DNA from: Antedon mediterranea
Taxonomy: Eukaryota; Animalia; Echinodermata
DNA: 64,000 nt
Assembly (NCBI RefSeq): GCF_964355755.1
Contig: NC_092678.1
Location: forward strand, 15,729,881 to 15,793,880
Reading direction: 5' to 3'
Below, in pieces: positions 1 through 64,000 of the stretch; the first letter of the stretch is position 1; the number at the start of each line of letters is the position of its first letter. Made by a program: the position numbers and the translations under genes. The notes beneath the pieces are model-generated. The model made no database searches, was not told the origin of the DNA, and saw only the letters and a program-made list of their open reading frames with translations.

Positions 1-534
1 TACCTCTTGGGCTTTACCCACAAGAGCAGTTTGTAACAACACAGTCCAGTGTCTAGCAGGCCACTTTAATCTATTAGCAATTTTCTCAAAAGCTAAAAAA
101 TATGTCTCTACCTCGTCCTCATTAAACTTGGGAACCCATTTAATATTCTGAGTAATCTCTGAATCATTAGGTGTAGAAACCTGTGTGGTGTGACCCATTT
201 GGTTAGCTAATTCTAATTTTCTTAACTCAAATTCATGTTTTTCTTTTTCCATTTCCCTTTGCATCTCTATTTTTCTTCTTTCAAAAAAAAAATTTTCACG
301 TTCCAACTCAAATCTAGCCAACTCGACCTCATTCCCCGCAGTTTTTACGGATTCATGAGTAATTAAACCAACATGATTTCCAATCACATTTATCAAGTCA
401 TATTTATTCATGGAATCATTTATAGATGCTCCAACCCTAGTACCTAGAAGTCGCAAACGCTCCTCTGATAGCTGAGCTACCACCTCAATGGACATGCTAT
501 CCAAAAATTCCTCGTCAAAATCACTTTCTGACAT
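1..534 (-). CDS. gag: Gag N-terminus of a Gmr1-like Gypsy LTR retrotransposon (runs off window edge)
   Basis: Manual translation from ATG at 534 is open to base 1: MSESDFDEEF...coiled coil (EMQREMEKEKHEFELRKLEL)...WVPKFNEDEVETYFLAFEKIANRLKWPARHWTVLLQTALVGKAQEV, typical of Gmr1/SCAN-type Gag. Absent from the ORF track, presumably because no stop lies in the window. Confidence 0.85.
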   Translation of the reverse strand, partial: MSESDFDEEFLDSMSIEVVAQLSEERLRLLGTRVGASINDSMNKYDLINVIGNHVGLITHESVKTAGNEVELARFELERENFFFERRKIEMQREMEKEKHEFELRKLELANQMGHTTQVSTPNDSEITQNIKWVPKFNEDEVETYFLAFEKIANRLKWPARHWTVLLQTALVGKAQEV

Positions 535-890
535 AGTTTCTATTTGAAACAAACAAACAAAAACACAGGTTAAAATAACCAATATGACGATAATTAAGGC
601 ACCAGTAATGAAATACCTGCCAAGCCCACACAGTATTAAACCTACCGTGCGCCGTGGTCTCATAAACTAGACCCCTAAAATCAAGGCCAAACAGACTTCT
701 GGTATCACAGACAGGCAAGCCTACACAAGCAAAAACAACAACACAGTGTACTGGCTCGACGACCGCCAAATCTTGTTCGTTATAAAACGCCTCTAAACCT
801 AAAACCAGCTTAGAATAAGTAACTAAAATTACCATCAGTTCGATCTACAAACTACAATTCCGCACTTTGTTCACGGATGACCCCCCAATT

Positions 891-1023
891 TGTTACGGGC
901 TCGCTCGTTAGGCTGAAACCAACGATAATAACATAACAAAACACGTTGTAGTTGTCGTCCATCTTTATTCATCTCCTCTCTTTTATTCTAGAGGGCTCAC
1001 TTCCGTGTGACAAACCCATCACA
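891..1023 (-). mobile_element. Short 5' LTR (about 133 bp) of the Gmr1-like element, followed by a tRNA-Pro-like PBS (about 870-887)
   Basis: Minus strand reads TGTGATGGG...CCCGTAACA (imperfect terminal inverted repeat) with an internal AATAAA, then AAT-TGGGGGGTCATCCG resembling the tRNA-Pro PBS TGGGGGCTCGTCCG; gag lies downstream. Confidence 0.7.
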
Positions 1024-1457
1024 AAGTGAATAAATTTAATATTACTTTGATATGGCCACTTTAAATTTAGAATATTTTGACCTTCATTTTTTTGTGTTTC
1101 AAGGGAAAATACATCTTTAAGAATGATGAATTAATAGGCCTATCTATTTTATAATAATTATGTAATTTCACAATTAATAAAACATACCAGTTATAATAAC
1201 AAATTACTGTAAAAAAAACAGACGAATCCAAGCAAACTACATTATGGTAAAGTATTACAGTCTTCTTTTATCATTATTATGATAATAATAATAAAAAGAA
1301 AACAACAAAAAGCATCGGGTATTATTATTTTAGATTTGGATGAATATTCTGTAATTGTAAAGCATAACAAGTAAAACGATGACTATAATAATTGTGGTTA
1401 TCTTACAACGAAAATATACTATTTTCAAAAGTATGATAAACAAGAGAAAGTACTCAC

Positions 1458-1529
1458 AGTTCTGTCAATGATGTCAAACCATTGAAAACATTTGCTGATA
1501 ATGTTGTTATTTGATTACTGCCCAAATGC
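1458..1529 (-). CDS. 72-nt LRR exon, intact (HLGSNQITTLSANVFNGLTSLTEL)
   Basis: Minus strand ttttcAG|72 nt|GTgagt, phase 2-2, encodes one typical 24-aa LRR with no stops. Confidence 0.85.
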
Positions 1530-3628
1530 CTGAAAACCGTGAAAAAGCAATAATAATTATATGTATAGTTTCAAGGTACAGTAAACAACCATATTATTAT
1601 TTTACATCAATGTAATTAAAATATAAATAATATGATTCGTGGATATGGATCAACATCTACAATACAATATAACCGACAATAGCCCTATTACAAACACACA
1701 TTTTATTAAATGATGATGATCTATGTATTCTGCTATTTAATTTTTCATTATGGCATAATTTCACACGTCTGCCGGTGGTTATACAGTAACTGAATTAAAG
1801 AGTAAAAGTTTACAGCCAGTGTTAGTAGTAACATCTGGTTAAATGAATACACAGTAAACCCTAATACAATTTTATGCGGAACAAAATAAAATCTGACGAA
1901 TAGTAACAAAATGACAAATAAAAAGCAATTAATATACCTCAGATTTAAGAATAAGAACCTCAATTTTCGATAATTATAATTGAATAACTAAATGTCAATG
2001 TTATAGAAATCAAAAAAGTTGAAATAAAAATTAAAGTGTATAGCATGGTATAAATGTGGATCTCGATGATCAGTGACGTAAACGGATAATATGTATTCGT
2101 CATTGGTGGACATTTATCTGTAGAAGAAGACGGTTACAATAACAGTAAGGATGAGTTCTCATACAATTCTCTCATTCGTGCCGATGAAAGTGATACGTCC
2201 TAAGCCCTCCTTACCACTACTGTAGTAACGGAGGGATAACGCTATATTATAGAGGAAGAAAATAGCAGTATTTGATTTGTGACAATGAAACTATTACGTC
2301 ATAAGTTTTCCTAACTACGAATGGATAAGGAATTATACGTGTAGGGCCTACGTACCAAACTACTGTAGATTTATTTATTTATTTTATGTTCAATCTTCCT
2401 ACATAACAAAAAAAAACATAGGCCTATAGTATAACAGGATAGTAGCGGAAAAGCAAAAGTAATAAAACTGTCATCTTGTGATGCGCTTGACCAGCCCCTG
2501 TCAACTAGAACGATAATATAAAACTGAAATTTTAACAATAAATATAAAAAAATACATAGAAAAATATGCTATTTATAAAATACTAATTAAAGTGTTAGAA
2601 TATAAAAATGAAATTGCTATAAGAACATTTTTATTTCAGGCCTATAAAAGTTAAAAATTCAAATGTATATTTGCATAACTTTTATTTTATAAAATATGAA
2701 AAGTTACAAATCTATAAAATGTTACTTTAAACTGTGTTTAAACTTAAAAAATCGACTCTCCAATAAGATCATTTATGATCGTAACAGAGTTTGGAAAACC
2801 GTACTATACCTGAGTATTTAAAAGCATCAGTACGGGCTCTACCATAATGAAAGGTAAGTATATATTAATGTCGGTTATTAACTAAAAAAAGAACCAACAG
2901 AATCAACATAGATAACAGATGCCTCTCGTAGTCTCATTTTCCTTGATTGGCGAACGAAAAAGCATTCGTAATGTTTATGACGTATGCTGTCATATACTGT
3001 AATTTAATTATGATAATATTAGTTTCCTTTTGGTTAACTTTAGATGATGTTCATTTGAACAATATCAACAGACAAACTAAACAAACACTTAAGTTGCAAT
3101 TTGTTCTAGGTTCATTCTAATTTTGACTTATTTTTTACTGGTGTTTTGGTGTGAAAGGTAAAATCAAGCAACTCCGGAGTTCAAAACAGAGGAGTTGAAC
3201 AGCTGAACAGTCTCCGGATGTGTAGTTACCATGATAGTAGTGGTGTAGTTACTTAAAGAATGGCATGATTTCTAAATTCAACATTGTCTGCTATACAGTA
3301 TCTTCTGAATACAATTTTGTAATAATTATATAACTTCTCATTTAATAAAATCAGTTATAATAACAAAAATTACTGTAATAAAAGTGACGAATCCAAACAA
3401 ACTACACACAGGAGCTTGTGTTAAATTAGTACATGTTTTATTTTATCATTATTAAGATACATTAATCATAATTTTAAAATAAACATCGGGTTCGATTATT
3501 TTAGATTTAAATGAAAATTCTGCAATTGCAAAGGATCAACAACTAAAACGATGACAATAATAATTGTGGTTATCTTACAAAGAAAATATACTATTTCAAA
3601 AGTATGATAAACAATAGCAAGCACTCAC

Positions 3629-3700
3629 AGTTTTGTCAATGATGTCAAACCATCAAACACATTTGCTGTTAATGTAGTTATTTGGTTACCGTACAGCCAC
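3629..3700 (-). CDS. 72-nt LRR exon, intact (WLYGNQITTLTANVFDGLTSLTKL)
   Basis: ttttcAG|72 nt|GTgagt, same phase and LRR consensus as 1458-1529. Confidence 0.85.
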
Positions 3701-3744
3701 CTGAAAACCGTTAAAAACGAAACAAATATTTATATGTATAGTAT

Positions 3745-4378
3745 TACCTCTTTTACACCGTCAGTAAAAATGCAGAGTTGATCCGGAATTGTATAACCCG
3801 AGTCGTAACCGGGACGCAAAAATGCGGAAATGTAGGACAGTGTAAACGACGTAAAAAGTTACCCGGGTCGCTGAATTACCCAGGTAAGTGATGCGGAATG
3901 TATTCAGCGTCAAGAAGTCAACCCGGGACGCACCCAGGATGAACCTGTGTTTGCGGTGTAAAACGCTCAGTGTATCTTTACCCGTTTGTTTACTATCCTC
4001 GCTCACTATAGTATTTAATTTACATACAATTAGGATAAGATTGATTTTGTTTATTCGCTTATTCAATAAATTAAACTTATGGTTATTTGTTATTCATTTT
4101 TATTTCAAGATATTATTCTTCCCGAGTAGACTTATTTTGTGTGAGTATTGCCATAAAACAAACTTGTGGGAGTTATAATGAGCAGACCGTTACTATGGTG
4201 TCTCTTCATGCGTGAGAGGGCGATATTTCGATTGATCTAGAACATTTACACGGGTTGGAATTTTTCAGTGTAAATATACGCAACCCATGTCATTCCCGTG
4301 TTAAGAATCGTGTGTGAAAAGGAAATTTATCCGGACACGACACGGGTTTGTTATAAGCTCGGCGGTGTAAAAGGGGTA
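3745..4378. mobile_element. PIF/Harbinger-type MITE (634 bp)
   Basis: TIRs TACCTCTTTTACACCG / CGGTGTAAAAGGGGTA and a 3-bp TSD TAT; the empty site tatagTATgtctacc is visible in the paralogous unit near 36515-36530. Confidence 0.8.
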
Positions 4379-5864
4379 TATGTCTACCAAGGGACAGTAC
4401 GATCAAGGATTATTTATTTGTATTCATTTCGAAACAACAATGATGACATAAAAACATTAATTTTGTGACAAAAAAGGCATACAAGTATAAAGCCAGTGTT
4501 AGTAGTAAAATCTGGTTGAATGACAACATAGTTAACCCTAATACACATTTCTGCGGAACAAACGACTTTGACCTAAAATAAAATCTGACGAATAGTAACA
4601 AAATGACAAATGAAAAGCAATTAATATACCACAGATTTATGAATAACAACATCTTTCGATAATTATAATTAAATAATTAAATATCAATGTTATAGAAATC
4701 GAAAAAGTTGAAATAAAAAAAAAGTGTATAGCATTGTATAAATGAGGATCTCGACTATCGGTGAAGTAAACGGATAATATGTATTCGTCAATGATGGACA
4801 TGTATCTGTAGAAGAAGACGGATACAAGAACAGTAACGATTCTTTCCTTCGTGCCGATGAAAGTGATACGTCCTAAGCCCACCTTACCACTGTACTAACG
4901 AAGGGATAACGTTATATTATAGAGGAAGGTAATAGCAGTATTTGATTTTTACCAATGAAATTAATATATCATAAGTTTGCCTAACTACGAATGGATAAGG
5001 CTATATACGTGTAGGGCCTATGTACCACACTATTGTAGATTTATTTATTTTATTTTCAACCATTCTACATAACAAAAAAAACATAGGCCTATAGTATAAC
5101 AGGAGAGTAGCGGAAAAGCAAAGTAATAAAACTGTCATCTTGTGATGTTCTTGAATAGCCCCTGAAAACTAAAACGATAAAATAAAACCAAAATTATAAC
5201 AATAAATATAGAAAAAAAAAACATAGAAAAATATTCTATTTATAAAATGCTAATAAAAGTGTTATAATATAAAAATACAATTGCTCTCAGAATATTCTAT
5301 AAAAGTTAAAAATTCAGAGTAAGGTATAATATAAAAAACCATGTACATTTGCATAACCTTTGGTTTATAAAATATGAAAATTTACAAATCTTTAAAGTGG
5401 AGCTACACTCAGACTTTCTCAGCTTATATTATGTTTAAGTATGTTTAATTGAAAGTAATTACATAAAAAAAACCAGGAAAAATACGGAAATATTTTCCAA
5501 AAACTAGTTTACAATACGTCGCGAAACGCGTTACACTTAGCGTTTAGTCGATGGTCAACGCATTGTGGAAATTTCTTCCCTTTGGTAAATTATGTGTCGA
5601 AAAATGGGGAATAAATTTTATACATGATACATGTTATGTTACTTTAAACTGTGTTTAAACTTAAATAAAACGACTCTCCAATAAGATTATTTCTGATCGT
5701 AACACAGTTTGAGAAACCGTACTATCCCAGAGTAAAAGCATCAGTACGGGCTCTACCATAATAAAAGGTAAATATACATTGGTGTCGGTTATTAACTAAA
5801 AAAAGAACCAACAGAATCAACATAGATAACAGATGCCTCTCATAACGACGTTTTCGTAGTCTAC

Positions 5865-6042
5865 AGCCTGTTTTCCCTTCGACGTTATTCGACGCTATCG
5901 TTAACAATAATCGGCGATCTTCTACGTAAACATTGAAATGTTAACGATTTACAGGAAAAGGTACTCGCTATGGTTATCATTTCAACTTGATCGTTTTCAA
6001 ACGATCGTTGTTGAACTGTTAACGATCAACAAGAAACAGGCT
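5865..6042. mobile_element. Small MITE with AGCCTGTTT termini
   Basis: AGCCTGTTT...AAACAGGCT inverted ends; absent from paralogous units near 37085-37105 and 49995-50015. Confidence 0.65.
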
Positions 6043-6154
6043 TTATGTTGTTTGATTGGCGATCGTAAAAGCATTCGTAATGTTTATGACGTATGACGTC
6101 ATATACTGTATTTTTTATTGGATTAAGATTGAATGAACTCATAATAATGTTTTA

Positions 6155-6565
6155 TACCCCTTTCACACCAAATAAGCAAAACTCCGTAAACACTCCGGAG
6201 TTGACGCCCCGGTGTTTTGGTGTGAAAGGGAAATTACATTTTCAATGCATTGCTGTTTTTCCGATCATCCACAAATGATGTACATTCATTAAAAAAAATG
6301 TCATCTACCTCCGTTACGCTTCACCAATAATAACTTTACACATAAAATAATTGTCACCATTTAATTGCAGAAATAAATATTGACTAGCTATAATAATGAA
6401 CTAATCAATCAATTCAATAGCTGACATTTAATTGTATTAAAACGATATGCAATTTTGATATCGTATGGTTTAGTTCATTCGGTCACATACACGGCACATA
6501 GGCCGTATACTTATTTATCGTAGGATTTTGTTATTGTGTTGTTGTGTTTTGGCGTGAAAGGGGTA
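6155..6565. mobile_element. PIF/Harbinger-type MITE, version 1
   Basis: TACCCCTTTCACACCAAA...TTTGGCGTGAAAGGGGTA with TTA TSD; same site occupied at 37338 and 50248. Confidence 0.8.
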
Positions 6566-7338
6566 TTAGAAACGTCGTTTTTGTGACACTGTGTTTCATA
6601 CGGTGGAATGTCATTTTAAACTAAGCTGGTCTAACGTATTTTAAATGAATACAGTGTGTAGAGGTAGGAGGAGAAACTGTTGACGTTGTTTATCTCACAA
6701 CTTGGAAATACAGAACATCATTACATCACATGCCTGTATCATTAGCTTATGAGTTAGGTTATGGTATATGATAGTAGGTGATATATGTGAAACATGTGAT
6801 GTTGTATTACCGAATGTTCCTATGATACTATAGAAATCGAGATACAATTCCAAAAATCAGGTGTATGTTAGACGTTACTCCGGCTTGGAATAGAGGTCTT
6901 AGCTTTAACCAACTTAATTCTGTAATGTGCCTGTACACTTTTTTGAGGCAAACATTATACCGTGTATACATGGAAAGGGTGCCGTATAGACATTATAATT
7001 GCTTAATCCTTTCTGAAACAATGTACAGTTTTAGAATGTTAATTTTAACTTGGCTGGTCCAACAATTTGAGATGAATGCAGTGTGTAGAGGTAGGAGGAG
7101 AAACTGTCGGCGTTGTTTATTTCCTATAAAAGTACAATCGTACGATAATGGGGTGTCCAACGCCAGTGGCCTTACGAAGACGTGTATTTCGAGCTATTAA
7201 AACGTTTTAACATTTTATAGAATATGTCTACAAAAGGCCTGCGTAGTGTGTTGTATGTAAACTAGAATTTGGTAGTCCGATAAATTGTTCAGAGCATACA
7301 AACAACTGCATGTAGATAATTAAATTGTTACATATGTT

Positions 7339-7410
7339 AAGTATTATCTCAGAAGCAAACGCAGAAATGCACCTTGCTCTATGGTAGTTATAGCGTTATC
7401 ATCTAAATAC
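7339..7410 (-). pseudogene. Divergent LRR exon (YLDDNAITTIEQGAF...), frameshifted
   Basis: tttgcAG acceptor at 7411-7412, then an LRR consensus; one T missing relative to the copies at 38688 and 51169; no clean donor. Confidence 0.6.
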
Positions 7411-9817
7411 CTGCAAATAAATCAATATACACACACTTCCAAGGAAGATGTATTGTAAAACTACTATATAACAATACAATAACTAGAATAACAAACAAGT
7501 TTTCTGCTATATTTCATAGTACCGTTATGTAATTTTTTTCTTCATTTCAGTGGCCGATTAGACTTTCTCTGACACACGAATAATTGTCAAAGGCAGGCTA
7601 ATTTTGCCATTATGAGGTGCAAATCTGAGAGAGAGGAAATTATAAAGTGTAGAAACAGATATCACCTAACAAGCAAGCTATTACTGAACCATACAATGTG
7701 AAAATCATAAAAATGGCTAAACTCTGGAAAATGCTATTTTTCACATTTTAACTTAAGTTATTCTTACGGACGGATAACGTGAATAATGTACGTAGGCCTA
7801 CAATCCGAATTAGGTCCGATTTGTTGCACGTGCGAATAAAGAACCAGTGCTAATCCACCGTACGGAGGAAAAATAACGGATTCATCTCATAATTACATTA
7901 TTTTTAATTTAATAATATTTAAGTGATAATAATAATTTAATGTAAAACTAACGAATCGAAGCATCAATACACACAATACAACTACAGTAGCCTATGTGAA
8001 AAATAGTGTTTATTTTTCAATTATACCACATAGTTACGTTCAGTACTGAAATATTTTAGGATTTAAAAGAATAAAATATCTATGTGACGAAGACGGATAT
8101 GACGATCAACCTCAAAAATCATGTGACAGAAATGATTTTAAGACTTGATTTGAATATGGTTATATTGACCATAGTAACATAGATATACAATGTAATAACA
8201 TGATAAAGATATACAAAACAAAATTACAATAAAAAAGCCCCTGGCAATAGCAAACAGTCAAATCCGTCACTGGCCGTCATCTCCGTCACATCTCCGTCAC
8301 AAAGAATCATTGGGAAATTTGATGGAGTTGAGCGTGACGGAGATGATGTATTTAGCATAGGACAGGACAGGATCACCCCGTAGGCATATTTGACAGCGGA
8401 GACGGAGTGCATACTGCTAGATCCATGAATAAATTGTACTTCCAGTTGAAAAAAAACCCAACAATTTTAATTATTTAATGAGTACTATACCGTTCGGATA
8501 TGACGTCCAATAAAGGTACGCAACTTTAATTTTTATAAAACCTTGTCTATTAGGCCTAATTTAGTCTCTAAACCCATGTCTATTCTAGTAGTAGCTGTGT
8601 GGGTGTGTGTGACGTGTGTGTGTTAGGTATGACCAAAGATAGTTACACTATCTTTGGTAAGACACAATCCGAGTAATAAGTCAGCAAAATTAAACAATAA
8701 ACATTACACAAAAATATATTTTTTATTCTCGTGGGTCAAATCTTCCCATCTCATGTGTTCATATACGCGCATTTTTAAAGTTCCTTTGAGTACATGCATA
8801 TTGTTTGATAATAAAATAGCAGAATTAAAAATATACAGTACACAAATTATACACATTCTTTATTCTTGTGGGTCTAAGTTTTCTTTGGGCTATGTCCAAT
8901 GAATTACTACTTTAGTTTAATGTCTTGCCTAGCTGTCGATTAGCCTCGACTCGACACATTTTGTGTGAAGAAGAGTGCGCGAAGGCAATCACGTGAATTG
9001 ATTTAGAATCCTAGGCCTACTGTAGAAAGTATCGTATCGCAGTTGTGTAATCACTTCTTGTTGCTATACGCTTGGGTGCACACGGAACAACAAATTTAAC
9101 TGATGAATTATTCATGTTTATTTTGTGACGTTTCATGAGGGGTCCCCAACTTATGTACGAAAAAAAAAATCGCGATCGGGACATGGGGTTTTATGGGGTT
9201 GCCTGAAATTTATATATTTTTAAAATAACAATATCAATGTTATTATCTTTGGTTGATGTAATTAATTCATCTTACAATAATGTTGATTATGATATAGGCC
9301 TAAGTCAAGAATTTGTATTTTTTAATAAGGAATTTTCAGTCTCTTTCACACCAAAGTACCGGAACACGATTTTAGACACTTACTGAAGAAAAGTTCCTAA
9401 TAAAAGTCCTCTAATTGGAAATGTACAAGATACAATGCACTGTGTCCATTAGATTTTCTACATTTTATGTAACACTTGTTTGTGTTATGCGAGGTTTGAA
9501 CAATTTATGCAATTGAAAATTGGGTGGAATTCCTTGCGCAAATTGAATCCAACTACTCGATTAAAATTGATCAGATTAAAAAATAGTGCAATGTATTTTA
9601 GTATGTGATAAAACCAAAATTAAAATAAACCTGTGACGTATAAATATAAAAATAATGCAAGTCAATTCAACTCAATTCAATTCAAAGTAACATTTATTTT
9701 CTTCAAATTAAAACAGTATACACAATGATGTAAAGAAAGGTAATTAAATTGAAGAAGGCATGTTAACAAAAAAGCAAAAAGCTTGTGACAGACATGCCTA
9801 AACAAAGGTGAAATTTA

Positions 9818-12800
9818 ATTGAAGCATCCCCGGATAACCCACTTCCTGGAGGGCTTTTAATCACACCCTTAATAGTCAAGTTAGAACATATGGGCCCAGT
9901 TAAATTTAGAGTTCCTTTGTCAAATTCTAGTAAAGAAATTAGGCTAAATAGAAACTTTAAAATTGCCACTGCTTTCATCCGCCAGTCTATAACGCATCAC
10001 AGTCCGGAAGTTCACTGTAACTCAAGTACGGCCTCAAACAATTTTAATTTTGATAGCTCGCCAATTTCACATATAGGTAAGGCGAAATTTATTAATTTAC
10101 TTAATAATCATCCGAATGTTTTTTCAAAGAATGATTTAGATATAGTGAGAACTTCGTCTGTAAAACATAAAATACACATAACTAATGACACCCCATTCAG
10201 TCAACCTTGTAGGAGGATACCTGATCTGATTTCAATGATGCTAGGGACCTCATTCAAGATTTATTAAGGAAGAATATCATTAGAGTCCGAAAGCCAGTAT
10301 ATCTCTCCTATAGTATTAGTCAGGAAAAAGAAGACTAACGAAATTCGATTATGTATAGATTACAGACTTCTAAATTCTAGGTCGGTTAGGGACCAATACA
10401 ACGTCCCCAAAATTGAAGATGCCCTTACAACCTTACGTGGTGCCAAATGGTTCTCATGTCTTGACCTCAAATCAGGCTATTACCAAATTGAAATGGCTGA
10501 GGAGGATAAAGCAAAAACTGCATTTTGGTGTCCATTGGGATTCTATGAATTTAACCGAATGCCCCTAGGGATTACTAATGCCCCGCCACCTTCCAACGAC
10601 TGATGGAAAAGTGCATGGGGGAGTTAACATTTTCCAACGTTCTAGTTTATTTAGATGACTTACTAGTTTTTTCAACCACATTAGACGAACACCTTGCTAA
10701 GTTAGACAAAGTATTATCTAGGCTTGAAGAGTATGGCTTGAAACTATATCCAGACAAGTGCAATTTTGCCCAAACGTCCATTAAGTGCTTGGGCCATGTC
10801 ATATCGGAGGATGGGATAAGCACTGACCCAGATAAGGTAGAGGCTGTCAAATCTTGGCCTCGCCCCTCAAATGTAAAAGAATTGAAATCATTTCTAGGTT
10901 TTGCTGGTTATTATCGACGATTTATACAGCATTATAGCCATATTGCCAAACCATTAAACCAACTTATGACTAAGTATGACCCAATACGTAAACGAGGTAA
11001 AACTTTCAAAAAACCGAAATCAAATACTCCCTCAGACAGGCGCCCTAGTCCTAATACTCCATTTGGTACTAATTGGTCCGAATCATGTCAGGTGGCATTT
11101 GATGTACTAATAGATAAATTGTCTTCAGCCTCTATATTAGGATTCGCAGACTACAATTCACCATTTATTCTACATACCGACGCTAGCACAAGCGGGTTAG
11201 GTGCAGCCCTATATCAAGAGATAAATGGGATAAAGAGGGTAATTGCCTATGCTAGTCGTGGGTTATCCAAAAGTGAAGCCAATTATCCTGCTCATAAATT
11301 AGAGTTTCTTGCCCTAAAATGGGCTGTGACTGAGAAATTTACTGACTATCTTTATGTTCAACTATTTGTAATTTACACGGATAATAACCCCTTAACGTAC
11401 GTGTTGACGACAGCTAAGCTTGACGCTACAGGCCAAAGGTGGCTTGCCGCCCTGGTCAATTACAACTTTGATATTAGATACAAAGCAGGTAGAAACAATC
11501 AAGATGCAGACGGTCTTAGTCGTCGCCCACGTGACCCCCCTTCCAATGACTTTGAATACGAACAATATCAAGAGAAAGCTAAAGCTGACGAAGTGTTAGG
11601 TAGAGTAAAATGTTCATCCTGTTCGTTCACAGCAGTCTGTAATGCTAAAATAGTTAATACGTCTACTATACCTAATGATACAACACCCTTAGTTGAGTCA
11701 GTTAGTGATTCTCCTGATGCAATCCCCGCCATCTATGATAACCCTATTAGGCCTATAGATGGGCAGTCAACCTTGCCTAATGTTACTGCAGCGGAGTGGG
11801 TAGAGCATCAACAACAAGACCCTAATATTAAACCTATTTTTAAATTTGTATATAACAAACGGAAACCTACACAAGATGAACTCACAAAATTACCCGAGGA
11901 AACTAGGCTACTCCTGAGACAGTTTGATACATTATTGGTAAAAGATAATATTCTATACCGCCAATTTGTAAATATTATCGGAGCTATGCAATTGCAATTA
12001 GTACTTCCAACCGCTTATAGAAATAAAGCATTTACTGGCTTACATAATGACATTGGTCACCCTGGGATGGAACGGACCTTGGATCTTGCCCGATCCAGAT
12101 TTTATTGGCCTCGTATGTCCTCCCAAATTGAAGATAAATGTAGGTGTTGTGAACGTTGTGTCCGAAGAAAGGCCCGTGCTACCAAAGCAGCCCCCCTAGT
12201 TAGTGTCAGAACCACCATGCCTATGGAATTAATGTGTATTTACTTTCTGTCTATAGAACCTGATTCTAAGGATACTAGAATGTGTTAGTTGTGACTGACC
12301 ATTTCACTAGATATGCTATTGCTATCCCAACCAAGGACCAAAAAGCCCCCACAGTAGCAAAAGCTCTGTGGAATAACGTCTTTCAACATTATGGCTTTCC
12401 AAAACAATTACATTCAGATCAAGGCAGAGATTTCGAATCAAAAGTTATCCAAGATTTATGTAAATATTTAGGAGTAAGAAAATCTCGTACAACCCCATAC
12501 CATCCCCAGGGTAATGGTCAGGTAGAACGGTTTAACCAAACCCTGCTTAAAATGCTAGGCACTCTAGAAAACCAAAAGAAAGAACATTGGCGAGACCATG
12601 TTGCACCCTTAGTGCATACATACAATTGTACTAAGAATGATGCTACGGGAATGTCCCCATATTATTTAATGTTTGGTAGAGAAGCCCGCCTCCCAATTGA
12701 CATCCAACTAGGTATTGACCCAAACCAAAATGGTTCACTTTCTCCAAGGGGATATGCCGATAAATTAAGACATCGCCTAGAAACAGCACACCAATTAGCC

Positions 12801-13100
12801 CAGGAAATGGCAACCTAGAAAGCTAATGCCAATAAAGCCCGATATGATAGTATAGTGCGTGAATGCACTATTTACAAGGGTGATAGGGTACTAGTAAAAA
12901 ATGTGCGCTTAAGGGGTAAACATAAACTTGCTGATATGTAGGAAGAAACTATTTATGTGGTTTTGGAACAAATAGGGGACAACCCTGTGTACAAGATAGA
13001 GCCTGAAGATAGTGATGCAATACTAGAACATTGCATAGAAATATGCTACTCCCATGTAGGTTTGCTACAGCAAAGGAAACTCCCCTAAAAGTGGTACTAA
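9818..13100 (+). pseudogene. pol: Decayed Ty3/Gypsy pol (RT, RNase H, integrase), 5'-truncated
   Basis: RT motifs CIDYRLLN, LDLKSGYYQI and YLDD; RNase H TDAS...ELEF-like and YTDNNPL; integrase HHCC, SDQG and PQGNGQVERFN. Split by frameshifts near 10220, 10590 and 12280 and by stops after 12818. Confidence 0.92.
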
Positions 13101-13881
13101 AGAAAAACAAAGACAGAGAAAGCCTGTCACTCGACAAGGGCACAAAACGCCTAAGTCAACTGTCCCACAGCCAGAACTATCTGGACATGAAACAAGTGAT
13201 AGTGATTTAGATTATTACATTCCAAATTCAGTTCACACACTTCAACAACCAACAGATCCATCTATACCTCCTAATCTGGGTAATGACCAAAACGTGGGTC
13301 AAACTATTATTGACACCCCAATTGTTAACGAAATAGAACCTCAGATCAATGAGGAAGATGTAATAGTTAACCATGATATTAATGATATCGAAGATGCTGT
13401 TATTCCTAATTTAGACAACATAATATTGATAATGCTAATAATGAGCCTGATATTCAACATGATGTCCACAAACCACAGGCTAATACAGATGATACCTTAC
13501 GTCCTAAACGGCTAAGAACATAGCCAGAAAGGTTAGGTTATTTTGCTCCCGGCCAACAAGTTACATCAACTTCTAATATGGTGGTCCAAGTCATTGGGAT
13601 GCAAAACCAAATGTTTGCTGATATGATGCAATCTCAATTATCACTTTTAAGAGGCTCTAAGCCGAATTAGTTTTATAATGTTATTTTTACTATATGTTTA
13701 TATATACACGCCAATTTTGATTCCTTTTCAATGTAATATTTTTTTTCACTGTCTATTTTTATGTATTAAGACAGGTGAATTACGATCAAAAACTAAATGG
13801 TGACGTTTTTAATGTTAATGTTGGTTACCATTGAGTTGTTGAGCGTCGTCCGGGGACGGACGAATATGTTGGCAGGGTGAG

Positions 13882-15981
13882 TGTAACCCAGGCTACACAA
13901 GTGTGCCAGTCTAAGAAGATGAAGGGTAACCCAGGCCACAAAAGTGTGCCAGTCCAAGGAAATTGCAACATTTACACATTCCTACTTCCTTACAAACAAA
14001 GAAAATACTGACCAACATACTTTAAGTATGAGCTAATTATTTTAAGGATAAACTATTAGCTGATCAAACTCCAAATAAGGAAATAGGGCCACCATCATCT
14101 ACCATTAGATAATGGTCAAGGAATGTATTTCGGAACAACAGGGTGGGGCCAAGACATATAAAAAAGACTGCAGAGTTGGGAAAAATCACAACTCAACTCT
14201 AAATCTATTGAGAGCAGTCAGGTCCTCCCTGATACTTTTTGTACGTTCTGAAAGAAGTTGTATTTACACTTATTCCTTGCATGCTCAACAAGTTTAGGTA
14301 AGATAACCAACGTAAACTTATTATTTTGTAGCGTAAGTAACATAGCTAAGTCCTTTAGTTGTACTTGTTAACTACATATAGGTTACTACTTTTATGTTTA
14401 TCATTGTCTGTTGTTAAATCCAGCAATGAATTTATTATCTTAGATACAACTTGGTAAATATGTACTATATGTTTGACCACCTTATATCCTATTGATTGTA
14501 TCTTTATATGTAAGTTAGAGTGTAGTAATAAGACCCTGTCATTATATACTCACTAGGCTATGATTTATTAGCTAATCCTAAATTATCCTTGAATGAAGCC
14601 TGTATAGAGAATTCTGTAGTTATAGGAATTAAATACAAAAAGGCTACCGTAGTACACAACTCAACTCTAAATCTATTGAGAGCAGTCAGGTCCTCCCTGA
14701 TACTTTTTGTACGTTCTGAAAGAAGTTGTATTTACACTTATTCCTTGCTCAACAAATTCAGGTTGAGGGAAGATTGCCCAAGTTGGATTCTGTGTGTAAA
14801 GTCCACAGCCAAACGAGAGAATCGGTGGAGTGTAAATCATCAAACTTTGAACGGGTTTACCACACCAAAAAGGGGACAAGCTCGACCACTGCCAGTTGTC
14901 AACAAACTTAAGTTTGACTTGTTATCTAAATCTTTAAGCATACTTTAGTCGCACAAACATTATAGAAAAAACACATACTAAATTTTGTAGATATTTATTG
15001 CAAGTTGGAAAAAATGCACCAAATGCCGCTGTTACTTCTGAGTTAGGTAGATTACCACTTTCTTTGGATTGTTTAGTTACAGTTATAAGATTTTGGTTAC
15101 ATATTATTACTTTAGATCATGACAGATTCATTTTTAAGTGTTATGAGTTTCAACTTAGAAAAGTTAACCGTAATGAGAATTGTTGGGCACAATAGGTCAA
15201 ACACTTACTCTTTTCTACTGGTTTTGGTTATATATGGTTACAACAATATGTTAATAGTAAAGGTTTATTTTTGAGAGAATTTAAGTTGCGCTTATGTGAT
15301 ATTGAAAAACAAAAATGCATTCAAAAATTTAGTTTACATAATAAGTTAAGGCTCTTTTCTCTTTATAAAAAAGAAATATGTTGAAGTTATCACTTGACCA
15401 ACATCATTGATTTTAAACAAAGAAGATTATTAACTAAGTTACGTTTAGGGATATTAGAGCTAGAAACTGAAAAGGGCAGATGGGAGGGTGTAGAAAGATA
15501 TAAGAGAACGTGTAAATTATGTAAAAAGAACATTGTTGAGGATGAATATCATTTTATTTTGCAATGCACATTTTATAATGATTTAAGAAAAAGTTTTATT
15601 CCAAGATTTATTCGTGTTTTTCCTTCTATTAATAAGCTTTGTTTATTACTTTCCAACACAAATTTTACTTATAATTTAGGAAAATACGTCTACTTTGCTT
15701 TTGAAAGAAGAAACCATTATCTTAAGTTATAGTTAATTTTTATGTGTTTGTATTAGGGCCAAAGGCCAATATACTTTGAACCAATAAATTCCCTGAAAAG
15801 GGAAAGAAGAAGTATAATTTGTATTACGATTTAGAATAATAACACATCTACTATAAGCCAACTATTTTGTACTCTTTTATTTATTAACTATGTGTCTAGT
15901 GTCGCTGCCCCAATTAACTCGAACCCCGCTAACCTCAACCCTAAGTCGATAATCTTTTGTGTTGTGTGTAGAGCGGTTACA
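13882..15981 (+). mobile_element. 3' LTR of the decayed Gypsy element, interrupted by a LINE fragment
   Basis: Purine-rich GGCAGGGTGAG (PPT) then TGTAACC; ends GGTTACA at 15981, where host sequence resumes as in the paralog near 27610. TATA-like box at 14157. Confidence 0.75.
14956..15796 (+). mobile_element. 3' fragment of an RTE-X-like LINE nested in the LTR
   Basis: IEKTHTKFCRYLLQVGKNAPNAAVTSELGRLPL and ETEKGRW...RTCKLCKKNIVEDEYHFILQC (C-terminal CCHC), broken by stops; AATAAA near 15783. Confidence 0.8.
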
Positions 15982-17501
15982 AAAATATAAATGTACATAA
16001 CATGGATTAAACTAAATAAGAAAATAAATTAAAAAAATAATGTTGGTATAAATTAAGAACTGTTCGTCTTCTTGTTACTCATCATTATAATTATTATCAT
16101 AAAATGTAATATAATAAAAATTAATACTTGGATGTAATATATTTTTAAAGTTTAAATGAAAGGCTTTTCTTAGATACAGCATCTTTAATATTTGAAGGTA
16201 GTTTATTCCATAGTTTAGGGCACTAAATATTTTTGAAAACATATTGAAATGATGTTTTTTTTATGAAGAGGGTAACGCATTAAAAGATTAAAATGTTATT
16301 AAAATTGCCCAATTTCAAAATAAACAAGCTTGTGCAGATTCAAATTGCGAAATCGTTGCGCTATTTTGAATTGTGCATATAACATTCACATTCATACTAA
16401 TATTCATCCCTATAACATGCGTACTTCGTTTTTATTATTTTTCTTCTGTTCATTAGTATGATTTTTGTCCCATTTATTTGCACTTTTTCCGTTTCATACT
16501 TTAACATGGCCTACTGTAGTTGACGTGAGGCCGAGTTGACTTGAAGCCGAGTTGATTAGAGGGCGAGTTGAATTTAGCCTGGGTGGTTTAGGGCCTTTGA
16601 TTATAATAAAATACAACAGTATAATTAGTTTTTATAATATTGAACATTTTAAATTTATTATACTCTTTTTCCTCTTGTTATTTCTACTCTGAAAGACCTA
16701 CGAACCAAAAATATAAAATGTAATAGGAATTTTAAAAGGAAAGGAAAGTTAAAACTGATCGTTTTTACTTTTTGCACATTTCACGGCTCCACAAGGTCTT
16801 AACCAACTTCTGAAATGTGACTGTACACTTTTTTTTGTACACATGGATAAGGTGTCGTAGAGACATATGTATTGTCTATTGCTAAATCTTTTCTGAAACT
16901 TGTTTTTTTTAAGAATGCTGTCCATAGATATAACACCAAACTACTGATTTGATACGAATTGTATAATTGTAACAAAATGTGATATGTTCCTTACCAATGA
17001 TCAGCAAATGCTGAATGGATCACCCTTATTAAATATGGTTAAAATAAATAAATAAATAAAATAAATTAAACCATGCTAGTAGAGGTGCAGTAATTAAATA
17101 ATTACATGATTTGTAAATAGTTTTTATTATCACAGCGTACAACACAGTGTGACGTATTGTCTCCAAACTCTTATGAATGATGAATTGATATGTATTTTAT
17201 AATAATTATGTAATTTCTCAATTAATAAAACATACCAGTTAAAATAACAAATTACTGTAATAAAACAGACGGATCCAAGTAAACTCCATTATGGTAAAAT
17301 ATTACAGTCTTCTTTTATCATTATTAAGATAATAATGATAACAAAACAACAAAAAACACCGGGTATTATTATTTTAGATTTGGATGAATATTCTGTAATT
17401 GTACAGCATAACAAGTAAAACGATGACAATAATAATTGTGGTTATCTTACAACGAAAATATACTATTTTCAAAAGTATGATAAACAACAGAAAGCACTCA
17501 C

Positions 17502-17573
17502 AGTTCTGTCAATGATGTCAAACCATCAAACACATTTGCTGGTAATGTTGTTATTTCATTACTGCCCAAATAC
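17502..17573 (-). CDS. 72-nt LRR exon, intact (YLGSNEITTLPANVFDGLTSLTEL)
   Basis: ttttcAG|72 nt|GTgagt, phase 2-2, LRR consensus. Confidence 0.85.
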
Positions 17574-19310
17574 CTGAAAACCGTGAAAAAGCAATAATAA
17601 TGATATGTATATTTTCAAGGTACAGTAAACAACCATATTATGTTATTAAAATGTTATTACATTCTAAAAACAACAACAAATAGGTACTGCATTGTGCCAA
17701 AAGAAGTAAAAATACTTTTGTCGCCGATTAGGAGTGCCAGTGCAATAGTAAATGTATAAAAGTAGTTAGAAAATACTAGTACTTGTTGATATTACTTCGG
17801 CTTTTATATTATCATTATTTACATTTTACAACTATTTTTCATTAACTTCTTTTACATCAATGTAATTACAATATCAATATTATGATTCGTGGATATTGAT
17901 CAACATCTACAATACAATATAACCGACAATAGCCCTATTACAAACACAAATTTTATTAAATGATGTATTCTGCTATTTAATTTTTCATTATGGCATAATT
18001 TAACACGTCTGCCGGTGGTTCTACAGTAACTGAATTAAAGAGTAAAAGTATACAGCCAGTGTTAGTAGTAACAACTGGTTGAATGACAACATAGTTACCC
18101 TAATACAATTTTCTGTGGAACAAACGACTTTGACCTAAAATAAAATCTGACGATTAGTAACAAAATGACAAATGACAAGCAATTAATATACCTCAGATTT
18201 ATGAATAAGAACATCAATTTTCGATAATTATAATTGAATTATTAAATCGCAATGTTATAGAAATCAAAAAAGTTGAAATAAAAATTAAAGTGTATAGCAT
18301 GGTATAAATGTGGATCTCGACCATCAGTGAAGTAATCGGATAATATGTATTCGTCAATGGTGGACATGTATCTGTAGAAGAAGACGGTTACAGTAACAGT
18401 AAGGATGAGTTCTCATACAATTCTCTCATTCGTGCCGATGAAAGTGATACGTCTTAAGCCAACCTTACCACTACTGTAGTAACGGAGGGATAACGCTATC
18501 TTATAGAGAAAGAAAATAGCAGTATTTGATTTGTGACAATGAAATTATTACGTCATAAGTTTTCCTAACTACGAATGGATAAGGCTATATACGTGTAGGG
18601 CCTACGTACCACACTACTGTAGATTTATTTATTTATTTTATTTTCAATCTTCCTACATAACAAAAAAAAACTAAATGCTTTAGTCTAGTCTATTCTAGCC
18701 TATAGTATAACAGAGGAGTAGCGGAAAAGCAAAAGTAATACAACTGTCATCTTGTGATGCGCTTGACCAGCCCCTGTCAACTAGAACGATAAAATAAAAC
18801 CGAAATTATAACAATAAATATAAAAAAATACATAGAAAAATATTCTATTTATAAAATGCTAATTAAAGTGTTACAATATAAAATATTATAAAAACTAATT
18901 ATATTGTTGTATTTTATTATAATCAAAGGCTCGTAAACCGCCTCGGCTAAATTCAAGTCGCCCCCCCCCCTCCCCCCAAATCAACTCGCCCTCAAGTCAA
19001 CTCGGCCTCAAGTCAACTCGGCCTCACGTCAACATAGTTTCGTCAACTCGGCCACATTAAAGTATTGAACGCCAAAAACAGTGTTTATATTTCAATTATA
19101 CCACATAGTTACGTTCAGTACTGAAATATTTTAGGATTTAAAAGAATAAAATATCTAAGTGACGAAGACGGATATGAGCATGCGCGAGTAGAGACAACAC
19201 CTAACTTTTACACGCAGGGAAAAAGATCTTAAATTCAGACTAAAGGTAATATATAGCCAACGAACTCTACTATTTTTAAAAGTTGTATACACTAACTAAA
19301 AGAAGACTGC

Positions 19311-20132
19311 ATGATGGCGACTAATAGGCCTACTAGGGCAAATACTAAATCAATTGACTTAACAAGAAAAGCTAGACCCTCCGAAAGTCTAGAAGCAGAT
19401 GATCCAATCGAAGCCTCCGGCGACCGACAGGGGGAAACTCAAACGCTCGCCGATCAACTAGGTAGGCTATCAGAACAACTTAATGGTAAACTAGATAAAG
19501 TCCTAGAAAATCAAAAAAACTACAACAAAAGGCTTACCAAACTGGAAACAACTGTCAAAGATCTAGAAAAAAGTGTGGAATATGCGCATGATTCAACTAA
19601 CAAAACGAAGGAAGAAATAAAAAAAATTGGAAATGAAATCAAGAAAATGGAGGAGTATGAAAACAAAATGGCGGCTTATCAGGATAAAATGGCGGACATG
19701 GAAAATTCAATCCTAAAACAAGAAAGATACAGTAGGAGTTTTAATCTAAGGTTTGGAGGAGTTATAGAAAATGCTACAGAAAACACCCAGGACTTATTGC
19801 AAAAAGTACTACGCGAAGAACTCGGACTCGAGGACATCGAAATTGAAAATTGCCATCGCACCGGGAAACGCCGTTTAGATAACAAACCGAGGCATATAAT
19901 AGCTAAATTTCTGTACCGTCCACAAAGAAACCAAGTCCTAAAACTAGGAAAAGTAAAATTAAAAAGTAAATCACAAAACGTATTTATTACTGAAGATTTA
20001 CCTGACGCGGACATGAAGAAAAAGAGAGAATTATCTACAATTATGGCGCAGGCATATGCCGAAAAACGTAAGCCCGTATTCAGAAATGGACAACTGTTTA
20101 TCGACGGTAAGCCATACAAGCCACTAAAATAA
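19311..20132 (+). CDS. LINE ORF1 (coiled coil plus L1-type RRM/CTD-like region)
   Basis: 273-aa ORF with a heptad-rich coiled coil, then SRSFNLRFGGV, IENCHRTG, PRHIIAKF and VFITEDL motifs. Confidence 0.85.
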   Translation: MMATNRPTRANTKSIDLTRKARPSESLEADDPIEASGDRQGETQTLADQLGRLSEQLNGKLDKVLENQKNYNKRLTKLETTVKDLEKSVEYAHDSTNKTKEEIKKIGNEIKKMEEYENKMAAYQDKMADMENSILKQERYSRSFNLRFGGVIENATENTQDLLQKVLREELGLEDIEIENCHRTGKRRLDNKPRHIIAKFLYRPQRNQVLKLGKVKLKSKSQNVFITEDLPDADMKKKRELSTIMAQAYAEKRKPVFRNGQLFIDGKPYKPLK

Positions 20133-21029
20133 CTATAATTAAGTCATTAAGCCAAATTAATTAATGTTCAATTGAACACAATTAATTAATGTTTATGAAT
20201 TATATTTCATACAGTTACCTACATTACCGCAGAGTCTATCATTGTCTTGTAGAACGTAGACTAATTATGTGATTGTAGTAGTATTTCTACCGTTATAAAT
20301 TGTAAATAAACGAAGTTTGTTTGTTTATGTCGCGCACCTGGCTGTTAGTGTTATGTTCTGGATATCTCTGTCCATTCAAACTTTAATTCATGTGACCCAC
20401 GGCAGGTGTGCGACGATAGTGTTACATAATGAAAAATACCAACAACAATTAAGTGGCTGTTGACGATGTAAGTTTCAACGTAGTTGTTTACCGGTTATTC
20501 ATCGATGAGTTACTGGGTTGATCAAACTCGTAAACGTTAAACACATCGTTTTAATGAAACACAACACAACTAAATGTATTTAAGTTATACTATCCGTACT
20601 TTACTAGTGATATATAATGACAAATTATAACAACATTAAGTGGCTGATGTGATTAATAAGTGAGCGCCGTTATTGAGACATCATGTTCTAGACCGTTTCA
20701 ACGTAGCTGTTTACCGGCGATGTTTGACTTACCAGTGAGTAACGATAACTTGCCATAATAATACATTCTGGACATCGGTGAGTTAGATTGATCAAAATCT
20801 TTTAAGTTAACCAAATACTTAATTGGCGTCCATGATCATCATTATTGTTTCACTGCCTGTCGTTTAGTTGTTGTTGGTATGTCATGATAAAACAATTCAT
20901 ATTACATTGTATATATTGTAATTTATTGTACATACTTGTTAACTTAGGCTATTATGTGTTAACTATTCTCTGCTGTAAGCAGCTTGCTCAATTTTATTCA
21001 TTTGTCATTTCCTTTTCTGTCTAATTTAA

Positions 21030-24003
21030 ATGTTTGAATGTGACCTTTTTGATAATGTAAATGTGAGCACAGAATATTTTAACGAAGATAACTTAATTTC
21101 TTCACTTGAACATTCTAATTTATCATCAAACTTTTCTATATTTGGACTAAACTGTCGTAGTGTTGTTAATAAGTTTGACTTAATCTCAAACTATTTAGAC
21201 TCACTCGTACATGCCTTCTCCGTTATTGCCTTCAGTGAAACCTGGTTAACCGAAAAAGATAAAAGATAATATTAATCTATACCAGTTACCAGGCTACAGT
21301 TTGATTCACAATGATAGGAAAGATAAGAGAGGTGGTGGGGTAGCGTTCTATGTTACCAACAAACTAACATATATTATTAGAAATGATCTGTCATCTTGTA
21401 TGACTGAAGCAGAGACTATTTTTATTGAGATTGAGTTAGAATCAGGAAATAATGTTATTTGTGGTATAGTTTATAGACCACCCTCACGTTCCTTGCAAAA
21501 GTTTGATGATGAATTAACATGTGTAATGCAAATGATTAATCTAGAAAAAAGGAAAGCTTACCTTGTGGGAGACTATAACATAAACTTACTCCAACAATCT
21601 ACCGACAACACTATCCAATCACACTTAGACACAATATTTTCTCAGTCATTTCAGCCAATCATAAAAAGTCCTACTAGAATATCCGATAATTGTGCTTCAA
21701 TAATTGATAACATTTATTGCAACATCGATTCTTTTACTACGTCCCTTAAAAGTGGAATACTTATTACTGATATTTCTGATCACTTCCCAATATTCTGTGT
21801 AGATACTTTGGAAAAACATAATAAGCAATATCCTCGATTTGTATATAAACGACAATACTCTCCTCAACAAACGGAGTATTTTTTGCAAGAATTACAAAGT
21901 AATCAGTGGAATGATGTGCTATTCTCAAATAATGCGAATGTTGCTTATCAAAATTTTACAAACACTTTAAATAAAACAATTGATAATTGTTTCCCTTTAA
22001 AACGAATTAGAAATAAGGCGAACAAGTTAAAATCTCCTTGGATCACAGCTGAAATTGCCAGAGCTATCTCTCAAAAACATAAATTATATAAAAAGTACAA
22101 ACAAAATAACACCACTACTAATAAAAGTACGTACATACATTTTAGAAACAAGTTAACCACTACTATTAGAAATCGGAAAAAAGAATATTATATGGTCCAG
22201 TTTGAACGAAATAAACAAGATATTAAAAAAACGTGGACAATCCTAAATGATATAATGGGTAGGAAAAAGACTACCAATTTGCCTACAAAAATAAAATTGG
22301 GTACTGAGACTTTCTCTGATAATGATGAGAAAGCTGATGCATTCAACTCTTTTTTTATTAATATTGGAGAAAAACTAAATAATAAATTTAGGCATGAATC
22401 TCAAAATGAAGAAATCACCCACAGAACTTTCTTAAAGGGAAATTTTACCTCTTCAATGTTTTTTAAGCCTGTTACTGAACATGAACTTAACCACTATATT
22501 AAAAACACAAAGAATACTTCTCCTGGCCATGATGGTATAAGTGCCCAACTCATAAAATCTGCTTCCCCGTTTATTTTAAAACCTTTATTGCATATTATTA
22601 ATACGTCATTATCATCGGGCTGTGTCCCGGCTGATATAAAAATTGCTAAAGTTATCCCGGTATTTAAGAATGGTGACATCTCCGATATAAATAATTATCG
22701 GCCTATTTCCATTTTACCCTTTTTTTCCAAAATATTTGAGAGGATTGTGTATGATCAAACGATTTGTTACCTCTCAAAATATAACGTACTGAGTAAAACA
22801 CAGTATGGATTTAGACAACACCATTCAACTAGTCATGCTTTAATACAATCGATTGAAAAAATCACAAACGCTATTGAGAATAAAGAGTTCACACTAGGAG
22901 TTTTCCTTGATTTATCAAAAGCGTTTGATACAATCGATCATGATATATTATTAGATAAGTTAAGATTTTATGGTATAAGAGGAGTTCCGCTAAACTGGTT
23001 CTCAAACTATCTTAAAAAAAGACTACAATACACATTTATTGTTAATACTGCATCTAGTAAAATGAGAGTAAACACTGGAGTTCCTCAGGGATCCATATTG
23101 GGTCCATTATTATTTCTTATATTCATTAATGATATTAGTCTAGCATGTAACCATGTAGACATGATTATGTATGCAGATGACACAAATGTGTTTTATAGTC
23201 ACAATGATATTACTCAAGCTTTTGATACAATGAACCAGGAGTTATCTATACTTTCGGACTGGTTTATTGCTAACAAATTAACGCTAAATGTAAACAAATC
23301 AAAATATGTTATATTTAAGGCTAGAAATAAGTCAGCTGACACTACCTCACTAGAATTGAGGATGGGAAATGAATGTATAGTAAAAGCTACTGAAGTTAAA
23401 TTTCTAGGCTTATTTCTGGATGAAACTTTATCGTTTAATTTTCATGTAAATGAGGTAGCAAACAGTATTTCTAGAATAATTGGTGTCTTAAACAAAGTGA
23501 AGTCTATGTTATCAAGTAAAATCTTGTTAACGGTATACAATGCACTTATATTACCTAGAATAACGTATGCTATCACAGTATGGGGTGCTACTTCTGCTAC
23601 AAACTTAAACCGTATACATATTCTCCAGAAAAAAGCACTTAGAAATATTTGTCATGTTCATTTTATGCATCCTTCTCATCCACTTTTTATTTCAACCCAA
23701 ACATTAAATATTTTTGACCTTTATACGAAACACACTGCTATATTTATGTATCAATATAAACATAATCTATTACCTGAATCATTTAATAACTTATTTAGTA
23801 CATCTGCCTCATTCCATAATTACTCAACTAGAAACAGGTCAAACTACTGTCCACAACTAAAACGCACCAAAGTCGGACAGCAATGTATTTCCTACCAAGG
23901 AACACATATTTGGAACAATTTAACAGACTATATAAAACAATCCCCCACTTTAAGTTTGTTTAAACAGAGATTAAAGCAATATTATAACAATAGAAATATT
24001 TAA
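21030..24003 (+). pseudogene. LINE ORF2 (APE endonuclease + RT) with one frameshift
   Basis: NCRS, SETWL, GDYN and SDHFP endonuclease motifs; RT motifs YRPISIL, LDLSKAFD, GVPQGS and YADD. A 7-nt duplication at 21254-21267 separates the 79-aa and 900-aa ORFs. Confidence 0.92.
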
Positions 24004-24455
24004 GTTAAGTAAATCACATTATGTTATTTTGGTTTGTTCTTTTTGTGTGTACTAATTGTTTGATCTTTTTGTTAGGGTTACATGCTTAAAGCACTTGTGC
24101 TTATTTTGTATCCCATTCCATTATCTTATTATTTGTATTGTATTTGTATATGTTTTTATTTTGATTATGGAATAAAAATGTCGATGAATTGAATTGAATT
24201 GACGAACCTCAAAAATCATGTGACAGAAATGATTTTAAGACTTGATTTGAATATGGTTATTGACCATATTCACATAGATATACAATGTAATAACATGATA
24301 AAGATATACAAAACAAAATTTACAACAAAAAAGCCCCTGGCAATAGCAAAAAGTCAAATCCGTCACTGACCGTCACCTCCGTCACATCTCCGTCACAAAG
24401 AAACATTGGGAAATTTGACGGAGATGAGCATGACGGAGATGATGTATTTAGCATA

Positions 24456-27007
24456 TAGTGGGGAACCTAATGTAATTCCGTGAGATTTTAATGCTCAATT
24501 TGAGTTCTTGGCAGTTTTGGAATCCTTGGGACCAGCAGAATTCATTGCAACAGGGGGCCAATTTTTCCCGACCCTATTTTGGCCGCCATCTTGGATTTCA
24601 AAATGGCCCCCATAACAGCCATATTGAAATCCAAGATGGCCGCCATTAAAAACGTATATAATGTATGCATTTTATAGTCAGGGTCCTCATGTATTTCCGT
24701 AGGATTTTAATGCCCAAAGTGAGATTTCACTTCTTTAATATGGTGGTAGGATACCAAAAATGCTAGGTAACCAATTTTCACGATCCTGTAACCATGGTAA
24801 CAGCCCCAAGATCAAAATGGCTCCCAATTGGCCCTATCTCCGTATCCGTTTGGTCTATCAACAAGATATTGGTATCAAAATACTCGGAGCCTATATATTT
24901 ATATTCATTGTAATGGAACATTTTGACGAAATGTAATAGGAAATGCTATTTTTCTGCACTATTGACCTTTGACCTTGACTTGCATTGTATCTAAAAAACG
25001 GCTGGTCATTGAAATTTAAAAATGGTCTCAAATTGCTGAGACCATACATATTCATATTTATTTTAATGCAACATTTTGTTAGAAAAAGACCGGAAGTAAA
25101 GTTATTGACCTTTGACCTTATAAACATAAACTTGATGTATACAATAAGCATTTATCTATTTCAGAATGCATCGGTAATTATTTGTGGTAGGTATTAAACA
25201 ATGGGTTTATACATATTATTATCATTTGAATATCTAATTTCTAATTCACATACTTAGTTTTTATATATTTTATAAATATTAATCAATACCATGCATTTAT
25301 TGTGTCAGCATCCTCGTCCCATTCTTTCCATTAAGACAGTCAAAGGAGTGAGAGTGGTTGATTCTTAAACTTTGTACCGTTCCATTTTATTTCCTAATGC
25401 TTTTTTGTTTTTTTTTAAACAATTTCATATAGGTTTCTCATACATTGAACTGCTATACACTATTACGTGGTCGTAGATGATAATTTGATTGCTTCGTTCA
25501 GTTGCTTGATTAGACGTTCCTTGGGGTTGCTTCTTTGATGTTTCGATATAAGAAGTAATCGTCCAATGCTAACATTGACTGCCATTTTGTAGTTATATCG
25601 CCAAGCCAAGGAATCATTTTAGATTAGATAGAGTGAGATTGTTAGAAGTGACCAAGAGGTTTTGGATGTTTACAGCATTTTATGTTCCCTTCAAGCTACT
25701 AAATGTGTTTAGTTTTATTTTTTTCAAGGAGTCCACAACCAGACTTTGCTCACAAACTTCAAAAAGCTTTAACTCTTTTTTTATCATCTCTGTTTAAGAT
25801 ATATTTCTTGACTTCATTTGAAATTATTACTAAGACAATGTTTAAAAAAAGTGTTGATTTTGTTATGAATGTATTTTGATAAAATCTTGAAGGATTTGTG
25901 TGTTTTGCGTTAAAGAGTGAGTTCGATGGGAAATCCAGTTCGATTTCCTCATTTTGAGTAATGCCGCCAACAAGACCACCAACCCATTTCAACTATGTTC
26001 CTTCTGTTCTTCTAGAGCCTGGTCCGGGAAAAGAGAACTATTTAAATACAGATTTTTTTTCTTTACATTCAAATTAATTACACTTTTTTTATTCTCTGTT
26101 ACTTAGTAATCTACATCAAGCCAAGCTGGTTCATTATGTGAATTAGAAATTAGCTATTCAAATGATAATAATATGTATAAATCCATTGTTTAATACCTAC
26201 CACAAATAATTGCTGATTATTGTATACATCAAGTTCATGTTTATTAGGTCAAAGGTCAATAACTTTACTTCCGGTCATTTTCTAACAAAATGTTGCATTA
26301 CAATAAATATAAATATGTATGGTCTCAGAAATTTGAGACCATTTTAAAATTTCAATGACCAGCCGTTTTTAGATACAATGCAAGTCAAGGTCAAAAGTCA
26401 ATAGTGCAGAAAATTACCATTTCCTATTACATTTCGTCAAAATTTTCCATTACAATGAATATAAATATATTCGCTCCGAGTATTTCGATAACAATATCTT
26501 GTTCATAGACCAAAGGGATACGGAGATAGGGCCAATTGGGCGCCATTTTGATCTTGGGGCTGTTACCATGGTTACGAGATCGTGAAAATTGGTTACTTAG
26601 CATTTTTGGTATCCTACCACCATATTAAAGAAGTGAAATCTCACTTTGGGCATTAAAATCCTACGGAAATACACGAGGACCCTGACTATAAAATGCATAG
26701 TGGCCATCTTGGAATTCAATATGGCTGCCATATGCTATTATTATAAATTGTACCATTGGACTGATTTATCATACTATTGTAAGATTTATCACACAAATTA
26801 CGTTCGTACGTGGTTTAAAATAGGAGTTTTGAGTAAAAAATGGGGGCCATTTTGAAATCCAAGATGGCGGCAAAAATAGGGTCGGGAAAAATTGGCCCCC
26901 AGTTGCAATGAATTCTGCTGGTCCCTATGATTCCAAAACTGCCAAGAACTCAACTTGAGCATTAAAATCTCACGGAACTGATTTTTGGAACATTAGGTTC
27001 CCCACTA
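24456..27007 (-). mobile_element. Non-autonomous Academ-like foldback DNA transposon
   Basis: TAG...CTA termini, TIRs of about 0.8 kb (24456-25252 / 26135-27007), 3-bp TSD ATA confirmed by the empty site at 8355-8365; internal remnant PDQALEEQ..LKWVGGLVGGITQNE on minus near 25945-26030. Confidence 0.8.
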
Positions 27008-28625
27008 ATAGGACAGGACAGGATAACCCTGTCAGACATCACGCATGTCTGACAGCGGAGACGGAGTGCATACTGCTAGATCCATGAATAAATTTTACTT
27101 CCAGTTGAAAAAAAACCCAGAAATTATAATTATTTAATGAGTTCTATACCGTTCGGATATGACGTTCAAAAGGTACGCAACTGTAATTTTTATAAAACCT
27201 TGTTTTATTAGCTTTTTCTACATTTTATGTAACATTTGTTTGTGGTATGCGAGGTTTGAACAATTTATGCAATTGAAAATTTGGTGGAATTCCTTGCGCA
27301 AATTGAATACAAATACTCGATTAAAATTGATCAGATTAAAAAATAGTGCAATGTATTTTAGTATTTGATAAAACCAAAGTTAAAATAAACCTGTGACGCA
27401 TAAATATAAACATAATGCAAGTCAATTCAATTCAATTCAAAGTAACATTTGTTTTCTTCAAATTAAAACAGTATACACAATATTGTAAAGAAAGGTAATT
27501 AAATTGAACAAGGCATGTTAAAAAAAAAGCAAAAAGCTTGTGACAGACATAGCTAAACAAAGATGAGATTTAAGCTACACAGAAAAAAAAAAAAAAGAAA
27601 ATAAAGAAATAACAAAATATAAATTTACATAACATGGGTAAACTAAATAAGAAAATAACTTTAAAAAAATAGTTTTGGTATAAATTAAGAATTGTTCGTA
27701 TTCTTGTTACTCATCATTATAATTATTATCATAAAATGTAATATAATAAAAATTAATACTTGGATGTGATATATTTTTTAAGTTTAAATGAAAAGCTTTT
27801 CTTAGTTACAGCATCTTTAATATTTGAAGGTAGTTTATTCCATAGTTTAGGTCCAATAAATCTTATGTTATATTGAAATGATGTTTTTTTATGAAGAGGG
27901 TAACGCATTAAAAGAATAAAATGTTATTAAAATTGCGCAATTTCAAAATAAACAAGCTTGTGCAGATTCAAATTGCGAAATCTTTGCGCTATTTTGAATC
28001 GTACATATAACATTCACATTCATACTAATATTCATCCCTATACATGCGTACTTCGTTTTTATTATTTTTCTTCTGTTCATTAGAATGATTTTGTCCCATT
28101 TTTTTGCACTTTTTCCGTGTCATACTTTAACATGGCCTACTGTAGTTGACGTGAGGCCGAGTTGACTTGAGGCCGAGTTGATTTGAGGGCGAGTTGAATT
28201 TATCCGAGGCAATTTAGAGCCTTTGATTATAATAAAATACAACAGTATAATTAATTTTTATAATATTGAACATTTTAAATTTATTATACTCTTTTCCTAT
28301 TGTTATTTCTACTCTGAAAGACCTACGAACCCAAAATATAAAATGTAATAGGAATTTGACTGAAGAAATGATTTGCACATTTGTAGAATACCTTTTGCAC
28401 ATTTAACGTCAAAACTGATCGTTTTTATTTTTGCACATTTCACGCCTCCACAAGGTCTTAACCAACTTCTGAAATGTGACTGTACAATTTTGTTTTGTAC
28501 ACATGGGTAAGGTGCCGTAGAGACATATGTATTCTGAAACTTTTTTTTAAAAGAATGTTGTCCTTAGATGTAACACCGTACTAATGATTTGATACGAATT
28601 GTATAATAGTAACATAATGCGAATG

Positions 28626-28656
28626 TATGGTAGTTATAGCGTTATAATCTAAATAC
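28626..28656 (-). pseudogene. Truncated divergent LRR exon (YLDYNAITTI)
   Basis: Acceptor tttgcAG and the first 10 codons are retained, then a deletion junction into another unit segment. Confidence 0.55.
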
Positions 28657-29518
28657 CTGCAAATAAATCAATATACACACATTTCCAAGAGGTGTTGTAG
28701 TACTACTATATAACAATACAATAACTAGAATAACAATCAAGTTTTTCTGCTATATTTCATAGTACAGTTATTTAATTGTTTTCCTCATTTCAGTGGCCGA
28801 TTTAGACTTTCTCTGATGCAATGCAAATATGAGAGAAGGGAAAATATAAAGTATATAAACAGATATCACCTCACAAGCAAGCCATTACTGAACCATACAA
28901 TGTGAGGGAAGAAATCAAGATCATTTGACTGTGGTTCCTTTATTTATAAAACTTGAAAATCAGAAAAATGGATAAACTCTGGAAAACACAGCTGTTCCAG
29001 AAATATGAATTAAGTGCAGCGCCCCCAACGTTTCATAGCGTTTTATGGAGTAGCGATTCCGAAAACATATTGTATACAAACCACATGAGGAACCCGGAAG
29101 CAATCAAGCATAAAACGACTGTTTTTTAATAGCCAATAAAAACAAAATAAAGACCGTGAAAGTCAGAAAAATAATGAATATTCATTAGAACAACCCTGGA
29201 TGAAGGTGAAAAACATGTTGTCGTCGTTTTATCACGTGGATTTTAAGAGGTAATGTAATTGAAAATTGTACACCCAACGCCAGTATTTTTCTCAAGTGAT
29301 ACATTTAAAAAGTAGGTATAAATGTTGTTTTCCATATCAGTTTAAAAATAATTTTTTCTGTTGAATTCTTTGATTTAGTTGGATACTTTAGTTATCCTTG
29401 AATGTTTTAACAAGGATCGTATTCATATTGCCTGGCTGGATTTTTTCCTATGCTAGCTTATAATAGGCTATGCCCAGGCCACCTTGCGTGGTTAAAACCA
29501 GCTGTGTAAGACTAATGG

Positions 29519-30440
29519 CTGTTTATTTTTAACACGTAAACATGTATATTCGGGGGGGCCTGAGTGACAGTTGACCTGTTATAAAGCTGATTAATTACTT
29601 GTTCCTGGTCCTAATTAAAAATTAGGCCTAGGCCTAGTCTAGGCCTAAGCTTTTTTAATAATCATTCATATTGGAAAAGGAGTACAGATTAGGCCAGGCT
29701 ACAGGCCTAGCTAGGCCTATATTATATATAGGCTAGGCTACCTCATCAGCAGGTTAAAGGCTAGCAGCCTACCTAGCATGTCTTAGTCAAAGATCTGTAA
29801 TATATTAATAGAAAGAAGCTATAGAGTACTGTGACATTAGATATTTAATCATAAATGCATATTTCTTTTATATTTGTATTGTATATTTATTATTTTGATA
29901 TGCAATGAATCACAATCTAAATCAGTAAATAAAATCAATTTCCGTTATCAATAAATAATTATTAATATATAAACCAAATTAAAATAAAATAACTGTTTAT
30001 TTTTAACACGTAAACATGTCTATTCGGGGGCCTAAGTGACAGTTGACCTGTTATAAAGCTGATTAATTACTTGTTCCTGGTCCTAACTAAAAATTAGGCC
30101 TAGCCTAGGCCTAAGCTTTTTTAATAATCATTCATATTGGGAGAGAGGAGTACAGAGTAGGCCAGGTTACATGCCTAGCTAGGCCTATACTATATATAGG
30201 CTAGGCTACATCATCAGCAGGTTAAAGGCTAGCAGCCTACCTAGCATGTCTTAGTCAAAGATCTGTAATATATTAATAGAAATAAGCTATAGAGTACTGT
30301 GACATTAGATATTTAATTATAAATGCATATTTCTTTCATATTTGTATTGTATATGCAATCACAATCTAAATCAGTAAATAATATCAATTTCCGTTATCAA
30401 TCAATAATATATATAAACCAAATTAAAATAAAATAACTTC
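29519..30440. repeat. Tandem duplication, 2 x about 470 bp, inside the Chapaev-like element
   Basis: ctgtttatttttaacacgtaaacatg...aaccaaattaaaataaaataact occurs twice (from about 29519 and 29993) with high similarity; rich in TAGGCCTA motifs. Confidence 0.9.
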
Positions 30441-31497
30441 CAACAAATTAAATTCAATTACAATTCATATACCATTTGTTAAATATTTACAAAATCATTG
30501 TTCTAGCAATAACACAAAACAATACTACCATTCATACAGTATACTGTATAAAATAATATGCAATACTGTAACAATTAACTGAGAAATAGCAAACTATTCC
30601 TCAACTTTTCTGCACTTAGTTACCGGCCTAGTTACTTCATGTTGGATCTCAGGTGAAATAAACGTCAGATGTATCTTCATGATTTCCCACAAAACTCTTT
30701 CCATGGTACTGCTGTCGAGGAATTTATTTTTTCAAAATACCTCGTCCATTTTTGTACATAGAGGTCCAGTTTCAAATCTCTTGGTTCATAGTAGTTCGCT
30801 ATATAAAATATATAAAAGAAATATGGCATTAATTTTTATAGTATTGCATGTTTTAGACATAATTTTAAAGGTATATAATGTAGGACTGACCAAGTCTTTG
30901 ACCTCTTGTTCTTTTAGATTTATTCTGTGGCCAGTCTCTGCAATCTTACTATGCTGTTTTGTCACAAGTGACACTGAGAGTTCATTTCTTAAATGCTCAA
31001 GATTCTCTTCTAAAGACTGGATTTTAATCATTGTACTTTGTAGCTTTTGTAACTTTGTAATATTGGTCAACCAAATAAATGTCAATCTGCATAAAAAATG
31101 AGCATCAAAATTATTATATTTTCAAAATGTTAACAACTACTTCTTGTAGCAGATAATGATAATATATGGATAATTCATAGGAAAATAAGTTCCAGCCAAA
31201 GGTTTGCTTTATTATGCATAAAAATAGGATAAACAATTTTGAAATTCTATGCTCAAAGGGACAATGTATATTTAAAGAGCAACTTGACCAATTGAGTTAT
31301 TATGTAATGTCAATGTAAAGTTGAAACAACATTTGAATTTACCAGTCAAGATGTCAGCATCCTGTCGCATGTTGAATATTATAACATATTGACACCTGGA
31401 AAAATAGTTGATTGAGGAAATATTTAATAAAGAAAAGATTTATATTTATAAATTACTTTAACAATTGTTTGTTTCGACAGTTATTTTATACTAACAT

Positions 31498-32611
31498 TGT
31501 AGGATTATTGCGATAATCTTATATACGATCGAGTAATATTTGCTGCCACCTACGGTTGTGTGGTACAGTTCAGCTATAGTCGAGTTACTGTAGACATGTG
31601 TATTTGAGCTGTCCGGAAATTCCGTCTATATTTCCGTGATCTGTTCCGTACGATTGCTTGTGTAAATTACAATGATAAATGTAAGTTTATTATATTTATG
31701 TGATACTATTTGTTTAGTCATAGTTACGATATTTTGCCTTTAATTATGAGATTTATCTTGAACATGTGCTGCATCGTGGTAGCCGCCATTTTGAGTGATA
31801 CGGTAGACTATATAAGACAAGGTTGTTATGATGATAGACCGAAACATTTTGTAATATTCCTAAAATATATTTAGGCTAAATTTAGTATCCGATATATTGG
31901 TTCACATGATAATGTTGATTCTTTAGAATCTATGTATGTAACTTAGAATTTCTAGGTATAGACCGGTTGCATAAGAATGTTCACTCTGAATTTGATCCGT
32001 CACGCATGAGTGATTCGTATCTGACCTCGCGTCGACTTAACTTTGCTGTAGGTTAACATTATTATAGATCAGAGTTGCTTTTTGTTCTGAATGGAGGTTT
32101 GTTTATACGTATGAGTTAAGCAGGGATATTGATACATAATGAATATAATTATATTGTTTTAGGCTATGGAGTTATTCATGTGCTTTTGCTAACCTGAGAA
32201 CGTAACTGTAGAAACTGTACGCTGTATAATCTGGAAGTATTTATGCCCGGCAAAGTTGTGAGTCATGTTAAAATCTATGTAAAATGTGGTATTTTGATGA
32301 AAGTTACCAAGAAAATTAATGACAAGTGTATGAGAAACATTATTGTATCTGTATTTTAATACTCAGTATTGTTTATATTTGATTATGCTTTTAACAGTTT
32401 ATTTTATGATTGAATGTTGGTATGAAGATTTGTAAATGATTATTGAGGTTATATGCTATGGTATAAGGTTAAAGGTTGTTTATGATTCTTTTCTGTATTT
32501 ATTTGTAGAATTGAATGAGACGTTTAATAAACAGATTCATCTCAAACTTATTCCCGTGGTATATCTACTCATTTGCTAACCTGTGTGTAGTCGTCCGACC
32601 TTTTCTGTACA
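31498..32611 (+). mobile_element. Solo LTR (1114 bp; BEL/Pao or Gypsy)
   Basis: TGTAGG...CTGTACA with a perfect 5-bp TSD AACAT (31493-31497 / 32612-32616); AATAAA near 32526; no ORF. Confidence 0.8.
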
Positions 32612-34241
32612 AACATTGTTCTTTAATATGAAGTACAAACACACATTTCATTGTTTGGAGTGTGTATTAAACTTTCTAAAGAGGTGGTTATGATTATTTA
32701 CCTACCCTGTTTAATTCAATGTCTACCAGGTATGGCCTAACAAAACTGTGCGATATAGTTTTGCTTATTTTTTTTTTCACTACCATGGTCTACAAAAAAC
32801 TTGTAGTCATGATTGTAGGCCTTGAGATATCTACAGGCTTGAGGAACATTGTTGGTTCTGATGTCATCTTGATTACAAAAACAATAGATGCAACTGTACT
32901 TTCCTTTAAAAATAAATCAATTTTTAAATCTACAGTACTTCAGTTTTGTGTCCAAACAAATCCAAACAAGAGAGCTAATAGTCAAAATATTAAAACATTA
33001 TTATACAATAAATACAAATGTTTTACTATTAATGCCTAGCCTAGGCTGTGACTGTCACTCAGTCACACCAGCTAGCCTAAAAATGCACCAGGAAAGCAAT
33101 AATTATTATTATAAACACATGCCATTAATTATTTGGTAACAGTTATAATGATTAAATGTAGGATTAGGGTAATTAAAGGTTTAACTATTACGAATTTTCT
33201 ATGTTTCGGCCTAGCTTTATTCTAGGCCCACATTACTGTCACGGTCATCGCGGGCGTCAGCGCACTTTCTAAGCCTATCGCCAAACCGTTTTCTTGCCGA
33301 CAACAATAACAATGTATAAAGGGGTTGCAAAATATGCGAGTTTTACTAAAAAACTGAACCAGGCTATATTAACAAAACTAGTATTATTTTGTTTATATAA
33401 TAATGATGGACTATATTCTAGTTCGTTCTTTTTAAAAAAAAATTAATTATATCCAAAAAAAAAGTAAAGAATACAATGATATTTTCTACTTACGATTGTT
33501 TACCATTTCTTTACACAGTTTATCTTGACTTCCTGGTTTATGTGCTGGAGAGTATTTCAGTAAAATGGACAATATCGTCGTTTATTTATTAATTCATAGT
33601 AAAGAAACAATAAAATATTTATTTTATAATTGAACATACACTTTTTTTAATCATTTAGTTTTGTATAAAATGTTTTACTACAAAAAAACTCACGATAGCG
33701 AAATTTAATTTGGCGTTCGCGAAATAATGGTTTGTAAACAAAAATTTATGTCCGCGCGACTCGGGAGAGCCTCGTCTGCTAACACTGAGGGCGCTTGACT
33801 TTTTTTGATATCTAGTTGAAACAGCTGTGAAAATGGTATGTTCACATTTTAACTTAAGTTAATATTACGGACGGATAACGTGAATAATGTACGTAGGCCT
33901 ACAATCCAAAGTAGGTCCGATTTGTTGCACGTCCGAATAAAGAATCAGTGCTATTTCACCGTACGGGGGATAAATAACCGAGTCCTCTCATAATTACATT
34001 ATTTTTCATTTAATAACATTTAAGTTATAATAATTTACTGTAAAAATAACGAATTAAAAACATTAATACACACACTACAACTACAGGAGCCTATGTTAGA
34101 ATAACGGATACATCATTCATAATAAAAATATCCAGTATTGCAAAGGATTAGCCTAAAAATGAAATAATATAAAAATAAATGTTGTATTTCAACGAAAATA
34201 TACTATTTTCAAAAGTATGATAAACAATAGAAAGCACTCAA

Positions 34242-34313
34242 AGTATTGTCAATGATGTCAAACCATCAAACACATTTTCTGATATTGTAGTTATTTGATT
34301 ACTGTATAAACTC
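34242..34313 (-). pseudogene. 72-nt LRR exon with mutated donor (SLYSNQITTISENVFDGLTSLTIL)
   Basis: Acceptor and reading frame intact; donor reads TTgagt instead of GTgagt. Confidence 0.75.
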
Positions 34314-36405
34314 CTGAAAACCGTAAAAAATACAATAAATAAGTGTACGCAGTAGGACTACCAAAGGATAGTACCTGAAACCGTGAACAATGCGTTAAAT
34401 AATAATTATTACAGTTCCCAGGTACATTACAATCAAGAATTATTTTTTGTATTATTCTTGAAAAAAACAGATAGCTGTATTGTGCTAAAAGAAACCAAAG
34501 AGCTTCTGTAGCTGATATATTTTCTGTACCACTGTTGATTTTTATATGAGCAAAAAATAAAAAAACAAACAAACAAAATAGGCGTGCCATTCCAACAGTA
34601 CAGTCATTATAATGTATACACAAGGATATAATAATACTTGTTGATGTTACTTTGGTCCTTATTACCATATTATTAAATGACGATGATGCATGAATTCTGC
34701 TAATTTATTTTTCATTGTGGGATTATTTCTTCATAGAAGAGCAAAATGAAAGATATTACGCTTGAATATATTACACATGAAACATATACTTTAGAAGTAT
34801 TAATGTTAAAATAATTATTATTAGGCTAAGGTTCATACTGTGCCTAAAAATATACAAGATTCAAAGTACTACACAGCTGAGCCCCCTGGTTGAATGACAA
34901 CACATTGTTCACCCGATACAATTGTATGTGGAAAAAAACGAAGAATATACAAAAAGAAATTAAATGTAATTAATTTTAGACAAACAATTTATGAATAATG
35001 GCATATTAAATTATCGATAATTAAAATGATGATGATTCTCACATTTGTGCCGATGCAATTGATACGTCCGAAGTTCACCTAAATACGGAGGGCCCGGATA
35101 ACGATATACGTGTAGGGCCTATACATAACAGATGCATCTCATGACCGATGACGATTTCATAAAAGAAATATAACATTTGTTCCGCGTGCTCAATAAGCTT
35201 ATTACTGTAAACACTATTGCTACAGATTTTATGTGAATCGAACAATTTCGAGCATTCCTTCTAGTGTAGACAATATAGAGAAACTTGAACATGTGAACGC
35301 ACACTTAACGTCATGCATCTGAAATGCCTCTTATATTACCCGGTTCTCAGTTTCTACATGACCATAATTCCCCAGTATATAGGAGAATTTGGAAAAACAG
35401 AGCCTCATGTGTATCACATGTGGTGGTGCCTGTATCATTAGCTTATGAATTAGGTTATGGTCTATGAAAACAGGTGATACATGTGATGCTGTATTTACCG
35501 AATGTTCCTATGATACTAGAGAAATTGAGATACAATACCAAGAATCAGGTGTATGTTAGACGTTACTTCGGCGTGGAATGGAGGTCTTAGCTTTAACCTT
35601 CTTCTGTGATTGTACACTTTTGTGAGGAAAAAATTATACCTTGTACACATGGAAAGGGTGCCGTAGAGACATATGTATTGTCTATTGCTAAATTATTTCT
35701 AAAATTTGTTTTTTTCTGAAGAACGTTATCCAATAATAAACAAATAATGATGCTGTATTGCCGAATTTTCCTATGTTACTTGTAAAAATCGAGATACCGT
35801 ACCGATAATCGGGTGTGTTAGACCAGAATACGTAATCCGTCTTGGAATGGAGGTCTTCGCTTCAACAACGTTCTGAAATGTGCCTGTAAGATTGTGTTAA
35901 GCAAAAACTATAACTTGTACACCTCAGTAGCCTGGTGAAGAGACTTATGCATTGCCTTCGCTAAGTCCTTTCTTAAACTTATTCCAACTTATACCCTCTT
36001 GAAGAATGGTATTCATAGATATAACACTTGTACTACTATTTTCAACACAATCTTATAGTGTGGTGCAGTTAATTAAAGAACGGCATGATTTCTAAATTCA
36101 ACATTGTCTGCTATACAGCATCTTCTGAATACAATTTTATAATAATTATATAATTTCTAAGTGACGAATCCAAACAAACTACATACAGGAGCTTGTGTTA
36201 AATTAGTACATGTTTTTTTTATCATTATTAAGATACATTAATCATAATTTAAAAATAAACATCGGGTTCAATTATTTTAGATTTAAATGAAAATTCTGCA
36301 ATTGCAAAGGATCAACAACTAAAACGATGACAATAATAATTGTGGTTATCTTACAACGAAAATATACAATTTTTAAAAGTATGATAAACCATAGAAAGCA
36401 CTCAC

Positions 36406-36476
36406 AGTATTGTCAATGATGTCAACCATTAAACACATTTGCTGGTATTGTAGTTATTTGGTTATGGTACAGCCAC
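36406..36476 (-). pseudogene. 71-nt LRR exon with 1-nt deletion (WLYHNQITTIPANVFNG/fs)
   Basis: AG/GT sites intact, but gtcaaccatt lacks one A relative to gtcaaaccat in paralogs (could also be a homopolymer assembly error). Confidence 0.75.
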
Positions 36477-37337
36477 CTGAAAATCGTTAAAAAAAGAAAC
36501 AAATATTTATATGTATAGTATGTCTACCAAGGGACAGTACGATCAAGAATTATTTATTTTTATTAATTTCGGAGCAACAATGACAGCAGCAAATAGCTAT
36601 ATGATGCGCTTGACCAGCCCCTGTCAACTAGACCGATAAAATAAAACCGAAATTATAACAATAAATATAGAAAAATACATAGAAAAATATGCTATTTATA
36701 AAATGCTAATAAAAGTGTTATAATATAAAAATACAATTGCTATTACAACACTATGAATGTAGGCCTATAAAAGTTAAAAATTCAGAGTAAAGTACAATCT
36801 AAAAAATCATGTACATTTGCATAACCTTTGGTTTATAAAATATGAAAAGTTACAAATCTATAAAATGTTACTTTAAACTGTGTTTAAACTTAAAAAAACG
36901 ACTCTCCAATAAGATTATTTCTGATCGTAACACAGTTTGGGAAACCGTACTATACATGAGTATTTAAAAGTATCAGTACGGGATCTACCATAATAAAAGG
37001 TAAGTATATATTGGTGTCGGTTATTAACTATCAAAAGAACCAATAGAATCAACATAGATAACAGATGTCTCTCATAACGACGTTTTCGTATTCTTATTTT
37101 GCTTGATTGGCGATCGAAAAAGCATTCGTAATGTTTATGACGTATGACGTCATATATAATGTAATTTAATTATGCTAATATTAGTTTTCTTTTTTTTAAC
37201 TTCAGTTGATGTTCATTTGGAAAATGTCAGCCAGACAAACTAAACAAACACTTACGTTGCAATTTGTTCTAGGTTCACTCTGATTTTGACTTATTTTTTA
37301 CTGTATTAAGATTGAATGACCTCATAACTATGTTTTA

Positions 37338-37845
37338 TACCCCTTTCACACCAAATAAGCAAAACTCCAGAGACACTCCAGAGTTGACGTCACGGTGTTT
37401 TGGTGTGAAAGGTAAAATCAAGCAACTCGCAACAGCGGAGTTGAACAGCTGAACAGTCTCCGGAGGGCGAACTGCGGGTACACACCAGTGTCTTGGTGTG
37501 AAAGGTATCAACATCAAACTCCGGAGTTTTAGGTCAAAATGTCATCCTCACACGATCTCTCCTTGCTTTAGTTTTATTTTAAAATACTTTAAATATTTGT
37601 AAAAAAATATATAGCGGGTCTAAAAAATAATAAGTAGTATCAATAAAACATGATATGACTTCTGAGACTTTTGAAAATAATTAATAATTAAATAAAAAAT
37701 ATTATCAATTAAAATGATTCTAATGATTGTCGCTATGTAAACAAACAAAATAGAAGGCGACAACAATTTTATTTTATAAACCCCGGTGGTCATAAAACTA
37801 GGAGTGTCTCCGGAGATCACTCCGGAGTTTGGTGTGAAAGGGGTA
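37338..37845. mobile_element. PIF/Harbinger-type MITE, version 2
   Basis: Same TIRs, TTA TSD and flanks as 6155-6565 but a different interior. Confidence 0.8.
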
Positions 37846-38616
37846 TTAGAAACGTCGTTTTTGTAACACTGTCTGTGTTTCATACGGCAGAATGTCATTT
37901 TAAACTAAGCTGGTCAATTACAATTGTGTAGAGGTAGGAGCAGAAACTGTTGACGTTGTTTATCTGACAATTTGGTAATACAGAACACCATGACATCACA
38001 TGCCTGTATCATTAGCTTATGAATTACGTTATGGTATATGATAGTAGGTGATACATGTGAAACAAGTGATGTTGTATTACCGAATGTTCCTATGATACTA
38101 TATAAATACAATACAATACCAAGAATCAGGTGTATGTTAGACGTTACTTCGGTTTGGAATGTAGGTCTTAGCTTTAACCATCTTAATTCTGTAATGTGCC
38201 TGTACAATTTTTTTAGGCAAACATTTTTAACGTGTATACATAGATAGGGTGCCGTATAGACATATGTATTGTCTAATTGCTTAATCTTTTCTGAAAAAAT
38301 GTAGTTTCAGAGTGTCAGTTTTAACTTGGCTGGTTCAACATAATATTTGAGATGAATGCAGTGTGTAGAGGTAGGAGGAGAAACTGTTGGGGTTGTTTAT
38401 TTTCTATAAACGTCAAACCGTATGAGAATCGGGTGTACAACGCCAGTGGCCTTAAGAATACGTGTATTTCTATTAAAACGTTTTAACATTTTACAGACTA
38501 TGTCTACAAAAGGCCTACGTAGTGTGTTGTATGTAAAATAGAATTTGGTATTCCGATGAATATTGTTCAGACCATACAAACAACTGCATGCAGATTATTA
38601 AATTGTCACACAGTTA

Positions 38617-38688
38617 AGTATTAACTCATAAGCAAACGCAGAAAATGCACCTTGCTGTATGGTAGTTATAGCGTTATCATCTAAATAC
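38617..38688 (-). pseudogene. Divergent LRR exon (YLDDNAITTIQQGAFSAFAYELIL)
   Basis: tttgcAG acceptor and 72 open nt ending in CT like the other exons, but followed by TA, not GT. Confidence 0.6.
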
Positions 38689-39291
38689 CTGCAAATAAAT
38701 CAATATACACACATTTCCATAAAGTATTGTAAAACTACTATATAACAATACAATAACTAGAATAACAATCATGTTTTACTACTATTTTTTATAGTACAGT
38801 TATGTAATTGTTTTCATCATTTCAGTGGCCGATTTAGACTTTTTCTGACACACGCATAATTGTCAAAGGCAGGCTAATTTTGCCATTATGAGGTGCAAAT
38901 CTGAGAGATGGGAAACTATAAAGTGTAGAAACAGATCACCTCACAAGCAAGCTATTACTGAACCATACAATGTGAGGAAAAAATTATTATTAAAAAGATT
39001 ATTTGACTGTGGAAAATGGTATGTTCACATTTTAACTTAAGTTAATATTACGGACGGATAACGTGAATAATGTACGTAGGCCTACAATCTAAATTAGGCC
39101 CGATTGGTTGCGCGTGCGAATATAGAACCAGTGCTATACCACCGTGCGGAAGGATCAATAACCAACTCCTCTCATAATTGCATTATTTTTCATTTTCATC
39201 AAATGAAATATTATAAAAATAAATGTTATATTACTGTGACAACAAAAATATACAATTTTCAAAAGTATGATCAATAAGAGAAAACACTCAC

Positions 39292-39363
39292 AGTTCTGTC
39301 AATGTTGTCAAACCATCAAACACATTTGCTGGTAATGTTGTTATTTGATTACTAGATAAAACC
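39292..39363 (-). CDS. 72-nt LRR exon, intact (VLSSNQITTLPANVFDGLTTLTEL)
   Basis: ttttcAG|72 nt|GTgagt, phase 2-2, LRR consensus. Confidence 0.85.
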
Positions 39364-39704
39364 CTGAAAACCGTAAAAAATACGATAAATAAGTATACAC
39401 AGTACCAAGGGATAGTTACCTGAAATCGTGAACAATGCGGTAAATAATAATATATAATAATAATTTGTTGTACTATTCTAGAAAAAACAGATAGCTTCTG
39501 TAGCCGATTAAGAATTCCATTCCAACAGTACAGTCATTAAAATGTATACCAAGGATATAATAATACTTGTTGATGTTACTTTGGTCCTTATTACCATATT
39601 ATTAAATGACAATGATGCATGTATTCTGCTATTTTATTTTTCATTGTGGGATTATTTCATCATAGAAGAACAAATTGAAAGATATTACGCTTGAACGTAT
39701 TGTA

Positions 39705-40455
39705 GATGAAACAGATATAAGTATTAATATATAAATACAATAATTATTATTAGGCTTAGTGTCAAACTGTGCCTGAAAATAAACAAGATTCAAAGCACTA
39801 CACAGCTGAGACCCCCGGTTGAATGACAACGCATTGTTCACCCTATACACTTTTATGCGGAACAAAACGATGAATGTACAAAAAGAAATGAAATGTAATT
39901 AATTTTATATAAAAAAAATTATGAATTATGGCATATTCAATTTTTGATAACTATAAGGATGTTGATTCTCACATTTGTACCGATGCAATTGATACGTCCT
40001 AAGTTCACCTAAATACGGATAAAGATTTACGTGTAGGGCCTACGTAACAGATGTATCTCATGATCGATGACGATGAAACAGATAAAAGTATTAATGTATA
40101 AATACAATAATTATTATTAGGCTTTGGGTCAAACTGTGCATGAAAATAAACAAGATTCAAATCACTAGACAGCTGAGCCCCATGGTTGGATGGCAACGCA
40201 TTGCTCACCCTATACAATGTTATGCGGAACAAAACGACGAATGTAAAAAAAGAAATGAAATGTAATTAATTTTATATAAAAAAAATTATGAATTATGGCA
40301 TATTCAATTTTTTGATAATTAGGCTATAAGGATGTTGATTCTCACATTTGTACCGATGCAATTGATACGTCCTAAGTTCACCTAAATACGGAAGGCCCGG
40401 ATAACGATTCACGTGTAGAACCTACGTAACAAATGCATCTCATGATCGATGACGA
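39705..40455. repeat. Local tandem duplication, 2 x about 365 bp
   Basis: gatgaaacagata...gatcgatgacgat is repeated; single copy in paralogous units at about 34780-35160 and 52385-52750. Confidence 0.85.
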
Positions 40456-40897
40456 TTTCATAAGAGATATATAACATTTGTTCCGCGTGCTCAATAAGCT
40501 TATTACTGTAAACACTATTGCCGAATATTTCAGGTAATCGTAAAAATGTCGAACATTCCTTCTCTTGTGGACAACCGCATAGAGAAACTTGAACATATGA
40601 ACGCAAACGTAACGTCATGCATCTGAAAAGCCTGTTATGTTACCCGGTTCTCAGTCTTCACCTATGACAATTATTTCCCCAGTATATAAGACAATTTGGT
40701 AATGCAGAGCATCATGTATATCACATGTGGTGCCTGTAACATTAGCTTATGAATTAGATTATGGTATACGATAGTAGGTAATAAATGTGAAATATGTGAT
40801 GCTGTATTACCGAATTTCCGTATGATATTAGAGAAATCGAGATACAATACCAAGAATCAGGTGTATGTTAGACGTTACGCGGCATGGAATGGAAGTC

Positions 40898-41360
40898 TGT
40901 GGAGTCGTGAAATGTGCAAAAAGTCACATTTGTGAAACAACAACATTTGTGCAAACACTTTACCTTAAAATGTGCAAACAACCACAAATGTGCAAATCTG
41001 TAAAATTGCATAACCCGCAAATGTTTGCACATCTGCGGGTTAAATGTCATGTTAAATGTAAAAACGATCAGTTTTGACGTTAAATGTGCAAAAGGTATTC
41101 TACAAATATTGAAAGCATTTTTTCAACTAAACTCCTATTCCATTTTATATTTTTGGTTCGTAGGTCTTTCAGAGTAGAAATAACAATAGGAAAAAGAGTA
41201 TAATAAATTTATAGTCAACTCGGCCTCACGTCAACTGAGCTGCGTCAACTCGGCCACATTAAAGTATGGGACGCCAAAAATAGTGTTTATATTTCAATTA
41301 TACCACATAGTTACGTTCAGTACTGAAATATTTTAGGATTTAAAAGAATAAAATATCTTA
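40898..41360. mobile_element. TGT..ACA long-TIR DNA element X, copy C (left end only)
   Basis: TGTGGAGTCGTGAAATGTGCAAAAA preceded by AAGTC (about the AGGTC TSD); the empty site ggaatggAGGTCttagc occurs in other units, e.g. 35575-35591. Confidence 0.75.
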
Positions 41361-42750
41361 AGTAAATTTTCTTTTGGATGATCCAAAGTCGAATAAAATT
41401 CGTAAACTTACGTTTTCGCGCCGCGGCTCTAGCCAGCTATATATATAAATATATAGCATGCATTTTTTTTACACAAACCAAAAGAAATTAGAAAGGTTTT
41501 CGTTCTAGACCTATAGGATAATCATTTGTGCTGTCTTTGATAAAAATAATGTTTTTCAAATTCCAATCAAATGACGTCATGATAAATAAAAACAATAACA
41601 TCGCTGTATTGTCACGATATTTTTGGTCTTACTAGTCATGACGTCATTTGATTGGACGTGTGAAAATATAATTTTCATCAAAGGAATTGTTTATATTTCT
41701 TTTGGTTTATGTATTGAAAATGCACATTTGTCTCTTTATCGTCGATCGTCATCGTCCTAGTGTATTGGGCCTTATGCTGTAAATGTTCAATTAATTGATC
41801 ATTCCGATTTTATTAGTTGGACTCTTGCACAGTTGCTGTCTAATCGTTGTTGTGTAATATCATTTCGAATCATATTAAAATCATAAAGAGATTCATATTC
41901 CTTAACATTGTGGCTGTGCATGGAAGTCCGGTCTGCAAAAACTCAGGCCCGGGATCATTGTTATTGGGCCTGAAAGTGTTGGTGAATTCATAATTATACT
42001 TAATATTATATTTATATATATATAATATAATTATATTATTATACAATTGAAAGCAAAACCCGTTGAATCTCAAATCATTAGGACTAGAAGTTTGGCTTTG
42101 GCAAATAAATACTTCCGTTCAAAATGAAACTCCAACCTCTCTAATCAAAAGATTGAACTCGAAAACGGACCGTTTTTTGAATTGGGTATGTTGAAACATA
42201 ACAATATTCATTTAAAAAAGTACATTAATTATGGTATTGATCAGTGGCTATAGAGGCGTAAAAACCCTCGGTCAATATCATGTAAAATGCACTGTGGAAG
42301 GGTCATTATTAAGACTGCAAAATTGGGCTTATCAACAAATAAATACTTTCGTTCAAAATTTAAAATCAAGGCTGAAAAATTGGGCTTACCAACAACAAAA
42401 TATTGTATTATTAGACGCGATAACATCAAGGATAATAAGTACTAAGAAAATCTCCTGTTATTGTATATCAATTAATTAATGCTTGAGATTAACGACTCAA
42501 AGGTTAAACAAAATATTTGTTACAAAATGCTTGTCGTTCTTTTCAATATCTCAATATATCGATCATCAAAATTCAAAATTAATCTTTATCAAAAAACTCG
42601 TTACAAAATCAATACTTAATTATAATTTTAATTCTCTTTTAATACTGAAATCACATTATTATTAAACAAATCTCATCAAATACGTAGACTATGCTATCAT
42701 TAAATTAGCAAATGTCGTAATTTAAAAATAATCTTGCAAAAAAAATTAAA

Positions 42751-45700
42751 TCAGTAACTTGTTGCATTATACAAACGTTTTATGAATCGTTTTGGCGATC
42801 CACTTATCGGTATCTGTTTATCATTAATGATCTCTTTAATCAATTTCTCTGTATCGTTATATCTGTCAATATTCCACCAAAATGTGCGATCATTAGATTC
42901 TTGTTTTGCTTTATCAGTGTTGTGTTTGACTAAAGTCGGTTTAGAATACGAAACTAAAACTTGGAAATGTCCTGCTTTAAATCTACCTCGGTTTAATGTA
43001 ATATTTGAATCATTAGGTGCTGTCATAATTAGATTAGTTTGTTCCTTGATTTGTTCTTCTTTCATTTGGAATGGGGCTGCTAATCTCATGTTATTCTCTA
43101 CACAGTCAATGTAAGGTTGCAAGTTAAGGGGTTCTACTTTAGTTGGATGTGTAAGGGTATCTGATTGCAATTTGGCGGGTGTCCTATCATGTTCGTCTAC
43201 AAATTCAACATTGGTTTCGTCATTTACTACATTAATGGTGTTTTGGATTTTATCGTTATTATCATCAGTGGGTTCATTCGACAATTGTTTAAGTTTTTGT
43301 AGATGTGTAAAATGTTTGCGTTCTTTAGGCGTTCTCATAAAACAAGGTTTCAGTCTCTTATAATTGAATACGTCGCGAAGTATTTCTCCTTTAATCGTCG
43401 CTAGGATGTAGTGTGTTCTGTCTAGTACTTCATGAATTACTAATGGTCCGACCCATTCTGCGGCGATTTTCTTTGAATTTGCCGTTAGTGATGATGATGT
43501 TGGCTTATATAAATATACGAGTTGTCCTACTGAGTAAATTGGACTTTTTTCTAAGCGTTGGGAAATCTTTGAGTTTTGGACGTTTTGTTGTGTTCGCTGT
43601 AATTGTAGCATTGTCTGTGAAATGTTTTGAAATTTCTTCTTGAGATGATGAAAGTATTCTTCATAGGAATGAGACAATCCTGAAATAGGGTTAAATGCTA
43701 ATGAGGTCAAACTTGGAGGTTGGCGGCCAAAAACTAATTCGTAAGGGAAGTGGTTTCCTAGATGTGGGGATGAAAACGAGTTATAAGCATAACATGTTGT
43801 TGATACAAATCTAACCCAATCTGTTCCGAATTGGTTAAGGTTGACCTTTAACAGGTCCGATATGGTGCGGATATGACGTTCAACTTGTAAACTACCGTGA
43901 TTGTGGACGCTAATGATTTTCCTATCAATATTAAGGGTGTTACATAATAGTGTTAATAATTTTCCTGTAAGGGAGGTTGCTGCATCTGAAATAAGACGAG
44001 ATGGGGGTCCAAAAATACTGATTACCTTTTGAATTAGTGCTTCACAAATTGTTTCGGCATCAATGGATTTCAAAGGTACACAAATCAAAAATCTAGTTAT
44101 CTCATCACATACTACCACAATATGTTTAAAACCTGAAGGTGATGTTGGCATACTCTTAAAATCTAGACTGAGTGTATGAAAGGGACGGTAAGTTGCTGGT
44201 ACTCGATCGTGTAAAGGACGTAATTTATCGGTTTTGGGACGAAATTGTTGACATCTAAGACACGCTTGGGTATAATTGTTGACTTTCTCGAACATAAGAG
44301 GCATGTAAAATAATTTCCTAATAGTAAGGTAAGTACGCATCGTACCTTGGTGGCTACTTAACAAATTGTCGTGATACTGAGAAATAACAGTCTCGGCTAA
44401 GTTTTCAGGAACAGCTAATTGCAATACAAATTCTCCACCTTTATCTTGGAAAAATAAACGGAATAGTAAACCGTTGCACAATATGTACTGCTCTGACTTA
44501 TTCTGAACTGCACGAGCTGCTTTCTTATCAGCTGGAAGGATATCATGAGCTAAATAATCGTAAACTGGCTTAAAAAATGGTGAAGTTTCTTGTTCAACAC
44601 GTAATTGTTTAACATCTACTGGGAGGTTATAATCTCTAATTATCTTTCTTTGAATAACATCCATTAATCTATCTAAGTCTCGTTGTTTTGGGATGTGTGC
44701 TGATTTAAATTCAGTTATGTTGGGTACTAGTGGTTTGAGCGATGTATACAATTCAACTGGTACATTTCGATGTGTAGTATCTTTGCTTTGCTTACTTTTG
44801 TCTACTAGTCGTTCCTCTGGAGGTTGTCGAATGTTTACATTACGTATTGGGGGTGGTGTTACGATAGGTGGCGTTATGATAGGCGGTGATCGATGTGCGT
44901 TTGTTTGTTGTCTCGTGATTATTTGTGGTGTAGCGGTAGGTTGAGGTGTAGGTCGCGTGTTTGTTGTCACTGGGTTTTGATTAATGACGGGCGTTTGTAC
45001 TGGTTTGGGTTGATGTAGGTCAGGTATATTTATTCCCATTTTCTTGGCGTATGACCTTGTTACTGGTCTGCAAGTAGATGTGTTTGTAATCGGGTTAAGA
45101 GATTCAGTCTCTATAATATTAAATGCAATGGGTACAACTTGATCAATTTCGGAATCGTCGTCACGAGGGGCTCGGGAGAGAAAATCTGCTAAAACTAATT
45201 CAGTTCCTTTCTTATAACCAATTTGGAAAATGTATCCGGACAATCGTAATATTAGTTTTTGTAAACGGGGTGTACATGGCTGATCTTTTGAATTCCAAAT
45301 TTGTACAATTGCTGAGTGGTCTACGAATGCATCAAATTCGCAACCCTTTAGTAAATGTCGAAATGCTGAAACGTTAATGTAAAGTCCAAATAACTCTAAT
45401 TCTGTGACGCTATATCGTTGACTGGCTTGTGGTAAGATTTTGGAATAATAACCTATTATGTGTTCTTTACCGTTTACTGTTTGTGTTAAATATGAACCTG
45501 TTGCGGTTCTTGAAGTGTCGCTATATAGCGTAAATCTACCTTCTTTTCTAGGCATTTGAAGAGTTGGTGGTTTAACCATTAATTGTTTAATTTCGTCAAA
45601 TGCTTTCTGGTGGTCAGTAGACCAAACAAATTTTCGGCGTTTACTTGCGAGTGTATGTAACGGACGTAAAATTGATTGTATTTGAGGGAAAAAATGGGAT

Positions 45701-47466
45701 ACATAATTTACTGCACCAATAAATCGTTTAGTTTCTTTATGGGTTTGTGGGGCTGGCAAATTTCGGATAGCTGCACACCTGTCGCCTAATGGTCTGATAC
45801 ATGCGTGTCTTGAAGAATTAATCAGGATGTTGTGTCCCATATATTGCCCTTTATTCTTGAATAACTTACATTTCTTTAGACAAATTCTAAAACCATTTAA
45901 TTGTAGGGCTTGTAAAACGGAAACGAGGTGCTGCTTATGAGCAAATTTGTCTTGGCTAAATAAAATAATATCATCGTGATGGGCGATACAGAATTCTCTA
46001 GAATTTGGGATTTCATTTAAAATTTCGTCAATCTTTGCTTGAAATATACCTGGCGAAACGTTTAATCCTTGTGCTAATCTCTTATAATAATAATGTTTTC
46101 CACCATGATATGAAGCTATACCTGTATATTGTTGGGCATGTTCGGCTAATGGTACACAGTGGAACGCTGATTTCAAATCAATTACGCTAAGAATCTGTGA
46201 ATTAGCGTTACCTATTGTTTTCAAAGTTTCAGCTAATAATGGGAATGGGTGATTAATACGTTTTATCCTGGAATTTAGATAGCGAAAGTCTGTGACAACT
46301 CTTTCATCTTTTGAATTTTTCTTTGAAACAAGAAGGACAGGGGAAGTATACGATAGGTGTCCTACTGATAAGATTCCTAGTTTGACTAATTTGTTCAATT
46401 CGGCCTCAATAACATGTTTGTCTTTGTCTGTCGCGAAGTATGGTCGAATAAAAAATGGTTCATCGTTAGAGAGGTGTATGTCAGCTTTGAAGTTTGGGCA
46501 GCTAGATAGTTCAACATAAAGTGAAAATCCGTTTCTGTTTTGTTGTAATGTTTTATACAAATCCTCTTTTTCTCTATGTGTTAAAACGCTGTCTGTTAAA
46601 TCAACTTGTTTTCTAATTATTTCTTCCTCGGTTAAAGATAGCAATGGGTCTGTACGTTCTAAATGTGGGTACTTGTTTGCGTTGTCATTGGTCAACTTTA
46701 TTCTATCTATTGGTAGGTTATTAGTAACTGTTACAAGGTTGGTTAAGTGAAGGCTCGCGATAGGTTGATGTGTATTTAGAGATACGTTTCTGTTTGTGTT
46801 GTTAGTGATATCAATGTTGGTTTCTTCTCTATGTAATTTCACTAACATATCTGATGGACAAAGTTTTGAAATATGGGTAGTTGCATGTAGAACAACATCA
46901 GAATTGCGTACAAAGGCGGGAACCCTTCCTTTTAATTTAACTGTTTTAGTATCACCGGGTTTAAGAAAAATCTTGTGTACTGGACGAAAGCTAAAAATCT
47001 TTGGTCTAATGCGAAAGGTGTTTTCCTTAAAATTTAAAGTACCGTCGAGTTCAGACAATATTTCGGTTCCAAGTATCAGGTCAATACCTGTTAAATTGTT
47101 AACGATTAATGCTGAAATTTTAAATTTGTGTCCTTGGATAAATAATTCGAATTGCACTAAGTGGTTGGCATATAAGAAGTCACCGTTACCTAATCGAAAT
47201 TTAGTTGTGTTCACTTTAATTGGCTTTAGACGCGATAAATAAAGTGAGGAATTAACGTACGATTGTGAGATTATAGTTCTAGTTGAACCACTGTCAAATA
47301 AAGTTAAAACATTTCTACCATCTGGTAAATTTCCTTTAACGTAATTTCTGTCGTTAAGTAACAAATCGATCTTATCTGAATTCCCTAAGTATTTTGCCTT
47401 AAAATTGTCGTATTTAGTATGGGGGGCCAGATTATAGGCGGCATCTAGTCCCCTTTTTAAAAATCC
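42751..47466 (-). CDS. pol: Intact Ty3/Gypsy pol (protease, RT, RNase H, integrase), reached by -1 frameshift from gag
   Basis: LFDSGS protease; VTDFRYLN, IDLKSAF, AQGL and AHHDD RT motifs; SDTS/ELEL/VDH RNase H; HHCC plus D,D,E integrase. The frame is open from the GGATTTT site at 47466-47460 through the 1537-aa ORF. Confidence 0.95.
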   Translation of the reverse strand, partial: GFLKRGLDAAYNLAPHTKYDNFKAKYLGNSDKIDLLLNDRNYVKGNLPDGRNVLTLFDSGSTRTIISQSYVNSSLYLSRLKPIKVNTTKFRLGNGDFLYANHLVQFELFIQGHKFKISALIVNNLTGIDLILGTEILSELDGTLNFKENTFRIRPKIFSFRPVHKIFLKPGDTKTVKLKGRVPAFVRNSDVVLHATTHISKLCPSDMLVKLHREETNIDITNNTNRNVSLNTHQPIASLHLTNLVTVTNNLPIDRIKLTNDNANKYPHLERTDPLLSLTEEEIIRKQVDLTDSVLTHREKEDLYKTLQQNRNGFSLYVELSSCPNFKADIHLSNDEPFFIRPYFATDKDKHVIEAELNKLVKLGILSVGHLSYTSPVLLVSKKNSKDERVVTDFRYLNSRIKRINHPFPLLAETLKTIGNANSQILSVIDLKSAFHCVPLAEHAQQYTGIASYHGGKHYYYKRLAQGLNVSPGIFQAKIDEILNEIPNSREFCIAHHDDIILFSQDKFAHKQHLVSVLQALQLNGFRICLKKCKLFKNKGQYMGHNILINSSRHACIRPLGDRCAAIRNLPAPQTHKETKRFIGAVNYVSHFFPQIQSILRPLHTLASKRRKFVWSTDHQKAFDEIKQLMVKPPTLQMPRKEGRFTLYSDTSRTATGSYLTQTVNGKEHIIGYYSKILPQASQRYSVTELELFGLYINVSAFRHLLKGCEFDAFVDHSAIVQIWNSKDQPCTPRLQKLILRLSGYIFQIGYKKGTELVLADFLSRAPRDDDSEIDQVVPIAFNIIETESLNPITNTSTCRPVTRSYAKKMGINIPDLHQPKPVQTPVINQNPVTTNTRPTPQPTATPQIITRQQTNAHRSPPIITPPIVTPPPIRNVNIRQPPEERLVDKSKQSKDTTHRNVPVELYTSLKPLVPNITEFKSAHIPKQRDLDRLMDVIQRKIIRDYNLPVDVKQLRVEQETSPFFKPVYDYLAHDILPADKKAARAVQNKSEQYILCNGLLFRLFFQDKGGEFVLQLAVPENLAETVISQYHDNLLSSHQGTMRTYLTIRKLFYMPLMFEKVNNYTQACLRCQQFRPKTDKLRPLHDRVPATYRPFHTLSLDFKSMPTSPSGFKHIVVVCDEITRFLICVPLKSIDAETICEALIQKVISIFGPPSRLISDAATSLTGKLLTLLCNTLNIDRKIISVHNHGSLQVERHIRTISDLLKVNLNQFGTDWVRFVSTTCYAYNSFSSPHLGNHFPYELVFGRQPPSLTSLAFNPISGLSHSYEEYFHHLKKKFQNISQTMLQLQRTQQNVQNSKISQRLEKSPIYSVGQLVYLYKPTSSSLTANSKKIAAEWVGPLVIHEVLDRTHYILATIKGEILRDVFNYKRLKPCFMRTPKERKHFTHLQKLKQLSNEPTDDNNDKIQNTINVVNDETNVEFVDEHDRTPAKLQSDTLTHPTKVEPLNLQPYIDCVENNMRLAAPFQMKEEQIKEQTNLIMTAPNDSNITLNRGRFKAGHFQVLVSYSKPTLVKHNTDKAKQESNDRTFWWNIDRYNDTEKLIKEIINDKQIPISGSPKRFIKRLYNATSY

Positions 47467-48413
47467 TGCTGGTGGCTAGGGTAGTAATTGTTTGACTGTT
47501 GGTATGGGTATGGCGGGGGATAGTTTCCGTAAGAACGGTTTTGTTGTCGGCAGTACCTTGCTATGTGGCCTGGTTTCCCGCAGTAATAACAGGTTGGGGG
47601 AGGTTGTCTATATCTTGGGGTCGGTGGGGTCTGGAATCGGGGTTTGTATGGGCTTGGGCTTCGGTTTCGTCTTGGGATATAATTTCGGGTGGGGGAACGT
47701 GAGCGTCGAGTATCATCATTAAGGGATCGTTTTGTTGTGGCCATGTCTAACTTGATAGAATTTATCTCATGTTGGAGCGATTCGAGACTATCTGTTTCCT
47801 TATTGATATTGAATGAAACTTCCCGTGTGGCATCATCTACGGAAAGGTCAAGGTAATTTTGTGTGCTATTTACGATATTGTCAATAGTGGCATCGATTGG
47901 GGTGGACATGGCTACAGCTGCTCTACATTTTGGTGGAAGGGTCGAAATAAATTTATTCTTTATCTGCTGGTCAGCGTATCCAATTCTGTCTGCGGCTTGT
48001 TTGATTTTGGTTAAGTGTTTTTCGGCATTGTCGCCAGTGGTGTAAGTAATTGAATCGTATTCTCTTATGTGCGCATAGATTGATTTGTTTTTACTAAACC
48101 TGTTGATGAATTGGGTTTTTAAGGATTCCAGTGAATCGAACTGCTTTCCCTCAATCCAGAGTCTAGCTTGGCCCTGGAGGCTACGTTTAAAAATACTTAT
48201 TACATTAATTAATTGGGCATTGTTTACAGGGTTTTCTAAAGTGTGGGCCTCAAGGTAGTCGGTAAACGATAAGTAATGTGCACTACATTGGTCGTGATCG
48301 GTTATGGAACCGTCATATCTTTTGGGAAGGAAATCGGTTTGTCTTAGGTGGGGCACGGGATGAGGATTGACGGGCTCATTTAAAATTACTTCGTTATCAA
48401 CAACGTCGACCAT
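47457..48413 (-). CDS. gag: Gypsy Gag with CCHC zinc knuckle
   Basis: 318-aa ORF with a retrotransposon capsid-like FKRSLQGQARLW motif and CYYCGKPGHIARYC. Confidence 0.93.
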   Translation of the reverse strand: MVDVVDNEVILNEPVNPHPVPHLRQTDFLPKRYDGSITDHDQCSAHYLSFTDYLEAHTLENPVNNAQLINVISIFKRSLQGQARLWIEGKQFDSLESLKTQFINRFSKNKSIYAHIREYDSITYTTGDNAEKHLTKIKQAADRIGYADQQIKNKFISTLPPKCRAAVAMSTPIDATIDNIVNSTQNYLDLSVDDATREVSFNINKETDSLESLQHEINSIKLDMATTKRSLNDDTRRSRSPTRNYIPRRNRSPSPYKPRFQTPPTPRYRQPPPTCYYCGKPGHIARYCRQQNRSYGNYPPPYPYQQSNNYYPSHQQDF

Positions 48414-49149
48414 ACTTTATAATAATAATTATTAATCAAATATCAAAAACAATTTAGTGTATATATATGTAAACTCTCACTTTTTCAATCAAGGTTACAA
48501 ATCAAAAATCAAAATGGTTTTGACTTACCCCAAAGGCTTTGGATCCAATTAAAAATGAATTAAAGGAATGCAAAAAGTGTTCAAAAATGTTTAAATGTTC
48601 AAACAACGAATTAAAGAAATGTTAAAGTGCTCATCAATGTTCAACTTTTCAAACAACGAATTCAAAAAAAATGCGAAAGGTGTTCATCAATGTTCAAAAA
48701 AAGTAAATGTTAAAAAAAAACGATCGAAAGAAAAAAAAACGGCGTGAAGTTGAAAGTGTCCAAACGAAACAGTTCTTGTCCGCTTGCTTCTGTTTTGATT
48801 CTTCTTGGGTCTTCCTCGATTATCTTCTTTGTCTTTATCCAATGGTTATAATTTGATAAAGTTTCTGCTTGTCTCGATCTCATTCAAAAATAATTTCAGC
48901 TTGTCTTTTGTGTCTTCCTCGATTATCTTCTTTGTCTTCATCCAATGGTAATAATTTGATAAAATTTCTGCTTGTCTCGATCTCATTCAAATATAATTTC
49001 AGCTTGTCTTTTGAGTCAAAGTAAATTTCTGGTTTTCTCCTTTCAAACAAATATGGTTATTTTTGTCTTCGTCTTCGTCTTCGTGTCTTGTTAAGTGTTT
49101 ATTTCTTGTTTTCTCACTCTGTTCCTTATGAAATTCGGGTCTTCCACCA

Positions 49150-49767
49150 TGTAATATAATGTTGCGTTGTTGAGGTACTAATGAAGGCTCTTACTCGCTT
49201 GACTGTCGTAACACATATATTGTTTATTCAGTATAATACTTCAGTACAATATACAACTATAAGTATATATAAGGAACGGAGGATCAATGATGCTGTCGGT
49301 GAGGTGTGAAGAAGTGGCTGTGAGGTGTGTGCTCCGTGAGGTGGCTGTAAGGTGTGTGCTCCGTGAAGTGGCTGTAAGGTGTGTCTGGGCCCTTCTGAAA
49401 CTTGGGAGTATATTGGCCCTCGGTTCATTTACATATGTCACTACGTAATCTTAGAGGTTACTGATTGGTCCTAAGTTGGTCCAGGGGTGTTTAAGTGGGA
49501 ATGATTGATCTTATCTGGGGAGGTTACAATGATGAATTGGCCCTGTCGAATCTCTGCTTAAAACTGTCAATATCTAATTGTTTTACGATGGGAACAGTCG
49601 CAAAGTTAAGCTAAGTGTTTTCTTTAGGGACTCTATTATAAACTAAATGGTCATTAAAACATCTGGACAAACTCTCCTCTGGACTTTCTGGGTCAAGTTT
49701 GTGAAGCTATTTAAATTCCGATACAAAGGTCAATTTCTTAAATATAAAGGTATATCGTTATATTACA
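49150..49767 (-). mobile_element. 5' LTR (618 bp) of the intact Gypsy element, with adjacent PBS
   Basis: TGTAATATAA...TTATATTACA inverted termini; on minus followed directly by TGGTGGAAG (PBS, possibly tRNA-Ala); internal repeats of about 30 bp at 49313-49385; host unit resumes at 49768. Confidence 0.88.
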
Positions 49768-50247
49768 AAAGTTACAAATCTATAAAATGTTACTTTAAAC
49801 TGTGTTTAAACTTAAAAAATCGACTCTCCATTAAGATTATTTCTGATCGTAACACAGTTTGGGAAACCGTACTATACCTGAGTATTTAAAAGTATCAGTA
49901 CGGGCTCTACCATATGAAAGGTAAATATATGGTGTAAAAAAAAAAACCCAGCAGAATCAACATAGATAACAGATGCCTCTCATAACGACGTTTTCGTATT
50001 CTTATTTTGCTATATTGGCGATCGAAAACCATTCGTAATATTTATAACGTATGACGTCATATACTGTAATTTAATTTAATTATGCTAATATTAGTTTCCT
50101 TTTGGTTAACTTTAGTTGATGTTCATTAGGACAATTTCAGCCAGACAATCTAAACAAACACTTAAGTTGCAATTTGTTCTAGGTTCACCCTAATTTTGAC
50201 TTATTTTTTACTGGATTAAGATTGAATGACATCATAACTATGTTTTA

Positions 50248-50326
50248 TACTCCTTTCACACCAAATAAGCAAAACTCCCGAGACACTCCGGAGTTGACGC
50301 CCCGGTGTTTTGGTGTGAAAGGGGTA
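50248..50326. mobile_element. PIF/Harbinger-type MITE, internally collapsed version 3 (79 bp)
   Basis: Same termini, TTA TSD and flanks as 6155 and 37338; interior deleted at the internal GGTGTGAAAGG repeat. Confidence 0.75.
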
Positions 50327-51097
50327 TTAGAAACGTCGTTTTTGTGACACTGTCTGTGTTTCATACGGCAGAATGTCATTTTAAACTAAACTGGTCTAAC
50401 GTATTTTAAATGAATACAGTGTGTACAGGTAGGAGGAGAAACTGTTGACGTTGTTTATCTGACAACTTGGTAATACAGAACATCATGACATCACATGCCT
50501 CTATCATTAGCTTATGAATTACACGTTATGGTATATGATAGTAGGTGATACATGTGAAACATGTGATGTTGTATTATCGAATGTTCATATGATTCTATAG
50601 AAATCGAGATACAATACCAAGAATCAGGTGTATGTTAGATGTTACTTCGGCTTGGAATGGAGGTCTTATCTTTAACCTCCTTAATTCTGTAATGTGCCTG
50701 TACAATTTTTTGATGAGGCAAACATTATACCGTGTATACATGGATAGAGTGCCGTATAGACATTGTATTGTCTAATTGCTTAATCCTTTCTGAAAAAGTG
50801 TACAGTTTCAGAATGTCAGTTTAAACTTGGCTGGTCCAACATATTTGAGATGAATGCAGTGTGTAGAGGTAGGAGGAGAAACTGTTGGGATTGTTTTTTT
50901 TCTATAAACGTCCAACCGTACGAGAATCGGGTGTCCTTACAAAAACGTGTATTTCTATTAAAACGTTTTAACATTTTACATACTATGTCCACAGGCCTAC
51001 GTAGTGTGTTGAATGCAAAATAGAATTTGGTAGCCCGATAAATTGTTCAGAGCATAATAAACAACTGCATGTAGATTATTTCATTGTTACTCAGTTA

Positions 51098-51169
51098 AGT
51101 TTTAACTCAGAAGCAAACGCAGAAAATGCACCATGCTCTATGGTAGTTATAGCGTTATCATCTAAATAC
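51098..51169 (-). pseudogene. Divergent LRR exon (YLDDNAITTIEHGAFSAFASELKL)
   Basis: tttccAG acceptor, 72 open nt, no canonical donor. Confidence 0.6.
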
Positions 51170-51915
51170 CTGGAAATAAATCAATATACACACATTTCCA
51201 AGAGGTATTGTAAAACTACTATATAACAATACAATAACTAGAATAACAATCAAGTTTTCTGCTATATTTCATAGTACAGTTATGTAATTGTTTTCTTTAT
51301 TTCAGTGGCCGATTTAGACTTTCTCTGACTCACGAATAATTGTCAAAGGCAGACTAATTTTGTGTGTAGTGTTTAGAAACAGATATCACATCACAAGCAA
51401 GCCATTACTGAACCATACAATGTGAGTGAAGAAATCAAGATTATTGACTGTGGTCCCTTTATTTATAAAACTTGAAAATCAGATAAATGGATAAACTCTG
51501 GAAAATGGTATGTTCACATTTCAACTTAAGTTAATCTTACGGACGGATGACGTGAATAATGTACGTAGGCCTACAATCCAATTTAGGTCCGATTTGTTGC
51601 ACGTGCGAATAAAGAACCAGTGCTATTCCACCTCACGGGGGATAAATAACCGAGTCCTCTCATAATTACATTATTTTTCATTTAATAAAATTTAAGTTAT
51701 AATAATAATTTACTGTAAAACTAACGAATCAAAACATTAATACACACACTACAACTACATGAGCCTATGTTAGAATAACGGATACATCATTCATAAAAAA
51801 AAAATCCAGTATTGCAAAGGATTAGCCTACAAATGAAATAATATAAAAATAAATGTTATATTACAACGAAAATATACTTTTTTCAAAAGTATGATAAACA
51901 ATAGAAAGCACTCAA

Positions 51916-51987
51916 AGTATTATCAATGATGTCAAACCATCAAACACATTTGCTGATATTGTAGTTATTTGATTACTGTATAAACTC
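51916..51987 (-). pseudogene. 72-nt LRR exon with mutated donor (SLYSNQITTISANVFDGLTSLIIL)
   Basis: Acceptor and frame intact; donor TTgagt, the same lesion as 34242-34313. Confidence 0.75.
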
Positions 51988-53547
51988 CTGAAAACCGTAA
52001 AAAATACGATAAATAAATATACACAGTACCAAAGGATAGTACCTGAAACCATGAACAATGCGTTAAATAATAATTATTACAGTTCCCATGTACATTACGA
52101 TCAAGAAGTATTTATTTATAATTCTTGAAAAAACAGATAGCTGTATTATACTAACAGAAACCAAAGAGCTTCTGTAGCCGATTAGGAGTGCCTTTCCAAC
52201 AGTACAGTCATTAAAATGTATACACAAGGATATAATAATACTTGTTGATGTTACTTTGGTCCTTATTACCATATTATTAAATGACGATGATGCAACATGA
52301 ATTCTGCTATTTTATTTTTCATTGTGGGATTATTTTATCATAGAAGAACAAATTTAAAGATATTACGCTTGAACGTATTGTACATGAAACAGATACTTTA
52401 GAAGTATTAATGTATAAATATAATAATTATTATTAGGCTTAGGGTCAAACTGTGCCTGCAAATAAAAAAGATCCAAAGCACTACACAGCTGAGCCCCCTG
52501 GTTGAATGACAACACATTGTTCACCCGATACAATTTTCTGCAGAACCAAACAAAGAATATACAAAAAGAAATTAAATTTAATTAATTTTAGATAAACAAT
52601 TTAGAATAATGGCATATTAAATTATCGATAATTATAATGATGATGATTCTCTCATTTGTGTCGATGCAATTGATAAGTCATAAAGTTCACCGAACTTATT
52701 ATAACGATATATGTGTAGGGTCTACGTAACAGATGCATCCCAGTATGACGATTTCATAAGAGATATATTATAACGTTTTGTTCTGCGTGCTGCTCAACTT
52801 ATTACTGTCAACACTATTGCAGTATATTTTACATAATCGAAACAATGTCGAGCATTCCTTCTCGTGTGGACAACCACATAGAGAAACTTGAACATGTGAA
52901 CGCTGTTATGTTACCCGGTTCTCAGTCTTCACATACGACAATTATTTACCCTGAGGACAATTTGGTAATACAGAGCCTCATATCATAATAGTGCTATCTG
53001 TATCATTAGCTTATGAATTAGGTTATGGCCTATCATAGTTTGTGATACATATGAAACATGTAAATGATGCTGTATTACCGAATGTTGCTATGATGCTACA
53101 GAAATCGAGATACAATACCAAGAATCAGGTTATGTTAGACGTTACTTCGGCTTGAAATGGAGGTCTTAGCTTTAACCACCTTCTGAAATGTGACTGTACA
53201 ATTTTGTGAGGCCAAAATTATACCTTGTACACATGGATAAGGTGCCGTAGAGACATATACTATTGTCTAATTGCTAAATCCTTTCTGAAATTGTTATTTT
53301 CTGAAGAATGTTGTCCATAGATATAACACCGTACTACTGATTTGATACGAATTGTATAATTGTAACATAATGTGAAATGTTCCTTACCATGCTAGTAATG
53401 GTGCAGTAATTAAATAATTACATGATTTGTAAATTAGTTTTTATTATCACAGAGTGTAACACAGTGTGACGTATTGTCTGCAAACTCTTATGAATGGTGA
53501 ATTAATATGTATTTTATAATAATTATGTAATTTCTCATTTAATAAAA

Positions 53548-54665
53548 CTCGTGTCTATTTTCAGTCACTATTGACTTCAGTGGAAATTTCTTCTATGAAT
53601 GGATTAGTAAATGGAAGCATGAACACCAGTTGATAAAACAGTTCCATTTTGAGTTTGCAATCATTCGTGAAAGGCCAAGTGAAGTCACAAGTCCAAGGAA
53701 TAAAGGTTTTCATCCTATAAAAAAAATTGTACGCAATCAATTGAAACTAATAAATATTTTACACACGCTATAATAATAATTCGCAAACAGTGATGGTGCT
53801 GGAATATGCATACAAGGGGTCAACATGCGTGATGCAAAAATAAAAAAAATATTGATTTTGCCCTGCCTTTGTCGACTATAAATCATGACATAAATAGGCC
53901 AAGTCTTGAGTCGATGTCTATATATGGCGCTACTCTATAGTATGTGCCTATATAGGCCTCGTATCGTACCATATAGGCTCAATAAATGTATTAATTATTG
54001 TTAAGTTAAGTACGCTTCTAGGCCTGTATATTATTATAAATAGAAATCTAGGCCTATTATTTTTCTTGAACACCAAAAGCCTGAACTTATTTAATTAACA
54101 TATCCTGGCCATAGTAACTAAATACAACAGTCCTCTGAGTCTGAGTATAGGCTCTAGTGTGTTTAAAGCCCACCCACCTACGTAAAACACGTGGGTATAG
54201 CCATAAAACTTTGAATGAGTGGTAAACTGGGCCTAGATCTGCCGTTAAAACAATTTTAATTCTAGAGGTTCAACAACTATTTAAGTACCAAAAAATGTTT
54301 ATTTTGGTTCTTTAAAAAATTCAACAGACACGTGGTGCAATTTTTGCCGTAATCATAACAAAAAGCAACAAAAAAACTATTAAAATATCTCATTATTTCA
54401 ACTACTCACCACGACCAAAGTATTCAAGCTACGTATCTCAAAATCGATTCCCACAACAACCAGGACATTCCTAATGAATATTCATGAGAAATCTCACCGA
54501 TTTCAACAATCAAAGGCTTCTGATTCGTTGATTAAATATGATGTAATTATTTTCCCTAAATAAAAACAAATCATTTCCGCGTTTGTATAGCGCCCTCAAT
54601 ATCGAAAATATTTAACTTTTACCGATAGAAGGCTCACTACTTTATGTCGCTATGAAACAGCCGTG
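53548..54665. mobile_element. One-ended Chapaev-like DNA transposon remnant
   Basis: Interrupts the host motif ttaataaaa|cataccag and ends GAAACAGCCGTG, resembling the 33829 terminus; the other end was not found. Confidence 0.55.
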
Positions 54666-54931
54666 ACATACCAGTTATAATAACACATCACTGTAATAAA
54701 ACAGACGAATCCAAGCAAACTGCATTGTGTTAAAATATTACAGTTTTCTTTTATCATTATTAAGATAATAATAATATTAAAAAAAAAAACACCGGGTAGG
54801 CCTATATTATTTTAGATTTGGATAAATATTCTGTAATTGTAAAGGATAAGTAAAACGATGACAATGACAATTGTGGTTATCTTACAACGAAATATTATTT
54901 TCAAAAGTACGATAAATAAGAGACAGTACTC

Positions 54932-54977
54932 AAACACATTTGCTGGTAATGTTGTTTTTTGATTACTGTCCAAATCC
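54932..54977 (-). pseudogene. Internally deleted LRR exon (DLDSNQKTTLPANVF)
   Basis: Acceptor intact; the 3' part of the exon and the donor GT were removed by a deletion at short microhomology (tca). Confidence 0.7.
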
Positions 54978-55799
54978 CTGAAAACCGTGAAAAAGCAATA
55001 ACAATGATATATATATATAGTTTCAAGGTACAGTATGATCAACAATCATATGTTCATACTTTCTAAAAGCAACAAATAGCTACAGTATTGTGCCAAAAGA
55101 AGCCAAATGCTCCTGTCGCCGATTAGGCGTGCCACTGCAATAGTAAAATGTATAATACTATTTAAAATAATAGTACTTGTTGATATTACTTCGGCCCTTA
55201 TATTATCATTGTTTACATACATAACATTAATAACTATTTGTCATTAACTGCTTTTACATTATTATAATGACAATATCAATAATATGATTCGTGGATATGG
55301 ATCAACATCTACAATACAATACAATCGACAATAGCCATATTACAAACACACATATTATTAAACGATGTGATGATCCATGTATTCTGCTAATTTTTGTTCG
55401 CATACACACTGCTAAATTAGAAAAACTCAAACAAGAAAGATGTTACGCTTTCACGTTTTACATATGAAACATACAGGTACCATACAAGTGTTCAATTATA
55501 AAAAAAAAGTATTTCTCCCGAGGCGTAGGTTCAAAATGTGCCAGAAAATAAACATGATTACTGAATCATGACAACATATTGTCCACCCGGTACAATTATC
55601 TGCGAAACAAACGATATTAATCTAAAAAAAAAAATCTAAAATCCAAATATAAACCTGAAATAATGAAAAGTAATTCATATACATCAGAATATGAATAACG
55701 TCATACATTTCCGATAATAATAATTAAATAATTAATTAATTAAATCTCAATTTTAAAGAAATACACAAGTTAAAATAGAAATAAAGTGTATATAGCATG

Positions 55800-56316
55800 T
55801 GTAGTGAATTTATCTTTAGTTGGTTCCGAGCTTTCTCTGGCATATATCCACTCGACGTACACAGCTGTCGTTCCAAGCTTTCTCAGGCGTATATATTTCC
55901 ACGCGACGTACACAGCTGTCACTAAATGATAACTCATACAAAAAGTATATTTAACTCAACTAGAACTTTTATTCCTCGTAATTCGATTAATACATCTTTC
56001 TACCACTACCAGTCAAGCCTTAATATTCTCTTTATCATCTTTCCGTTTATCTACTCTGATCTTATTCTCTCTTCTCCTTTATCTACTCTGACCTTATTCT
56101 CTCTTCTCCTTTATCTACCCTGACCTTATTCTCTCTTCTCCCCTAATATCCATTACATTCCACTTTTATACTGGACATGCAAATTTTAGGCTTCAGAGGA
56201 GGATAACATTTTCCCTCCAAAAATTATACGACTTTGATTGGCTAATAATATAAGGCGGACCTGGTCTAAAGCATCCTTCTCTAAACACAGAGAATCACAA
56301 CATCAATAATATGACA
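55800..56316 (-). mobile_element. 3' LTR (about 517 bp) of a Gmr1-like element
   Basis: Minus strand PPT AAAAAGGGGAA then TGTCAT...CACTACA; internal tandem repeats (about 32 bp x3 at 56046-56141; about 55 bp x2 at 55829-55920). Confidence 0.8.
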
Positions 56317-56415
56317 TTCCCCTTTTTGGGAAAAAGATTGTCAATCTTTCCAAAAATTTAACATTTAAAACCATTTTACTATAAACTATCTACAAATATA
56401 ACACCTCTATAATAT

Positions 56416-58105
56416 TTATGCACGGCTTAATCCATCTGCATTTCCATTTAATGACCCTTTCTTGTAAATAACTTTAAATTTATATCCTTTTAAAAACAGA
56501 GCCCATCTCATAAGTCTAACATTGGCACCCTTCATTGAGTCCATCCATCTCAATGCCTGGTGGTCAGTATGAACTTGAAATTCACAACCATACAGATAAT
56601 ACTTAAGTTTATTGATAGCCCAAACAATAGAGAGGCACTCTTTTTCTGGCACAGAATATCTCTGCTCATGTACAGATAACTTTCTACTTAAGTACACAAT
56701 GGGATAATCTTTACCCTCACCATCTATTTGGCTCAGCACTGCACCTATGCCATAATTTGAGGCATCGGTTTGCAATATAAACATCTTATCAAAATTTGGG
56801 GCTTTTAATACATTATCATCAGTAAGTCGTTTCTTTAAAGTTACAAAGGCATTTTCACATTGTTCATTCCACTTAACGGTATTACTTTTACTCTTTAAAG
56901 TTAAATCAATCAATGGCTTAGCAATATCGGCATAGTTCTGTACAAATTTTCTGTAATAGCCCGTTAATCCGAGAAATGATCGGACTTGTTTCTTAGACAA
57001 AGGTCTGGGGAACTTTTCCACAGCCTCAACCTTATCAATCATGGGTTTAATTTCTCCATTACCAATCTTATGCCCCAGAAATTCTACCTGTGCATAGGCA
57101 ATTTTACATTTCAAAGGCTTTGCTGTCAATCCAGCACTACTTAATCTTTCTAATACATCATTCAAATGAAAAATATGATCTTTCCAAGTTTGACTATAAA
57201 TACATATGTCATCTATATATGCCTTAGCATATCCCTCAGTACCTTGTAATACCTTATCCATTAATCTTTGGAAAGTACTAGAGCTATTTTGCATACCAAA
57301 TGGAAGTACATTGTAACAATACTGTCCAAATTGTGTAATAAATGCTGATTTGTCTTTGGTCTTAGGATCCAGAGGCACCTGGTAAAATCCTTTAGTTAGA
57401 TCTAACGTAGTTATGTATATTGCGGATGATACCTCATCCAACATTTCGTCTATGCGAGGCATAACATAAGGGTCAAATTGTGTAGTCTTATTTAGTGATC
57501 TAAAATCTGTCACCATTCTAATTTGATTCTGGCCTTTCTTCAGGGCAATAATAGGTGCAGCATAGGCACTAACTGTAGGTTCTATTATACCCATAGCCAA
57601 CATACTACCTAATTCTTCTTTCAATTTACCCTTTAATGCTTGGGGCGTTCTATATGCCCTATGCCTTATAGGCATTTCACCATTAGTCTTAATTTCATGT
57701 GTCACTAAGTGAGTTCTACCTGGTACATCCGAGAATACATTCTGTTGGTACTTTAACAATTCTGTTAATTGTTTAGTTTGTGTATCATTTAAATTACTAC
57801 TAATGTTAACATCTCTCCATGTTTGTGATTGATGATAAGACAATCCTATGTCTATTTCACTATCTAACTCATTGTCATGGACTGTTTCATTTAAGTCTAC
57901 TTCTTCTATCGACTGAACATTTGTTACTACATAATAACCATCTTTACTTATTTCTACTTTATCATACCATCTCTTTAACATATTAACATGTATAATTTGT
58001 TTTTTTTTTCTTCTACCTCCTATGTATATTTCATAATTTACATCATTGACCTTTTTTGTAACAGTGAAGGGGCCTTGCCATTTACTGTCTAACTTACTAT
58101 TTCCT
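56416..58105 (-). pseudogene. pol: Gmr1-like pol 3' part: integrase C-terminus, RT, RNase H (5'-truncated element)
   Basis: KWQGPFTV...IHVNMLKRWY (integrase GPY/F tail) precedes RT (LDLTKGFYQV, LPFG, YIDD) and RNase H ending NADGLSRA*, i.e. INT-RT-RH order. Confidence 0.92.
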
Positions 58106-59132
58106 ACATCATTATGTAAACGTTGCTACGAGAAAAGGCACTGTATACTTGATATGTGCTATGGAAATGTTAAAAATGCTTATACAGCAAAGGGACGAGC
58201 AGTCATTGGGCGGTCACGAAATGATACAACATGATCCCAAGCTATAATTTACAAACGTAGGAAGCCTCAAAATGAATAAGATACGCACATATCTTAGTGC
58301 CTTTAATTATGATATTCATTAGGCCTACATTAGGCCTGGGTTAACCCACTGTGCAACTGTAGTGCTGTTTTTTTATTCTTCGGTTCGATTCTTCCAGGAT
58401 AATTATTGTTTTTTTTATTTAACCTATAGAAGGTCCATAAGAATACGAACGTTATAGTGATATAACAAAAATGTAAAGTTTATCGATAAAGTAGATCATT
58501 GGATTTATGTCTAGATATGGTAGTTTTCTTAGGTTTACGAATTATTTTTCCTTTGGTTAAGGGGGATTGGTCGACATATGTTAAGATTTTAAAAATGTAT
58601 ATGATTAAGCTTTGTAATTTGTTATAAGTATTGTCTCTGGTGTCTGTAGCAAGGGCATATATTCTACAAATTCAGATTCGACTAAACATTTTAGAAATGT
58701 AATCTGATGGTTGCATACAAACATTTCAGAAATGCAGAAAAACAATGATGGAATGATGATATATCTGCAGTGTAGCACGTGAAAGTATTTTTCCTTCTCT
58801 GGGCCTATGATGGCAGAATGTGAACGAAAACATCAGTATACATTTAGTTGTTATTGTTCACAGTCATACCACCATAACGCTTCACTTTAATTAACAGACT
58901 CTAACGTACCGTCATTTTACAAGTAAGATTTAACAGTTAAACCTACCGTTAAATGTATAATTTCACAATTAACATTATTTATTTGAGTTTTTACAAGTAA
59001 GAAAAACACTTACAGTGTAACCAACGATGTCAAACCAACAAATGCATTTTCAGCCAATGTAGAAATGCCGTTACGTTCTAAATGCCTTCAAAATAAAAAT
59101 AGTTGGCAAATAACAGTTCACGAGTTGAGGTT

Positions 59133-62100
59133 TGTTGAACCCACAAATGTAAAAACGCCCACAAATGTGAAAACAACCACAAATGTGAAAACGCATCACC
59201 CACAAATGTGAAAACAACCACAAATGTGAAAACGCATCACCCACAAATGTGAAAACAACCACAAATGTGAAAACGCATCACCCACAAATGTGAAAACAAC
59301 CACAAATGTGAAAACGCATCAACCACAAATGTAATAAGCAGCGCCCACAAATGTGAAAACGATCATCGCCCACAAATGTGATAACGCCCACAAATGTAAA
59401 AAAAAATGAGAATTTTTCGGCCACAAATGTAAAAAAAAAATCAGATCAAATTTAATGCTAGACTCAAACAATTTTGATCGAGGTACTACATTATATCATG
59501 ATTGTATTGAGTTGTTTCAATAATTGTTTGTTCACGGTACGTCTTAGGGTCGTGGTTAACGCGTTGGATTATTATAATTTGCTGCTCATGCGCGCGATAT
59601 TTGCACGTTAACTCGTTTGTTTAATGAACGTAATAGTTCAAGACAATATTTGTTATTTGCTGCGCGCGTGCACCATACTTCAAGGTCAAGGCCATGTTAT
59701 ATCATTGTTGCTTCTAGTGTGTGGTTTTTGGCTTACTATTATGTACGTATAGTTATAAGTCGATGTTCGATGTATTTTTGCGCGTGCACACGATACTAAA
59801 AGGTCAAGGTTAAATTGCTACTTGTATGTAGTGTGTGGTTATTAACTCGTTGGCTTACTGTTATGTACGTATAGTTCAAGTCGATGCTCGATTCGATGTT
59901 TTTGTGCGCGTACACGATACCACAGGGTCAAGTTCATAACATACTATTGCTACTTGTGGTTGTTAATTCGTTGGCTTATTGTTATGTTCGTATAGTTCCA
60001 AGTCGATGTTCGATTCGATGTTTTTTTGTGCGCGTGCACGATACTACAAAGGTCATGACTTGTATACCATTGCTACTTGTGGTGTGTGGTTGTTAACTCG
60101 TTGGCTTACTGATATGTACGTATAGTTTCAAGTCGAAGTTCGATGTTTTGCGCGCGTGCACGGTACTACAAGGTCAAGGTTATACAGTGTCGGTGGATGA
60201 TGTATAACGAAAGTTCTGTGAAATTAGACATTTTGTTGGTAGACAATAATGACAATGTTGTAGTTTGTGTTTTTTTATTATATTGTGTGCAGTATTAAAT
60301 TTAAAAAGAAGAAGAAGCTGTAAAACCCACAAATTATATAATTTATAATGTATAAGTTCTATATATTAGGTTCTAACAATAACAAAATATCCTTTCAATA
60401 TTATTGTAATGACATACCCTAGCTAGTATATGTAGCCTATACTATGTATTGAAGATGCATACGCGCTTTCTATTGTCTATAATCTGATGTCTGTACACAC
60501 ACAGTAGGGATTCCCCAGCAAGATGTCTAAGGCAAGACGTCCTGACATTTCCACCCCTTGATCTTTTATGCTTGAAACAGAAATTGACACCATTATCAAT
60601 TCAATGCTTTTATGTGTTTAATTAATTTATATCAGAACTACCTTTTAATTACACATAAACATAAAGATTTAAATAAATAAGATATACTGTATGTGGTGTG
60701 TATATATAAATAACAAGGCACATAATAAATTCCAATTTATTTTAATGTATTTAGGTGACTAATTGGGTCGAGCTCTGGTCTTGCTTGGTCTTCCTTTCGT
60801 TCACTTTTACCTTTGTTATAAAAAATACATAGACAAACTAAGGTATTTATATCAATTGTGTATGTATTTTTTTTGGTTTAACATAAAGTAATAATTTTCC
60901 AGTTGATAAATAAATCTGTTTACGGCGGCGTTTTTTGTAAGTAATAGTTCTTGTTTAAACCTAAATCTAAACCTAAACTTCTGTAAAATTATGTTGTTTA
61001 ATAATATAAATTAACATCAATTTTAAAACTGTAGTGTTTACCGACGAAACTGTAAACACGAAATTGTGTTGGAAGTTTACAGAAAGGTGAGGATGTGATT
61101 GCAAAAAAAAATACATATTATTAAACTATATCGGATAGGAGTAAACAGAAATTAAGGTACAGTAGCTACTATTTGTGTGTAAATCCGCCTATTGCTCAAT
61201 ATATTTGTGTTGAAAAAAATATTTAAAAGATATACGGAGTACAAATCTATCATTATCATCAATTAGTATTATTCTGCTTAATTGTTTATTCTTCATCATT
61301 TTAAGAAATGGAAAATTTTTAATATTTATTATCTACATAACTTGCAAGTTATATCTATTATTTATAAATATGGGACTAATATTATTACCAATCTCCGTGT
61401 CAAATATTGAGATAGTTAAGTTGGAGCAGGTGTGTATTAGCCTTTCAACATCGCGCTTAAAGTTAAATTTTAATGCATTCAATAGGTAATATTATTCTCC
61501 GTATATCTTTATAATTATCCGCTAAAAATAGATATACAAATTAAACAATAAGCATCAGATTAAACCACGAATGTAAATAGTAGTATAGTAGGAAGTTTTG
61601 TCCATTAGTATAATTGTTATAGATTTCATAGTATGTTTTATATAGAATACATATTCGTGACAAGTTTGATACTATCGTATCGTGTATTATGTTTGGTTGG
61701 ATATTGGTGTTACGGTATTATTCTATGTTACAATTTGTTTATCGCTCTAAAATAAAGAAATGTTCTTTTATTAGTTGCTCTTGCTCTAGCTCTTGTATTA
61801 TTATCTTGTGGTTATAGTTTTGTAGTATCGTGTACACCGAGCATCGACTTGGAGCTATAATACGTACATAATACTAAAATAGTAAGCCCAACTGCACTTC
61901 AAGCAGCAATGATATATGACCTTGTAGTATCGTGCACGCGCGCAAAAAAACATCGAATCGACCATCGACTTGGAACTATACGTACATAACAATAAGCCAA
62001 CGAGTTAACAACCACAAGTAGCAATAGATATGACCTTGACCTTGAGGTATCGTGTACGCGCCCAAAAACATCGAATCGAGCATCGACTTGGAACTATACG

Positions 62101-62725
62101 TACATAACAGTAAGCCAACGAGTTAATAACCACACACTACATACAAGTAGCAATTTAACCTTGACCTTGTTCTATCGTGTGCGCGCGCAAAAAAAAGCCA
62201 ACAACCACACACTAGAAGCTACAATGATATAACATGGCCTTGACCTTGAAGTATGGTGCACGCGCGCAGCAAATAACAAATTGTCTTGAACTATTACGTT
62301 CATTAAACAAACGAGTTAACGTGCAAATATCACGCGCACGAGCAGCAAATGATAATAATCCAACGTGTTAACGACGACCCTAACAGACGTATCGTGAACA
62401 AACAACTCAATACAATCATGATATAATGTTTGTCTGAATCTAGCATTAAATTTGATCTGATTTTTTTTACATTTGTGGGCGAAAAAGTCTCTCTTTTTTT
62501 TTACACTTGTGAGCGTTATCACATTTGTGGGCGATGATCGTTTTCACATTTGTGGGCGCTGTTTTCACATTTGTGGTTGATGCGTTTTCACATTTGTGGT
62601 TGTTTTCACATTTGTGGGTGATGCGTTTTCACATTTGTGGTTGTTTTCACATTTGTGGGTGATGCGTTTTCACATTTGTGGTTGTTTTCACATTTGTGGG
62701 CGTTTTCACATTTGTGGGTTCAACA
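59133..62725. mobile_element. Non-autonomous foldback DNA transposon with TIRs of about 1 kb (Ginger-like termini)
   Basis: TGTTGAACCCACAAATGT...ACATTTGTGGGTTCAACA with a 5-bp TSD AGGTT. Arms are built from CCACAAATGTGAAAAC tandem repeats and subrepeats of about 120 bp; AT-rich ORF-less centre. Superfamily uncertain. Confidence 0.85.
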
Positions 62726-63468
62726 AGGTTTTCTTCTTTGGGGAAAATAGTTACAGTTTGGTGTGTATGTCAGTGGATGAAATAGTGACCGTAAAATAAT
62801 GTATCTGTATTGTACTGTTAGTGTGTATTACTGTACGTGTCAGTGAAAATTAAAGAGAGTCAATAACGGTACAAACGTTTACATTTTATTCAAATTAAAA
62901 TACATAATGTATCGATTGAGTATCTAGTACGTCAGGAATAGGTTGTTAGTTTATATAGTCGCTAACAGGGACAACATAAGACGGAGAAATAACATTTTAA
63001 TATATCTTAAAGGCAATTGATAAATAATCAATCCCTTACTATAGCAGAAACGTAGCAAGAATGTGTAACTTATTTGTTATGAAATATAGAAAAAATAGTA
63101 CATGTTTAGACTCAAACCAACACAGCAATCTGATGGTAGCCTGCAATAATTAAAGTATAACTAAACGATAAAGAAAGACATTTATACAGAAGATCGATAT
63201 TATCTGATAGCTCGCTCGATGAGATCAAACGGTGCCTTTACACACACTCACACATTAATTCAATTCAAGGATTTTTTTTTTAAATTATGAATAATCAAGT
63301 GCCAAAATAATAATAAATTGTATATAATACCGTTTGTTATCTAGATTAATATATATGTACATATTATTCGTTATTTAGTGCCTTTGATTCTGACATCCGT
63401 TAGTTAGGGGTTAACCCACTGTGTATAACAGTGCCTGTTTCCGTGGTTAATTGCGCGGCGCAAAGCTG

Positions 63469-64000
63469 TTTTTAGTCGCGTGGAAGCGACTCTATAGTTC
63501 ACTATGTCAATCAGTTGGTCGGTCTGTCTGTCTGTCTGTCGGCCTGTCGGTCCGGTATCACTATGCGTTTTATCGCTTTCTGACCTTATCTTGATATCAG
63601 TTTAATCTAGCTAGGTCAATTTTTCACAGTATATTCCTTATGGCCAGGAATCAATGTGGTTATGTTTTCACGGTGCGCAATAAAAAATTACGCGGTCTAC
63701 GCACGATTTAACGAAATCACGTTTGTATTCATATCTTCACAACCATGAATCACAATTAAATAAAATTTGGTACTCATAAATTTCAGGGCATAAATCATCA
63801 TATGGCAATACAATTACGTGAGTAGCGCATGTAACGCATGCGTACGCGCGCTTACAATTTTCAAAATTTATTTCCGATGAAATAAGAGTACGTTTCAGGC
63901 AATTTTAAGCGTTTACAAAATTGCCATGAGTGCGCATACTTTTGCGCACGCACTGCGCGTTAAATGTTATTGCGCACTCTTTTTGCCCGATTTCTGTTTT
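63469..64000 (+). mobile_element. Helentron-associated non-autonomous element (HINE/DINE-like), runs off edge
   Basis: TTTTTAGTCGCGTGGAAGCGACTCTATA subterminal hairpin followed by a (GTCT/GTCG)n microsatellite. Confidence 0.6.

Follow-up and report, generated by a model that had tools for sequence, protein, structure and literature searches.

Does an array of small exons, each encoding a single LRR, constitute a library from which receptors are diversified, or is it the repeat region of one large gene? The question is raised by the window, i.e. the whole 64,000-nucleotide stretch of Antedon mediterranea DNA analysed here, in which an initial annotation had listed eight such exons. On balance, the exons found, 13 in all, probably encode a portion of the extracellular LRRs of a single large and probably working receptor gene shaped by germline exon birth-and-death.

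Exon copies, duplicated blocks, and inserts

The window contains 13 copies of a one-repeat LRR exon, five intact and eight broken, all of them on the minus strand. The low-end coordinates of the eight exons listed initially were all correct (8/8), but only four of these exons combine the AG/72 nt/GT structure and an open frame in phase 2-2; two have lost their donors, one is frameshifted, and one is truncated. The acceptor TTTTCAG is present in all eight and the GTGAGT donor is retained in five. Five further copies had been missed, namely the intact exon at 59014-59085 and four copies of a second type (type B) with acceptors at 7410, 28656, 38688, and 51169, all of which are decayed. The copies are as follows.

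1458..1529, minus strand: type-A exon, clade A1, intact 72-nt phase 2-2 LRR (AG/GT, Pfam LRR_8)
3629..3700, minus strand: type-A exon, clade A2, intact 72-nt LRR (AG/GT, Pfam LRR_8)
7340..7410, minus strand: type-B exon, decayed by a 1-nt deletion, acceptor present, expected donor site empty
17502..17573, minus strand: type-A exon, clade A1, intact 72-nt LRR (AG/GT, Pfam LRR_8)
28626..28656, minus strand: type-B exon, cut by a rearrangement after 31 nt
34242..34313, minus strand: type-A exon, clade A3, donor GT changed to TT, then an in-frame stop right after the repeat
36406..36476, minus strand: type-A exon, clade A2, 71 nt by a 1-nt deletion (frameshift), both splice sites intact
38617..38688, minus strand: type-B exon with acceptor, no GT after nt 72
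39292..39363, minus strand: type-A mosaic exon, intact 72-nt LRR, upstream flank of A3, core grouping with A1
51098..51169, minus strand: type-B exon with acceptor, no GT after nt 72
51916..51987, minus strand: type-A exon, clade A3, donor GT changed to TT, then an in-frame stop right after the repeat
54932..54977, minus strand: type-A exon, clade A1, truncated by a ~28-nt deletion that took the donor G, Lys in place of a core Ile
59014..59085, minus strand: type-C exon, divergent, intact 72-nt phase 2-2 LRR, GTAAGT donor (LRR_8 E 0.0016)

When both strands were scanned for open frames of the form AG + 66-78 nt + GT/GC with LRR features, scored out of 8, 12 candidates reached at least 6; the five with the full score of 8/8 were all 72 nt long and on the minus strand. 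No plus-strand LRR exon attained the full score, and the best plus-strand nhmmer match was partial (E 0.048). Each 72-nt exon encodes one 24-aa LRR in the register xLxxNxI...LxxL, with the LPxxxF of the typical extracellular consensus. The exons are no chance resemblance: the four intact type-A peptides, each taken singly, all match Pfam LRR_8 (E 2e-4 to 3e-3, scores under its curated cut-off). The junction bases are identical throughout, every exon being phase 2-2, ending CT, and beginning G, so that gaining or losing a copy would leave the reading frame unchanged and restore the Leu of LxxLxLxxN.

The exons have been copied together with their introns, the duplicated blocks measuring 150-1500 nt and sharing 70-95% identity. 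Besides this segmental duplication, copies have been lost, some through mutation of the donor and others through a frameshift or a deletion. The insert load comprises three Pfam-supported Gypsy elements, one LINE, and two foldback elements in a window of 33% GC, and the resident Gypsy has named relatives in Holothuria (sea cucumber, 58%) and Patella (limpet, 48-51%). The main blocks and inserts are listed below.

6544..7997, unstranded: intron block around a type-B exon, with copies at 37828-39195 (87%) and 50305-51770 (85%)
8108..16987, unstranded: intron segment with a copy at 24205-28626, each copy broken up by different insertions
9812..13515, plus strand: frameshifted ORFs of a Gypsy-type LTR retrotransposon, intronic passenger
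19296..24003, plus strand: LINE with a 278-aa ORF1-like frame and a 917-aa RT frame, intronic passenger
42751..48416, minus strand: Gypsy-type element whose gag (319 aa) and pol (1574 aa) frames are open, intronic passenger
56416..58125, minus strand: Gypsy-type pol fragment, intronic passenger

An assembly artefact as the source of the whole array was rejected, as the copies differ by 3-23% and bear different insertions. A 370-nt contig of sample X1 is identical to 7823-8192 with zero differences. The 71-nt length of the copy at 36406 may reflect an assembly indel in a T3 run; unbroken ORFs of 4.7 and 2.7 kb suggest that such indels are rare. Sample X8, compared over 700-20000, covers 30 of 30 bins including introns in contigs of the same size as those of X1, and was therefore treated as DNA; no exon-exon link was found in this range among the 15 joints listed of 137.

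The reported absence of recognisable terminal exons from the window holds within the limits of the Pfam and tblastn searches. A Pfam scan of 265 of the 278 minus-strand frames of at least 36 aa revealed no other domain, signal-peptide and membrane exons having no Pfam model; two weak matches, to Spo7 and DUF6051, were both under the cut-off, and the 13 frames left out were known LRR frames, a frame already scanned, transposon edges, and tandem repeats. Searching 252 LRR proteins against the window by tblastn gave nothing besides LRR, and neither approach found 7TM, LDLa, Ig, TIR, LRRNT, or LRRCT frames between the copies. Rhodopsin-type 7TM and LDLa modules and a ROC-COR GTPase module were likewise not found within the window. 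Exon-profile protein searches (493, 4117, and 63 matches) returned no close orthologue. Bacterial-looking proteins dominate these lists, and one of them gives the best identity, 83% over one repeat; 20 of the 63 short matches resemble read-throughs of intron plus one repeat. Only generic LRR clusters were found in a protein-cluster atlas, a degenerate DNA exon pattern had 0 metagenome matches, and the related-locus search left one locus from 167 candidates (51% GC), which lacks an AG+72+GT frame.

Conversion and concave-face variation

Conflicting ancestry along the exons indicates conversion between copies. A PHI-like test on the exon copies detected recombination (P 0.010, 68 informative sites). 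In AU tests, neither region tolerates the clade of the other: p-AU is 0.007 for the upstream clade on the core of the exons and 0.017 for the core clade on the upstream part. The clades tested had been named only after the informative sites had been inspected; it is these conflicting trees that point to gene conversion. A downstream intron island at +6..+56 is conserved among copies. Together with the duplicated exon-intron blocks, these results bear out the initial proposal that unequal crossover and gene conversion have acted here.

Amino-acid variation is clearly concentrated at concave-face codons. These six of 23 codons contain 15 of the 23 first- and second-position changes (P 9e-5), compared with five changes at ten other surface codons (31/8008 codon permutations, P 0.004) and three at seven core codons, one of the latter located in the truncated copy. 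Among all 24 rotations of the codon mask, the true concave mask ranks highest (15 changes; runner-up 12), and the most variable codons are 1, 3, 4, 11, and 23. Pairwise pN/pS is 1.9-3.3 at concave codons and 0.2-0.3 elsewhere, values that few independent synonymous changes underlie. The initial view of the exons as the variable LRR portion of a large gene is supported, and the variation centres on the predicted ligand face.

An excess of concave-site change over the neutral rate is only suggestive. Over all copies, changes per site are 1.25 at concave sites and 0.8 in the upstream intron. The stricter comparison gave 9/24 concave versus 30/169 upstream intron sites (P 0.047), which became 6/24 versus 26/169 (P 0.20) without the mosaic copy; other choices of pairs or flanks gave P 0.03 and 0.0002. 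Within clades, scaffold codons have changed at about the intron rate (10/158 versus 34/477, P 0.45, overlapping pairs), and hence there is no sign of recent purifying selection.

Likeness to known LRR systems

VLR modules are donor cassettes without splice sites that lie around an incomplete gene. The present locus resembles a VLR locus in its 24-aa typical-class LRRV-like modules and its variable concave face, whereas five copies here have full AG/GT sites and all have been copied with introns; VLR arrays also carry LRRNT and LRRCT cassettes, none of which was found here among minus-strand frames of at least 36 aa within the window. The VLR resemblance noted initially stands as far as the 24-aa LRRV-like match goes, but the consensus is that of a generic typical-class LRR, which matches designed LRRs, LRRC15, and LGR4 as well as VLRA, VLRB, and VLRC (180 matched sequences). 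In Dscam-type clusters, conserved selector elements pair with a docking site, and one cluster exon enters each transcript. The conserved intron island could be likened to such a selector, but no long complement to it was found within the window (best perfect matches 13-15 nt, AT-rich near-palindrome); any docking site might be located beyond the window. The repeats of Slit/LGR-type animal genes are old and divergent, in contrast to the recent, near-identical copies with introns seen here. Frame-preserving one-repeat typical-class LRR exons are nonetheless described for Slit and for gonadotrophin receptors/LGRs in part of Hoss et al. 2019 (PMC6642158), and phase-2 introns for gonadotrophin receptors in part of PMC11378527. 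Phase-2 one-repeat exons, as in LGR or GRL101-type LRR-GPCRs, are common to many other families, and despite the LGR4 and LRRC15 matches the window offers neither a 7TM nor another domain by which to assign the locus to one of them.

The closest described parallel in process lies in brown algae. Type I exons of their ROCO genes encode one 24-aa LRR per 72-nt phase-2 exon (Zambounis et al., PMC3341825; Teng et al. 2024, PMC11378527, each in part), and the former describes, for Ectocarpus, inactivated intronic LRR exons, recombination, and concave-face selection, with sites 3 and 23 selected in type II exons. The one-repeat 72-nt phase-2 exons, the inactivated intronic copies (here 8/13), the recombination, and the concave-face variation are shared with the present locus. 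The type I register, however, ends LxLxxNxLx, whereas the register here is what PMC3341825 calls type II; ROCO copies also occur on the non-coding strand, whereas none of the 13 here is antisense; and ROCO genes have ROC-COR, while the present locus belongs to an animal host and has an extracellular LPxxxF consensus. Type II exons of Ectocarpus LRR-kinases have the same register, and their selected sites are among the most variable codons here. The sections of PMC3341825 on which this comparison draws report no inactivated or reshuffled type II exons, in contrast to the inactivation and conversion found here. The pattern is already described, its process in brown algae and its exon layout in human genes. 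In the open-access literature listings, no animal typical-class LRR gene appeared with a comparable number of dead intronic copies, a negative of narrow scope.

Among animal-named proteins, only the 'protein slit-like' of Ptychodera flava appears in the 120 matches listed of 493 (57% identity over one repeat); it has LRR, Ig, and membrane-type segments, the non-LRR parts of which have no match in the window. The Biomphalaria cluster of GRL101-like LRR-GPCRs is described, in part of PMC12297450, as a rearranged and variable invertebrate LRR-receptor locus. The likeness to both lies in repeat or locus pattern and does not show orthology.

A probable large receptor gene and its alternatives

In the preferred reading, unequal crossover between repeated introns would alter the repeat number, at little cost because the copies are frame-neutral. 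Conversion may homogenise the scaffold codons and ~56 nt of downstream intron, while ligand-face codons would stay divergent through relaxed constraint or diversifying selection. Splicing would join the five intact exons over introns of 19.7, 21.7, 13.8, and 2.1 kb and pass over the broken copies, and the terminal exons would lie outside the window; candidate families are LGR/GRL101-type GPCRs, LRR-Ig-TM proteins, and secreted LRR proteins. Recent exon duplication, conversion, and ligand-face variation would together fit a recognition protein facing changing ligands, which makes the gene a reasonable candidate for a receptor in innate immunity, symbiont sensing, or gamete recognition. A point against this reading is the 71-nt copy at 36406, which, with both its splice sites retained, would disrupt the reading frame of any transcript that included it.

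The main rival is a dead allele or paralogue with the same history, that is, a transposon-filling pseudogene whose concave-face variation is a relic. This is a serious but unlikely account. The eight broken copies, the frameshifted copy with intact splice sites, the insert load, and the lack of purifying signal within clades would all be expected of it, but five exons, including the divergent type C, retain frame, core residues, and both splice sites, and every copy lies on one strand; moreover, Ectocarpus has dead intronic copies alongside expressed ROCO genes, according to part of PMC3341825. It is rather improbable that a live gene uses regulated or stochastic skipping of its cassette exons to build many isoforms, so that binding surfaces would be assembled combinatorially inside a single animal. 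Such skipping has precedents in portions of reports on brown-algal ROCO (PMC11378527), human NLRP3 (PMC6642158), and crab VLR2 (PMC10045472), and it suits the symmetric exons with identical junctions, the location of the variation, and the 71-nt copy that a live gene is already obliged to skip. However, only five usable exons in 58 kb allow at most 32 skip patterns, the island has no long docking-site complement in the window, and duplication history alone would yield frame-neutral exons. A two-level scheme, with germline conversion from dead intronic copies under diversifying selection and combinatorial skipping in immune cells, appears quite improbable; if true, the VLR design would have a splice-based invertebrate counterpart, one that could serve to model how a VLR cassette library might arise out of an LRR gene rich in introns.

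Fragments of several tandem paralogous genes would explain why blocks recur in changing order, as might be expected from the rearranged haplotypes of snail LRR-GPCR paralogue clusters (part of PMC12297450), but all copies are co-oriented and none of the domain frames searched for lies between them, which makes this reading very unlikely. A VLR-like library, whose copies would donate sequence to an incomplete receptor gene by somatic gene conversion, is extremely unlikely. VLRs are assembled somatically in lymphocytes from an incomplete germline gene by CDA-driven conversion (part of PMC13428168), and the consensus fits LRRV modules, sequence has been exchanged between copies, and even broken copies could serve as donors. 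On the other hand, the modules bear splice sites and were duplicated along with kilobases of intronic sequence, there are just 13 copies of three types in 64 kb, LRRNT and LRRCT cassettes were not found, the conversion observed is a fixed feature of one assembled sequence that can be explained without a somatic step, and the resident Gypsy has its named relatives in sea cucumber and limpet. The initial proposals of a cassette library and of an undescribed immune or allorecognition system find no support in this comparison, given that 8/13 copies are broken, that the modules are spliceable and intron-copied, and that their register is common elsewhere (20/63 short matches, Ectocarpus type II). 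Were long reads to reveal combinatorial isoforms or somatic conversion, the locus would allow the origin of VLR-type cassette libraries to be tested in an invertebrate.

Contigs of organisms B and C fall on the exon flanks, those of X9 at 1226-1423 and 1600-1790 (range 700-20000). Summed contig depth gives no copy number, and the exon-flank joints of X5, at depth 175-284 versus 34-49 on two long contigs, give a weak hint that the exon array is multi-copy in relatives.

One-repeat LRR exons and their state

The LRR exon array is a real feature of the window, and it is richer and more decayed than the initial annotation reported. All eight exon positions given there were correct, and each exon has TTTTCAG as its minus-strand acceptor. 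Four of them (1458, 3629, 17502, and 39292, named by position) are intact 72-nt phase 2-2 exons; the other four are damaged. Profile and splice-signal scans added five further copies to these eight (type A), namely four of type B and one of type C. The window thus holds 13 copies, all 13 on the minus strand, of which 5 are intact and 8 are decayed.

One-repeat LRR exon copies in the window
1458-1529, 3629-3700, 17502-17573, 39292-39363, minus: type A, intact, 72 nt, phase 2-2
34242-34313, 51916-51987, minus: type A, GT donor replaced by TT, then in-frame stop
36406-36476, minus: type A, 71 nt, both splice sites intact
54932-54977, minus: type A, truncated
7410, 28656, 38688, 51169, minus: type B, decayed
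59014-59085, minus: type C, intact, divergent

Pfam LRR_8 was matched unaided by the peptides of the four intact type-A exons and of the type-C exon. A scan of both strands of the window gave 12 candidates, and the five with full score were exactly the five intact exons. Three type-A exons start with GT, as does each of the four type-B exons.

Duplication and mixed ancestry

Self-alignment of the window showed that the exons were copied together with intron sequence, in blocks that reach 1.5 kb and share 70-95% identity, with changing order and differing later insertions. On the upstream flank, the eight type-A copies sort into three clades: A1 (1458, 17502, and 54932), A2 (3629 and 36406), and A3 (34242, 51916, and the mosaic copy 39292). 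Identity between A3 and A1 is 54-66% in the upstream 60 nt, 80-89% in the exon, 79-94% in the first 56 nt of the downstream intron, and 49-57% at +56 to +120. Informative sites upstream group 39292 with 34242 and 51916, while by those in the core 34242 and 51916 join 3629 and 36406, and 39292 joins clade A1. A PHI-like test for recombination gave P 0.010, and each partition rejects the clade of the other (p-AU 0.007 and 0.017, with the truncated copy left out and the groups named after the informative sites had been seen). These conflicting partitions reflect gene conversion or crossover between paralogous exons, which bears out the unequal crossover or gene conversion proposed initially.

Downstream of each type-A exon, at +6 to +56 (e.g., 17440-17495), lies an intron island that includes a short AT-rich near-palindrome and shows 79-96% identity across all clades, compared to 39-61% in the flanks beyond it between A3 and the other clades. 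It could be a conversion tract or a splicing element; a search of the window found no docking site for it. Clade A3 also carries an extra acceptor-like site ~55-60 nt upstream of the true acceptor (34374, 39419, and 52042, minus), directly followed by GT; these AG|GT sites resemble recursive-splice motifs.

Variation on the concave face and its interpretation

The positions of the concave face within LxxLxLxxNxL follow from established LRR structure, and mapping the codons onto this motif assigned six codons to the face. Amino-acid variation is concentrated on this predicted ligand face. The six codons hold 15 of the 23 first- and second-position changes, compared to 5 in ten other surface codons (permutation P 0.004), with pN/pS of 1.9-3.3 versus 0.2-0.3 elsewhere, and the true mask was the best among 24 rotations. 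Between non-overlapping pairs, concave sites exceeded flank sites (6/36 versus 17/289, P 0.03; 11/36 versus 22/295, P 0.0002, including the mosaic copy). In a stricter comparison, which set the four 5′ concave codons against the 60 nt of intron upstream, P was 0.047, rising to 0.20 when the mosaic copy was excluded. Within clades, the scaffold codons showed no greater conservation than introns. Positive selection at the concave codons is therefore only suggested.

A live receptor gene that evolves in the germline by exon gain, loss, and conversion is the reading we somewhat favor. Because all five intact exons begin with G and end with CT, gain or loss of copies would disturb neither the frame nor the LRR core, and unequal crossover in the repeated introns could thus alter repeat number cheaply; conversion would homogenize the scaffold while binding residues diverge. 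A working gene must skip the 71-nt copy 36406. A dead allele, in an array with this many decayed copies, is possible, if clearly less probable than such a live gene. Combinatorial splicing as the working principle appears rather improbable, and a splice-based diversified receptor marginally more so. Among invertebrates, LRR receptors that are spliced or rearranged have precedents in crab VLR2 (PMC10045472) and snail GRL101 clusters (PMC12297450). Neither the 265 minus-strand frames examined, out of 278 of at least 36 aa in the window, nor a tblastn search of the window with 252 LRR proteins, one of which has LRR caps, Ig, and membrane-type segments, revealed any further coding domain. This upholds, for that scope, the earlier remark that no terminal exon is recognizable, and the gene ends therefore probably lie outside the window. 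Several genes instead of one would be very unlikely, and a somatic VLR-like library is the least credible of these readings. The VLR likeness noted initially is present but generic, without specificity to VLR, whose defining feature is somatic assembly (PMC13428168). Human genes, too, include typical-class LRRs with an exon-modular layout (PMC6642158).

The brown-algal ROCO genes, as described in PMC3341825 and PMC11378527, shuffle 72-nt phase-2 LRR exons, with inactivated intronic copies, recombination, and selection on the concave face, and the present array likewise combines such exons with inactivated copies, recombination, and a concave-face focus. However, its register is type II of PMC3341825 (xLxxNxI...LxxL), so that the array, though working alike, is not a member of this ROCO class; no ROC-COR module was seen in the window. 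Among 63 short database matches, 20 look like intron-plus-one-repeat read-throughs in the register of the array, and 15 end directly after the repeat; judged by their protein text, these read-through-like matches would be single LRR exons. The database entries P0382-P0429 resemble spurious gene calls, each placed over a single eukaryotic LRR exon in the same register, and offer a lead to further one-repeat exon arrays.

Mobile elements and other contents of the window

The window (33% GC) contains three Pfam-supported Gypsy-type inserts, one LINE, and two foldback elements. In the Gypsy-type element at 42751-48416 (minus), the gag and 1574-aa pol frames are open and slightly overlapping; aligning 41300-50000 with itself by BLAST revealed no LTR pair for it. 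The named relatives of the open pol are from sea cucumber (58%) and limpet (48-51%), which suggests a marine invertebrate as the host without favoring one phylum. The foldback element at 59132-62726, with arms 96-99% complementary and built of 18/41-bp and ~120-bp tandem repeats, begins 47 nt upstream of the type-C acceptor, and the second (24456-27007, arms 88-96% complementary) was inserted into one of the copies of a duplicated intron segment. The open frame at 1-666 (minus), which lies 800 nt downstream of the last exon, has no supporting Pfam match, and we take it to resemble the beginning of a retrotransposon gag. At 16518, 18973, and 28144 there are short tandem arrays of a 16-bp unit (3-4 units, in both orientations), which probably form the core of a small mobile element. 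Of the three sequencing runs X1, X5, and X8, the last, at first taken for RNA, behaves as DNA. Contigs of all three join 14945 to 15812, omitting 866 nt and sharing an identical stretch of 18 letters in between; these genomes thus contain a repeated element in a deleted form.

What the first reader, a model, noticed from the sequence alone, without database searches (positions are those of the whole stretch)
1458..54977. Hypervariability focused on concave-face LRR residues
Seen: the first four residues are HLGS, WLYG, YLGS, SLYS, WLYH, VLSS, SLYS and DLDS, and the penultimate residue is E/K/E/I/I/E/I, while NQITT-ANVFDGLTSLT is nearly constant even at the DNA level. Established: these x positions of LxxLxLxxN form the ligand-binding concave beta-sheet, the same positions that vary in VLRs and plant LRR receptors. 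Inference: diversifying selection on ligand binding.
Basis: partly seen in the sequence, partly recalled or inferred. Interest (0 to 1): 0.8.

Follow-up and report, generated by a model that had tools for sequence, protein, structure and literature searches.

The report
Fast-changing single-repeat LRR exon array
In an animal genome, likely a feather star, eight tandem copies of a 72-base exon, half of them broken, each encode one leucine-rich repeat whose predicted binding-face residues differ far more than the rest, likely through selection for new binding, a pattern already known from brown algae.

Summary
Eight copies of a 72-nt, phase-2, one-LRR exon lie on the minus strand with the residues listed. 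Codons 1, 3, 4 and 23 (x5, x7, x8, x3 of LxxLxLxxN) differ at 0.435 per site against 0.10 elsewhere in the exon. Only 4 of 8 copies are intact. The 'constant' part plus about 50 intron bases is mosaic and homogenised: about 10% divergence where flanks differ by about 40%. My own codon models support selection: M7 vs M8 p=0.012; fixed-site omega 3-5.6; 0 of 180 neutral simulations reached the observed statistic. Codon 1 is firm, 3 and 23 moderate, 4 unsupported. The signal fails when codons 1-5 get their own rate (omega 1.5, p=0.45), and the same four positions are also the most variable in 220 unrelated LRR proteins. The gene's other domains, its ligand and any immune role are unidentified. 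Verdict: a new animal example of a known kind, the Ectocarpus-type LRR exon array.

The parts
1458..1529 (-). A-type LRR exon, lineage X, intact (HLGS...E)
   Evidence: AG and GT at 72 nt; Pfam LRR_8 E=2e-4, below the curated cut-off
3629..3700 (-). A-type LRR exon, lineage Y, intact (WLYG...K)
   Evidence: LRR_8 E=0.003
7340..7410 (-). B-type LRR-like exon (YLDDNAITT...), one base missing, no GT at 72 nt; likely dead
17502..17573 (-). A-type LRR exon, lineage X, intact (YLGS...E)
   Evidence: closest solved sequences are designed LRRs and VLRs
28626..28656 (-). B-type exon remnant; likeness ends after about 10 codons
34242..34313 (-). A-type exon, lineage Z, donor reads TT; likely dead (SLYS...I)
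36406..36476 (-). A-type exon, lineage Y, 1-base deletion; likely dead (WLYH...I)
38617..38688 (-). B-type LRR-like exon, no GT at 72 nt; status doubtful
39292..39363 (-). A-type LRR exon, lineage Z flanks with an X-like exon core, intact (VLSS...E)
51098..51169 (-). B-type LRR-like exon, no GT at 72 nt, stop shortly after; likely dead
51916..51987 (-). A-type exon, lineage Z, donor reads TT; likely dead (SLYS...I)
54933..54977 (-). A-type exon remnant, lineage X, 3' part and donor G deleted (DLDS...)
59014..59085 (-).
   Evidence: LRR_8 E=0.005

Best explanation
This is part of a gene in which each leucine-rich repeat is its own 72-base exon, multiplied by tandem duplication with half the copies broken, and selection likely favours new residues on the predicted binding face while gene conversion likely keeps the scaffold alike. 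Shown: exon size, phase and splice sites; kilobase duplicated blocks around the exons; three lineages; 4 of 8 broken copies; conflicting trees for exon and flanks; excess amino-acid change at codon 1. Inferred: because every exon is phase 2-2 and 72 nt, unequal crossing-over can add or drop one repeat without shifting the frame. The five intact exons (59085, 39363, 17573, 3700, 1529) would splice in order into one VLR-like solenoid of an extracellular receptor, and germline turnover would vary its concave face against changing ligands, most likely microbial. Diversity would arise over generations, not within the animal.
For: Exon anatomy. Duplicated blocks of 0.5-1.5 kb at 80-93% identity carry the exons. 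Fixed-site omega is 4.1-5.6 in 5 of 5 fits with 8 copies (p=5e-4 to 1.5e-6) and 3.1-3.8 in 3 of 3 fits with the 4 intact copies (p=0.003-0.014). M1a vs M2a p=0.019 and 0.0042; M8a vs M8 p=0.0015 and 0.0004. Allowing double-base changes leaves p=1.8e-4 and 3.5e-5 for the four-codon set. 0 of 60 replicates in each of three neutral nulls, two with a homogenised core, reached the observed statistic. Core vs flank divergence differs at p=1e-7 to 1e-3 in 5 of 5 comparisons with Z. The exon rejects the intron tree (AU p=0.009) and the introns reject the exon tree (p=7e-8). One contig in run X9 (RNA by guess; depth 2.3) joins an A-type exon end to an A-type exon start; that joint is absent in the 3 other runs laid.
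Against: With a free local rate for codons 1-5 and codon 23 left out, omega falls to 1.5 (p=0.45). Codons 1, 3, 4 against the most diverged flanks give p=0.11-0.24 in 3 of 4 fits. Homogenisation alone raised false positives to 15-37% at the 5% level. The variable codons do not exceed flank divergence in 5 of 5 comparisons with Z, nor in 2 of 4 recent pairs (1/12 and 0/12). The same four positions are the most variable (0.82-0.85) in 220 of 375 fetched proteins that had six or more such repeats, so the position pattern alone is generic. PHI was significant at 1 of 3 window sizes. No other domain of the gene was found in the window, and no close relative was retrieved (best 19 of 24 residues), so receptor type and immune role are unshown.
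Confidence: 0.58

Rival explanations
1. No positive selection. The solvent-exposed x positions are free to drift, and short conversion tracts import divergent 5' blocks from other paralogs while homogenising the 3' part, which mimics hypervariability.
For: Silent changes also cluster in codons 2 and 5 (pi 0.32 and 0.14). A block rate of 2.8-3.8 absorbs the signal. The x positions vary in all LRR arrays examined. Other LRR exon types that share the 3' end appear as loose ends in runs X4 and X6, so outside donors likely exist.
Against: The block-rate model is not itself significant (p=0.076; p=0.66). Leu2 and Asn5 are unchanged in 8 of 8 copies while codon 1 has 6 residues. 0 of 180 neutral replicates matched the data, though import from unsampled donors was not simulated.
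Confidence: 0.25
2. The whole locus is a decaying pseudogene in a transposon-rich region, and the pattern is a relic of past selection.
For: 8 of 13 LRR-like exons lack an intact 72-nt AG-GT frame. At least three Gypsy-type and one LINE-type element lie within the introns. Omega outside the variable codons is 0.36-0.60 with 8 copies.
Against: Omega outside the variable codons drops to 0.18-0.29 when only the four intact copies are used, as expected if they are still constrained. One exon-to-exon joint in X9, copy not identifiable.
Confidence: 0.09
3. The copies are alternative cassettes chosen within the animal, either by mutually exclusive or skipping splicing (Dscam-like) or as donors for somatic conversion (VLR-like).
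For: Symmetric exons can be skipped in frame. About 50 intron bases after each donor are unusually alike, as a splicing element might be. Brown-algal LRR exons are reported to be alternatively spliced (PMC11378527 abstract).
Against: No conserved fold in the 60 bases after the donor (z from -1.7 to +0.9 in 8 of 8) and no pairing partner in the window better than shuffles (-28.1 vs -23.6 to -29.3). The one joint seen links two A-type exons in series, which mutual exclusion would not give. Intact copies have ordinary splice sites.
Confidence: 0.08

Closest known systems
Brown-algal ROCO genes with type I LRR exons (PMC3341825; PMC11378527)
   Same: One LRR per 72-nt exon; inactivated exon copies in introns; recombination among exons; positive selection at x3, x5, x7 and weakly x8, the same ranking of x8 as here.
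   Different: Here the repeat is the 'typical', VLR-like type without GxxP, and the exon boundary falls after the Leu before x5. All 13 copies lie on one strand. No ROC-COR domain was seen, and the host is an animal.
Tetrahymena 90-bp LRR exon arrays (PMC6564038)
   Same: Clonally duplicated fixed-length LRR exons with phase-2 introns, ectopic exchange, and nearby LINE-like elements.
   Different: 90 nt vs 72 nt; short introns vs 2-22 kb between intact exons here.
Variable lymphocyte receptors (VLR) of lampreys and hagfish
   Same: Repeat sequence: VLRs and VLR-based designs make up most of the best 60 PDB hits shown; the concave face is the variable one.
   Different: VLR genes are assembled somatically by a conversion-like, CDA-dependent process (PMC7768089). 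Here the repeats are spliceable exons and nothing shows somatic assembly.
Animal genes with modular LRR exons (Slit, NLRs; LGR/RXFP receptors recalled)
   Same: Exon-per-repeat modularity is reported for human S/T-class LRR families such as Slit (PMC6642158); LGR4/5 and LRRC15 are among the PDB hits.
   Different: In those genes the repeats are old and diverged (own knowledge). Here they are young, 80-95% alike in DNA, and turning over. Crinoid GRL101 and related LGRs are reported as single-copy (PMC8286064).

Membership tests
Typical (24-residue) LRR | LxxLxLxxNxL motif with 24-residue period | tested here: met
   Read directly from the exons; Pfam LRR_8 E=2e-4 to 5e-3 for 5 of 6 exons tried, all below the curated cut-off as single repeats
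Ectocarpus-type LRR exon array (works like) | One repeat per fixed-length symmetric exon | tested here: met
   72 nt, 1+23 codons+2, in 5 intact exons
Ectocarpus-type LRR exon array (works like) | Inactivated exon copies within introns | tested here: met
   8 of 13 copies
Ectocarpus-type LRR exon array (works like) | Recombination among exons | tested here: met
   AU tests and block distances, Fisher tests; PHI significant at 1 of 3 windows
Ectocarpus-type LRR exon array (works like) | Positive selection at concave x positions | tested here: inconclusive
   Significant; lost under a local block rate or the most diverged flanks
ROCO GTPase | ROC-COR domains | not testable with these tools
   No genome is held; the array runs to the window's end; 11 of 24 long ORFs were scanned and gave only retroelement domains or a weak coiled-coil hit
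VLR | Somatic assembly from incomplete germline gene and donor cassettes | not testable with these tools
   No cell-level data; intact copies carry splice sites, which argues for ordinary exons
VLR | LRRNT, connecting peptide, LRRCT and stalk | not tested
   Only LRR-profile and ORF scans were run; no dedicated cap search
Dscam-like mutually exclusive cluster | Docking-selector RNA pairing | tested here: not met
   Only the conserved stretch after the donor was tested: no fold and no partner above shuffles within the window; a partner outside the window is not excluded
LGR/GRL101 receptor | LDLa repeats and seven-helix domain | not testable with these tools
   Not seen in the window; rest of the gene unavailable

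The most novel reading that the evidence does not exclude
A crinoid family of VLR-like immune receptors whose binding face is diversified by exon-level duplication, loss and conversion, with broken copies as conversion donors and possibly combinatorial exon skipping: an invertebrate-deuterostome route to LRR receptor diversity parallel to jawless-fish VLRs.
Probability: 0.12. Interest if true: 0.8.

Novelty: new member of a known kind. Interest (0 to 1): 0.4.

Why it matters
If the selection signal holds, this marks a fast-evolving recognition gene in an animal group whose immune repertoire seems little studied: my searches listed no paper on such an array in crinoids. It names three or four codons and five exons to test. 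It is also a clear example of how conversion can exaggerate hypervariability. The design itself (one LRR per exon, variable concave face) is already described in brown algae and ciliates.

Tried and rejected
Whole genome: none is held, so the rest of the gene and paralogs could not be read.

Relatives: the profile search of 1.84 billion representatives and two word-indexed searches returned long multi-repeat LRR proteins, nearly all unnamed; the two named by taxon and the one are bacterial. The best repeat identity among the 150 was 19 of 24. Ranking favours many-repeat proteins and only 120 of 457 hits were listed, so this does not show absence. ESM Atlas gave generic LRR clusters.

Sequencing runs: no RNA holder listed; this is no evidence on expression. 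Only 1100-3800 could be laid, so joints among the other exons are unseen. The 670 contigs laid in X4 are not a copy number and include the window's own copies.

Splicing structure: no docking-type pairing found.

Model fits: the double-base nulls started at a boundary; I rely on the restarted fits. The upstream flank block U0 (21 columns) is gappy, so its divergence is an upper estimate. Local alignments give lower estimates.

Literature: two searches added nothing specific. Earlier notes on this genome or sequence: none. No structure was predicted, since single exons are too short for a meaningful fold.
Full report
SETTING. The window is AT-rich (33% GC) and holds LTR and LINE retroelement ORFs. 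The best hit of its LINE protein is a protein named from Antedon mediterranea, at 48% identity against at most 42% for the other 119 listed. I infer a crinoid host from this single, weak clue. No genome is held.

WHAT IS THERE. Scans found 13 LRR-like exon units, all on the minus strand: eight A-type (the finding), four B-type and one C-type. An intact unit is AG, one base, 23 codons, two bases, GT: 72 nt with phase-2 introns, the split codon giving Leu. Five are intact: 59085 (C), 39363, 17573, 3700 and 1529. 34313 and 51987 have TT at the donor and are a 93%-identical pair, so they likely count as one loss. 36476 lacks a base and 54977 lost 28 bases. None of the 4 B copies has GT at 72 nt. 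The exons sit in duplicated blocks of up to 1.5 kb at 80-93% identity. The flanks sort the A copies into three lineages: X (1529, 17573, 54977), Y (3700, 36476) and Z (34313, 51987, 39363).

OBSERVATION. Nucleotide diversity is 0.435 at codons 1, 3, 4, 23 and 0.101 at the others. Codon 1 has six residues in eight copies, codon 3 four, codon 4 three, codon 23 three; Leu2 and Asn5 never change. These codons are x5, x7, x8 and x3 of LxxLxLxxN. They match positions 17, 19, 20 and 15 of the Ectocarpus exon, reported as selected and concave (PMC3341825; I read sections 15 and 22 and search passages).

WHY THE REST IS CONSTANT. Between Z and the other lineages the flanks differ by 0.37-0.44 per site, but codons 6-22 by 0.06-0.10 and the next 45 intron columns by 0.10. 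Fourfold sites plus that intron stretch are more alike than the flanks in 5 of 5 comparisons with Z (p=1e-7 to 1e-3) and in 0 of 2 X-Y comparisons. Exon and intron data reject each other's trees (AU p=0.009 and 7e-8); PHI gave p=0.009, 0.08 and 0.18. Copy 39363 has Z flanks but shares three informative exon and intron sites with X. This is the pattern of gene conversion over about 100 nt. Constraint on a splicing element is an alternative, but no fold or pairing partner was found.

SELECTION TESTS. These used my own MG94xHKY code, not PAML, on 23 codons, with naive empirical Bayes and no multiple-test correction. Fixed-site omega was 4.1-5.6 (8 copies, 5 fits) and 3.1-3.8 (4 intact copies, 3 fits), all above 1 at p of 0.014 or less. 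Against flanks alone, omega was 2.7-5.4 in 12 of 12 fits (p of 0.0045 or less). Site models gave M7-M8 p=0.012 and 0.0021, M8a-M8 p=0.0015 and 0.0004, and M1a-M2a p=0.019 and 0.0042. The posterior was 1.0 at codon 1, 0.83-0.91 at codon 3, 0.78-0.94 at codon 23 and 0.09-0.20 at codon 4. Neutral simulations reached the observed statistic in 0 of 60 replicates under each of three nulls. The two nulls with a homogenised core gave 15% and 37% false positives at the 5% level. Recent pairs gave 1/12, 3/12 (p=0.016), 6/12 (p=0.0003) and 0/12 differences at the four codons against flank counts taken.

AGAINST SELECTION. When codons 1-5 get their own rate and codon 23 is dropped, omega is 1.5 (p=0.45). 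Codons 1, 3, 4 against the most diverged flanks are significant in 1 of 4 fits. The four codons do not exceed the flanks in comparisons with Z. The same positions are the most variable in the 220 of 375 fetched proteins with six or more such repeats. Selection is therefore likely, firm only for codon 1, and overstated by the raw contrast.

EXPRESSION. No run on record as RNA holds the stretch. On 1100-3800, run X9 (same species label, RNA by guess) has one contig of depth 2.3 joining 1527 to 3628. That fits an in-frame joint of one A-type exon end to the next exon's start with one differing base in codon 1. The joint is absent from X4, X6 and X8. At 80% likeness it cannot say which copies are joined, and X9 also covers intron. 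Loose ends in X4 and X6 show other LRR exon types with the same 3' end, so more family members lie outside the window.

MECHANISM. Shown: symmetric exons, duplication, decay, mosaicism, and excess replacement at x5. Inferred: unequal crossing-over adds and removes repeats in frame, conversion resets the scaffold, and selection spares and favours new concave-face residues. The product would be an extracellular solenoid of at least five repeats, VLR-like in sequence. An immune role is a guess from analogy.

COMPARISON. It works like the brown-algal type I LRR exon arrays (PMC3341825; PMC11378527, abstract and outline only) and the Tetrahymena 90-bp arrays (PMC6564038, passages). Exon modularity of LRRs is also reported in human genes (PMC6642158, passages). 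It is not shown to be a ROCO, a VLR (somatic assembly; PMC7768089, passages) or an LGR (single-copy in crinoids; PMC8286064, passages). No supplements were read; supplementary table 4 of PMC3341825 holds the site lists I cite from the text. Eight paper searches listed no report of such an array in crinoids; most subscription papers are outside the library.

VERDICT. Real, and a new member of a known kind. Interest 0.4.

Noticed in passing
window 42751-48416 (-): Gypsy-type LTR retrotransposon with a long open pol frame (1574 aa: protease, RT, RNase H, integrase) and a gag-like frame with a zinc knuckle, inserted within the array.
   Followed up: partly
window 19296-24003 (+): LINE-like element with a 278-aa ORF1-like frame and a 917-aa RT frame, opposite to the LRR gene; best hit named from Antedon mediterranea.
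   Followed up: partly
window 9812-12818 (+) and 56416-58125 (-): Two further Gypsy-type pol remnants; a gag-like frame runs off the window at 1-666 (-).
   Followed up: partly
window 59139-60184 and 61833-62717: About 1 kb inverted repeat pair (84% identity) with internal tandem repeats, just upstream of the C-type exon; possibly a foldback-type DNA transposon.
   Followed up: no
window 24456-25252 vs 26135-27007: Inverted repeat of about 800 nt at 89-90% identity.
   Followed up: no
about 40-75 nt upstream of exons 34313, 39363 and 51987 (-): Z-lineage copies carry a second, tandem copy of the splice-acceptor sequence just upstream of the exon.
   Followed up: no
window 29519-30438: Head-to-tail duplication of about 475 nt at 90% identity.
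   Followed up: no
codons 10-11 of the A-type exons: Codon 11 varies S/T/P and codon 10 L/I outside the concave face; posteriors for selection stay at 0.48 or below.
   Followed up: partly
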